From: Leucoraja ocellata | Taxonomy: Eukaryota | Assembly: GCA_036785375.1 (NCBI GenBank) | Contig: JAWMAR010003093.1 | Span: forward strand, 1-64,000 | Length of the DNA: 64,000 nt | Reading direction: 5' to 3' | Part shown: one piece after another, positions 1 through 64,000 of the stretch | Position numbering within the stretch: position 1 is the first letter of the stretch | How the letters are laid out: the number at the start of each line of letters is the position of its first letter | Program-made: the position numbers and the translations under genes | Notes under the pieces: generated by a model | Told to the model about the DNA's origin: nothing | Database searches by the model: none | The model's input: the letters and a program-made list of their open reading frames with translations, nothing else

Positions 1-313
1 TGGATAAGGGAGAACCAGTGGATGTGTTATATCTGGACTTTCAGAAGGCTTTCGAGCAAGGTCCCACATAAAAGATTAGTACGCAAACTTTAAAGCACAC
101 GGTATTGGGGCTTCAGTATTGATGTGGATAGAGAACTTGCTGGCAGACAGGAAGCAAAGAGTAGGAGTTAAACAGGTCCTTTTCAGAATGGCATGCAGTG
201 ACTAGTGGGGTACCGCATGGCTCAGTGCTGGGACCCCAGCTATTTACTATATATATTGATGATTTGGCCGAGGGAATTGGATGCAACCTCCATGTTTGTG
301 GATCACACGAAGC

Positions 314-345
<32 letters not shown>

Positions 346-1240
346 TTAGCTGTGAGGAGGATGCTAGGAGGCTGCAAGATAACTTGGATAGGCTGGGTGA
401 ATGGGCAAATGCATGGCAGATGCAGTATGATGTGGATAAATGTGAGGTTGTCCACTTTGGTGGCAAGAACAGGTGAGTAGACTATTATCTGAATGGTGGC
501 CGATTAGGAAAAGGGGAGATGCAACGAGACCTGGGTGTCATGGTACACCAGTCTTTGAAAGTTGGCATGCAGGTGCAGCAGGCAGTGAAGAAAGCGAATG
601 GTATGTTGGCATTCATAGCAAAAAGGTTTTGAGTATAGGAGCAGGGAGGTTCTATTGCAGCTGTACAGGGCCTTGGTGAGACCACACCTGGAGTATTCCG
701 TACAGTTTTTGTCTCCTTATCTGAGGAAAGACATTCTTGCCATAGAGGGAGTACAGAGAAGGATCACCACACTGATTCATGGTATGGCAGTACTTCCATA
801 TGAAGCACGACTGGATAGACTCGGCTTCTACTCGCTAGAATTTGGAAGATTGAAGGGGGGGGGGTCTTATAGAAACTTACAACATTCATAACGGGATGGA
901 CAGGCTAGATTGTTCCCGATTTTGGGGAGTCCAGAACAAGGGGTCACAGTTTAAGGATAAGGGGGAAGTATTTTAGGACCGAGATGAGAAAGAAAAATCA
1001 ATCTGAGAGTAGTGAATCTGTGGAATTCTCTGTCACAAAAAGTAATCGAGGTCAGTTCATTGGCTATATTGAAGAGGGAGTTGGATGTGGACCTTGTGGC
1101 TAAAGGGATCTGCGGGTATGGAGTGAAGGCAGGTACAGGATACTGAGCTGGATGATCAGCCATGGTCATATTGAATGGCGGTGCAGGCTCGAAGGGCCGA
1201 ATGGCCTACTCCTGCACCTATTTTCTATGTTTCTCTGTTA
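1..1240 (+). mobile_element. CR1 LINE 3' part (RT C-terminus, frameshifted)
   Basis: [41 protein letters not shown]; ctatgtttct tail. Confidence 0.9.
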
Positions 1241-3648
1241 CTATAACATTAGCTATACTTCCATCCACAGGAACAGACCCTGAATCGATTGAACATTGGT
1301 CAATGATCACCAATGCGTCCACTATTTGTAGAGCCACCTCCATGAGGATCCTGGGATGCAGACCATCAGACCCAGGGGATTTATCATCCTTCCGTCCCAT
1401 TCGCCTAACCAATTCTATTTCTCGCCTAACGAAAATGTATTTCAGTTCCGCTACCCCTCAGATCCTCTGTCCTCCAATACATCTGGGAGATTGTTTGTGT
1501 CTTCTTCTGTTCTTCTAAGACAGATCCGAAGTACCAGTTCAACTATTCTGCCATTTCATTATTACCCATAATAATTTCACCCGTGTCTGTCTTCAAGAGA
1601 CCCACATTTGACTTTGCTACTTTTTCCCCTTAACATATCTAAAGAAGCGTTTATAGTCCCTCCTGATGTTCTTGACCAACTTCCACTCACACTTAATCTT
1701 CTCAGCTCCTATTGCACGTTTTGTTTCCTTCTGTTGCCCTATGAACGTTTCCCAATCCTATGGCTTATGGCTACTTTTTGCTGTGTCATACATCTTTTCT
1801 TTTAATTTTATTCTATTCTGAACGTCTCGTGTCAGCCGCGGTTGCCTCCTACTCACCTTTGAATCTTTCTTCCTTTTTCGAATGAAATTATCCTGTGTCT
1901 TCCGGTTTATGCCCAGAAATTCCTGCCATTGCTGTTCCATCGTCATTCCTGCTAGGATGCCTTTCCGGTCTACCTTGGCCAGCTCCCCTCCCATGCCTTC
2001 ATAGTCCCCTTTGTTCAACTACATCACTGACATTTCCGAGTTAATCTTCCCCTTCTCAAATTGCAGATTAAAACTAATCATATTATGATCACTACCTCCA
2101 AACGGTTCCTTACCTCGAGTTCTCTTATCAAATCTGGTTGATTGGACAACACTAAATCTAGAATTCTCTGGTCGGCTCCATTACAAGCTGCTATAATAAC
2201 CCATCTCGGAGGCACCAAAGTGGCATTACCTTAGTTACATGCCCGTTTTAACTCCTGCTGCAACTTACACGCTACATCCGGGCTATTATTTGGGGGTCTG
2301 TAGATAACACCAGTTAGTGTTCTTGCCTTTACAATTCTTCAACTGCAGCCACGTGTCAGTAATCCCCACAATGTCATATCTACCAACCAATAACTAAGCC
2401 TCAAGCACATCTACTTTACTTCTTATACTTTGCGCATTCATATACAATACTTTTAATTCCTTACGCATCTCACCTTTCACATCGATCCCTATTACACTTG
2501 GCCATAGTCTCCTATCCCTTTGTGAGCTTTCTTTTCCATTAATTCTGGGGGTCATTAACTATCCATTTACTCTTTTTCCCTTTAACTCTATCCTTGGCTA
2601 TCCCATTTGACCCCCCCCCCCCCCCTTAGTCAGTTTAAAACCACCAGTGTAGCAGTGTCAAACCTGCCTGCCAGAATGCAAGTGTCCCACCTGATAAAGT
2701 GCAATCAGTCCCTTTTGTACAGTTACCCCTTACTCCAAAAGATCCCAGTGTTCTAAGAATCTAAATCCCTGCCCCCTGCACCAGGTCCTCAGGCACGCAT
2801 TCAGGACCTGTATCTCCCTGTTCCTGCTCTCGCCAACACGAGGAACTGGAAGCAACCCGGAGATAACAACTCTGGAGGTCCTGCGCTTCAGCAATTTTCC
2901 GAGCTCTCTCAAGTCACGCTAAAGAATATTCACCCCCTTCTTTCCGACATCGTTTGTGCCAATATGTACAATTAAGGGATTGAAGATTAGGGGTAACATG
3001 AGGGGGAACTTCTTTACTCAGAGAGTGGTGGCTGTGTGGAATGAGCTTCCAGTGAAGGTGGTAGAGGCAGGTTCGTTTTTATATTTTAAACATAAATTGG
3101 ATAGTTATATGGACGGTAAAGGAATGGAGGGGTATGGCCTGAGCGCAGGTATATGGGACTAGGGAAGAATACGTGTTCGGCATGCACTAGAAGGGTCGAG
3201 ATGGCCTGTTTCCGTGCTGTAATTGTTATACGGTTATATGGTTATATGGTTATATGGTTATATGGTTATATGCACCACCACTTCCGGCTATTCACCTACG
3301 CCCTTGAGGATTTTCTGCTCTGTGTCCGTGACAACCTGGATCCTGGCATCAGGGAGGCAACGCTCGATCATCGAACCCCGTCTGTTGCCGCAGGAACCCC
3401 TGTCCGTACCTCTCACAATGGAGTTTCCAAGTCCCACGGCGTTGCCTGACGTCGGCCTCTTTGGATTTGGCTCAACAGCACCAGGCTCAACGCAAGCCAG
3501 TCCGCCGCTCAATGTGTTAACGTCTTCTGTCCCGACAGCTTCTAAGTGGGTGAGCCCGTTCTCAAGAGGTACAATACCCGGGGACCTTTGCATTCCATGT
3601 CTCCTTCCCTTTCTCACTGTCACCCACCTTCTCTCCTCCAGTACCTTA
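1241..3648 (-). mobile_element. CR1 LINE 5' part (ORF1 esterase-like domain, endonuclease remnants), interrupted at ~2967-3270 by a + strand CR1 3' end with (GGTTATAT)n tail
   Basis: Decayed GNSIVRG...CLPDARIQ, VVISGLLPVPR...WCRGQGFRFL, KGDYEGM, KSPGSDGLHPRIL. Confidence 0.85.
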
Positions 3649-3900
3649 GAAACACAGAAACATAAAAACATAGAAAATAGGTGCAGCAGTAGGCTATTCG
3701 GTCCTTCGAGCCTGCACCGCCATTCAATATGATCATGACTGATCATCCAACTCTGTATCCCATACCTGCCTTCTCTCCATACCTCCTGATTCCTTTAGCC
3801 ACAAGGTCCACATCTAACTCCCTCTTAAATATAGCCAATGAACTGGCCTCAATCACCTTCTGTGGCAGAGAATTCCACAGATTCACCACTCTCGGAGTAA
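3649..3900 (-). mobile_element. CR1 3' end with (CATAGAAA)-type tail
   Basis: FTPRVVNLWNSLPQKVIEA...; paralog at ~20293-20545. Confidence 0.85.
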
Positions 3901-4320
3901 AACATGCTTTTCTCCTCTCGGACCTAGGTTTAGTTAGCTGCAGCAAAAAATGGAGAATGATGAAATAAATATTTAGAGATATATAAACTGATAACAACAG
4001 TATTTTGGGGACGAAATGTGTTTTGCTTGAGCTGCTTGCGCCAGTTGTGATCTCCATTGGGATCAATGTCCATTTGTGACGTGGCGCCACTTTCCACCGC
4101 CATCTGTTCTGAACTGGATTTACCAACAAACTCTGCATCCATCGTATCCAGCCGCCTCGCCTCCAACTGAATGGCAATAGCACTACTATTCCGGTCCTCG
4201 ACTCTTCCCCCTGATCACACTATTCTTATATAAACCCATCTCTGATTGTTCCTGTAAGCACTCAGGTTACAAATCTGCTTAATATAATGAGTTTACAATG
4301 TACATTAAAGATTAACTCTT

Positions 4321-5388
4321 GTGTTTAAGAGGGAACTGCAGATGCTGGAGAATCGAGGGTTACACAAAAAAGCTGGAGAAACTCAGCGGGTGCAGCAGCA
4401 TCTATGGAGCGAAGGAAATAGGCAACGTTTCGGGCCGAAACGTCCTCACTATTCAGGGAACGGGGGCTCCCCTCCTCCACCATAAATGAGGCTCGCACCA
4501 GGGTCTCTTCCATACCCCGCAACACTGCTCTCTCTCCCCATCCCCGCACTCGCAACAAGGACCGAGTCCCCCTAGTCCTCACCTTTCACCCCACCAGCCG
4601 TCACATACAAAAAGTAATCCTCCGTCAGTTTCGCCACCTCCAACGTGACCCCACCACTCGCCACATCTTCCCATCTCCCCCCATATCTGCCTTCCGCAAA
4701 GACCGCTCCCTCCATAACTCCCTTGTCAATTAGTCCCTTCGCTCTCGGTCCACCCCTTCCCCGGGCACTTTCCCTTGCAACCGCAAGAGATGCAACACTT
4801 GTCCCTTTACCTCCCCCCTCGACTCCGTTCAAGGACCCAAGCAATCGTTCCAGGTGCGACAGAGGTTTACCTGCATCTCTTCCAACCTCATCTATTGCGT
4901 CCGCTGCTCTAGATGTCAGCAGATCTATATCGGTGAGACCAAGCGGAGGTTGGGCGATCGTTTCGCCGAACACCTCCGCTCGGTCCGCAATAACCAAGCT
5001 GACCTCCCGGTGGCTCAGCACTTCAACTGCCCCTCCCACTCCGTCTCCGACCTCTCTGTCCTGGGTCTCGTCCATGGCCACAGCGAGCAGCACGGCAAAT
5101 TGGAGGAACAGAACCTCATATTCCGTTTGGGGAGTCTGCACCCCGGGGGCATGAACATCGAATTCTCCCAATTTTGTTAGTCCTTGCTGTCTCCTCCCCT
5201 TCCTCAGCCCCCCTGCTGTCTCCTCCCTTCCCCCAGCCTTCGGGCTACTCCTCCTTTTCCCTTTCTTGTCCCCACCCACCCCCGCCCCCGATCAGTCTGA
5301 AGAAGGGTTTCGGCCCGAAACGTTGCCTATTTCCTTCGCTCCATAGATGCTGCTGCACCCGCTGAGTTTCTCCAGCTTTGTGTAACCC
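4321..5388 (+). mobile_element. 5'-truncated Penelope-like element (Neptune-type) with GIY-YIG endonuclease and inverted terminal pLTR copy
   Basis: ORF 4854..5180 (NLIYCVRC...IYIGETKR...RFAEH) is a PLE GIY-YIG. Upstream linker GTFPCNRKRCNTCP. ~4355-4441 is the reverse complement of ~5308-5388. 14-bp target duplication aaagatt(a/c)actctt at 4307-4320 and 5389-5402. Empty site at 20947-20960. Confidence 0.88.
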
Positions 5389-5496
5389 AAAGATTCACTC
5401 TTCACCAGTTGCAACCAACGGCGGCGGACGGTGTTTATACAAGCAAGGGAATCTAATTATATTTTAAGGAAGCAGAGTCTAGGGCGGCAAAGCGAA

Positions 5497-6010
5497 GTCG
5501 CCCAATTATAGGAAGGATGTCAACAAAATAGAGAGAGTACAGAGGAGATTTACTAGAATTTGCCTGGGTTTCAACAACTAAGTTACAGAGAAAGGTTGAA
5601 TAAGTTAGGTCTTTATTCTCTGGCGCGCAGAAGGTTAAGGGCGACTTGATAGAGGTCTTTAAAATGATGAGAGGGATAGACAGAGTTGGTGTGGAAAAGC
5701 TTTTCCCTTTGATAATAGGGAAGATTCAAACAAGAGGACATGACTTCAGAATTAAGGGATAGAAGTTTAGGGGTAATATGAGGGGGGACGTCTTTACTCA
5801 GTGAGTGGTAGCTGTGTGGAATGAGCTTCCGGTGGAAGTGGTGGAAGCAGGTTAATTGGTACAATTTAAAAATAAATTGGATAGGCATATGGATGAGAAG
5901 GGAATGTAGGGTTATGGTATGAGTGCAGGCAGGTGGGACTAAGGGAAGATAATTGTTCGGCACGGACTTGTAGGGCCGGGATGGCCTGTTTCCATGCTGT
6001 AATTGTTATT
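5497..6010 (+). mobile_element. CR1 3' fragment
   Basis: SPNYRKDVNKIERVQRRFTR...VAVWNELP; paralog at ~21056-21570. Confidence 0.85.
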
Positions 6011-6584
6011 TGGAGAAGGTTCGCGTTTGTGATTGGTCATAGAGCAAATTCGTCTGGCATTTATCTCCCAAGCCATTACCCCAGCGCAGACGCTGCAGTT
6101 CTGCAGATGCAAAGTATTGAGAATGAAAACAAGAGGAAACAGCTTGAAAGGATGATTCTCGGACGTGTGCATCGTGCGTAGAACTCCGCAGTTGGGAAGA
6201 CATTGAGAATGATGGAAGAGGCTTCCAATTAAAATGTAACTGATTACGAAAAACAAGGAATCTTTCTGCTGTTAGTGCCAGCTAAGATATTTATGAGGAT
6301 TAGGGTTGATTGGTGATTTTTGACTTGGCGGCAACTTCTGCACAAATCTTTCCATAACATTATTTACAATCAAACCCTCCATACTTTGAATCCAACAGCC
6401 AAGCCTTCAGCTCTCAATGCCAATAGGTCCACAATTCTGTTCCTCAGCCGTTCCATGCCCACCACTCTTTTCTATTTGCGGCCATCTATGTTCCATGTAA
6501 GTACCCAGACCACAATTCTTGATTCACATCTTGTAAACGGCTTCTCCTACCTTTGTGCAATAATATGTATATAAACACATATAT

Positions 6585-6875
6585 TTCGTTTAGGGATACA
6601 GCGCGGAAACAGGCCCTTCGGCTCACAAAGTCCGCGTTGATCAGCGATTCCCGCACACTAACACAATTCTGCGCACTGGAGATATTTTACCATTTTACCG
6701 AAACTCCAAACTGATACGTCTTTGGAGTACTCGAGGAGACCAGGATAAAACGCTTCTTGGAGAACGGACAACTCGTCACGCGGATAACGGACAAACTCCG
6801 TGCAGGCAACAACCGTGGCCAGGGTCAAACCCGGATCTCTGGCTGTTTCGGACAACAACGCTACCGCTGCGGCGC
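6585..6875 (-). mobile_element. tRNA-derived V-SINE (HE1/MER6-like)
   Basis: Minus strand has a tRNA-like head (gagatccgggtttgacc B-box-like) and a CR1-like tail (gccgaagggcctgtttccgcgctgta). Paralog at ~22140-22430; relatives at ~38400-38690 and ~53345-53645. Confidence 0.7.
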
Positions 6876-8934
6876 GTGGCCTCCGTCCCCGTTCTGCAGC
6901 GGGCGAATCAGTCATACCGGGCTGGTCATCAGTTATAGGCGATTGAGGTCTGGCCTAGCCGGTGATACTCTGTCGGCGGTGGGCTGCCTACTGCTGGGTT
7001 TGGCCGCGGCTAGATCGCATTTGTCCGCGCGATGGCCACATTCGATACACATGCAGGTTTGCCGTTTAATTTGTCTCTGTAACTGTTCCTGTATGCAGGA
7101 GAGAGGTTGTGTGTGGGTACTTGCTGGACGGCGCGGACGGGATGGAGCGAAGGGACAGTCTTCACTCTGTAAACTAAACTTGAGAAAACTCAAGCAATGT
7201 ATTATAGTTCACTTTACAATTCGTTCTCTTCTGAAACGGCTCGAAGTTAGATTGTTTCCCTTTCAAAGTCAGTATCGTGTAACTGAAATGTAACTAGCAG
7301 ATCGAAGAGTTGTCACCGGAAGTAAAGATAATGATATGTTTCTGGCTTCCTCTTCACAATTCTTTATTCTTCCAAGTACTTTTTAGATAGAAAGAACAAA
7401 AGATGAAAAACTATTTTGTTCTTAACATAAATCCTATTAAAACGCAGTCAAAAATATATGCGGGATTGATTCGAATTGATCGGAGAGCACCTTGGTTCGG
7501 TTTGAATAATTACAATTGTTGAAACAGAATCTCTTGCTTGTTTCATATTGCTCCTGTTCTTCAACGACGAATAAATATCCACCTGGTGAACTTGGCCAAC
7601 ACATTCCTAAGTGTTCATAATTTGAGTGTTAATAATAAATAGATCTTGGACTATATCGACTAAACCTGGTGTTTTTATTCCTGTATTGAAAGAAGTTGCG
7701 CAACGTCTGGGGGCAGATAAATCCTCGGTAACCCGTCATGGTCAATGTGTGTCTGCAACAACAGAGGTGCAGCTGTAGAAACGCTGCCGAATATGGCAGT
7801 GCCCCAATGCGTTATTTCATCGAATCTGCTTTTTAACATTAGGACCGAACTCTCTCTTCAGTACATGAATGTATTTTTATTGCTAATATTATGCCAATCT
7901 CCGTTCAGTCACCATTCAAATACACTTTACTGATTGCACCTGGAGAATTCCGTTTTGTAGAAAAACAAATAGCCTTGAACATTAAACTTATTTTTCGCCT
8001 TACAACTGCTGCCTTGCCGCTGGAGATTTATTTTATTTTCTGTGCAATTGTACATGTTCAGTATCTGCGGTAGTTTGTACTTTATTAAACTGCGTCCTAT
8101 TGCAGCTGGTCCAAATTCGGCGCATGTTCTGCTGTATAAGCCAAATATGCAGGGTTCAGCCATTGCCTGAAAATGAAATACTTCGTTGAACAGCAGGCAC
8201 AATCACTGTTCACAATCACTGCACCTCTTCGGAATTCCTGTAGCCATTGCGAAATTAATACCAAACTTCCTAAACCTGGTCCAGACTCTGTCTGTTTTGG
8301 AACTTACAACATAGAACATACAGCAAAATATCGTTCAGTTTAGTTTATTGCCTCGTGTACCGAGGTACATTGGAAAGCTTTTGTTACGTGCTATCCAGTC
8401 AGCAGAAAGACAACACATGATTGTAATCGAGCCATTCGCAGTATTAAAGATACATGATAAGGGAACAAGGTTTAATGCAAGGTGAAGCCAGCATAGCCCG
8501 ATCAATGGTGCTCGGGTCAGCATCTAGATGGATCAGTTGAAGAACAGATTTTGAGTTCACAATGTTCCTGTCGACCCGATACCAAGACCAGCTCCGATCT
8601 ATCTGCGCGTAATCAATATTCTTCCATTCCCTGCAGAATCATATCTCCATCCAAAACTATTTTACACTATACTATCGTATCCTCCTTAACCAGCAGCGCG
8701 TTATAAACACTCGCCACACTTTGTGTAAAACGTAGCGCCGCAGATTTGCTTTAAATGTTGCCCTTCTTAGCATAAAGCTGTGCCCTCTTCGATACATTTT
8801 TTCCATTCTGGGAAAATCAAAGTTCTGACAATCTACCGGGTCGCATAAGTTTACATAACTCAACCAGTTGTACCCGCAATCTCCGACGTTCCAGAGGGAT
8901 AACAATCCAAATATCGATTGGTCAATCTCTCCCT

Positions 8935-9241
8935 CTAAACAGTCCATGCTCTCACCCCAACCAATGGACTGTTTACCCTCCTACCATCCGGGAGGCGCTA
9001 CAGGTCTCTCCGTTGCCGAACCAGCAGGTCGAGGAACAGATTCTTTCCGGCGGCTGTCTCTCTACTCAACAACGTACCTCGGTGACTGCCAATCACCACC
9101 CCCCTTCCCCCCGGACACTTATTATTATTTATTCAAATCGTTCGCTATGTCACTCTTCAAGGGAGATGCTAAATGCATTTCGTTGTCTCTGTACTGTACA
9201 CTGACAATGACAATTCAAATTGAATCTGAATCTGAATCTGA
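8935..9241 (+). mobile_element. Rex1/L2-type LINE 3' fragment with (GAATCT)n tail
   Basis: LFTLLPSGRRYRSLRCRTSR motif; absent from the paralog at ~24552. Confidence 0.8.
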
Positions 9242-9489
9242 ACTATCTGATACCCGCTAATCCAGCCACAATGCGCAACTGAGCAACTGCGGCTGTAAAA
9301 CACGCTGTTCTTATTAAGTTTCTCCATCTTGCTGAATTGGCAAAGTCATTCACTAATGGCCTTGTTGCCGGTCACCAGTTTGTGCAGCGTTGTAGTTTAG
9401 TTAATTTACATTAGTTTGGTGGAGTTAAAGTAACCTAAACAAATACAATTACAAAAACAATACTAACCAAAAAAACACAAATGAATGAC

Positions 9490-10100
9490 CAGGTACACTA
9501 CACCCACTGGCTCTCCCTTGTCCATTTTCCTACTACCATCCTTAAACAAAATCCAGAAGATTAGTCAAGTATGATTTCCCCTTCGTAAATCCATGCTGAC
9601 TCGGACCGATCCTGTCACTGCTATCCAAATGTGCCGCTATTTCATCTTTTTATAATTGATTCCAGCATCTTCCCCACCACCGATATCAGGCTAACTGGTC
9701 TATAATTCCCTGTTTTCTCTCTCCCGCCTTTCTTAAAAAGTACGATAACTTTTGCTACCCTCCAATCCACAGGAACTGATCCTGAATCTATGGAACATTA
9801 TAAAATTATCACCAATGCAACCACGAATTCTAGAGCCATTTCCTTAAGTGCCCTGGGATGCAGACTATCAGGCCTTGGGGCTTTATTAGCCTTCAGTCCC
9901 ATCAGTCTACCCAACACCATTTCATGCCTAATGTGGATGTAATTCAGTTCCTTCCTCACCCATATCCTCTGGCCACTACTACATCAGGAACATTGTCTGT
10001 GTCCTCCTTAGTGAAGACGGATCCAAAGTACCTGTTCAACTCATCTGCCATTTCCTTGTACCCCATAATAAATTCATTTTTTTCAGTCTTCAAGGGTCCA
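9490..10100 (-). mobile_element. CR1 ORF2 fragment
   Basis: EMADELNRYFGSVFTKED, NYRPVSL, SQHGF; paralog at ~24800-25400. Confidence 0.85.
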
Positions 10101-12074
10101 GTCTTCAAGGATGTAGTTGAGGCAGGTACTGTCGCAACGTTTAAGAAATAATGCGACAAGTACATGGATAAGATATGTTCAGAGGAATATGGGCCACTCG
10201 TAGGCAGGTGGGGTTTGCAGATGGGGTTCCTTGGTCATCGTGGGCAGGTTGTGCCGGAGGACTATTTTTCACGATGTATGACACTAGAACTCTATGCCAA
10301 CATCGAAGAACAACAAGTCGCTTTCTGCTTGTGCAAGGCACACGTTTCTGGAGTTAACATCCGAGTCTTCAACGTTACTAAATCTCTTTTTCGCTAATTT
10401 GGAAGAACATTCGGCACATCGACGTCTGTCTTGATTATATAGTCTCTCGTGGTAACGTCCACAACGTGAAATGTCAATTCACCACATCGTTCGTTCCAGA
10501 GAATTGAAATATCCTGACCTATACAGTCTCTCTCGGAATTGAACGTCTCCAGTCCTGCAAAAACGTTGCCGTTAATACGCTGCCACTCCCCAGATTAATG
10601 GTATCAATGCGAACATATTGCGATCTGGAGAACATCGCACGTGCGGTCTCGCCAACGTCCCAGACTAGATTGTTAAACTCCACTTACACCCAACTGCGTG
10701 CGATTCCAGCAGTGAAATAAGCCCACACATCAAGCTGCTGAGGAGGAAAAAATCCTATCATCCACATTCAAATTGACTCGCATTGGTTGGAAGCAAATTG
10801 TTCATGAACAAGATGGAGAAAAGGCCCTGTTTCTGTGCTGTGTAACATGCAACTACCACTTACAGTGAGAGTTGGTTCAATATACCTGCCCCCCCCCGTG
10901 AGGGAGAGTATGCGCTGCGTCCCTTTAAATAGTTACCGTCTTATTTTATACTCCTGTCCTCTTTTAGAGACCTATATCCGAGGAACACATTAAAATATTT
11001 CAACTGATCAACTTGTCACATTTTAATTCTGCATAACTCCTCATAGTTTTATTCGCTGCTGAGAGATACCGTTTCTGCATTCTACAGTCCATCTCATAAT
11101 TCACACTGTCCAATATTAGTACCATTCGTGCGAGGAGAGTTGCATACTCCCTAGTTTAAATGGATCCTTAATAAATTATTTCGAAAAATAATATCCCTCC
11201 ACCTGTGGTGTACTGCTCTGTGAAGTTTTTGTCTGTGAATTGCTTAGGTCGAGTGCAGCAAACATGACACTTCTTTCTTTGGTCAAGACTTTCTTCAGGA
11301 TGATGTATCCCCAAACATTTACAGCCGGTGAGATTCTCCTTAACCGATTCAATCATCTTGTACATCAACATTCTTGATATCTCCAACGGATCATTGAATT
11401 GAGAAGATGTCTCCCTAATATCCGGAATAACATCAAATGCTGTTCACCTCTGTGTTTTATGAATTAACACATGTATTTAAAGATAATCTGTTGATCAAGA
11501 ATATTTCTTGCCGTTGTATATTTCCAGTCAGTTGTCACATTACACATTATATTCGCTTATTCTTTACTTCATGAAGTGGCAACAGTTGAAATACATTAAT
11601 GCTGCTGTTGTAGCTGAATTGTATACGATGTCGTCTAGAAGGTTCCCTGTGGTTTACATCATTTAGACCCTGCCAAAAAATGATTATCTTTCCGTTTGAA
11701 AGGCAGCTACACGGATAATGCAAGATGAAATTATTAATGGGTGCATATGAAATGATGGGAACGGTGTCTGGAAAATGCATTGCAAATTCTACAAGTAATA
11801 TACTGTATTACATCGTAGCTTGTGTGCATAAATGATACATGACACGAATTTTGCTGCATCTGTGTGCCACGCGTTACAAGTTAAAAATAGAATGTTCACT
11901 CGTATTTTACAGTTCCTTAGTTCTGTTGGTGCTCAGCTGGTGCCTGAGTAGTGAGCGGTCGCATAATGAGTTTGATCGCTTTGCATCACATGGGAGCAAA
12001 CTATTTGTTCAACGGTCCACAATAAATGTCCGCGGGGAGGTGAACGCACGCAGTCCTTAAGTTTTTTCTAAGAA

Positions 12075-12117
12075 TATAAATATAGCGCTGTTTGACTTCT
12101 CACTTTGACTCCTATAA
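12075..12117 (+). promoter_or_regulatory. Candidate TATA elements upstream of GPCR copy 1
   Basis: TATAAAT at 12075 and TATAA at 12113, 81 and 43 nt before the ATG. The second is kept in all four copies; the first is deleted in copy 3. Confidence 0.3.
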
Positions 12118-12155
12118 GTTTTGCACTGCATAACTGCGGACGGCTTGAAGGAAAA

Positions 12156-14531
12156 ATGAGTTGGAAGCGGCATTTGGAAGTTGAATATTATTATTATCCA
12201 ATTCTGGCAGCAATCGGAGTACCCGGTAGGTCAAGGGAACGCAGTAAGTGGGACTGAGACGTGGGATGATGTGTTGATAAAGACAATGTTAAAGGTAAAG
12301 TGTAAATAGTGTGCGAAACACGGGAATGCTAGACTGCATTCTTCAGGTTAGGGCGGTATTAACTAGAAAATGTTTGTTTAAGAAATTACTGCAGTTGCTG
12401 GAGATAATCGAATCTAGACAAACATGCTGGAGAATTAGACAGCGGGTGAAGCGGCATCTAGGAAGCGAAAGAATAGGTGACGTTTCGGGTCGAGACTGAT
12501 CAGTCTGAAAAAGGGTCTCGACACGAAACGTCGCCTATTCCTTTGTTAAGCTACTTGTTCGTTGGTCGTTCATTGGATCTGGCACAGGTTAATTCTCTTC
12601 AGATTCAGGTTTAGGTGCATTGTTGTCATGTCTCTCTGGGAGCTGCAAAAAGCGATGGTTTGCAAGAAATCAAAATTAGATCAAATAATATTAAATAACA
12701 GTACAAACAATTCAATCTCAGTAACAGGTAGTGTAAAAGGGGAAATCGGAGTTCAGCGCGTAGTTCAAGTTTGGGAGCGCACTGCAGCGTATCACTTCCA
12801 CAAAGCCCAATGTCCGCAAGGGGATATAGGTGAAACGGCAATGCCCTGGCATATGGAAGAGCGGCTCAGAAGCCTGAGAACAGAGGGGAAGGAGCTGTTC
12901 TGGAGTCTGGTGGAGCGAGCTTTAAGCCTTCTCCATTTTCTGCCCGACGAGAGCAGGAAGTAGAAGGAATGAGCGGGGTGAAACATGTCTCCGTTTCCAA
13001 GGGATTGTGAAGTGCGAACGCAGTCAACAGTGCGGAGTCCATTTCGTGATATGGACCCGGCGTCTTCCAGAACCCTGTGCAATTTATTCTTTATAGGGCA
13101 TAGATGGACCCACAACAAGCTTTGTGCGGCACCGTTGTTGAGAATTATTGTGGAAGGGTGTTATCACTAATTCTCTCGGTTTATTCTTTAGGAAGTTGAG
13201 TATCCATTCGCAAGCTGGTGCACTGATCGCTGGGCTCTGGAGTTTATCAATGGGTTTGGATGGGAGTAGTGTTGAAGGCAAGTTCTCCAGCGGAGAAATG
13301 GGAATCCGACTTTCGACTCCTTGTTGGCCGGCTGTTCCCGGGAAGGGTTTAGGTCCAGGACGACGGCGTCTGATGCGGACATGTTGCTGCAATATGCAGT
13401 CTGCGGTGCATCACGGGTGGCTGGGAGACAGCTCACGCTACCTGCGTAGACCGCTGCTAATTAATCCGCACAGCTCCTTGGCAAGCACCCAGGTTTGCAT
13501 GTGGGCAGTTGTTTTCGAACAAATAAGCAAATCGTAACCAAGTTTGACCCCCGCCTCCAAATTTGCATCACGTGTCTCTTACATGTAACTACAGTTTCCT
13601 CTTTTCTACACCCGCAGTGAACTTGCTGGCAATTGTGATCCTGTCGCGCAGAAATTGTGGTCTCTCCAAATGCACCACTCGGTACCTGGTGGCCATGGCG
13701 ACTGTGGACCTCTTGGTGATCGTCTGCGAAGTGATATTAAATCGGATTGCCGACCTTTACTGGATGAAAACATTCCTCTTCCACAATACTGTGTGCAGGT
13801 TCATTATGTTCCTCGCTCCCGCGGCCGTTGCCTGTTCTGTTTGGCTCACGGTTGCTTTCACATTTGATCGCTTTGTGGCCATTTCCACTCAGACTCTGAG
13901 AACCAGATACTGCACTGAGAGAACCGCGCTGGTGGTTATAGTCACCCTAACTGCGTTCTTCTGTTTACAGAACGTCCCCTGGCCTTTTGCGTACAATTAT
14001 TATTTCAGGGATCAGCAGGGTATACAGTGGGGTTGCCTAATACGATATCAGTTTTATAGCCTATCCTCGTGGATAGCTTTTTCCTGGACTCAACAGCTGC
14101 TAGTCCCAGTCATTCCATTTTGTTTGATTATGCTGATGAACGTGCTCACAGTCAGACGCATTTTAGTGGCCAGTCGTGTCCGCAGAAAACTCCGCGATCT
14201 CAGTAGTGAGGACCCCGAGATCGCAAACCGCAGACGGTCCGTAATTTTACTCCTTGCAATCTCTAGCAGTTTTATGCTGCTCTGGGGCACAAACGTAGCA
14301 TATTTCGTTTTCTATCGAATTACGAATGCATTTATGTACAGGGGGTTCAAGAACCCATATGCAACATTTGATCAAACAGGAATTCTGCTACAACTGTTGA
14401 ACACCTGCACAAACACGCTCATTTACACCGTGACACAGAGGAGGTTCAGACAGCATCTGCTCCAGGTACTCATGCACCCCTTCACCCTAACTGTAAGTTT
14501 AATAAAATCGAGAAAATCTGGTGTAAAATAA
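12156..14531 (+). CDS. GPR139-like class A GPCR, copy 1; exon 1 12156-12225, exon 2 13618-14531; ~327 aa
   Basis: Exon 1 encodes MSWKRHLEVEYYYYPILAAIGVP+G followed by gtagg. Polypyrimidine tract and cccgcag acceptor at 13617, phase 1, joins into VNLLAIVILSRRNCGLSKC. Seven hydrophobic segments, TM3 FTFDRF, TM7 NTLIY. The intron at GVP/VN matches the GPR139/GPR142 family layout. Confidence 0.92.
12850..13490 (-). mobile_element. Old Rex1/L2-type LINE fragment in the GPCR intron (present in all four copies)
   Basis: HPAHSFYFLLSSGRKWRRLKARSTRLQNSSFPSVLRLL and ACEWILNFL remnants. Copy 4 keeps an extra internal segment at ~60530-60910. Confidence 0.75.
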
Positions 14532-15120
14532 CATTACAAATCCTTGTGTGAGTAAGTGCAAAAACTAGGTAATGAAGGAGTTTTCTCTGAAATCTTTCCG
14601 CATCAATTTTCCAAAAAATAGCTTAGAAAATCAAGCTGAACGCGCCCCTTGCACTGGAATGCACATTTGGCCATCTATTTAACATACGACACGGGCTCGT
14701 TGTTCAAAGTGCCCAATGGGAAGGGCGGCCATGTGGAACCGAGTGCTATGTTGTACTGGAGCAGACCTCCAATGATTCCGGAATTGAGCCTCGCCGTTAA
14801 CTGTTTCCACATTCCTTTGAATCCAGCGGCAAAGTCTCCAGCACGTTATGAAAACAGACATAGTTATGGTCCTAAACATTGCATGCTCCATTACTCTACA
14901 CTTCTTTGAGACGTTCCATGGTTACTTGTGTAAATGCCCAGTGCACCACTGTGTTCCATAAAATTACTGCTGCAACATTTACATTAATGAGAGTTCCATT
15001 TTATATTTGTTTCTCGCACTGAATGTAATGCATCGTTGCTTCTTACTGAGGTTTTCGGTTTCCATTGCAATTCTTAATTCTGCACCAGATGCAGGCAAAG
15101 GTAGTGGGTGCCGTTCAAAC

Positions 15121-17910
15121 TGCCACGCAGATTTGTTACATCCGCAAACTTGCTAGTGTTGCTCCACATTCCCACTTCCAAATCATTAATATATGGTGAA
15201 AATTTGCGGCCCCAACACCGAGCATTGAGGCACTCCACTCGCCACTGCATGCCATTCTGAAAAGGACCCGTTCACCCCTACTCTTATCTTCATTTCTGCC
15301 AACCAATTTTCTATCCATGTCAACACCCTATTCCCAATACCATGTGCTCTAATTTTAGTCACCAGTTTCCCGTGCGGCACCTTATCAAAGGCTTTCTGAA
15401 AGTCTAGATACTCTACATCCAATGGACCCCCTCCAACCATTAACTTGTCACAACCTCAAAAAATTCCCGAAGATTAGTCAAGCGTGATTTCCCTTTCATA
15501 AATCTATGTATACTTGGACTAATCCTTTGCCTATCCAAATGCCCCATTATTACCTCTTTATTAATTGACTCCAGCATCTTATCCACCACCGAAGTCAGGC
15601 TAACTGGTCTGTAATTCCCCGTTTTTTCTCTCGCTCCTTTCTTGAAAAGTGGGAAGACATAAATAATTTGGAAGACATAAATAATTTGCCGTAAATAGCA
15701 GGGGACCGGGGATCAAATAAGATGGAGGAACGGAGTGAAATGCATGTTAGTCGGGAAGTGGTGTGATGTAAATTGAATGGATTAAAGGCCGATAAATCCC
15801 CAGGGCCAGATAGGTTGCATCAATGGATGTAGCCCCGGAAACAGTGGATACATCAGTGATAATTTTTCAAAACTCTTCAGATTCTGTAGTAGTACCTGAG
15901 GATTGGAGGGTAGCCCCACTTTTTAAAAAGGGGTGGAGAGAGAAAACGGGGAATTACAGACAAGTTAGTCTAACATCGGTAGTGGGGAAACTGCTAGTCA
16001 GTTATTAAAGATGGGATAGCAGCACATTTGGAAAGTGGTGAAATCATTCGACAGTCAGCATGGATTTATGAAAGCTAAATCATGTCTGACGAATCTTATA
16101 GCATTTTTCGACGATGTAACTAGTAGAGTGGATAAGGGAGAACCAGTGGATGTGGTGTATCTAGACTTTCAGAAGGCTTTCGACAAGGTCCCACATAAGA
16201 GATTAGTACGCAAACGTAAAGCACACGGTATTGGGGGTTCAGTATTGATGTGGATAGATAACCTGCCGGCAAACAGGAAGCAAAGTGTAGGAGTAAACGG
16301 GTCCTTTTCAGAATGGCAGGCAGTGACTAGTGAGGTAACACATGGCTCAGTGCTGGGACCCCAGCTATTTACTATATATATTAGTGATTTGGACGAGGGA
16401 ATTAAATGCAACTTCTCCAAGTTCGTGGATCACACGAAGCTTGGGGGCTGTATTACTGTGAGGAGGATGCTAGGAGGCTGTAAGGTAACTTGGATAGGCT
16501 GCGCGAGTGGGCAAATCCATGACAGATGCAGTATAATGTGGATAACCATATAACAATATAACAATTACAGCACGTAAACAGGCCATCTCGACACTTCTAG
16601 TCCGTGCCGAACACATATTCTCCCCTAGTCCCACATACCTGCGCCCAGTCCAGAACCCTCCATTCCTTTCCCGTCCATATAACTATCCAATTTATTTTTA
16701 AATGATAATAACGAACCTGCCTCCACCACCTTCAGTGGAAGCTCATTCCACACAGCCACCACTCTCTGAGTAAAGAAGTTCCCCCTCATGTTACTCCTAA
16801 ACTTCAGTCCCTTAATTCTCAAGTGATGTCCCCTTGTTTGAATCTTCCCTACTCTCAGTGGGAAAAGCGTGTCCACATCAACTCTCCCTATCCCTCTCAT
16901 CATTTTAAAGACCTCTATCAAGTCCCCCTTAACCTTCCGCGCTCCCAATAATAAAGCCCAAACTTGTTCAACCTTCCTCTGTAACTTCGTTGCTGAAACC
17001 CAGGCAACATTCTAGTAAATCTCCTCGGTAGTCTCTCTATTTTGTTGACATCCTTCCTATAATTAGGCGACCTAAATTGTACACCATACGCCGGAATTGG
17101 CCTCACCAATGTGAGGTTAATGTGAGGTTATCCCCTTTGGTGGCAAAAGCAGGCAAGTAGACTATTATCTGAATGGTGGTCGATTAGGAAAAGGGGAGAT
17201 GCAACGAGACCTGGGTGTCATGGTACACTAGTCACTGAAAGTAGGCATGCAGGCGCAGCAGGCAGTGAAGAAAGCGAATAGTATGTTGGCATTCATAGCT
17301 AAAAGGTTTTGAGTATAGGAGCAGGGAGGTTCTACTGCAGCTGTACAGGGCCTTGGTGACACCACACCTGGAGTATTCCGTACAGTTTTGGTCTCCTAAT
17401 CGGATGAAAGATATTCTTGCCATAGAGGGAGCACAGAGAAGGTTCACCACACTGATTGGTGGTATGGCAGGACTTCCATATGAAGCACGACTGGATAGAC
17501 TCGGCTTGCACTCGCTAAAATTTGGAAGATTGAGGGGGGATCTTATAGAAACATACAACATTCATAACGGGTTGGACAGGCTAGAATGTTCCCGATTTTG
17601 GGGAGTCCAGAACAAGGTTGTCACAGTTTAAGGATGAGGAGGAAGTATTTTAGGACCGAGATGAGAAAAAAAATCAATCTGAGAGCAGTGAATCTGTGTA
17701 ATTCTCTGCCACAAAAAGTAATCGAGGTCAGTTCATTGGCTATATTTAAGAGGGAGTTGGATGTGGCCCTTGTGGCTAAAGGGGTCTGGGGGTATGGAGT
17801 GAAGGCAGGTACAGGATACTGAGTTGGATGTTCAGCCATGGTCATATTGAATGGCGGTGCAGGCTGGAAGGGCCGAATGGCCTACTGCACATATTTTATA
17901 TGTTTCTATG
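15121..17910. mobile_element. CR1 cluster: - strand 15121-15655, + strand 15660-17910 interrupted by a - strand CR1 3' end at ~16546-17107
   Basis: ORFs 15186, 16035, 16625 and 17353 give CR1 RT and 3' motifs. The 16546-17107 insert is absent from the paralog at ~440. Confidence 0.85.
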
Positions 17911-20292
17911 TTACTATAACATTAGCTATACTTCCATCCACAGGAACTGACCCTGAATCTATTGAACATTGGACAATGGTCACCACTGCGTCCACTATTT
18001 GTAGAGCCACCTCCCTGAGGATCCTGGGATGCAGACTATCAGACCCAGGGAATTTATCATCCTTCCGTCCCATTAGCCTACCCAATTCTATTTCTCGCCT
18101 AAATAAATTTGATTTCAGTTCCTCTACCCCCTTAGATCATCTGTCCTCCAGTACACCTGGGAGATTGTTTGTGTATTCTTCGGTGAAGACAGATCCGAGG
18201 TACCAGTTCAACTATTCTGCCATTTCATTATTACTCATAATAATTTCACCCCTATCTGTCTTCAAGAGACCCACATTTGACTTTGCTACTCTTTTCCCCG
18301 TAACATATCTAAAGAAGCTTTTATAGTCCCTCCTGATATTCTTGGCCAACTTCCCCTCACACTTCATCGTTTCAGCCCCTATTGCACGCTTTGTTTCCTT
18401 CTGTTGCCCTATGAACGTTTCCCAATCGAATGGCTTATGGCTACTTTTTGCGGTGCTATACATCTTTTCTTTGAATTTTATTCTATTCTGAACTTCTCTT
18501 GTCAGCCGCGTTGCCTCCTACTCCCCTTACAATCTTTCTTCCTTTTTCGAATGAAATTATCCTGCGTCTTCCGGATTATGCCCAAACATTCCTGCCATTG
18601 CTGTTCCATCGTCATTCCTGCTAGGATGCCTTTCCGGTCTACCTTGGACAGCTCCTTTCTCATGCCTTCATAATCCCCTTTGTTCAACTACATCACTGAC
18701 ATTTCCGATTTAATCTTCTTCTTCTCAAAATGCAGATTAAAACTAATCATATTATGATCACTACCTCCAAACGGTTCCTTACCTCGAGTTCTCTTATCAT
18801 ATCTGGTTGATTGGAGAACACTAAATCTAGAATTCTCTGGTCGGCTCCATTACAAGCTGCTATAATAACCCATCTCGGATGCACCAGAGTGGCATTACCT
18901 TAGTTACATGCCCGTTTTAACTCCTGCTGCAACTTACACGCTACATCCGTGCTACTATTTGGGGGTCTGTAGATAACACCAATTAGTGTCTTCTTGCCTT
19001 TACAATTCTTACAATGCAGCCACGTGTCAGTAATCCCCACAATGTCATATCTACCAACCACTAACTGAGCCTCAAGCTCATCTACTTTACTTCTGATACC
19101 TTGCGCATTCATATGCAATACATTTAATTCCTTACGCATCTCACCTTTCACATCGATCCCTATTACACTTGGCCATAGACTCCTATCCCCTTGTGAGTTT
19201 TCTTTCCCGTTAATTCTGGGGGTCATTAACTATCCATTTACTCTTTTTCCCTTTAACTCTGTCCTTGCTTATCCCATTTGACCCCCCCCCCCCCTTAGTC
19301 AGTTTAAAACCACCAGTGTAGCAGTGTCAAACCTGCCTGCCAGAATGCTAGTGTCCCACCTGATAAAGTGTAATCAGTCCCTTTTGTACAGTTCCCCCTT
19401 ACTCCAAAATATCCCAGTGATCTAAGAATCTAAATCCCTGCCCCCTGCACCAGGTCCTCAGCCACGCATTCAGGACCTGTATCTCTCTGTTCCTGCTCTC
19501 GCCAGCACGAGGAACTGGAAGCAACCCGGAGATAACAACCCTGGAGGTCCTGCGCTTCAGCAATTTTCCGAGCTCTCTCAAGTCACGCTAAAGAATATTC
19601 ATCCCGTTCTTTCCGACATCGTTTGTGCCGATATGTACAATTAAGGGACAGAAGTTTAGGGGTAACATGAGGGGGAACTTCTTTACTCAGAGAGTGGTGG
19701 CTGTGTGGAATGAGCTTCCAGTGAAGGTGGTAGAGGCAGGTTCGTTTTTTATATTTTAAATATAAATTGGATAGTTATATGGACGGGAAAGGAATGGAGG
19801 GGTATGGTCTGAGCGCAGGTATATGGGACTAGGGGAGAATACGTGTTCGGCATGGACTAGAAGGGTCGAGATGGCCTGTTTCCGTGCTGTAATTGTTATA
19901 CGGTTATATGGTTATATGCACTACCACTTCCGGCTATTCACCTACGCCCTTGAGGATTTTCTGCTCTGTGTCCGTGACAACCTGGATCCTGGCATCAGGG
20001 AGGCAACGCTCCATCATCGAACCTCGTCTGTTGCCGCAGGAACCCCTGTCCGTACCTCTCACAATGGAATCTCCAACTACCACGGCGTTCCCTGACGTCG
20101 GCCTCTTTGGTTTTGGCTCAACAGCACCTTTTGCTTCGCAAGCCAGTCCACCGCTCAGTGTTTAACGTCTTCTGTCCCGACAGCTTCTAAGTGGGTGAGC
20201 CTGTTCTCAAGAGGTACAATACCCGGGGACCTTTGCATTCCATGTCTCCTTCCCTTTCTCACTGTCACCCACCTTCTCTCCTCCAGTACCTT
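17911..20292 (-). mobile_element. CR1 5' part (paralog of 1241-3648)
   Basis: LNVLHMNAQGIRSKVDELEAQ...DIVGITDTW...IYRPPNS endonuclease motifs and ORF1 esterase remnants. Confidence 0.85.
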
Positions 20293-23200
20293 AGAAACAC
20301 AGAAACATAGAAACATAGAACATAGGTGCAGCAGTAGGCTATTCGGCCCTTCGAGCCTGCACCGCCATTCAATATGATCATGACTGATCATCCAACTCTG
20401 TATCCCATACCTGACTTCTCTCCATACCTCCTGATCCCTTTAGCCACAAGGGCCACATCTAACTCCCTCTTAAATATAGCCAATGACCTGGCCTGAATCA
20501 CCTTCTGTGGCAGAGAATTCCACAGATTCGCCACTCTGTGTAAAACATTTTCTCCTCTCGGACCTAGGTTTAGTTAGCTGCAGCAAAAAATGGAGAATGA
20601 TGAAATACATTTTTATAGATATATAAACTGATAACAAAAGTATTTTGGGGACAAAATGTGTTTTGCTTGAGCTGCTTGAGCCAGTTGTGATCTCCATTGG
20701 GATCAATGTCCATTTGTGACGTGACGCCACTTTCCATAGCAATCTGTTCTGAACTGGATTTACCAACAAACTCTGCATCCATCGTATCCAGCCGCCACGC
20801 CTCCAACTGAATGGCAATAGCTCTACTATTCCGGTCCTCGACTCTTCCCCCTGATCACACTATGCTTCTCTAAACCCATCTCTGATTGCTCATGTAAGCA
20901 CCCAGGTTACAAATCTGCTTAATATAATGAGTTTACAATGTACATTAAAGATTCACTCTTCACCAGTTGCAACCAACGGCGGCGTACGGTGTTTATATAA
21001 GGAAGGGAATCTAATTATATTTTAAGGAAGCAGAGTCTAGGGCGGCAAAGCGAAGTCGCCCAATTATAGGAAGGATGTCAACAACATAGAGAAAGTACAG
21101 AGGAGATTTACTAGAATGTTGCCTGGGTTTCAACAACTACGTTACAGAGAAAGGTTGAATAAGTTAGGTCTTTATTCTCTGGCGCGCAGAAGGCTAAGGG
21201 GGGACTTGATAGTGGTCGTTAAAATGATGAGAGGGATAGACAGAGTTGATGTGGACAAGCTTTTCCCTTTGAGAATAGGGAAGATTCAAACAAGAGGACA
21301 TGACTTCAGAATTAAGGGATAGAAGTTTAGGGGTAATATGAGGGGGAACCTCTTTACTCAGTGAGTGGTAGCTGTGTGGAATGAGCTTCCAGTGGAAGTG
21401 GTGGAGGCAGGTTCTTTGGTATAATTTAAAAATAAATTGGATAGGCATATGGATGAGAAGGGAATGGAGGGTTATGGTATGAGTGCAGGCAGGTAGAACT
21501 AAGGGAAAATAATTGTTCGGCACGGACTTGTAGGGCCGGGATGGCCTGTTTCCATGCTGTAATTGTTATTTGGAGAAGGTTCGCGTTTGTGATTGGTCAT
21601 AGAGCAAATTGGTCTGGCATTTATCTCCCAAGCCATTACCCCAGCGCAGACGCTGCAGTTCTGCAGATGCAAAGTGTTGACAATGAAAACAAGGGGAAAC
21701 AGCTTGAAAGGATGATTCTCGGACTCGTGTGCATCGTGCGTAGAACTCCGCAGTTGGGAAGACATTGAGAATGATGGAAGAGGCTTCCAATTAAAATGTA
21801 ACTGATTACGAAAAACAAGGAATCTTTCTGCTGTTAGTGCCAGCTAAGATATTTATGAGGATTAGGGTTGATTGGTGACTTTTGACTTGGCGGCAACTTC
21901 TGCACAAATCTTTCCATAACATTATTTACAATCAAACCCTCCATACTTTGAATCCAACAGCCAAGCCTTCAGCTCTCAATGCCAATAGGTCCACAATTCC
22001 GTTCCACAGCCGTTCCATCACTGTTTCCTTTTTGCGGCCATCTATTTTCCATGTAAGTACCCAGACCACAATTCTCGATTCACATCTTGTAAACTGCTTC
22101 TCCTACCTTTGTGCAATAATATGCATATAAACACATATATTTCGTTTGGGGGTACAGCGCGGAAACAGGCCCCTCGGCTCACAAAGTCCGCGTTGATCAG
22201 CGATTCCCGCACACTAACACAATTCTGCGCACTGGAGATATTTTACAATTTTTCCGAAACTACAAACTGATACGTCTTTGGAGTATTCGAGGAGACCAGG
22301 ATAAAACGCTTCTTGGAGAACGGACAACTCGTCACGCGGATAACGGACAAGCGCCGTGCAGGCAACAACCGTGGTCAGGATCAAACCCGGATCTCTGGCT
22401 GTTTCGGACAGCACACTACCGCTGCGGCGCGTGGCCTCCGTCCCCGTTCTGCAGCGGGCGAATCAGTCATACCGGGCCAGTCATCAGTAATAGGCGATTG
22501 AGGTCTGGCCTAGCCGGTGATACTCTGTCGGCGGTGGGCTGCCTACTGCTGGGTTTGGCCGCGGCTAGATCGCATTTGTCCGCGCGATGGCCACATTCGA
22601 AACACATGCAGGTTTGCCGTTTAATTGGTCTCTGTAATTGTTCCTGTGTGCAGGAGAGAGGCTGTGTGCGGGTACTTGTTGGACGGCGCGGACGTGATGG
22701 AGCGAATGGACAGTTTTCACTCTGTAAACTAAACTTAAGGAAACTCAATTAATGTATTATAGTTCATTTTATAATTCGCTCTCTTCTGAAACGACTCGAG
22801 GTTAGATTGTTTTCCTTTCAAAGTCATTATCGTGTAACTGAAATGTAACTAGCAGATGGAAGAGTTGTCACCGGAAGTAAAGATAATGATATGTTTCTGT
22901 CTTCCTCTTCACACTTCTTTATTCTTCCACGTACTTTTTAGACAGAAAGAACAACAGATGAAAAACTATTTTGGTCTCAACACGAATCCTATTAAATCGG
23001 AGACAAAAATATATGCGGGATTGATTCGAGTTTATCAAGAGCACCTTGGTTCGCATTGAATAATTAAAATTATTGAAACATAATCTCTTGCTTGTTTCAT
23101 ATTGCTCAGATTCAATTTTTAATTTAATTGTCATTGTCAGTGTACAGTACAGAGACAACGAAATGCATGAAATGCTCGTGTTGACAGTGGTTCAACAACG

Positions 23201-26200
23201 AAGACATATCCACCTGGTGAACTTGGCCAACACATTCCTAAGTATTCATAATGTGAGTGTTAATAATAAATAGATTTTGGACTAAATCGACTAAACCTGG
23301 TGTTTTTATTCCAGTATTGAAATAAGTTGCGCAACTTCTGGGGCAGATAAATCCTCGGTAACCCGTCATGGTCAATGTGTATCTGCAACAACAGAGGTGC
23401 AGCTGTAGAAACGCTGCCGAATATGACAGTGCCCCAATGCCTTATTTCATCGAATCTGCTTTTTAACATTAGGACCGAACTCTCTCTTCAGTACATGCAT
23501 GTATTTTTATTGCTAATATTATGCCAATCTCCGTTCAGTCACCATTCAAATACACTTTACTGATTGCACCTGGTGAATTCCGTTTTGTAGAAAAATAAAT
23601 AGCCTTGAACATTAAACTTATTTTTCGCCTTACAACCGTTGCCTTGCCGCTGGAGATTTATTTTATTTTCTGTGCAATTGTACATGTTCAGTATCTGCGG
23701 TATTTTGTATTTGATTAAACTACGCCCTATTGCAGCTGGTCCAAATTCGGCGCATGTTCTGCTCTATAAGCCAAACATGCAGGTTTCAGCCATTGCCTGA
23801 AAATAAAAACTTCGTTTAAGAGCAGGCACAATCACTATTCACAATCACTGCACCTCTTCGGACTTCCTGTTAGCCATTGCGAAGTTAATATCAAACTTCC
23901 TAAACCTGGTCCAGACTCTGTCTGTTTTAGAACTTAGAACATAGAACATACAGCAAAAAACTGTTCAGTTTAGTTTATGGCCACATGTACCCAGGTACAT
24001 TGAAAAGCGTGCAATCCTGTCAGCAGAAAGACAACACATGATTATAATCGAGCCATTCGCAGTATTATAGATACATGATAAGGGAACATGGTTTAATGCA
24101 AGGTGAAACCAGCATAGCCCGATCAAACATTGTGCTAGGGTCAGCATTTAGATGGATCAGTTGAAGAACAGATTCTTAGTTCACAATGGTCGTGTCGACC
24201 CGATACCAAGAGCAGCTCCGATCTACCTACGCGTGACCAATATCCTTCCATTCCCTGCAGATTCATATATGCATCCAAACTATTTTACATTCTACTATCG
24301 TATCCGCCTTAACGAGCAGCGCGTTATAAACACTCGCCATACTTTGTCTAAAACGTTGCGCCGCACATTTTCTTTAAATGTTGCCCTTCTATAGCATAAA
24401 GCTGTACCCTCTTGTATACATTGTTTCCATTCTGGGCCAATCAAAGTTCTGACAATCTACCGGGTCTCATAAGTTAACATAACTCAACCAGGTCTCCCCG
24501 CAATCTCCGACGTTTCAGAGGGATAAAAATCCAAATATGGCCAATCTCTCCCTGTATCTAATACCCGCTAATCCAGCCACCATGCGCAACTGAGCAACTG
24601 CGGCTGTAAAACTCGCTGTTCTTATTAATTTCGCCATCTTGCTGAATTGGCAAAGTCATTCACTAATGGCCTTGTTGCCGGTCACCAGTTTGTGCAGCGT
24701 TGTAGTTTAGTTAATTTACATTAGTTTGGTGGAGTTAAAGTAACCTAAACAAATACAATTACAAAAACAATACTAAACAAAAAAACACAAATGAATGACC
24801 AGGTACACTATATCCACTGCCTCTCCCTTGTCCATTTTCCTACTACCATCCTTAAACAAAATGCAGAAGATTAGTCAAGTATTATGTCCCCTTCGTAAAT
24901 CCATGCTGACTCGGACCGATCCTGTTACTGCTATTCAAATGTGCCGCTATTTCGTCTTTTATAATTGATTCCAGCATCTTCCCCACCACCGATGTCAGGC
25001 TAACTGGTCTATAATTCCCTGTTTTATCTCTCCCGACTTTCTTAAAAAGTTGGAAAACATTAGTTACCCTCCAATCCACAGGAACTGACCCTGAATCTAT
25101 GGAACATTGGAAAATTATCACCAATGCAGCCACAATTTCTAGAGCCATTTCCTTAAGTACCCTGGGATGCAGACTATCAGGCCTTGGGGCTTTATCAGCC
25201 TTCGGTCCCATCAGTCAACCCAACACCATTTCATGCCTGATGTGGATTTCCTTCAGTTCCTTCGTTAACCCAGATCCCCTGGCCACTACTACATCAGGAA
25301 AATTGTTTGTATCCCCCTTAGTGAAGACGGATCCAAAGTAACTGTTCAACTCGTCTGCCATTTTCTTGTTCCCCATAATAAATTTACTTTTTTCAGTCTT
25401 CTTGGACCCAGTCTTCAAGGATGTAGTTGAGGCAGGTACTGTCGCAACGTTTAAGAAATAATGCGACAGGTACATGGATAAGATATGTTCAGAGGAATAT
25501 GGCCACTCGTAGGCAGGTGGGGTGTGCAGATGGGGTGCAATGGTCATCGTGGGCAGGTTGTGCCGGAGGACTATTTTTCACGATGTATGACACTAGAACT
25601 CTATGCCAAGATGGAAGAACAACTTCACTTTCCGCTTGTGCAAGGCACATGTTACTGGAGTTAACATCCGAGTGTTCAACGTTGCTAAATCTCTCTTTCT
25701 GCTCATTTGGAAGAAAATTTGGAAGGCCCTGTTTCTGTGCTGTGTAACATGCAACTACCGCTTACAGTGAGAGTTGGTTCAATATACCTGCCCCCCCCCC
25801 CCCCCCCCCCCGTGAGGGAGAGTATCCGCTGCGTCCCTTTAAATATTTACCGTCTTATTTTATACTCCCGTCCTCTTTTAGAGACCTACATCAGAGGAAC
25901 ACATTAAAATATTTCAACTGATCACCTTGTCATATTTTAATTCTGCATAACTCCTCATGGTTTTATTCGCTGCTGAGAGATACAGTTTCTGCATTCTGCA
26001 GTCCATCTCATAATTCACACTGTCCAATATTTGTACCATTCGTGCGAGGACAGTTGCATATTCCCTAGTTTAAATTGATCCTTAATAAATTATTTCGAAA
26101 AATAATATCCCTCCTCCTGTGGTGTACTGCTCTGTGAAGTTTTTGTCTGTGAATTGCTTAGGTCGAGTGCAGCAAACATGACATTTGTTTCTTTGGTCAA

Positions 26201-27072
26201 GACTTTCTTCAGGATGATCTATCCCCAAACATTTACAGCCGGTGAGATTCTCCTTAACCGATTCAATCATCTTGTACATCAACATTCTTGATATCTCAAA
26301 CGGGTCATTGAATTGAGAAGATTTCGCCCTAATGTCTAGAATAACATCAAATGCTGTTCACCTCTGTGTTTTATGAATGAACACTTTATTTCTTTAAAGA
26401 TAATCTGTTGATCAAGAATATTTCTAGCCGCTGTTTATTTCCACTCAGTTATCACGTTACACATTATTTTCGCCTATTCTTTACTTCATGAAGTGGCAAC
26501 AGTTGAAATACATTAATGCTGCTGTTGTAGCTGAATTGTATACGATGTCGTCTAGAAGGTTCCCTGTGGTTTACATCATTTAGACCCTGCCAAAAAATGA
26601 TTATCTTTCCGTTTGAAAGGCAGCTACACGGATAATGCAAGATGAAATTATTAATGGGTGCATATTAAATGATGGGAACGGTGTCTGGAAAATGCATTGC
26701 AAATTCGACAAGTAATATACTGTATTACATCGTAGCTTGTGTGCATAAATGATACCTGACACGAATTTTGCTGCATCTGTGTGCCTCGCGTTAAAAGTTA
26801 AAAATAGAATGTTCACTCGTATTTTACAGTTCGTTTGTTCTGTTGGTGCTCAGCTGGTGCCTGAGTAGTGAGCGGTCGCATAATGAGTTTGATCGCTTTG
26901 CATCACATGGGAGCAAACTATTTGTTCAACGGTCCACAATAAATGTCCGCGGGGAGGTGAACGCACGCAGTCCTTAAGTTGTTTCTAAGAATATAAATAT
27001 AGCGCTATTTGACTTCTCACTTTGACTCCTATAAGTTTTGCACTGCATAACTGCGGACGGCTTGGAGGAAAA

Positions 27073-29441
27073 ATGAGTTGGAAGCGGCATTTGGAAGTTG
27101 AATATTATTATTATCCAATTCTGGCAGCAATCGGAGTACCTGGTAGGTCAAGGGAACGCAGTAAGTGGGACTGAGACGTGGGATGATGTGTTGATAAAAA
27201 ACATTGTTAAAGGTAAAGTGTAAATAGTGTGCGAAACACGGGAATGCTAGACTGCATTCTTCAGGTTAGGGCGGTATTAACTAGAAAATGTTTGTTTAAG
27301 AAATTACTGCAGCTGCTGGAGATAATCGAATCTAGACAAAAATGCTGGAGAATTAGACAGCGGGTGAAGCGGCATCTAGGAAGCGAAAGAATAGGTGACG
27401 TGTCGGGTCGAGACTGATCAGTCTGAAGAAGGGTCTCGACCCGAAACGTCACCTATTCCTTTGTTAAGCCAATTGATCGTTGGTCGTTCATTGGATCTGG
27501 CACAGGTTAATTCTCTTCAGATTCAGGTTTAGGTGCATTGTTGTCATGTCTCTCCGGGAGCTGCAAAAAGCTATGGTTTGCAAGAAATCAAAATTAGATC
27601 AAATAATATTGAATAACAGTACAAACAATTCAATCTCAGTAACAGGTAGTGTAAAGGGGGAAATCGGAGTGCAGAGCGTAGTTCAAGTTTGGGAGCGCTC
27701 TGCAGCGTATCACATCCACAAAGCCCAATGTCCGCAAGGGGATAGAGGTGAAACGGCAATGCCCTGGCATATGGAAGATCGGCTCAGAAGCCTGAGAACA
27801 GAGGGGAAAGAGCTGTTCTGCAGTCTGGTGGAGCGAGCTTTAAGCCTTCTCCATTTTCTGCCCGACGAGAGCAGGAAGTAGAAGTAATGAGCGGGGTGAA
27901 ACATGTCTCCGTTTCCAAGGGATTGTGAAGTGCGAACGCAGTCAACAGTGCGGAGTCGATTTCGTGATATGGACCCGGCGTCTTCCAGAACCCTGTGCAA
28001 TTTATTCTTTATGGGGCATAGATGGCCGCACAACAAGCTTTGTGCGGCACCGTTGTTGAGCATTATTGTGGAAGGGTGTTACCACTAATTCTCTCGGTTT
28101 ATTCTTTAGGAAGTTGAGTATCCATTCGCAAGCTGGTGCACTGATCGATGGGCTCTGGGGTTTATCAATGGGTTTGGATGGGAGTAGTGTTGAAGGCAAG
28201 TTCTCCAGCGGAGATTGGGAATCCGACTTTCGTCTCCTTGTTGCCCGGCTGTTCCCGGGAAGGGTTTAGGTCCAGGACGACGGCGTCTGATGCGGACATG
28301 TTGCTGCAATATGCAGTCTGCGGTGCATCACGGGTGTCTGGGAGACAGCTCACGCTACCTGCGTAGACCGCTGCTAATTAATCCGCACAGCTCCTTGGCC
28401 AGCACCCAGGTTTGCATGTGGGCAGTTTCTTTCGAACAAATAAGCAAAGCGTAACCCAAGTTTGACCCCCGCCTCCAAATTTGCATCGCGTGTCCATTAC
28501 ATGTAACGAGTTTCCTCTTTTCTACACCACCAGTGAACTTGCTGGCGATTGTGATCCTGTCGCGCAGAAATTGTGGTCTCTCCAAATGCACCACTCGGTA
28601 CCTGGTGGCCATGGCGACTGTGGACCTCACGGTGATCGTCTGCGAAGTGATATTACATCGGATTGCCGACCTTTACTGGGTGAACACATTCCTCTTACAC
28701 AATACTGTGTGCAGGTCCATTATGTTCCTCGCTCCCGCGGCCGTTGCCTGTTCTGTTTGGCTCACGGTCGCTTTCACATTTGATCGCTTTGTGGCCATTT
28801 CCACTCAGAATCTGAGAACCAGATACTGCACCGAGAGAACCGCGCTGGTGGTTTTAGTCACCCTAACTGCGTTCTTCTGTTTACAGAACGTCCCCTGGCC
28901 TTTTGCGTACATTTATTATCTCAGGGATCAGCAGGGTATACAGTGGGGTTGCCAAATACGATATCAGTTTTATAGCCTATCCTCGTGGATAGCATTTTCC
29001 TGGGCTCAACAGCTGCTAGTCCCAGTCATTCCATTTTGTTTGATTATGATGATGAACGTGCTCACAGTCAGACGCATTTTAGTGGCCAGTCGTGTCCGCA
29101 GAAAACTCCGCGATCTCAGTGGTGAGGACCCCGAGATCGCAAACCGTAGACGGTCCGTAATTTTACTCCTTGCAATCTCCAGCAGTTTTATGCTGCTCTG
29201 GGGCACAACTGTAGTATATTTCGTTTTCTATCGAATTACGAATGCATTTATGTTCAGGGGGTTGATGAACCGATTTGCAACATTTGAACAAACTGGAATT
29301 CTGCTACAACTGTTGAACACCTGCACAAACACGCTCATTTACACCGTGACCCAGAGGATGTTCAGAGAGCAGCTGTACCAGGTACTCGTGTACCCCTTCA
29401 CCCTAACTGTAAGTTTAATAAAATCGAGAAACCGAGTGTAA
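27073..29441 (+). CDS. GPR139-like GPCR, copy 2; exon 1 27073-27142, exon 2 28534-29441; ~325 aa
   Basis: Same exon 1 peptide with gt donor at 27143, caccag acceptor ending at 28533, open 7TM frame (ORF 28533..29441). Confidence 0.92.
27423..27450 (+). ncRNA. Minimal hammerhead-ribozyme-like motif (Penelope pLTR-derived) in the GPCR copy 2 intron
   Basis: CUGAAGA-A-GGGUC(UC)GACCC-GAAA-C-GUC. Equivalent motifs at 12505-12532 (core mutated), 41821-41848, 61529-61502 (-) and 5297-5324. Confidence 0.6.
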
Positions 29442-30146
29442 AGTAACATTACATTACTAATCCCACCGTGAGTCAGTGCAGAAACTAGGTAATGAAGGAG
29501 TTTTGTCTCAAAGTTTTCCGCATCAATTTTCAAAAACATAGCTGAGAAATACATTCTGAACGCGTCCCCTGCACTGGAATGTACATTTGGCCATCTATTT
29601 AACATGCAACACGGGCGCGTTGTTCAAAGTGCCCAATGGGAAGGGCGGCCACGTGGAACGAGTGTTATGTTGTACTGGAGCAGACCTCCAATGATTCCGG
29701 AATTGAGCCTCGCCGTTAACTGTCTCCACCCTCCTTTGAATCCAGTGGCAACGTCTCCAGCACGCAATGAAAACAGACATAGAGTTATGGTTCTAAACAT
29801 TGCATGCTCCATTACTGTACAATTCTTTGAGCCGTTCCATGGTTACGTATGTAAATGCCCGGTGCACCAATGTGTTTAATAAAATTCTTGTAGCAACATT
29901 TACGTTAGTGAGAGTTCTATTTTATATTTGTTTCTCGCACTGAATGTAATGCCTCATTGCTTCTTACAGAAGCCTTCGGCTTTCAGTACAATTAGTAATT
30001 CTGCACCAGATGCAGTCAAAGGTAGTGGGTGCCGTTCAAACAAGTTGGCATTACTAACTATATATTTTTTAATGGAAGCAGAGTGTCACAAGCTAGTGTG
30101 CAGTAGAGGGCTGTAAGGTGAGTAAGTACAATTCTTCCTGCAACAT

Positions 30147-30655
30147 TTGAATTCAATTCAGTTCAATTCAACTTTACTGTCATTGCACAGATACAAGTAC
30201 GGGTACAACGAAATGCAGTTTAGCGTCAGTCCGTAGTAAAAGTGCAACATAGAAATAAAAATACAGAATAAGCAAACAATGTGGACGGAGAGACTGGAGA
30301 AATCTATCGGCGGGACTTGGAGTTCAGCAATGTGATAGTGTTGTTGTAGAAGCTGTTCCTCATCCTACTACTACGAGCCCGAGGCTCCTGTACCGCCTCC
30401 CTCATGGGAGGTGGGCAAACAGTCCATGGTTAGGGTGGGAGGGGTCTTTGATGAACTTCCCGGCCCGTCTCAGACACCGTTTTCGGTGCAGGGCATCCAT
30501 GGCAGGGAGCGGGGCACCGATGATGTACTGAGAGGTTTTAACCACCCGTTCTAGTGCCTTCCGGTCCGCTACGGTGCAACTGCTGTACCATACCGTGAAG
30601 CAGGTGGTCAGGATGCTTTCGATGGTACAGCGGTAAACGTTGGTCAGGATTTGTC
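30147..30655 (-). mobile_element. Rex1/L2-type LINE 3' fragment, (TTGAA)n tail
   Basis: Reverse complement gives YRCTIESILTTCFTVWYSSC...RKALERVVK; unique to this copy. Confidence 0.8.
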
Positions 30656-31747
30656 CGACTTTACATTACGTTAATGAGAGTTCCATTTTATATTTGTTTT
30701 TCGCACTGAATGTAATGCCTCGTTGCTTCTTACAGAGCCTTTCGGTTTTCAGTACAATTAGTAATTCAGTACCAGATGCAGCCAAAGGTAGTGAGTGGGT
30801 GTTATTCATACAAGTTGGCATTACTAATTATATTTTTAATGCAAGCAGTGTGTAACAAGCTAGTGTCCAGTAGGGGGCGGTAAAGTGAGTAAGTTCTCCT
30901 GTGTGGTAAGAGATGCTGAATCGATTTGCATTAATGTCCCACCTCCATTGATACAGCGCTGACGCTGGAGCTCTGCCTATTGGAGATTCGAGTGAGTGCT
31001 CACAGTCGGATGTATCTCCTCCTGCAGCGCAAGGAAATGTGAGAAATTAATTAATTTATTTTCTTCACCGATGGCGGCTGAGATTTGTATACCTCCAAAT
31101 TTGAGTTGAGTACTCTCTTTCCAAATCCTCCGCTCCCGACGCGGTAATGATTACATTTTTACATATTCAGATTGACATTTTCCCTCTCGAGGCCGAAAAT
31201 ACCTTCGCTGAACATGTTATGCTTTATTTCTCGACATTACTGATTAAAGTTTAAAACAAAATCAAAAGCCTGAATTGAAAACGACTATCTTCAACTGATG
31301 ACGTCACAATGGCTCGGCTAGCAGTGATCAGCTTCACTTACGTTCGGGAACGGCTTGAGTTGGGGGACCACACCTCCTGTGGGGGCTACGGGTAGGGAAC
31401 GGGTGCGTTGGAGGATCAGACCCTATCGCAGCCTCTCATAACTTTACATACCTCAACCAGATCTTCCTGCAATCTCCGACATTCCAGAGGGAAAGAATCC
31501 AAATATGACCAATCTCTCCCTGCACCGCTAATCCAGCCACCACTCCGGTAAATGAGCAACAGCGACTCTAAAACACGGTGTACTTAGTAAATGTGTCCAT
31601 CTTGCTGCATTGGCAAAGACATTCACTAATGGCTTTGCTACTGGTCACCAATTAGTACAGCGTGCTAGTTTATTTAGTTTATATTAGTTCTTGATCTGCG
31701 TGCATAGGGTAGACTGTCAGAACTTTGATTTTCCCAACGGTCGGTTC

Positions 31748-32965
31748 TAACCTGGATGGCTGGACTGGCATATGTTGAAAGAATGGAGCGACTGAGCTTG
31801 TATACACTGGAGTTTAGAAGGATGAGAGGGCATCTTATTGAAACATATAATGTTATTGAGTGTTTGGACACGATAGAGGCAGGAAAATAGTTCCCGATGT
31901 TGGGGGAGTCCAGAACCAGGGCCACTGTTTAAGAATAAGCGGTAAGCCATTTAACCATATAAGCATATAACAATTACAGCACGGAAACAGGCCATCTCGA
32001 CCCGTCTAGTCCGTGCCGAACACGTATGCTCCCCTAGTCCCATATACCTGCGTTCAGACCATAACCCTCCATTCCTTTCCCGTCCCTATAACTATACAAT
32101 TTATTTTTAAATGATAAAAACGAACCTGCCTCCACCACCTTCACTGGAAGCTCATTCCACACTGCCACCACTCTCTGAGTAAAGAAGTTCCCCTTCATGT
32201 TACCCCTAAACTTCTGTCCCTTAATTCTCAAGTCATGTCCTCTTGTTTGAATCTTCCCTACTCTCAGTGGAAAAAGCTTATCCACGTCAACTCTGTCTAT
32301 CCCTCTCATCATTTTAAAGACCTCTATCAAGACCCCTCTTAACCTTCTGCGCTCCAAAGAATAAAGCCCTAAATTGTTCAACCTTTCTCTGTAACTTAGT
32401 TGCTGAAACGCAGACAACATTCTAGTAAATCTCCTATGTACTCCCTCTATTTTGTTGACATCCTTCTTATAATTAGGCGACCAAAATTGTACCCCATACT
32501 CCAGAATTGGCCTCACCAATGCCTTGTACAATTTTAACATTACATCCCAACTTCTATACGCAATGCTCTGATTTCTAAAGGCCAGCACACCAAAAGCTTT
32601 CTTTACCACCCTATCTACATGAGATTCCACTTTCAGGAAACTGTGCACAGTTATTCCCTGATCCCTCTGTTCACCTGCATTCTTCAATTCCCTACCATTT
32701 ACCTTGTACGTCCTATTTAGATGTAGATGCGGAAACAAATATTCACACCGTGTGGTGAGTATGTGGTATTCTGTGCCTCAGGGTGTCGGTTCTCTGTATA
32801 CTGTCAAGAGAGAGCTGGAGAGGGCTCTTAAAAATATCGGAGTCAGCGGATATGAGGAGAATGCAGGAACGGGGTACTGATTGGGGATGATCAGCCATGA
32901 TCACATTGAATGGCGGTGTTGGCTCGAAGGGCCGAATGGACTACTGCTGCACATATTGTCTATTC
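31748..32965. mobile_element. CR1 3' end (+) interrupted by a CR1 3' fragment (-, ~31953-32720)
   Basis: ORF 32034..32738 LYKALVRPILEYGVQFWSP...; paralog at ~45490-46710. Confidence 0.85.
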
Positions 32966-33276
32966 AAAGGAAGCTAATCAGCTTTTTTCCATCTCCGTCC
33001 TGTCTGCAGTATCATCTCTCTCTGCTTCCAGACCCATAAACTAATTTATTGCACAAACACATGTGTTACTTTTTAAGCTAGGGGGGCTCGACTGTGGCAA
33101 GTAAATTAACAGGCACAATCCTCGGCAACGTGCAGGATCGTTTCGTTGAACACCTCCGCTCAATTCGCCTCCAACGTGTCCAATCCCTTAATAATCTCTT
33201 ATGTTTCAAAAATATCTCCTCTCATCCTACTAAATTCCAGTGTATACAAGCCCAGCCGCTCCATTATATTCACATA

Positions 33277-34215
33277 TTCAGATTCAGATTCAAATTCAGA
33301 TTCAGATTCAACTTTAATTGTCATTGTCAGTGTACAGTACAGAGGCAACGAAATGCAGTTAGCATCTCCCTGGAAGAGCAACATAGAATACGATTCCAAT
33401 AAATAAATCTATCTACATGCATATAGTCATAGTGTTTTTCCTGTGGGAGGAGTGTCCGGGCGGGTGGAAGGGGTGGGGGTGACCGAGGTACATTGTTGAG
33501 TAGTGTGGCAGCCGCAGTGAAGAAGCTGTTCCTGGACCTGCTTTTCCGGCAAAGGAGAGACCTGTAGCGCATCCCGGATGGTATGTGGGTAAACAGTCCA
33601 TGGTTGCGGTGAGAGCAGTCCTTGGTTATGCTGAGCGCCCTTCGCAGACAACGCTTGCTTTGGACAGACTCAATGGAGGGGAGTGAGGAACCGGTGATGC
33701 GTTGGGCAATTTTCACCACCCTCTGCAGTGCTTTCCGGTCGGAGACAGAGCAGTTGACAAACCATACTGTGATACAGTTGGTAAGGATGCTCTCGATGGT
33801 GCAGCGGTAGAAGTTCACCAGAATCTGAGGAGACAGGTGGACCTTCATCAGTCTCCTCAGGAAGAAGAGGCGCTGGTGAGCCCTCTTGACCAGAGTTGAG
33901 ATATTGTGGGTCCAAGAGAGGTCATCGGAGATGTTGACCCCCAGGAACCTGAAGCTGGAAACACGTTCCACCTCCGTCCCGTTGATGTGGATGGGTGTGC
34001 GTGCCGCCCCTAGACTTCCTGAAATCTACAATGAGCTCCTTGGTCTTCTTGGCGTTAAGTACCCAGGTTGTTGTCACCGCACCATGCTGCTAGGAGCTGG
34101 ACCTCCTCCCTATAGGCCGACTCATCGTTGTTGCTGATGAGGCCAATCACCGTTGTATCATCTGCATACTTTATGATGGTGTTAGTGCCATGTACAGGTG
34201 TGCAGTCGTAGGTGA
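33277..34215 (-). mobile_element. Rex1/Babar-type LINE 3' part
   Basis: ORF 33327..33971 (FRFLGVNISDDLSWTHN...RAHQRLFFLRRL), IIKYADDTTVIG upstream, (GAATCT)n tail. Confidence 0.88.
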
Positions 34216-34926
34216 ATCTGAATGTGAATCTGAATCAGAATGAACATATTTGCTCCTATACTCAATTCCACTTGTTATGAAGGCCAACGTGCAATTAGCT
34301 TTCTTCACTGCCTGCTGTACCTGCATGATTACTTTCAGCGAGTGATGTACAAGGACCCCAATTGATACCCATCACCTTCTCAAGAGCAAATGTTTCCTTC
34401 CCGTTCCAGTTAAATATTTCCCCTCTAGCCATAAAACCTAGTTCCTCTGGTTCTTGATTCTCCAACTCTGGGTAAAGTACAAGATACAAGATACATTTAT
34501 TTGTCACATGTACCAGTTGGTACAGTGAAATGTGTGGTCACCATATAACCATACAATAAAATAAAGAACACAACATACGATAGAGTCCAACATAAAACAT
34601 CCCCACACAGCATAATCAAAGTTTCCCACTGAGATTCACGTGTGATTCACGTTGTCCAATCGATAATGATTTCATACACTCAGCCTCCTCCGCCCAAGGA
34701 ATATAGGCTCAAGATATCAAATATCCGTCGTGGACACAGGCCCTTCTTCCTACATAATCTGCGCTCACCCCATCCAGTGGCACTATACTACAAGCTGGAG
34801 ACAAGTTACAATTTACAGATATTTAAAAATACGCATTTCGAGTCTGGGAAGAATCCGGAACAACCGGAGAAAACCCAGGCAGTCATCAGAATATGAATCG
34901 GAATCAGAATGCGGTTTATTGTCATT

Positions 34927-35088
34927 ATTTATTTAGCGAATGCAAAGTCCTTTAGCCAAGCAGTTGCCTCTTGATCTGCTGTATGAAGGGTGACAAGTCC
35001 TCCTTTGAGTCTTTGTTGAGGACATGCTTCAATGATGTGTTGCATTGTTTGCTGCTCACCACATGCACACCGTGAGGTTGGACTGCCA
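34927..35088 (-). mobile_element. Ingi/Vingi-like LINE 3' fragment
   Basis: Minus strand reads SRCACGEQQTMQHIIEACPQQRLKGGLVTLHTADQEATAWLKDFAFAK*, a terminal CCHC finger. Paralog at ~48650-48800; absent from the inverted copy. Confidence 0.6.
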
Positions 35089-35089
35089 T

Positions 35090-35882
35090 TTAAACATAGG
35101 TTCAAACGAAATTACGTTCCTGCAGTCATAACAACAACAACAAAAAACACAATTATCTCAATTGCACACAAACATCCATCACAGTGAATCTCCAAACAAC
35201 TCCTCACTGTGATGGGAGGCAAAAGTATTATCTCTTCCTTTCTCTGTTCTTCATTCTTCTTCCGCAGTCTGGCAGTCAAATTGTTGCATCGAGCTGATCG
35301 AGGCTTTTGATGTTGGAGCCCCCGGGGGGCGATGGTAAAGCCCGCGCCGCGTCGGGCGATAGAGAGTCCTGCTACGGGTCGATTTAAACCCCTCGATTCG
35401 AGCGGGAGATGTTGCCGTTGCGCAAGCTCCGAAAAGCGGTCTCCCACCAGGGACGTGCGAGCTCCCGATGTTACCGTCCACAGGGTCTGCGGCCGGAGCC
35501 TCAGCCGCCCCGAAGTCGGGTCGCAGCCGCGCGTCGCCACAGCGCTCCGCGCTCCGCGCTTGGCCCGCTCCGCGATGGTGAGTCCGCAGGGTGTGCGACT
35601 GGAGCCCCAGGTCGATTCCGATTGGACCCCGCCGGCTGCACGATGTTTGTCCCCAACGACAACGGAGACTCGACAGGGAAAATGTCGAGTTCGAGTCCCC
35701 GTACAGGGAAGAGATTTAAAAGCCCCCCCCCCCCCCCCCCCCCCACCCACACACACCTCCCCCCGCAAACGACCTCCCTCCACACACACAAACACAGATA
35801 ATAAACCAAAACATACAACTAACAAGTCAAAAAGAAATAAAAGACAGACCGTAGGGGCCTCTGCCGCGAGGCGCCGCCATTT
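35090..35882 (-). mobile_element. GC-rich non-coding interspersed repeat (starts aaaatggcggcgcc), family not identified
   Basis: Three copies (also ~48802-49556 - and ~54926-55700 +). Ends in aatgacaataaa plus an (ATTCTG)n LINE-type tail. Sits inside a split V-SINE. Confidence 0.6.
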
Positions 35883-36944
35883 TGTCCAAACGGGAGAATT
35901 TACTAAATCGTTACTGTCAGCACCGTACTCAGGATCTAAACGGGTCTCTGACAGTGTAATGCCCCTGTCCCACTTAGGAATTAGTTTACCTTCCGGTGGG
36001 TCTTCAGTGTAAGGGAGCAACACTCCAGCTACGACACTATGCCGCCTAATTTATTCCTACACTGCTCAAACTATCTTTTTTGCTAAGTCCCTCGAGGGAG
36101 TACAGTAGAGCTATGATCTAGTGAAGGTGTTGTCATGTTGCTGTTGTGGAGGAATTCCCAGACTATAGCGATGCAGAGAAGTAATTCAGTACCGGCTCAT
36201 GGAGCAAAAACAGTAATTACTGCATTAAGGTATTTGCACATTTGTGCAGTCACCCATTGGAAAAGGCGCCAGGCGTATTCAAAGTGTTTAATTTTACTTA
36301 CCTCACGGGCATATCCATCAGGGTATTTATTTTAGCAGTTGCTGTAGCTATGCATCTGGTGTCTAGTGATATATCCAGCGACACAGATCTGGATTACTCA
36401 GCAAGGCCCAATGGTGAACTACCCATCTGCATTACTGATAATCCGCCATTTGTGTTAAATAATTTGGTTTATTGACTTCCTATTCTTCCCGCGTCCCGGA
36501 CGATTTTTCTGCAAAAAGTGAAGGCCAATGACCACCTGAAATTAGAAAGTCTGTCAGGGTGTTGGTGAAGTGGAATTGGTTAACGTAATTGTGACAATTC
36601 CGGGCCAGCCAATCCTCCATCCAGTGACACCATAGTTTTTCTGATTAAAACAGAAAATTCTGCAGTTATTAACCAGGTTCTCCAGGACTGAGAGAGAATG
36701 AAACAGAACACACGTTTCAGATCTCTGGTCACATGTTCTATCCCGCTGTCATAAGAGCTCTTGTAATTCTCTGCAGCAAGTGGCCAATGTTATGGAAACG
36801 GATTCCGGAGAAGCAGCTCGCAGTTGGAAACAATAAAACCACCAGGACACCTGCACACAATGAAAGCAAACCGACAACTGAGAGAGAACAGGAAAGCAGG
36901 CACATCCAACCGCATCAGCGGAGCAGAGAGCAAGACAAAGGCGA

Positions 36945-36982
36945 TGTTTTTGTAAGGGGCTTAACTTGTTTCCATCACTGTG
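36945..36982 (-). promoter_or_regulatory. Recombination signal sequence of V1 (23-type, 22-nt spacer)
   Basis: CACAGTG (36982-36976), spacer ATGGAAACAAGTTAAGCCCCTT, nonamer ACAAAAACA (36953-36945; consensus ACAAAAACC). Confidence 0.93.
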
Positions 36983-37453
36983 CGCCCCAGTGCGCAGTAA
37001 TAGACTGCAGAGTCGCTGAGATCCAGCCCTGAGATACTCAAGCTGGTGAACTTAGTCGCGGTATTGAGCTCAATAGAGAAACGAGTATCAGCGTATTGGG
37101 CCTTATCTTCATTGTTGCTGGTGTCTCTCCTCATAGTAAACTCGGGCTGCATGCCTGGATATTGTCGGTACCAGAATAAAGCATATCCAGTCAATGTGGT
37201 ATCATAGTTACAGGTTAAAGTCACCGCTTCTCCTTTTGTCTTCGTCGCCGTGGGCAGTGGCTGTGTGACAGATTCTCCGTGAATCGTGACTGTAAAATAA
37301 ATATATTGAGATAGTAACAAACACCGGAGTGCCATGAGATTGCACTTCTCAAGCCAAGATCTCACTGAGGAGGGCGAGGGGAACTGAAAATATTGATCCA
37401 GAATTACCTGTCAGAAACGCTCCCCACACCACACAGATGCCGAGGAAACGCAT
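36983..37453 (-). CDS. T-cell receptor alpha/delta-type V segment V1; leader exon 37453-37408, V exon 37289-36983
   Basis: Leader MRFLGICVVWGAFLT+G then gtaatt, 118-nt intron, ttttacag acceptor. V exon VTIHG-ESVTQP...VTLTCNY...LFWYRQYPG...RFS...SLSISGLDLSDSAVYYCALG has the conserved Cys, Trp and YYC. It ends directly at an RSS heptamer. Confidence 0.93.
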
Positions 37454-38797
37454 TTTCCTCGTTCACTATGTACTTGCAGAGTTCGAAACTTGAAGAGACA
37501 AAAACTGGATCGTTTTCTCAGTCAAAGGGCGTCTGCTGGTCTCCGGATGTTCGCTGTCACTGCCCTGTGTCCCCAGTGATGGAGTCAGAGATGTGGGTGG
37601 GCAACGGGGTCTCAGCCTATTGAAATACACGTAGAGGGAATCCAGCTCCCCCCCCCCCCCCCCCCCCCCCGAGAGTAGTCGCATCCACTTGAACAAACCT
37701 TGATTGAGGAAGGCATATTTGTTCTTGGAAACCGGTAGTGAAGGTGCGAAGCCTGAGATTGTTAAGCGAAACAATAATAAGGTGCATATTCACAAATGGA
37801 ATAGATCGGGTAAACTCACAGAGTCTCTTGGCCGGATTGGGGGATCGACAAACAGAGAACATAGATTGAAGTTGAGTGGGGAGGAAGATTTAATAGAGAC
37901 CAGAAGGGTAACTTTTTCATACAAAGGGGGCTTGACGCATGGAACGCGCTGGCGGAGGTAGTAGTTAAGGCAGGTAAAATAGCAAAGTTTAAAAAGAACA
38001 TTGACATGTACATGAATAGAACTGATTTTGAGGGATATGGGCGAAACGCTTGCGGGTAGGACTGGTGTGGATGAAACATGTTGGCCGGTGTTGGCATGCT
38101 GGGCCGAAGGGTATGTTTCAACGCTGTAAGACTCTATGATGCCTTGATTCTAAAACAAAAACACCACAGTATTATCGGCATCCGTCCAAAGGCGACAGGC
38201 AGTGGTCAGATCTACAGTCGATTCGGCCGTGTCGAGAAAATGGGAGTTATTACGATATTTTGGCGTTTTCATTGAGAAATGCACGTGTTTCTATATGAAG
38301 TAAATTACAAGCAAAGCCGGAAGAATGTGCAAGGAGCCACTTTCAATCAGTTTTCAGTTCCACTCCCCTCCATCTGCCATGTTTTGACCAATGAAATTAT
38401 TTCCTGAGGACCTCATCCCATCGAGTCCACGCCAACCATCGATGACCCGATCACTTTCGTTCCATGTTATTCCACTTTTCCATCTATTCCTTACACATTG
38501 GTGCATGTTTACAGAGGCCAATTCACCTAAAATAACCACACGTATTTTGGATACGGGAGGAAATCAGAGCACCTGGACGATACCGACACGGTCACAGCGA
38601 GACGGGAAAACTCCACTCAGACATTACCCGAGGACAGGATTGATCCCGGATCTCTGAAGCTTTGAGGCAGCAGCTGCGCCACTGAACCGACAAAATGTGT
38701 GATTTGTTTTTATAAAGATTGCAGCTGGGTGATTGTTGAACTTTAACCACAGCTAGCCGGCAAAATAGGTTTGGAATTTCCATGAGTTTCAGCATTA

Positions 38798-38869
38798 TAT
38801 CGAGTGGTCTAGTGATCTGCATTCTGCGCACCGACCGCTGCTGCCTGGATTCGGTTCGTGGTCAGGGAG
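38798..38869 (+). pseudogene. Decayed tRNA-Glu-derived sequence
   Basis: Aligns without gaps over 72 nt to the vertebrate tRNA-Glu(CTC) sequence as I recall it (52/72 identical; GTGGTCTAGTG...ACCGC...GGTCAGGGA). Acceptor stem, anticodon and B-box are damaged. Confidence 0.7.
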
Positions 38870-39404
38870 TAGGGCGGTTTATTTCTGCTTCCAGTGGAAA
38901 CATTATTAGACCGCGCATCGTTCAGTCTGTGTAGTTTCAGCGTCGCCTCCACCACTTGAACAGTTAGCAGCTGATTAACATTAAAATGATGCACTTATGC
39001 AAAATACACAAACATTAATGCTACCAACGGCTAACAATGCCATAATCCCGACAGGATCAGGCGGCCAGGGCTTTCAGATACAAATTAATATTGAGATTCA
39101 CATTCAAAATATATCTCCAAAATCGAAGAAAATATATGCCAACAATGGCCCACAAATCATCTTTTCGAATATGCTAACTATACAACGTGTCATGTAAACT
39201 ACATGTAACACTTGCTCGCGGAATGGCGTGGATATCAGGGTAGTTGGGGAGGAGCAGCCATACATTGAGAAATCGTAACATTTGGCTGGGTCTTTACATG
39301 GAAATGGTTCCGCCTTCACAGACCTCGACTATGGGAAAAACAACTGCGATTATTGTGAATTGTGGAATTATAGTACGTCACGTTTTTGAATTTCAAAATA
39401 TACT

Positions 39405-40222
39405 TTATGGGCAAATGCATGGCAGATGCAATATAATGTGTATACATGTGAGGATATCCACTTTGGTGGCAAAACCAAGAAAGTAGACTATTATCTGAAT
39501 GGTAGCCGATTAGGAAAAGGGGAGATGCAACGAGACCTGGGTGTCATGGTACACCAGTCATTTAAAGTAGACATGCAAGTGCAGCAGGCAGTGAAGAAGG
39601 CGAATGGTATGTTAGCATTCATAGAAAAATGATTTGAGTATAGGAGACAACACCAGGAGTATTGCGTACAGTTTGTTCTCCAAATCTGAGGAAAGACATT
39701 CTTACCATAGAGAGAGTACAGAGAACGTTCACCAGACTGATTCCTGGGATGTCAGGACTTTCATATGAAGAACGACTTGATAGACTCGGCTTGTACTCGC
39801 TACATTTTAGAAGATTGAGGGGGGGTCTTATAGAAACTTACAAAATTCTTAAGGGGTTGGACAGGCTAGATGCAGGAAGATTGTCCCCGTTGTTGGGGAA
39901 GTCCAGGACAAGGGGTGACAGTTTAACGATAAAGGGGAATTATTTTAGGACCCAGATGAGAAAAATATTCTTTTCACACAGAGAGTGGTGAATCTCTGGA
40001 ACCCTCTGCCACAGAAGGTAGTTGAGGCCAGTTCATTGGCTATATTTAAGAGGGGGTTTGATATGGCCCTTGTGGGTAAAGGGATCAGGGGGTATGGAAA
40101 GAAAGCAGGAACAGGATACTGAGTTGGATGATCAGCCATGATCATATTGAATGGCGGTCAGGCTCGAAGGGCCGAATGGCCTACTCCTGCAACTATTTTT
40201 ATGTTTCTATTTGTCTATGTTA
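39405..40222 (+). mobile_element. CR1 3' part at the B1/B2 junction
   Basis: HFGGKTKKVDYYLNG...SPNLRKDILTIERVQR...; ctatgtt tail. Confidence 0.88.
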
Positions 40223-41471
40223 ATTGGCTTGATTAAAAAAAAAGTTAAATTATCCAACTTGGCGATATGCAGAGTACTGCCCTGCCTACTTCAAAATTCA
40301 GAAGGTTCAGTAGGTAATACTTGAACTGATCATCTTCTCATATTTTAACCCTCCATAACTCATCATGGTTTTGTTCGCTGCAGAGGGAAAACAATTCTGC
40401 ATTATCCAGTCCATCTCACAATTCACACTGTCAAATACTAGCATCATTCGTGTGAGGAGAGTTGCATACTCCCTAGTTTAAATTGATCCGTAATTAATTA
40501 TTTCGAAAAATAATATCCCTGTGCCTGTGCTGTACTGCATTGTGAAGTTTCTTTTCCTGCGAATTCCTTAGGTCGAGTGCAGCAAACATGACACTTCTTT
40601 CTTAGGTCAAATCTTTCTTCAGAATGATCTATCCCCAAACATTTACAGCCGATCAGACCCATTCAATTCGTTCTATCATCTTGCACATCAACATTCGTGA
40701 TATCTCAAAAGGATTAATGCATTGAGAAGATTTCGCCCTAATATCTGGAATAACACCAACAGCTGTTCACCTCTGTGTTTTATGATTTAACACATTCATT
40801 TAAAGATAGCCTGTTGATCAAGAATATTTCTAGCCGCTGTTTATTTCCAGTCAGTTGTCACATTACACATTATATTCGCCTATTCTTTACTTCATGAAGT
40901 GGCAACAGTTGAAATACATTAATGCTGCTGTTGTAGCTGAATTGTATACGATGTCGTCTAGAAGGTTCCCTGTGGTTTACATCATTTAGACCCTGCCAAA
41001 ATATGATTATCTTTCCTTTTGAAAGGCAGCTCCACGGATATTGCAAGATGAAATTATTAATGGGTGCATGTTAAATGAAGGGAACGGTTTCTGGAAAATG
41101 CATTGCAAATGCGACAAGTAATATACTGTATTACATCGCAGCATGTGTGGATAAATGCTACAATACACGAATTTTCCTGCATCTGTGTGCCATGCGTTAA
41201 AATTAAAAAATAGAATGATGACTCGTATTTTACAGTTCCTTTGTTCTGTTGGTGCTCAGCTGGTGCCTGAGTAGTGAGCGGTCGCATAATGAGTTTGATC
41301 GCGTTGCATCACCTGGGAGCAAACTGTTTGTTCAACGGTCCACAATAAATGTCCGCGGGGAGGTGAACGCACGCAGTCCTTAAGTTTTTCAAAGAATATA
41401 GCGGTGTTTGACTTCTCACTTTGACTCCTATAAGTTTTGCACTGCATAACTGCGGACGGCTTGAAGGAAAA

Positions 41472-43842
41472 ATGAGTTGGAAGTGGCACTTGGAAGTGGA
41501 ATATTATTATTATCCAATTCTGGCAGCAATCGGAGTACCCGGTAGGTGAAGGGAACGCAGTAAGTGGGACTGAGATGTGGGATGATGTGTTGATAAAGAC
41601 AATGTCAAAGGTAAAGTGTAAATAGTGTGCGAAACGCGGGAATGCTAGACTGCATTCTTCAGGTTAGGGCGGTATTAACTAGAACATGTTTGTTTAAGAA
41701 ATTACTGCAGTTGCTGGAGATAATCGAATCTAGACAAAAATGCTGGAGAATTATACAGCGGGTGAAGCGGCATCTATGAAGCGAAGGAATAGGTGACGTT
41801 TCGGGTCGAGACTGATCAGTCTGAAGAAGGGTCTCGATCCGAAACGTCACCTATTCCTTTGTTAAGCTACTTGATCGTTGGTCGTTCATTGGATCTGGCA
41901 CAGGTTAATTCTCTTCAGGTTTAGGTGCATTGTTGCCATGTCTCTCCGGGAGCTGCAAAAAGCTTTGGTTTGCAAGAAATCCAAATTAGATCAAATGATA
42001 TTAAATATCAGTACAAACAAATCAATCTCAGTAACAGGTAGTGTAAGAGGGGAAATCGGAGTGCAGAGCGTAGTTCAAGTTTGGGAGCGCACTGCAGCGT
42101 ATCACTTCCACAAAGCCCAATGTCCGCAAGGGGATAGAGGTGAAACGGCAATGCCCTGGCATATGGAAGATCGGCTCAGAAGCCTGACAACAGAGGGGAA
42201 AGAGATGTTCTGGAGTCTGGTGGAGCGAGCTTTAAGCCTTCTCCATTTTCTGCCCGACGGAGCCGGAAGTAGAAGGAATGAGCGGGGTGAAACATGTCTC
42301 CGTTTCCAAGGGATTGTGAAGTGCAAACGCAGTCAACAGTGCGGAGTCCATTTCGTGATATGGACCCGGCGTCTTCCAGAACCATGTGCAATTTATTCTT
42401 TATAGGGCATAGATGGCCCCACAACAAGCTTTGTGCGGCACATTTGTTGAGAATTATTGTGGAAGGGTGTTGCCACTAATTATCTCGGTTTATTCTTTAG
42501 GAAGTTGAGTATCCATTCACAAGCTGGTGTGCTGCTCGCTGGGCTCTGGAGTTTATCAATGGGTTTGGATGGGAGTAGTGTTGAAGGCAAGTTCTCCAGC
42601 GGAGAAATGGGAATCTTACTTTCGACTCGTTTGTTGCCCGGCTGTTCCCGGGAAGGGTTTAGGTCCAGGACGATGTCGTCTGATGCGGACATGTTGCTGC
42701 AATATAGAGTCTGCGGTGCAACAAGTGTGGCTGGGAGACAGCTCACGCTACCTGCGTAGACCGCTGCTAACTAATCCGCACAGCTCCTTGGCAAGCACCC
42801 AGGTTTGCATGTGGGCCGGTTGTTTTCGAACAAATAAGCAAAGCGTGCCTTAAATTTATCCCCGCCTCCAAATTAGCATCGCGTTTCCCTTACATGTAAC
42901 TACAGTTTCCTCTTTTCTACACCCGCAGTGAACTTGCTGGCGATTGTGATCCTGTCGCGCAGAAATTGTGGTCTCTCCAAATGCACCACTCGGTACCTGA
43001 TGGCCATGGCGACTGTGGACCTCTCGGTGATTGTCTGCGAAGTGATATTACATCGGATTGCCGACCTTTACTGGGCGCACTCATTCCTCTTCCACAATAC
43101 CGAGTGCAGGTTCATTATGTTCCTCGCTCCCGCGGCCGTTGCCTGTTCTGTTTGGCTCACGGTCGCTTTCACATTTGATCGCTTTGTGGCCATTTCCACT
43201 CAGAATCTGAGAACCAGATACTGCACCGAGAGAACCGCGCTGGTGGTTATAGTGACCCTAACTGCGTTCTTCTGTTTACTGAACGTCCCCTGGCCTTTTG
43301 CGTACATTTATTATTTCAGGGATCGGCAGGGTATACAGTGGGGTTGCCTAATACGATATCAGTTTTATAGCCTCTCCTCGTGGATAACATTTTCCTGGAC
43401 TCAACAGCTGCTAGTCCCAGTCATTCCATTTTGTTTGATTATGCTGATGAACGTGCTCACAGTCAGACGCATTTTAGTGGCCAGTCGTGTCCGCAGCAAA
43501 CTCCGCGATCTCAGTAGTGAGGATCCCGAGATCGCAAAGCGCAGACGGTCCGTAATTTTACTCCTTGCAATCTCCAGCAGTTTTATGCTGCTCTGGGGCA
43601 CAAACGTGGCATATTTCGTATTCTATCGATGTACGATTGCATTTAAGTTCAGGGGGTTGAAGAACCCATTTGCACCATTTGAACAAACTGGAATTCTGCT
43701 ACAATTGTTGAACACCTGCACAAACACGCTCATTTACACCGTGACCCAGAGGAGGTTCAGAGAGCATTTCCTTCAGGTACTCATGTACCCCTTCACCATA
43801 ACTGTACGTTTAATAAAATCGAGAAATCCTAGTGTAAAATAA
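41472..43842 (+). CDS. GPR139-like GPCR, copy 3; exon 1 41472-41541, exon 2 42929-43842; ~327 aa
   Basis: Exon 1 MSWKWHLEVEYYYYPILAAIGVP+G then gtagg. cccgcag acceptor ending at 42928. Open 7TM frame. Confidence 0.92.
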
Positions 43843-46800
43843 CATTACATTACTGATCCCTCCGTGAGTCAGTGTAAACACTAGGTAATGAAGGAGTTTT
43901 CTCTGAAATCATTCCGCATCAATTTTCAAAGAAATAGTTGAGAAATAGAATCCGAACGCGTCGCCTGCACTGGAAAGCACATTTGGCCATCTATTTAACA
44001 TGCGACACGGGCGCGTTGTTCAAAGTGCCCAGTGGGGAGGGCGGCCATGTTTAACCGAGTTCTATGTTGTACTGGAGCAGACCTCCAATGATTCGGGAAT
44101 TGAGTCTCGCCGTTAACTGTTTCCACCTTCCTTTGAATCGAGCGGCAACGTCTCCAGCGCGCAATGAAAACAGACATAGAATTATGGTCCTAAACATTGC
44201 ATGCTCCATTACTCTACAATTCTTTGAGACGTCCCATGGTTACGTATGTAAATGCCCAGTGCACAAATGTGTTTAATAAAATTCTTGCTGCAACATTTAC
44301 GTTAATGAAAGTGCGATTTTATATTTGTTTCTCGCACTGAATGTAAAGCCTCGTTGCTTCTTCCAGAGGCTTTCGGTTTTCAGTACAATTAGTAACTCTG
44401 CACCAGATGCAGCCAAAGGTACTGGGTGCTATTCATACAAGTTGGCATTACTAACTATATTTTTAATGCAAGCAGTGTGTAATAAGCGAGTGTCCAGTAG
44501 AGGGCGGTAAAGTGAGTAAGTTCACCTGTGTGGTAAAGATATGCTGAATCTATTTACATTAATGTCCCACCTCCATTGATGCAGCGCCGATGCTGGAGCT
44601 CTGCCTATTTTAGATTCGAGGGAATGCTCAGAGAGTCGGATTTATCTCCTCCTGCAGGGCAAGGAAATGTGGGAAATCCATTAATTTATTTTCCCCACCG
44701 ATGGCGGCTGTGATCTGTATAGCTCCAAATTTGAGTTGAGCAATCTCTCCCCAAATCCTCCTCTCCCGACGCGGTAACATTTACATTTTTACATATTCCG
44801 ATTGACGTTTTTCCCCTCGAGTCGGAGACACCTTCACTGAACATTTTATGCTTTATTTCTTGACTTATTACTGATTAAAAGTAAGTAAGAAGTTTAAAAA
44901 CGTCAAAATAATTTGACTTTAAATCGACCAGCTGCTTAATGGCACGGCTAGCAGTGAACAGCGTCCCTGAAGATTTCATCCTATATTTCACGTTATTCGC
45001 GATTAAAACATTAAAATTGTCAACTTTCACAATATTGTTTACATATTCTGGCCCACATTTATCCCCTCCAGGCAGAGAGCACCTTCGCTGAACATGTGAT
45101 GCTTTATTTTTCGGCATTACTGATTAAAGTTTTTAAAAATCAAATTGCTGTGAAAATTAAAACGGCTAGCTGCAACTGATGACGTCACGATGGCTCGGCT
45201 AGCAGTGATCAGCTTCACATTCCAGAGGGAAAGAATCCAAGTATGACCAATCTCTCCCTGCACCACTAATCCAGCCGCCATTCCGATAAATGAGCAACTG
45301 CGGCTCTAAAACACGCTGTTCTTATTAAATGTGTCCATCTTGCTGAATTGGCAAATACATTCCCTAATTGCTTTGCTACTGGTCACCAATTAGTACAGCG
45401 TGCTAGTTTAGTTAGTTTACATTAGTTCTTGATATGCGTGGATAGGGTAGACTGTCAGAAATTTGATTTTCCCAACGGTCGGTTCTAACCGGGATGGCTG
45501 GACTGGCATATGTTGAACGAATCGAGCGACTGAGCTTGTATACACTGGAGTTTAGAAGGATGAGAGGGCATCTTATTGAAACATATAATGTTATTGAGTG
45601 TTTGGACACGCTAGAGGCAGGAAAATTGTTCCAGATGTTGGGGGAGCCCAGAACCAGGGCCACTGTTTAAGAATAAGGGGTAAGCCATTTAACCATATAA
45701 CCATATAACCATATAACAATTACAGCACGGAAACAGGCCATCTCGACCCGTCTAGTCCGTGCCGAAAACGTATGCTGCCCTAGTCCCATATACCTGCGTT
45801 CAGAGCATAAATCTCCATTCCTTTCCCGTCCATATAACTATGCAAGTTATTTTTAATTTATAAAAACGACCTGCCTCCACCACCTTCACTGGAAGCTCAT
45901 TCCACACTGCCACCACTCTCTGAGTAAAGAAGTTCCCCCTCATGTTACCCCTAAACTTCTGTCCCTTAATTCTCAAGTCATGTCCCCTTGTTTGAATCTT
46001 CCCTACTCTCAGTGGAAAAAGCTTATCCACGTCAACTCTCTCTATCCCTCTCATCATTTAAACACCTCTATCAAGACCCCCCTTAACCTACTGCGCTCCA
46101 ATGAATAAAGCCCTAACTTGTGCAGCCTTTCTCTGTAACTTAGTTGCTGAAACCCTGGCAACATTCTAGTACTCCCTCTATATCTCCTCTGTACTCCCTC
46201 TATTTTGTTGACATCCTTCTTATAATTAGGCGGCCAAAATTGTACACCACACTACAGAATTTGGCCTCACCAATGCCCTGTACAATTTTAACATTACATC
46301 ACAACTTCTATACTTAATGCTCTGATTTCTAAAGGCCAGCACACCAAAAGCTTTCTTTACCACCCTATTTATATGAGATTCCACTTTTAGGAAACTGTGC
46401 ACAGTTATTCCCTGATCCCTCTGTTCACCTGCATTCTTCAATTCCCTACCATTTACCGTGTACGTCCTATTTAGATGTAGATGATGAAACAAATATCCAC
46501 ACAGTGTGGTGAGTATGTGGTATTCTCTGCCTCAGGGTGTCGGTTCTCTGGATACTGTCAAGAGAGAGCTGGAGAGGGCTCTTAAAAATATCGGAGTCAG
46601 GGGATATGAGGAGAATGCAGGAACGGGATACTGATTGGGGATGATCAGCCATGATCACATTGAATGGCGGTGTTGGCTCGAAGGGCCGAATGGACTACTG
46701 CTGCACATATTGTCTATTCAAAGGAAGCTAATCTGCTTTTTTCCATCTCCGTCCTATCTGTAGTATCTTCTCTCTCTGCTTCCAGACCCATAAACTAATT

Positions 46801-47029
46801 TATTGCACAAACACATGTGTTACTTTTTAAGCTAGGGGGGCTCGACTGTGGCAAGTAAATTAACAGGCGCAATCCTCGGCAACGTGCAGGATCGTTTCGT
46901 TGAACACCTCCGCTCAATTCGCCTCCAACGTGTCCAATCCCTTAATAATCTATTATGTTTCAAAAATATCTCCTCTCATCCTACTAAATTCCAGTGTATA
47001 CAAGCCCAGCCGCTCCATTATATTCACAT

Positions 47030-47935
47030 ATTCAGATTCAGATTCAAATTCAGATTCAGATTCAACTTTAATTGTCATTGTCAGTGTACAGTACAGAGAC
47101 AACGAAATGCAGTTAGCATCTCCCTGGAAGAGCAACATAGAATACGATTCCAATAAATAAATCTATTTACATGCATACAGTCGTGGTGTTTTTCCTGTGG
47201 GAGGAGTGTCCGGGCGGGTGGAAGGGGTGGGGGTGACCGAGGTACATTGTTGAGTAGTGTGACAGCCGCAGGGAAGAAGCTGTTCCTGGACCTGCTTTTC
47301 CGGCAAAGGAGAGACCTGTAGCGCATCCCGGATGGTATGTGGGTAAACAGTCCATGGTTGCGGTGAGAGCAGTCCTTGGTGATGCTGAGCGCCCTTCGCA
47401 GACAACGTTTGCTTTGGACAGACTCAAGGGACGGGAGTGTGGAACCGGTGATGCGTTGGGCAATTTTCACCACCCTCTGCAGTGCTTTCCGGTCGGACAC
47501 AGAGCAGTTGACAAACCATACTGTGATACAGTTGGTAAGGATGCTCTCGATGGTGCAGCGGTAGAAGTTCACCAGAATCTGAGGAGACAGGTGGACCTTC
47601 TTCAGTCTCCTCAGGAAGAAGAGACGCTGGTGAGCCCTCTTGACCAGAGTTGAGATATTGTGGATCCAAGATAGGTCATCGGAGATGTTGACCCCCAGGA
47701 ACCTGAAGCTGGAAACACGTTCCACCTTGATGTGGATGGGGGTGCGCGTGGCGCCCCTAGACTTCCTGAAATCTACAATGAGCTCCTTGGTCTTCTTGGA
47801 GTTAAATACCCAGGTTGTTGTCAGCGCACCATGGTGCTAGGAGCTGGACCTCCTCCCTATAGGCCGACTCGTCATTGTTGCTGATGAGGCCAATCACCGT
47901 TGTATCATCTGCATACTTGATGATGGTGTTCAGTC
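47030..47935 (-). mobile_element. Rex1/Babar-type LINE 3' part (paralog of 33277-34215)
   Basis: ORF 47081..47725. Confidence 0.88.
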
Positions 47936-50615
47936 GTAAGTGAATCAGAATCTGAATCTGAATCAGAATGACCATATTTTGCTCATATACTCAATTACAC
48001 TTGTTATGAAGGCCTTTCTCCACTGCCTGCTGTATCTGCATACTTACTTTCAGTGGGTGATGTACAAGGACCCCAATTGATACACATCGCCTTCTCGGGA
48101 GCAAACGTTTCCTTCCCGTTCCAGTTAAATATTTCCCTTCTCGCCATAAAACCTAATTCCTCTGGTTCTTGATACTCCAACTCTGGGTAAAGTACAAGAT
48201 ACAAGATACATTTATTTGTCACATGTACCAGTTGGTACAGTGAAATGTGTGGTCACCATATAACCATACAATTAAATAAAGAACACAACACACGATAGAG
48301 TCCAACATAAAACATTCCCACACAGCAGAATCAAAGTTTCCCACTGTGATTCACGTGTAATTCACGTTGTCCAATCGATAATGATTTCATACACTCAGCC
48401 TCCTCCGCCCAATGAATATAGGCTCAAGATATCAAATGTCCGCCGTGGACACAGGCCCTTCGTCCCACATAATCTACGCATCCCAACGATCACCCCATAC
48501 AGTAGCACTGCACTACAAGCTGGAAACAAGTTACAATTTGCAGATGTTAAAAAAATACGCATTTCGAGTCTGAGAAGAATCCGGAGCACCCGGAGAAAAC
48601 CCAGGCAGTCATCAGAATCAGAATCGGAATCAGAATGCGGTTTATTGTCATTATTTATTTAGCTAATGCAAAGTCCTTTAGCCAAGCAGTTGCCTCTTGA
48701 TCTGCTGTATGAAGGGTGACAAGTCCTCCTTTGAGTCTTTGTTGAGGACATGCATCATTGTTTGCTGCTCACCACATGCACACCGTGAGGTTGGACTGCC
48801 ATTTAAACATAGGTTCAAACGCAATTACGTCCCTGCAGTCATAACAACAACAAAAAAAAAAAATTATCTCAATTGCACACAAACATCCATCACAGTGAAT
48901 CTCCAAACAACTCCTCACTGTGATGGGAGGCAAAAGTATTATGTCTTCCCTTCTCTGTCCTTTATTCTTCTTCCGCAGTCTAGCAGTCAAATTGCTGCAT
49001 CGAGCTGATCGAGGCTTTTGATGTTGGAGCCCCCGGGGGGCGATGGTAAGGACCGCGCCGCGTCGGGCGATAGAGAGTCCTGCTACGGGTCGATTTAAAC
49101 CCCTCGATTCGAGCGGGAGATGTTGCCGTTGCGCAAGCTCCGAAAAACGGTCTCCCGCCAGGGACCTGCGAGCTCCCGATGTTACCGCCCACAGGGTCGC
49201 AGCCGCGCGTCGCCACAGCGCTCCGCGCTCCGACGTCGGACCGCTCCGCGATGGTGAGTCCGCAGGGTGTGCGACTGGAGCCCCGGGGCGATTCCGATTG
49301 GACCCCGCCGGCTGCACGATGTTAGTCCCCAACGACAACGGAGACTCGACAGGGAAAAGGTCGAGTTCGAGTCCCCGTACAGGGAAGAGATTTAAAAGCC
49401 CCCCTTCCCCCGCCCCACACCCCCCCCCCCCCTGCAAACGTCCTCCCTCCACACACACAAACAGAGCTAATAAACCAAAACATACACCTAACAAGGCTAA
49501 AAGAAATAAAAGACAGACAGACCGTAGGGGCCGCTGCCGCGAGGCGCCGCCATTTTGTCCAAACGGGAGAATTTACTAAATCGTTACTGTCAGCACTGTA
49601 CTCAGGATCTAAACGAGACTCTGACAGTGTAATGCCCCTGTCCCACTTAGGAATTAGTTTACCTTCCGGTGGGTCTTCAGTGTAAGGGAGCAACTCTCCA
49701 GCTACGACACTATGCCGCCTAATTTATTCCTACACTGCTCAAACTATCCTTTTTGCGAAGTCCCTCGAGGGAGTATAGTAGAGCTATGATCTAGTGAAGG
49801 TGTTGTCATGTTGCTGTTGTGGAGGAATTCCCAGACTATAGCGATGCAGAGAAGTAATTCAGTACCGGCTCATGGAACAAAAACAGTAATTACTGCATTA
49901 AGGTATTTGCACATTTGTGCAGTCACCCATTGGGAAAGGCGCCAGGCGTATTCAAAGGGTTTAATTTTACTTACCTCACGGGCATATCCATCAGGGTATT
50001 TATTTTAGCAGTTACTGTAGCTATGCATCTGGTGTCTAGTGATATATCCAGCGACACAGATCTGGATTACTCAGCAAGGCCCAATGGTGAACTACCCATC
50101 TGCATTACTGCATCCGCCATTTGCGGTAAATAGTTTGGTTTATTGACTTCCTATTCTTCCCGCGTCCCGGACGATTTTTCTGCAATAAGTGAAGGCCAAT
50201 GACCACCTGAAATTAGAAAGTCTGCCAGGGTGTTGGTGAAGTGGAATTGGTTAACGTAATTGTGACAATTCCGGGCCAGCCAATCCTCCATCCAGTGACA
50301 ACCTAGTTTGTCTGATTAAAACATAAAATTCTGCCGTTATTAACCAGGTTACCCAGGACTGAGAGAGAATGAAACAGAACACACGTTTCAGATCTCTGGT
50401 CACATGTTATATCCCGCTGTCATAAGAGTTCTTGTAATTCTCTGCAGCTCGCGGCTAATGTTATGGAAACGGATTCCGGAGAAGCAGCTCACAGTTGGAA
50501 ACAATAAAACCACCAGGACACCTGCACACAATGAAAGCAAACCGACAACTGAGAAAGAAAAGGAAAGCAGGCACATCCTACCGCATGAGCGGAGCAGAGA
50601 GCAAGACAAAAGCGA

Positions 50616-50653
50616 TGTTTTTGTAAGGGGCTTAACTTGTTTCCATCACTGTG
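50616..50653 (-). promoter_or_regulatory. Recombination signal sequence of V2 (22-nt spacer)
   Basis: CACAGTG (50653-50647), 22 nt, ACAAAAACA (50624-50616). Identical to the V1 RSS. Confidence 0.93.
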
Positions 50654-51124
50654 CGCCACAGTGCGCAGTAATAGACTGCAGAGTCGCTGAGATCCAGCCC
50701 TGAGATACTCAAGCTGGTGAACTTAGTCGCGGTATTGAGCTCAATAGAGAAACGAGTGTCAGCGTATTGGGCCTTATCTTCATTGTTGCCGTTGTCTCTC
50801 GACACAGTAAACTCGGGCTGCATGCCTGGATATTGTCGGTACCAGAATAAAGCATATGCTGTCCATGTGGTATCATAGTTGCAGGTTAAAGTCACCGCTT
50901 CTCCTTTTGTCTTCGTCACCGAGGGCAGTGGCTGTGTGACAGATTCTCCGTGAACGGTGACTGTAAAATAAATATATTTAGATAGTAACAGATACCTGAG
51001 TGCTATAAAGTTGCACTTCTCAAGCCAAAATCTCACTGAGTAGGGCGAGGGGAACTGAAAATATTGATCCAGAATTACCTATCAGAAACGCTCCCCACAC
51101 GACACAGATGCCGAGGAAACGCAT
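50654..51124 (-). CDS. T-cell receptor alpha/delta-type V segment V2; leader exon 51124-51079, V exon 50960-50654
   Basis: Leader MRFLGICVVWGAFLI+G then gtaatt. V exon ...TCNYDTTWTAYALFWYRQ...DSAVYYCALW. 15 nt differences from V1 over the 307-nt V exon, counted by eye. Confidence 0.93.
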
Positions 51125-51747
51125 TTTGACCGTTCACTATGTACTAGCTGAGTTCGAAACTTGAAGAGACAAAAACTGGATCGCGTCTGCTGGTCTCCGG
51201 ATGTTCGCTGTCACTGCCATGTGCCCCCAGTGATGGAGTCAGAGATGTGGGTGGGCAGCGGGGTCTTAGCCAATTAAAATACACGTAGCCGGAATCCAGC
51301 TTCCCCCCGAGAGTATTCGCATCCGCTTGAATAAACCGTGATTGAGGAAGGCATATTTGTTCTTGTAACCGGTGGTGAAGGTGCGAAGCCTGAGATTGTT
51401 AAGCGAAATAATAATAGGTGCATATTCACAAATGGAATAGATCGGGTAAACTCACAGAGTCTCTTGGCCAGATTAGGTGGATCGAGAAACAGAGAACATA
51501 GATTCAAAGTGAGTGGGGAGTAGATTTAATAGAGACCTGAAGGGTAACTTTTTCATACAAAGGGGGCGGCGCTTGGAACGAGCTGCCGGAGGTAGTAGTT
51601 AAGGCAGGCATAATCGCAGGGTTTATGAAGAGCGTTGACATATACATGGATAGAACGGATGTTGAGGATATGGACGAAATGCATGCAGGTAGGACTAGTG
51701 AAGATGGAACATGTTGGCTGGTGTGGGCAATTTGGGCCGAAGGGTGT

Positions 51748-52283
51748 ACAGTGTCCTGGTGAGACCACACCTGGAGTATTGTGTACAGTTGTGGTCTCCT
51801 AATCTGAAGAAAGACATTCTTGTACAGAGAAGGTTCACCAGACTGATTCCTGGGATGTCAGGACTTTGATATGAAGAAAGACGGGATAGACTCGACTTGT
51901 ACGCGCTAGAATTTAGAAGATTGAGGGGAGATCTTATTGAAACTTACAAAATTCTTAAGGGGTTCGACAGATTAGATGCAGGAACCTTGTTCCCGATGTT
52001 GGGGAAGTCCAGAACAAGGGGTTACAGTTTAAGGATAAGGGGGAAATCTTTTAGGACCGAGATGAGGAAAACATTTTTCACACAGAGAGTGGTGAATCTC
52101 TGGAATTCTCTGCCACAGAAGGCAGTTGAGGCCAGTTCATTGGCTATATTCAAGAGGGAGTTAGAGGTGGCAGGTACAGGATACTGAGTTGGATGATCAG
52201 CCATGATCATATTGAATGGCGGTGCAGGCTCGAAGGGCCGAATAGCCTACTTCTGCACCTATTTTTATGTTTCTATGTTTCTA
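51748..52283 (+). mobile_element. CR1 3' end inserted only in B2
   Basis: ORF 51897..52187; absent at the paralogous site ~38112. Confidence 0.85.
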
Positions 52284-52466
52284 ACGGTGTGTTTCCACGC
52301 AGTAAGACTCTATGATGCCACGATTCTAAAAAGAAACACCACAGTATTAACGTCATCCGTCCAAAGGCTACGGGCAGATGTGCAGTCGCTTCGGCCGTGT
52401 GGAGAAAATGGGAATTATTACGATGTTTCGATGTATACATTGAGAAATGCACGTGATTTCTATACG

Positions 52467-53222
52467 AGTCAAGTCAAGTCAAGTCAAGTTTATTCGTCAC
52501 ATACACGTACGAGATGTCAGTGAAATGAAAAGTGCTGCGGCGTGTGATGTCCATGTCATATCCTCAGAGATGTGGACTCCCAGATATTTAAAAGAGTTCA
52601 CCCTATCCACAGTATCCCCATTTATGCTCAATGGCGTGTACGTCCTCGGATGATGTGCCCTCCTAAAGTCCATGATCAGCTACTTAGTTTTTTGATGTTC
52701 AATCGGAGGCTGTTGTCCTGACCCCAGAGTGCTAGATCAGCCACCTCCTCTCGGTCGGCCTTCTCATCGTTGTCTGAGATCCGGCCCACTACCACAGTGT
52801 CATCAGCAAACTTGATTATTGAGTTGGAGCTGAACCTAGCCACACAGTCATGTGTGTACAGGGAGTACAATGGGGGGCTGAGGACGCAACCCTGGGGCGA
52901 TCCTGTGCTCAGTGTGAGGGACTTCGATGTATTTCCTCCCATCTTGACTACCTGGGGCCTGGCGGTGAGAAAGTACAGGGCCCAGGCACACAGTGGGGTG
53001 TTGAGCCACAATTCTATTAGCTTCCCGGCCAGTCTATGAACAGCATCCTCACGTAGCCCCCCTTCTGGCTGTCCAGATGGGAGAGAGCGGTGTGCAAAAC
53101 CTGGGAGACCGCATCGTCCGTGGATCTGTTCGGACGGTATGCGAACTGTAACAGGTCTATGTTGCGAGGGAGGAAGGCGCAGATGTGTTTCTTCACCAGC
53201 CTCTCGAAGCATTTCATGAATA
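52467..53222 (-). mobile_element. Rex1-type LINE RT fragment inserted only in B2
   Basis: [11 protein letters not shown]...THDCVA...[12 protein letters not shown] and MKCFERLVK...[13 protein letters not shown]; (TTGAC)n tail; absent at ~38295. Confidence 0.88.
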
Positions 53223-53751
53223 CCGAGGAAAATAAGTAAATAAGTGAAGTAAATTACAAGCAAAGCCAGAATGATGTGATAGGAGCCATTTTCAATGAAT
53301 GTGTTCAGTTCCACTCCCCCACATCTGCCATGTTTTGGCATATGAAATTAATTCCTGAGGACCTCACCCCGCCGAGTCCACGCCGACCATCGATGACCCG
53401 ATCACTTTCGTTCCGTGTTATTTCACCTTTCCATCTATTCCTTACACACTTGGTGCATGTTTACAGAGGCCAATTAACCTAAAACAAACACACGTATTGG
53501 GGATACGGGAGGAAATCAGAGCACCTGGACGATACCTACACGGTCACAGCGAGACGGGAAAACTACACTCGGACATTACCCGAGTACAGGATTGATCCCG
53601 GGTGTCTGAAGCTTTGAGGCAGCAGCAGCTGCGCCACTGTGCCGACAAAACGTGTGATTTGTTTTTAAAAGCGTGCAGCTGGGTGATTGTTGAAATTTAA
53701 CCACAGCTAGCCGGCAAAATAGGTTTGTAATTTCCATGAGTTGCAGCAGTG

Positions 53752-53823
53752 TATCGAGTGGCCTAGTGATCTGCATTCTGCGCACCGACCGTTGCTGCCT
53801 GAATTCGGTTCGTGGTCAGGCAG
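53752..53823 (+). pseudogene. Decayed tRNA-Glu-derived sequence (paralog)
   Basis: Paralog of 38798-38869 with further substitutions. Confidence 0.65.
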
Positions 53824-54568
53824 TATGGCGGCATCTTTCTGTCTCCAGCGGCAACATTATTAGACCGCGCATCGTTCACTCTGTGTAGTTTCAGCGTCGC
53901 CTCAACCACGTGAACAGTCAGCAGCTCACAAACATTTAAAATAATATACTTATGCAAAATACATAAACATTATTGCTACCAACGGCTAACATTGCCATAA
54001 CCCCGACTGGTTCATGCAGCCAGGGGTCTCAGATTCAAATTAATATTGATATTCACATTCAAAATATATCTCCAAAATCGAAGAAAATATATACCAACAT
54101 TGGCCCATAAATAATATTTTCGAATATGCTAACTATACAACGTGTTGTCCATCATGGAAACAAACCACTGGAGATTGGACGATAATTGAAATGCACTCTC
54201 GCTCACCTGCTCGCGGAGTGCGGTGGATATCAGGGCAGTTGGGGAGGAGCAGCCATAAAGTGTGAAATCGCAACATTTGACTGGGTCTTTACATGGAAAC
54301 AGTTCCGCCTTCACTGAACTCGACTATGGGAAACACAACTGGGATTATTGTGAATTGTGGGAACAGTCATAGTGCGTCAATTCTTTGGATTTCGAAATAT
54401 ATAGTTTATTCGAGAAATAAATATGTACAATACATGATCCTTACAAAACCCCCATCCGACATTCTCGGAGGCTAAACATACATTCAATACTGTTTACACA
54501 AATTACACAATTTTACCTCCCACCTAAGGGGTCACAAATAACATTAGCAAATGTGCAGATGACACAAA

Positions 54569-54699
54569 NNNNNNNNNNNNNNNNNNNNNNNNNNNNNNNN
54601 NNNNNNNNNNNNNNNNNNNNNNNNNNNNNNNNNNNNNNNNNNNNNNNNNNNNNNNNNNNNNNNNNNNNNNNNNNNNNNNNNNNNNNNNNNNNNNNNNNN
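54569..54699. other. Assembly gap (131 N)
   Basis: Run of n characters. Confidence 1.
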
Positions 54700-56129
54700 G
54701 GTCGGTAGATGCAGCTCACGCTTCGGTCGATCGAGCTCGAGGCTTTCCAGGCGAGTAACCAAAACATCTGGCAACCTCATGGAAACCTTGGGTTGCGGGC
54801 AAGGTCACCAGAGTTTTCCGTTCAAGTTTCCTAAGAGGGACAGAGGCATTACACTGTCGGAGACCCGGGTTAGAACCTGAGTACCGTGTTGTCAGTATCG
54901 ACGTTGCAAGTTCTGACGATTGGACAAGATGGCGGCGCCTCGCGGCAGCGGCCTCTGCTGTACGTCTGTCTTTCCCTTCTTCTTGTCTCGTTAGGTGTCT
55001 GTTTTGGTTTCGTTTTATATACTTTTTAGCTGTGTATATGTGTGTGTGTGGGGGGGGGTGGGGGGGGGTCGTGGGGGGGGGGGGGGGGGTTAAATCTCTT
55101 CCCTGTACGAATATTCGACCTTTTCCCTGTCAAGTCTCCGTTGTCGTTGGGGCCCAACATTGTGCAGCCGGCGGCCTCCAACCGGAATCGACCTGGGTCT
55201 CGAGTCGCGGAGCCTGCGGACTAGGACTTCGGAGCTTCGGAGTCTCCGTCTGCAGGCTCTGTGGACGGTAACAGCGGGAGCTCGCAGGTCCCTGGTAGGA
55301 GACCTCTTTTTGGAGCTCCCGCAACGGTAACTTCTCCCGACCGAATCGAGATGATTAAATCGACCCGTAGCAGGTCCTTATATCGCCCGGCGCGGTTTCA
55401 ACGGACGTTGGACTTACCGTCAACCGCTGAGGGCTCTAACATAAAAAGCCTCGATCAGCTCGATGCAGCAGTTTGACTGCTTGACTGTGGGAGAAGAATA
55501 AAGAACCGAGAACAGCGAAGAGAAAATACTTTTTCCTTCCATCGCAGTGAGGGGGTGTTTGGAGAATCACTGTGATGGATGTTTGTGTGGAATTGTGTTA
55601 ATTTTGTGTATTGTTTTTTGTTGTTGGTATGACTGCAGGACCGTAATTTCGTTTGAGCCTGTGTTTCAATGACAATAAACGGCATGCTGATTCTGACTCT
55701 GATTCCGATGACTGCCTGGGTTTTCTCCGGGTGCTCCGGTTTCCTCACAGACTCGAAATACGTACAGGCATATAGTTTATTTTTAATGTCTGTAAATTGT
55801 AACTATTCTCCAGCTTGTAGTAGAGTGCTGCTGTCTGGGGTGATCGTTGGTAAGCGCTGATTGTGTGGGACGAAGGGCCTGTGTCCACAGCGGATCTCTG
55901 ATTTCTTGAGCCTATGTTCCTTGGGCGCAGGAGGCGGAGTGTATGGGATCATTAGCGGATCGGACAACGTGAATCACGCGAGAATCACAGTGGGAAACTT
56001 TGATTCTGCTGTGTGGGGATATTTTATGTTGGACTCTATCGTGTGTTGTGTTCTTTATTTTATTGTATGGTTATATGGTGACCACACATTTCACTGTAGC
56101 AACTGGTACATGTGACAAATAAATGCATC

Positions 56130-57360
56130 TCGTATCGTGTCCTTTGCCCAGAGTTGGAGAATCAGGAACCAGAGGAATTAGGTTAAAGGTGAGAGGGGAA
56201 ATATTTAACAGGAACGGGAGGGAAACTTTTGCACTTGAGAAGGTGATGGGTATCACCTGGGGTCACTGTACAACACTCACTGAAAGTAAGCATTCAGGTA
56301 CAGCAGGCAGTGAAGAAAGCTAATTGCACGTTGAGCTTCATAACAAGCGCAGTTGAGTATAGGAGCAAAGAGGTCCTTCTGCAGTTGTACAGGGCCCTAG
56401 TGAGACAACACCAGGAGTAATGTGTGCAGTTTTGGTCTCCAGATTTGACGAACGGCATTCTTGCTATTGAAGGAGTGCACCGTGGGTTGGGAGTGCACCG
56501 TGGGTTCACCAGGTTAATTCCCGGGATGGCGGGACTATCATATCTGGATACAATGGAGCGGCGGGGCTTGTATACAATGGAATTTAGTAGGACGAGAGGG
56601 GATCTTTTTGAAACATAAAATATTATTAAGGGATTGGACACGTCGGAGGCAGGAACCATGTCCCCGATGTTGAGAGAGTCAAGACCTAGGGACCGCAGTT
56701 TAAGAATAGGTTGTAGGTTATTTAGCAAGCGGGAGATCATGCTGTTTTAGGCGAATTGAGCGGAGATGTTCAACGAAACGATCCTGCACGTTGCCGAGGA
56801 TCGTGCCAGTTAATTTACTTGCCACAGTCGAGCCCCCTAGCTTAAAAAGTAACACATGTGTTTGTGCAATAAATTAGTTTATGGGTCTGGAAGCGGAGAG
56901 AGAAGGTCCTGTGATAGGACACAGATGGAAATTAGCTGATTAGCTTATTTTCAATAGACAATAGGTGCAGGAGTAGGCCATTCGGCCCTCCTAGCCAACA
57001 CAGTCATTCAATGTGATCATCCCTATATTTAAGAGCCCTATCTAGCTCGCTCTTGGCATTATCCAGAGAACCGGTCTCCACCACCGTCTGAGGCAGAGAA
57101 TACCACAGACTCATTACTCTCTGTGTGAAAATTTGTTGCCGCATCTCCATTTAAATGGCTTACCCCTTATTCTTAAACAGTGGCCCTGGTTCTGGACTCC
57201 CCCAACATCGGGAACATGTTTCCTGCCTCGAGCGTGTCCAAACCCTCAATGACATTATATGTTTCAATAAAATGCCCTCTCATCCTTCTAATTTCCAGTA
57301 TATACAAGCCCAGTCGCTCCATTATTTCAACATATGTCAGTCCAGCCATACTGGTTAGAA
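56130..57360. mobile_element. CR1 3' fragments (+ ~56130-56720; - ~56955-57360)
   Basis: QFWSPDLTNGILAIEGVHR...; uninterrupted counterparts of fragments that carry later inserts in B1/B2. Confidence 0.8.
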
Positions 57361-59161
57361 CCGCCCGTTGGGAAAATTAAAGTTCTGAAGTCTACCCTGT
57401 CGACACCTGTCGTAAACTAACTAACGTAAACTAAATAAACTAGCACGCTGTACAAATTGGTGACCAGCAGCAAAGCCATTAGTGAATGTCTTTGCCAATT
57501 CGGAAAGATGGACACATTTACTAAGTACAGCGTGTTTTAGAGTCGGAGTTGCTCATTTACCGGAATGGTGGCTGGATTAGCGGTGCAGGGAGAGATTGGT
57601 CATATTTGGATTCTTTCCCTCGGGAATGTCGGAGATTGCAGGAAGATCTGGTTGAGGTATGTAAAGTTTTGAGAGGGTCGAAAGGGTCGCTCCCCCAACG
57701 CACCCGTTCCCTACCCCGTGGCCACCACAGGAGGCGTGGTCCTCCAACTCAAGCCGTTCCTGAACGTAAGTGAAGCTGATCACTGCTGGCCGAGACATTG
57801 TGACGTCATCAGTTGAAGCTAGTAGTTTTATATTCAATCTTTTGATTTTTATTAAAACTTTAATCAGTAATGTCGAGAAATACAGCATAAAATGGTCAGC
57901 GAAGGTGCTCGCTGCTGGCTGGAGGAGATAAGTGTGGATCAGGATATGTAAAAATCTTATGAAAGTTGGCCTTTTTAATGCTTTAATCGCGAATAACGTT
58001 AAATATAGGATGAAATTTTCAGGGAAGCTGATCACTGCTAGCCGAGCCATTGCGACGTCATCAGTTGCAGCTGGTCGTTTTAAATTCAAATTATTTTGAT
58101 GATTTTAAACTTCTTACTTACTTTGAATCAGAAATTTGTCAAGAAATAAAGCATAAAATGTCCAGTGAAGGTATGTATTCACGGCCTCGAGGGGATAAAC
58201 GTCAATCAGAATATGTAAAAATGTAATCGTTACCGCTTCGGGAGCGGAGGATTTGGGGAGAGAGTACTCAACTCAAATTTGGAGCTATACAAATCTCAGC
58301 CGCCATCGGTGGTGAAAATAAATTAATGGATTTCTCACATTATCTTGCCCTGCAAGAGGAGATAAATCCGACTCTTGTCCACTCCCTCGAATCTCAAATA
58401 GGCAGAGCTCCAGCACCGGCGCTGCATCAAAGGAGGTGGGACATTAATTCAAATCGATTTTCAGCATATCTTTACCACACAGGCGAACTTACTCACTTTA
58501 CCGCCCTCTACTGGACACTCGCTGTTACACACTGCTTGCATTAACAAAATAATTTGTAATGCCAACGTATGAATAACACCCACTACCTTTGGCTGCATCT
58601 GGTGCAGAGTTACTAATTGTACTGAAAACCGAAATGCTCTGTAAGATGCAACGAGGCATTACATTCAGTGCGAGAAACAAATATAAAATGGAACTCTCAT
58701 TAACATAACTGTTGCAGCAAGAATGTTATTAAGCACATTGGCGCACTGGGCATTTACATACGTAAACATGGAACGTCTCAAATAATTGTAGAGTAATGGA
58801 GCATGCAATGTTTAGGACCATAACTCTATGTCTGTTTTCATTGCGTGTTGGAGAAGTTACCGCTGGATTCAAAGGAAGGTGGAAACAGTTAACGGCGAGG
58901 CTCAATTCCTGAATCATTGGAGGTCTGTTCCAGTACAACATAGCACTCGGTTCCACATGGCCGCCCTTCCCACTGGGCTCTTTGAACAATGCGCCCGTGT
59001 CGCATGTTAAATAGATGGCGAGATGCGCATTCCAGTGCAGGGGACGCGTTCACATTGTATTTCTAAACTATTTTTTTGAAAATTGAGGCGGACACTTTTC
59101 AGAGAACACCCTTCATTACCTAATTTTTTCATTCACTCACGGAGGGATTAGTATTGTAATG

Positions 59162-61877
59162 TTAATTTACATCTGGTGTTCTCGATTTTATTAAGCTTAC
59201 AGTTAGGGTGAAGGGGTACATGAGTACCTGGAGCAGATGCTCTCTGAACCTCCTCTGGGTCACGGTGTAAATGAGCGTGTTTGTGCAGGTGTTCAACAGT
59301 TGTAGCAGAATTCCAGTTTGTTCAAATGTTGGAAATGGGTTCTTCAACCCCCTGGACATAAATGCATTCGTAATTCGATATAAAACGAAATATACCACAG
59401 TTGTGCCCCAGAGCAGCAGAAAACTGCTGGAGATTGCAAGGAGTAAAATTACGGACCGTCTGCGGTTTGCGATTTCGGGGTCCTCACTACTGAGATCGCG
59501 GAGTTTCCTGCGGACACGACTGGCCACTAAAATGCGTCTGACAGTGAGCACGTTCATTAGCATAATCAAGCAAAATGGAATGACTGGCGGCTGTTGAGTC
59601 CAGGAAAATGCTATCCACGAGGATAGGCTATAAAAGTGATATCTTATTAGGCAGCCCCACTGTATACCCTGCTGATCCCTGACATAATAATTGTACGCAA
59701 ACGGCCAGGGGACGCTCAGTAAACAGAAGAACGCAGTTAGGGTCACTATAACCACCAGCGCGGTTCTCTCGGTGCAGTATCTGGTTCTCAGATTCTGAGT
59801 GGAAATGGCCACAAAGCGATCAAATGTGAAAGCGACCGTGAGCCAAACAGAACAGGCAACGGCCGCGGGAGCGAGGAACATAATGGACGTGCACACAGTA
59901 TTGTGGAAGAGGAATGAGTGCGCCCAGTAAAGGTCAGCAATCCGTTGTAATATCACTTCGCAGACGATCACCGAGAGGTCCACAGTCGCCATGGCCACCA
60001 GGTACCGAGTGGTGCATTTGGCGAGACCACAATTTCTGCTGGACAGGATCACAATCGCCAACAAGTTCACTGGAAAAGAGAAAACTGTCGTTACATGTAA
60101 GGGAAACACGATGCTCACTTGGAAGCGTGGGTCAAACTTGGGTACGCTTGGCTTATTTGTTCTAAAAAAACTGGCCCACATACAAACATGGCTGCGTGCT
60201 AAGCAGCTGTGCGGATTACGTAGCAGCGGTCTACGCAGGCAGCGTGAGCTGTCTCCCAGCCACAATTGTTGCACCGCAGACTGCATATTGCAGCAACATG
60301 TCCGTATCAGACGCCATCGTCCTGGACCTAAACCCTTCCTGGGAACAGCCGGGCAGCAAGGAGTCGAAAGTCACATTCCCATTCCCAACACTACTCCCAT
60401 CCAACCCATTGATAAGCTCCCGAGCCTAGCGATCAGCACACCAGCTTCTAATGTTCAAATGAACGTACATTAATCAGAGAGTAGTAGTTATAACACCCCT
60501 TCCACAATAATTCTCTACAACGGTGCCGCATAAAGACGTCTCATCCGGTTCCGGGTTCTTCCTCCCATGCACTCACGACCCCGCGGCCAAATGCGGCTGT
60601 GACTGCTCCCACAAGCTCCCAGATGATGACAATCTCTATGTCTGTATCAACGAGGCCAAGGAGCAAGTTATCGATATCAGGAAATGCGGTGGATCACCGG
60701 TCAGCAACAACGGTGCTGAAGTGGAAGTGATTGAGGACGTCAAGTTCCTCGTAGTTAATATTACCAACGATGTTTGTTGGACGACCACATCGAAGGGACA
60801 GCTAGCGGCAGAACAACACCTTTACTGAGTAGTCTGAGGAACTTTGACCTGCCTCTGATGACTCAAACATGCTGCGACAGATTAGCATAGAACGCTTACT
60901 GTTGGGTGTATCACAGCTTGTTGTGGGGATATATGCCCAATAAAGAGCAAATTGCGCAGGGTTCTGGAAGATGCCGGGTCGTTATTACGAAATAGACTCC
61001 GCACTGTTGGCTGCGTTTGCACTTCACAATCCCTTGGAAACGGAGACATGTCTCACCCCGCTCATTCCTTCTACTCCCTGCACCCGTCGGGCAGAAGATA
61101 CAGAAGGCTTAAAGCTCGCACCACCAGACTCCAGAACAGATGCTTACCCTCTGTTGGCAGGCTTCTGAGCCGCTCTTCCATATGCGAGGGTATTGCCGTT
61201 TCACCTCTATCCCCTTGCGGACATTGGGCTTTGTGGATGTGATACGCTGCAGTGCGCTCCCAAACTGGGACTACGCTCTGCACTCCGATTTCCCCTCTTA
61301 CACTACCTGTTACTGAGATTGAATTGTTTGTACTGATATTTAATATTATTTGATCTAATTTGGATTTCTTGCAAACCAATGCTTTTTGCAGCTCCCGGAG
61401 AGACATGACAACAATGCACCTAAACCTGAATCTGAAGAGAATTAACCTGTGCCAGATCCAATGAACGACGAACGATCCAGTAGCTTAACAAAGGAATAGG
61501 TGACGTTTCGGGTCGAGACCCTTCTTCAGACTGATCAGTCTCGACCCGAAACGTCACTTATTCCTTCGCTTCATAGATGCCGCTTCATCCGCTGTCTAAT
61601 TCTCCAGCATTTGTGTCTAGCTTCGATTTCTCCAGCAGCTGCAGTCATTTCTTAAACAAACATTTTCTAGTTAATACAGCCCTAACCTGAAGGTTGCAGT
61701 CTAGCATTCCCGTGTTTCGCACACCATTTTCACTTTACCTTTAACAATGTTTTTATCAACACATCATCCCACATCTCAGTCCCACGTACTGGGTTCCCTT
61801 GACCTACCGGGTACACCGATTGCTGCCAGAATTGGATAATAATAATATTCAACTTCCAAGTGCCGCTTCCAATCCAT
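59162..61877 (-). CDS. GPR139-like GPCR, copy 4 (inverted); exon 1 61877-61808, exon 2 60069-59162; ~325 aa
   Basis: Exon 1 MDWKRHLEVEYYYYPILAAIGVP+G then gtagg on the minus strand. ttttccag acceptor. Open 7TM frame with a 2-codon in-frame deletion at the start of TM5. Confidence 0.9.
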
Positions 61878-63689
61878 TTCTCCTTCAAGCCGTCCGCAGT
61901 TATGCAGTGCAAAAATTATAGGAGTCAAAGTGAGAAGTCAAACAGCGCTATATTTATATTCTTAGAAAAAACTGAAGGACTGCGTTCGTTCACCTCCCCG
62001 CGGACATTTATTGTGGACCGTTGAACAAATAGTTTGCTCCCAGGTGATGCAAAGCGATCAAACTCATTATGCGACCGCTCGCTGCTCAGGCACCAGCTGA
62101 GCTCCAACAGAACTAAGGAACTGTAAAATACGAGTGAACATTCTATTTTTAAATTTTAACGCGTGGCACACAGATGCAGCAAAATTCATGTCATGTAGCA
62201 TTGATCCACATATGCTGCGATGTAATACAGTATATTACTTGTCGCATTTGCAATGCATTTTCCAGACACCGTTCCCATTGATAATTTCATCTTATCCATG
62301 GAGCTGCCTTTCAAAAGGAAAGATAATCATTTTTTGGCAGGGTCTAATGATGTAAACCACAGGGAACCTTCTAGACGACATCGTATACAATTCAGCTACA
62401 ACAGCAGCATTAATTTATTTCAACTGTTGCCACTTCATGAAGTAAGGAATAGGCGAATATAACGTGTAATGTGATAACTGACTGGAAATATACAACGGCT
62501 AGAAATATTCTTGAACAGATTATCTTTAAAGAAATGTGTTAATTCATAAAACACAGAGGTGAACAGCTTTTGATGTCATTCCAGATATTAGAGCGAAATC
62601 TTCTCAATTCAATGATCCGTTGGAGATATCAAGAATGTTGATGTACAAGTTGATTTAATCGGTTAAGGAGAATCTCACCGACTGTAAATGTTTGGGGATA
62701 GATCACCCAGAAGAAAGTCTTGACCCAAGAAAGAAGTGTCATGTTTGCTGCACTCGACCTAAGCAATTCACTGACAAAAACTTCAGAGCAGTACACCACA
62801 GGGGGAGGGAAATTATTTTTCGAAATAGTGCATTTAGGATCCATTTAAGTATGCAACTTTATTCATATGAATGGTACTAATATTGGACAATGTTAATTGT
62901 GAGATGGACTGGCTAATGCAGAAGCCTTATCCCGCTGCTGCGAACAAAACCAGGATGAGTTATGGAGGGTTAACATATGACAAGATGATCAGTTGAGGTA
63001 TTTTACTGTGTTCCTCGGATGTAGGTCTCTAAAAGAGGGCAAAAGTCTAAAATGAGGCGGTAAATATTTAAAGGGGACGCCGCGCCAACTCTCCTTCACG
63101 GGAGAGGCAGGTATATTGAACCAACTCTCACTGTAAGTGGTAGTTGCATATTACACAGCACAGAATCAGGGCCTTTTCTCCATCTTGTTCATGAACAATT
63201 TGCTTGCACCCAAGGCGAGTAAATTTGAATGTGGATGGTAAGATTTTTTTCCCGTCAGCCAGCTTGAGTTGTCGGCTTATTTCACTGCAGGAGTCACACG
63301 CAGTTGGGCATAAGTGGAATTTAACCATCTGGTCTGGGACGTTGGCGAGACCGGACGTGCAATGTTGTTCCGATCGCAATATGTTAGCGATGATACCATT
63401 AATCTGGGGAGTGGCAGAGTATTAATGACAACGTTTTTGCCAGGAATGGAGAGGTTGAATTCCGAGAGAGACTGTATAGGTCAGGATATTTTATTTCTCT
63501 GGACCGAACGATGTTGTGATTTGACATTTCAAGTTTGGAACGTTTTCACGAGAGACAATATAATCAAGACAGTCGTCGCAATGCCCAATTGTGGTCCAAA
63601 TGACGAGGAAGAGAGATTTAGTAGAGTTGGAGACTCATATGTTATGTGCAGAAATTTGCGCCTTGCCTCGGGGGAAGATGATGTGTTGT

Positions 63690-63981
63690 TCTTCGATCTT
63701 GGAATAAAGTCCTGGTGTCATCCTGCGAGCGCGACCAAACCAGAAGCGGGAGCCGCGCGGAGGTCGAGTGAGTGACACGGCGGCGAGGCGGCGAGGCGGC
63801 GAGGCGGCGAGGCGGCGAGGCGGCGAGGCGGCGAGGCGGCGAGGGGGCGAAGCGCCTGCGGTCAGGCAGGCCGTTGCCGCGCGGAATTTTTGAACACAGT
63901 CAGTTTTTCGGAGCCCCGCGCGATGTCGGGACCAGCTACGCACAACTCCATACGCCTCCGGCGATCGAAGTGGGACCGGCC
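63690..63981. mobile_element. Possible DNA-transposon (PIF/Harbinger-like MITE) end containing a (GGCGGCGA)n repeat at 63779-63843
   Basis: Terminal aagtgggaccggcc resembles the gcccctgtcccactt terminus seen at ~35961, ~49634 and ~54832-54848. About 8 copies of an 8-mer. Family assignment is from memory only. Confidence 0.45.
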
Positions 63982-64000
63982 ACGCGAGGCTGCACGGCTC

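What the first reader, a model, noticed from the sequence alone, without database searches (positions are those of the whole stretch)
25915..54400. A GPCR gene and a TCR V segment form one co-duplicated ~14 kb cassette
Seen: intact GPR139-like genes alternate with intact RSS-bearing TCR alpha/delta-type V segments (GPCR2+, V1-, GPCR3+, V2-), and the whole unit is tandemly duplicated. Established: non-TCR genes occur in or beside antigen-receptor loci (trypsinogens in mammalian TRB, olfactory receptors at TRA/TRD), and GPR139-like genes are expanded in chondrichthyan annotations. Inference: an orphan-GPCR repertoire is expanding in step with the V repertoire inside a rearranging locus. I do not know of a description of this pairing.
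Basis: partly seen in the sequence, partly recalled or inferred. Interest (0 to 1): 0.88.

Follow-up and report, generated by a model that had tools for sequence, protein, structure and literature searches.

The report
Skate receptor genes duplicated with TCR V segments
In this skate DNA, a gene for an orphan cell-surface receptor and a T-cell-receptor V segment were copied together as one 14 kb block, much as smell-receptor genes sit among T-cell-receptor V genes in mammals, and nothing yet shows that the two kinds of gene work together.

Summary
The window carries four intact two-exon class-A GPCR genes of the chondrichthyan 'GPR139-like' expansion: G1-G3 on +, G4 inverted. It also carries two intact TCR alpha/delta-type V segments on the - strand. 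Each V has a leader, a 118-nt intron, a V exon and an RSS: perfect heptamer, 22-nt spacer, 8/9 nonamer.

Unit 25908-39190 (G2+V1) is colinear with 40316-54145 (G3+V2) at 90-98% identity, so GPCR and V were copied in one tandem duplication.

'In step' is only partly true. A younger duplication (1-15120 / 16129-30041) copied a GPCR with a V-less spacer, giving 4 GPCRs to 2 Vs.

'Inside a rearranging locus' is untested. The window has no J or C. Four RNA runs of unknown tissue gave zero depth on V1. The tool for cross-species context was closed.

The GPCR ORFs are kept open by selection and vary mostly in extracellular loops.

Closest precedent: OR genes between TRAV1-1, TRAV1-2 and TRAV2 in mammals. 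My reading is co-amplification by linkage, a new variant of a known kind.

The scan's first readers noted the same interleaving on other pieces of this genome (unchecked). I found no paper describing it.

The parts
12156..12225 (+). G1 exon 1 (ATG, MSWKRHLEVEYYYYPILAAIGVP, first base of the next codon; donor gt follows)
   Evidence: tblastn with N-termini of homologues; sequence and donor read
13618..14531 (+). G1 exon 2 (rest of TM1 through the stop codon), 7tm_1
27073..27142 (+). G2 exon 1
28534..29441 (+). G2 exon 2, 7tm_1; a 1-nt deletion 15 nt before the stop changes only the last few residues
36945..36982 (-). V1 RSS: heptamer CACAGTG 36982-36976, 22-nt spacer, nonamer ACAAAAACA 36953-36945
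36983..37289 (-). V1 V exon (V-set, ends ...YYCALG)
37408..37453 (-). V1 leader exon (MRFLGICVVWGAFLT, then the first base of the next codon); the 118-nt intron is 37290-37407
41472..41541 (+). G3 exon 1; its ATG lies 4,018 bp from the V1 ATG, in divergent orientation
42929..43842 (+). G3 exon 2, 7tm_1
50616..50653 (-). V2 RSS; the 37 bases covered by the search pattern are identical to those of the V1 RSS
50654..50960 (-). V2 V exon (V-set, ends ...YYCALW)
51079..51124 (-). V2 leader exon
59162..60069 (-). G4 exon 2 (inverted copy; in-frame 6-nt deletion at the top of TM5). The 374-aa ORF up to 60286 reads into the intron.
61808..61877 (-). G4 exon 1
25908..39190 (.). Duplication unit U2 (G2 + spacer B with V1)
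40316..54145 (.). Duplication unit U3 (G3 + spacer B with V2), offset 14,408 bp from U2
1..15120 (.). Older-left unit (V-less spacer A + G1), repeated at 16129-30041 at 93-95% identity
54828..63721 (.). Inverted partial unit (part of spacer B + G4), 78-91% identical to the direct units; it abuts the N gap at 54569-54699

Best explanation
This is a LINE-rich stretch of a skate genome (closest named relative Leucoraja erinacea). A 4.3-kb core carrying a two-exon 'GPR139-like' class-A GPCR gene has been copied repeatedly by segmental duplication.

In two neighbouring 14.4-kb units, the spacer downstream of the GPCR also carries an intact TCR alpha/delta-type V segment on the opposite strand. That one tandem duplication therefore copied GPCR and V together.

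The likely mechanism is unequal crossing-over between repeats, and this step is inferred. The co-amplification is then a by-product of physical linkage. The precedents are OR genes lying between TRAV1-1, TRAV1-2 and TRAV2 in mammals, and trypsinogen genes in TRB. No functional link between the two gene kinds is needed.

Shown here:
- The gene models.
- The colinear duplication.
- The order of events: the inverted copy came first, then G+V, then G alone.
- Selection keeps the GPCR reading frames open, and change is concentrated in the extracellular loops.

Inferred:
- The Vs belong to the functional TRA/TRD V region.
- If J-C lies downstream of the Vs, at lower coordinates, a deletional V-J join from V1 would excise G1 and G2 and leave G3 upstream of the join.
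For: Gene models.

The RSS is far beyond chance: 2 matches against 0 in 100 shuffles.

U2 and U3 are colinear along the full unit at 90-98% identity. V1/V2 dS is 0.06 and G2/G3 dS is 0.07, so both fit the same event.

Noncoding distances give the order. G4 against the others is 0.096-0.104, G3 against G1/G2 is 0.082-0.084, and G1 against G2 is 0.050.

Spacers hold LINE reverse-transcriptase fragments.

Under neutrality, P(no stop in any of the four exon 2 ORFs) is about 0.003 and P(no frameshift) about 0.001.

Variable residues: extracellular loops 20 of 63, TM plus intracellular loops 25 of 211, Fisher p 4e-4.

The V's best single-domain PDB matches are TCR alpha and Vdelta1 chains. Its named homologues are TCR alpha or alpha/delta V regions.

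OR genes interspersed among TRAV genes in human, mouse and sheep: passages of PMC4574546.
Against: The window has no J or C, so locus membership is not shown.

V1 had zero RNA depth and G3 exon 1 about zero in 4 of 4 runs laid, while transposon pieces in the same stretch reached depths of hundreds to thousands. The tissues are hidden and the RNA runs carry a different organism code from the DNA holders, so this negative is weak.

dN/dS is high: 0.8 for the V pair and 0.42-0.96 for the GPCR pairs. Relaxed constraint is therefore not excluded for the youngest copies.

The V pair alone is too young for its intactness to prove function. It has about 15 differences, so about 0.6 stops would be expected.

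Unequal crossing-over is inferred and no breakpoints were mapped.
Confidence: 0.6

Rival explanations
1. Orphon V segments. The GPCR cluster lies outside the working TRA/TRD locus. It picked up a V segment once and has since carried it along in duplications, and these Vs never rearrange.
For: The window has no J or C and no V1 reads in four RNA runs. V1/V2 dN/dS is 0.8, and the pair is too young for its intactness to be informative. GPR139-like genes sit on many contigs in other species, so most of the family is clearly not in a TCR locus.
Against: Leader, splice sites, framework residues and RSS are all canonical in both copies, and the 37 RSS bases covered by the search pattern are identical. 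7 of the 9 amino-acid differences fall in or beside CDR1, CDR2 or the CDR3 base, and none in FR3. First-reader notes report the same interleaving on many other pieces of this genome, which fits a large V region better than one stray copy, but those notes are unchecked.
Confidence: 0.2
2. Functional coupling. GPCR and V are kept together because they share regulation (the divergent V1/G3 pair) or because the GPCRs act in T cells. V(D)J deletion would then set which GPCR copies a clone keeps or expresses.
For: V1 and G3 exon 1 are head-to-head 4 kb apart. GPCR variation is concentrated in the extracellular loops, as in receptor repertoires. The interleaving is reported repeatedly in this genome, in unchecked notes.
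Against: The 4-kb interval is partly filled with high-copy transposon pieces, so it is not a compact shared promoter. V2 has no such partner: the next GPCR, G4, is inverted and lies beyond a gap. G1 and G2 duplicated without any V. Neither gene showed expression.
Confidence: 0.07
3. Assembly artefact. The repeated units are uncollapsed haplotypes or a misjoin, and the true locus has one GPCR and one V.
For: An N gap sits exactly where the direct and inverted copies meet. The best DNA runs hold only about half of the sampled words.
Against: The units differ by 5-10% in noncoding DNA and by unit-specific insertions of hundreds of bases. That is far more than the 1.6% heterozygosity reported for the little skate (passage of PMC10115646). 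The four GPCRs differ at 59 of 304 protein columns.
Confidence: 0.05

Closest known systems
Olfactory receptor genes interspersed with TRAV genes at the 5' end of the mammalian TRA/TRD locus (human OR10G2 between TRAV1-1 and TRAV1-2, OR4E2 between TRAV1-2 and TRAV2; mouse Olfr1507-1509 between TRAV1 and TRAV2; sheep likewise). Source: passages of PMC4574546.
   Same: Class-A 7TM receptor genes of a multigene family lie between RSS-bearing alpha/delta-type V segments.
   Different: The GPCR family differs: here it is GPR139-like and two-exon, not an OR. In mammals there are two or three OR genes in conserved synteny at one end of the locus. Here the GPCR and the V are amplified together as a repeating unit, and the GPCRs outnumber the Vs. 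Whether the skate array lies in the TRA/TRD locus is not shown.
Trypsinogen genes embedded and tandemly duplicated within the mammalian TRB locus
   Same: A non-TCR multigene family is amplified by tandem duplication inside an antigen-receptor locus, with no known functional link.
   Different: The gene family and the locus differ. The trypsinogen repeats are not paired one-to-one with V segments as far as I recall.
Human GPR139 (PDB 7VUG, 9M42)
   Same: It is the best solved-structure match to the family profile: E 8e-20 over the whole 7TM, against 5e-15 for the next protein, CCR5. Both share the TM1 pattern YY..L..G.P.N, the motif DR[FY] and a TM7 N-x-x-x-Y motif that lacks proline.
   Different: The relationship is distant. 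A single-sequence search did not reach GPR139 at E<=0.001. GPR139 is not a multi-copy gene in mammals to my knowledge. Here there are hundreds of chondrichthyan paralogues in species-specific clades.
Chemoreceptor-type multigene families that evolve by birth and death (OR, TAAR, V1R, V2R)
   Same: Tandem arrays, species-specific clades, high dN/dS with frames kept open, and change concentrated on the extracellular side.
   Different: No expression in a sensory organ has been shown. No paper in the searched library treats this family as chemosensory.

Membership tests
TCR alpha/delta V gene segment (TRAV/TRDV) | Split leader: a short leader exon, a short intron, then the V exon | tested here: met
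   46-nt leader exon, 118-nt gt..ag intron and 307-nt V exon in both copies
TCR alpha/delta V gene segment (TRAV/TRDV) | V-set domain with the conserved Cys, the Trp of WYRQ, and YYC | tested here: met
   Pfam V-set E 4e-14 and 9e-15. The motifs LTC, FWYRQ and DSAVYYCAL align with those of other V regions.
TCR alpha/delta V gene segment (TRAV/TRDV) | RSS of the 23-spacer class directly 3' of the V exon | tested here: met
   CACAGTG, 22 nt, ACAAAAACA abuts the last V codon. 2 matches against 0 expected. The spacer is 22 nt, one short of the canonical 23.
TCR alpha/delta V gene segment (TRAV/TRDV) | Closer to TRAV/TRDV than to Ig, TRB or TRG V regions | tested here: met
   The best single-domain PDB chains are TRA (4mng_E), Vdelta1 (3omz_A) and TCR alpha chains. 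The informative names among homologues are TCR alpha or alpha/delta V. No formal tree against TRB/TRG/Ig V regions was built.
TCR alpha/delta V gene segment (TRAV/TRDV) | Lies upstream of TRA/TRD J and C on the same chromosome | not testable with these tools
   The window holds no J-type RSS or C exon.
TCR alpha/delta V gene segment (TRAV/TRDV) | Found joined to J-C in transcripts | tested here: inconclusive
   Zero depth over 36963-37562 in 4 of 4 RNA runs, with 1.1-1.9 billion letters read from each. Tissues are unknown, and the organism code differs from that of the DNA holders.
GPR139 (orthologue of the mammalian orphan receptor) | Rhodopsin-type 7TM domain | tested here: met
   7tm_1 in all four, covering profile positions 2-260 of 260
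GPR139 (orthologue of the mammalian orphan receptor) | GPR139 is the nearest characterised receptor | tested here: met
   Profile of 26 family members: GPR139 E 8e-20, next CCR5 5e-15. The single-sequence search found only CCK receptors at about 1e-4.
GPR139 (orthologue of the mammalian orphan receptor) | One-to-one orthology (single conserved gene) | tested here: not met
   632 homologues at E<=1e-5, nearly all chondrichthyan. The window copies form their own clade with two skate-like sequences (support 100/100), and sharks have species-specific clades. 'GPR139-like' is therefore a family label, not orthology.
GPR139 (orthologue of the mammalian orphan receptor) | Intron within TM1 at the same place as in the human gene | not tested
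   The skate genes have a phase-1 intron in TM1. The human gene structure is only recalled and was not checked.
Non-TCR genes embedded in a TCR V region | A non-TCR gene lies between two RSS-bearing V segments | tested here: met
   G3 (41472-43842) lies between V1 (36945-37453) and V2 (50616-51124)
Non-TCR genes embedded in a TCR V region | The V segments around it take part in V(D)J recombination | not testable with these tools
   See the two rows on J/C linkage and on transcripts

The most novel reading that the evidence does not exclude
The chondrichthyan 'GPR139-like' genes are an undescribed diversifying receptor repertoire, and part of it is built into the TRA/TRD V region. Because the GPCR genes lie between V segments, V-J deletion would somatically remove or reposition particular GPCR copies. 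Each T-cell clone would then carry, and perhaps express, a GPCR set tied to its V choice.
Probability: 0.05. Interest if true: 0.9.

Novelty: new variant of a known kind. Interest (0 to 1): 0.5.

Why it matters
If the array lies in the working TRA/TRD locus, skates would show a second and much larger case of 7TM receptor genes living among TCR V segments. This case arose by repeated co-duplication, not by conserved synteny at one edge of the locus.

That bears on how antigen-receptor V regions grow by segmental duplication that drags passengers along. It also raises the question of whether V(D)J deletion has side effects on embedded genes.

Separately, the GPCR family is very large in sharks and rays. 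Its reading frames are kept open by selection, and it varies on its extracellular face. I found no paper on it. Cartilaginous fishes are known for very small OR repertoires (recalled), so a candidate extra receptor repertoire would interest sensory biologists.

Tried and rejected
1. A single-exon GPCR model. The 374-aa ORF of G4 and the Logan protein P0001 start at 'MWAS...' upstream of TM1. I rejected this start. The same frame has stops in G1-G3, and the upstream DNA differs by 1-, 2- and 8-nt indels and ends in a splice acceptor. The true exon 1 lies 1.39 kb upstream.

2. Single-sequence PDB search for G3. It returned only CCK receptors at about 1e-4 and no GPR139. A 26-sequence profile was needed.

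As a substitute I compared contig lengths and accession numbers.
   - Only one elasmobranch TRAV-like protein turned up among the 120 rows listed. It is P0257 of Heterodontus francisci.
   - P0257 lies on a 59,489,666-bp contig. Two GPR139-like proteins, P0109 and P0120, lie on a contig of the same length.
   - The accession numbers are 178 and 312 apart.
   - This shows the same chromosome at most. Those two GPCRs also fall in the other main clade of the tree. I rejected it as evidence of adjacency.

4. RNA evidence. One read-laying run on 36963-42962 with 4 of the 12 raw-read RNA runs offered (X6, X10, X12, X13). V1 had zero depth and G3 exon 1 about zero. Only transposon pieces were covered. 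No conclusion on expression is possible.

5. More V, J or C exons.
   - An RSS scan with a strict heptamer and a nonamer matching at least 6 of 9 found only the two V RSSs.
   - tblastn with V1 at E<=10 gave nothing credible beyond V1 and V2.
   - tblastn with 154 V/TCR-like proteins at E<=1e-3 hit only V1 and V2.

6. Rfam at gathering scores gave 0 matches. Tandem Repeats Finder gave two 8-bp microsatellites only.

7. Literature.
   - Searches 17, 18 and 48 paired GPR139 with cartilaginous, shark, elasmobranch, chondrichthyan, Callorhinchus, skate and catshark.
   - Two searches covered TCR loci in sharks and skates.
   - No search returned a paper on the GPCR expansion or on GPCR/TCR-V interleaving in cartilaginous fishes.
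   - I read passages only, by the find mode, of PMC12294341, PMC10322711, PMC4574546, PMC5931798, PMC11979771 and PMC10115646.
Gene-family tables in the supplements of PMC10115646 or PMC11979771 might list this family.

8. The tree used 42 of the 120 listed homologues plus the four window copies. The 42 were P0001-P0033, P0035, P0040, P0041, P0048, P0051, P0062, P0106, P0109 and P0120. All other hits were left out by my choice. The root is the midpoint only.

9. The TM and loop boundaries used are my own rough assignment from the GPR139 alignment and a hydropathy plot.
Full report
WHAT IS THERE

The window has 131 N at 54569-54699 and is otherwise complete. It holds four open reading frames with a rhodopsin-type 7TM domain. 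Pfam 7tm_1 E-values run from 1e-15 to 1e-18, and each match covers profile positions 2-260 of 260:
- G1 13563-14531 on the + strand
- G2 28533-29441 on the + strand
- G3 42928-43842 on the + strand
- G4 59162-60286 on the - strand

Each ORF begins in the middle of TM1. The in-frame sequence upstream carries stop codons in G1, G2 and G3. Among the four copies it differs by indels of 1, 2 and 8 nt. It ends in a pyrimidine tract followed by cag, which marks it as an intron.

I searched the window with the N-termini of homologues. All four copies have a conserved first exon about 1.39 kb upstream. It consists of ATG, 23 codons (MSWKRHLEVEYYYYPILAAIGVP or a near variant) and one more base, followed by the donor g|gtaggt. 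With this two-exon model all four genes are complete, at 325-327 codons. Every search used exon 2 alone.

Two V-set exons lie on the - strand (Pfam E 4e-14 and 9e-15). Each has these parts:
- a 46-nt leader exon (MRFLGICVVWGAFL...)
- a 118-nt gt..ag intron
- a 307-nt V exon with the motifs LTC, FWYRQ and DSAVYYCAL
- directly after the last V codon, CACAGTG, a 22-nt spacer and ACAAAAACA

The heptamer-spacer-nonamer pattern occurs twice in the window, against none in 100 shuffles. The 37 bases it covers are identical in the two copies.

No further V, J or C exon was found:
- tblastn with V1 at E<=10 gave nothing credible elsewhere.
- 154 V or TCR-like proteins hit only V1 and V2 at E<=1e-3.
- The RSS scan found no 12-spacer signal.

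THE DUPLICATIONS

Self-comparison shows a 4.3-kb core holding both GPCR exons. It is present four times: 10821-15120, 25723-30041, 40316-44429 and, inverted, 63721-58577. Two kinds of spacer separate the cores.
- Spacer A (1-10411 and 16129-25719, 93-95% identical) has no V.
- Spacer B (about 30663-39190 and 44293-54145) carries V1 and V2.

A global alignment of 25723-40315 with 40316-54568 is colinear across the GPCR, the spacer and the V. Identity is 90-98% per 500 columns wherever the two align, and each unit has insertions of its own.

Noncoding distances of the cores give the order of events:
1. The inverted copy G4 split first, at distance 0.096-0.104 from the others.
2. Then G3 split from the ancestor of G1 and G2 at 0.082-0.084. 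This is the G+V duplication.
3. Then G1 split from G2 at 0.050. This duplication carried spacer A and no V.

The V pair (dS 0.06) and the G2/G3 pair (dS 0.07) fit the same event.

The inverted unit keeps part of spacer B up to the N gap. The stretch that would hold its V falls at the gap, which I left alone. The spacers contain LINE reverse-transcriptase fragments.

WHAT THE GENES ARE

The V. Its best single-domain matches among solved structures are a TRA chain (4mng_E), human Vdelta1 (3omz_A) and several TCR alpha chains. Higher-ranked rows are two-domain antibody constructs whose scores add up. The homologues with informative names are TCR alpha or alpha/delta V regions, and the closest is a Callorhinchus Ig-like protein at 49% identity. 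A V with a 23-class RSS fits TRAV/TRDV.

The GPCR. A protein search gave 632 hits at E<=1e-5 among 2124 candidates. Of the 120 listed, 115 are named 'G-protein coupled receptor 139' by NCBI or UniRef, and all named ones are from cartilaginous fishes. The best named hit is Leucoraja erinacea at 86% identity, and the next is Amblyraja radiata at 63%.

The label GPR139 is only a family label:
- G3 alone does not reach GPR139 among solved structures at E<=0.001.
- A profile of 26 family members puts GPR139 first, at 8e-20 against 5e-15 for CCR5.
- The alignment spans the whole 7TM. It shares the TM1 pattern, DR[FY] and a TM7 N-x-x-x-Y motif without proline.

In a tree of 46 rows the four window copies group with P0001 and the Leucoraja protein (support 100/100). 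This group is sister to an Amblyraja pair, and Heptranchias and Pristiophorus each have clades of their own. That is the pattern of a birth-and-death family.

ARE THE GENES ALIVE?

Over the four-copy tree (length 0.167 noncoding substitutions per site), neutral change would have put about 5.8 stop codons into the exon 2 frames, so P(none) is about 0.003. It would also have produced about 7 frameshifting indels in the coding sequence, so P(none) is about 0.001.

What is seen instead is no stop, one in-frame 6-nt deletion (G4), and one 1-nt deletion 15 nt before the stop of G2. So selection has kept the GPCR frames open.

Yet dN/dS between copies is 0.42-0.96. The 59 variable protein columns are concentrated in the extracellular loops, with ECL3 alone at 11 of 20. 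The extracellular loops hold 20 of 63 variable positions, against 25 of 211 in TM plus intracellular loops (Fisher p 4e-4). The C-terminal tail has 14 of 30. The loop boundaries are my own rough assignment.

The V pair differs at 9 of 101 residues:
- two in CDR1
- two in CDR2 and two just before it
- one at the CDR3 base
- three in FR1
- none in FR3

Its dN/dS is 0.8. With only about 15 nucleotide differences, its intactness proves nothing by itself.

IS IT A REARRANGING LOCUS?

I could not settle this. The window has no J or C.

The look-up of sequencing runs found three DNA-type holders (organism A) and, under the 'same species label', twelve raw-read RNA runs of organism B with tissues hidden.

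I laid four of those runs, from three studies, on 36963-42962 at 93% likeness. The stretch covers V1, the interval and G3 exon 1. Depth was zero over V1 in all four runs. It was at most 0.6 over the bin that holds G3 exon 1. Transposon pieces at 39363-40362 and 41763-41962 had depths of hundreds to thousands. With unknown tissues, and possibly a different species label, this is a weak negative.

The only indirect hint is a TRAV-like Heterodontus protein on a contig of the same length (59,489,666 bp) as two GPR139-like genes, with accession numbers 178 and 312 apart. That is no more than the same chromosome.

The scan's own first-reader notes report the same interleaving on other pieces of this genome. 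25 notes mention GPR139, and at least ten describe TCR V segments among the GPCRs. One note reports a J-alpha array on yet another piece. No note links GPCRs to a constant exon. These notes are unchecked leads. They make it less likely that the pairing is confined to this one duplication.

HOW IT MOST LIKELY WORKS

My reading has confidence 0.6. A repeat-rich V region grows by unequal crossing-over, and whatever lies in the unit is copied along with it. GPCR genes and V segments are therefore co-amplified when they share a unit (U2/U3), and not when they do not (G1/G2). No functional link is required.

The Vs point towards lower coordinates. If J-C lies that way, a deletional join from V1 would excise G1 and G2 and leave G3 upstream. 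That is an inference from the map, not an observation.

Rivals:
- Orphon Vs carried by a GPCR cluster (0.2).
- True functional coupling, for example through the divergent V1/G3 pair (0.07). The 4-kb interval is partly transposon, V2 has no such partner, and G1/G2 duplicated without a V.
- Assembly artefact (0.05). It is unlikely given 5-10% divergence and unit-specific insertions, against the 1.6% heterozygosity reported for the little skate (passage of PMC10115646).

COMPARISON WITH WHAT IS KNOWN

OR genes lie between TRAV1-1, TRAV1-2 and TRAV2 in human, between TRAV1 and TRAV2 in mouse, and likewise in sheep (passages of PMC4574546). Trypsinogen genes in TRB are a second precedent, which I recall and did not read.

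The skate case differs in three ways. The GPCR family is different. The GPCR and V are amplified as a repeating unit. The GPCRs outnumber the Vs.

No paper on either the family's expansion or the interleaving came up in five searches or in passages of six papers.

VERDICT

It is a new variant of a known kind, with moderate interest (0.5). Interest would rise if the array is shown to lie in the working TRA/TRD locus, or if the GPCR family proves to be a sensory or immune receptor repertoire.

Noticed in passing
window 54145-54828 (N gap 54569-54699): The direct unit U3 and the inverted unit that carries G4 meet at the assembly gap, which makes a large near-palindrome. The part of the inverted unit that would hold a third V falls at the gap. 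I did not fill it.
   Followed up: partly
window 39363-40362 and 41763-41962: High-copy transposon pieces between V1 and G3, and within the G3 intron, are heavily represented in all four RNA runs (depth hundreds to thousands, on both strands). Most reads are only 90-99% alike, so they come from other copies.
   Followed up: no
window 60070-60286 (-) and protein P0001: G4's long ORF and a Logan-derived protein both start at 'MWAS...' inside the intron. An automatic gene caller would give these genes a false N-terminus and miss exon 1.
   Followed up: yes
window about 37648-37672 (-) versus about 51296-51303 (-): A run of about 25 G lies roughly 200 nt upstream of the V1 start codon. It is only about 6 G long at the same place upstream of V2. 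Read laying flagged 37638-37679 as a skipped repeat.
   Followed up: no
window 33327-33971 (-) and 47081-47725 (-): Two 214-aa ORFs in spacer B match Pfam ALKBH8_N (E about 1e-14), and reverse-transcriptase fragments lie elsewhere in the spacers. I take them for the tail of a LINE ORF and not a host gene. This region is the best-conserved part of the unit (97-98% identity).
   Followed up: partly
all four GPCR exon 2 sequences, e.g. window 42929-43842: The family has DRF in place of DRY and NTLIY in place of NPxxY. Human GPR139 also lacks the proline in the TM7 motif.
   Followed up: partly
proteins P0003 and P0012 (Amblyraja radiata) versus the window clade: The nearest Amblyraja genes are only 62-63% identical to the window copies and sit on long branches (about 0.5 each). 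Another Leucoraja/Amblyraja pair in the same tree differs by only about 0.2-0.35. Either this subfamily evolves very fast or its true Amblyraja counterparts are not annotated.
   Followed up: no
window 3225-3272 and 63779-63854: Two 8-bp microsatellites (GTTATATG x6, GGCGGCGA x9.5).
   Followed up: no
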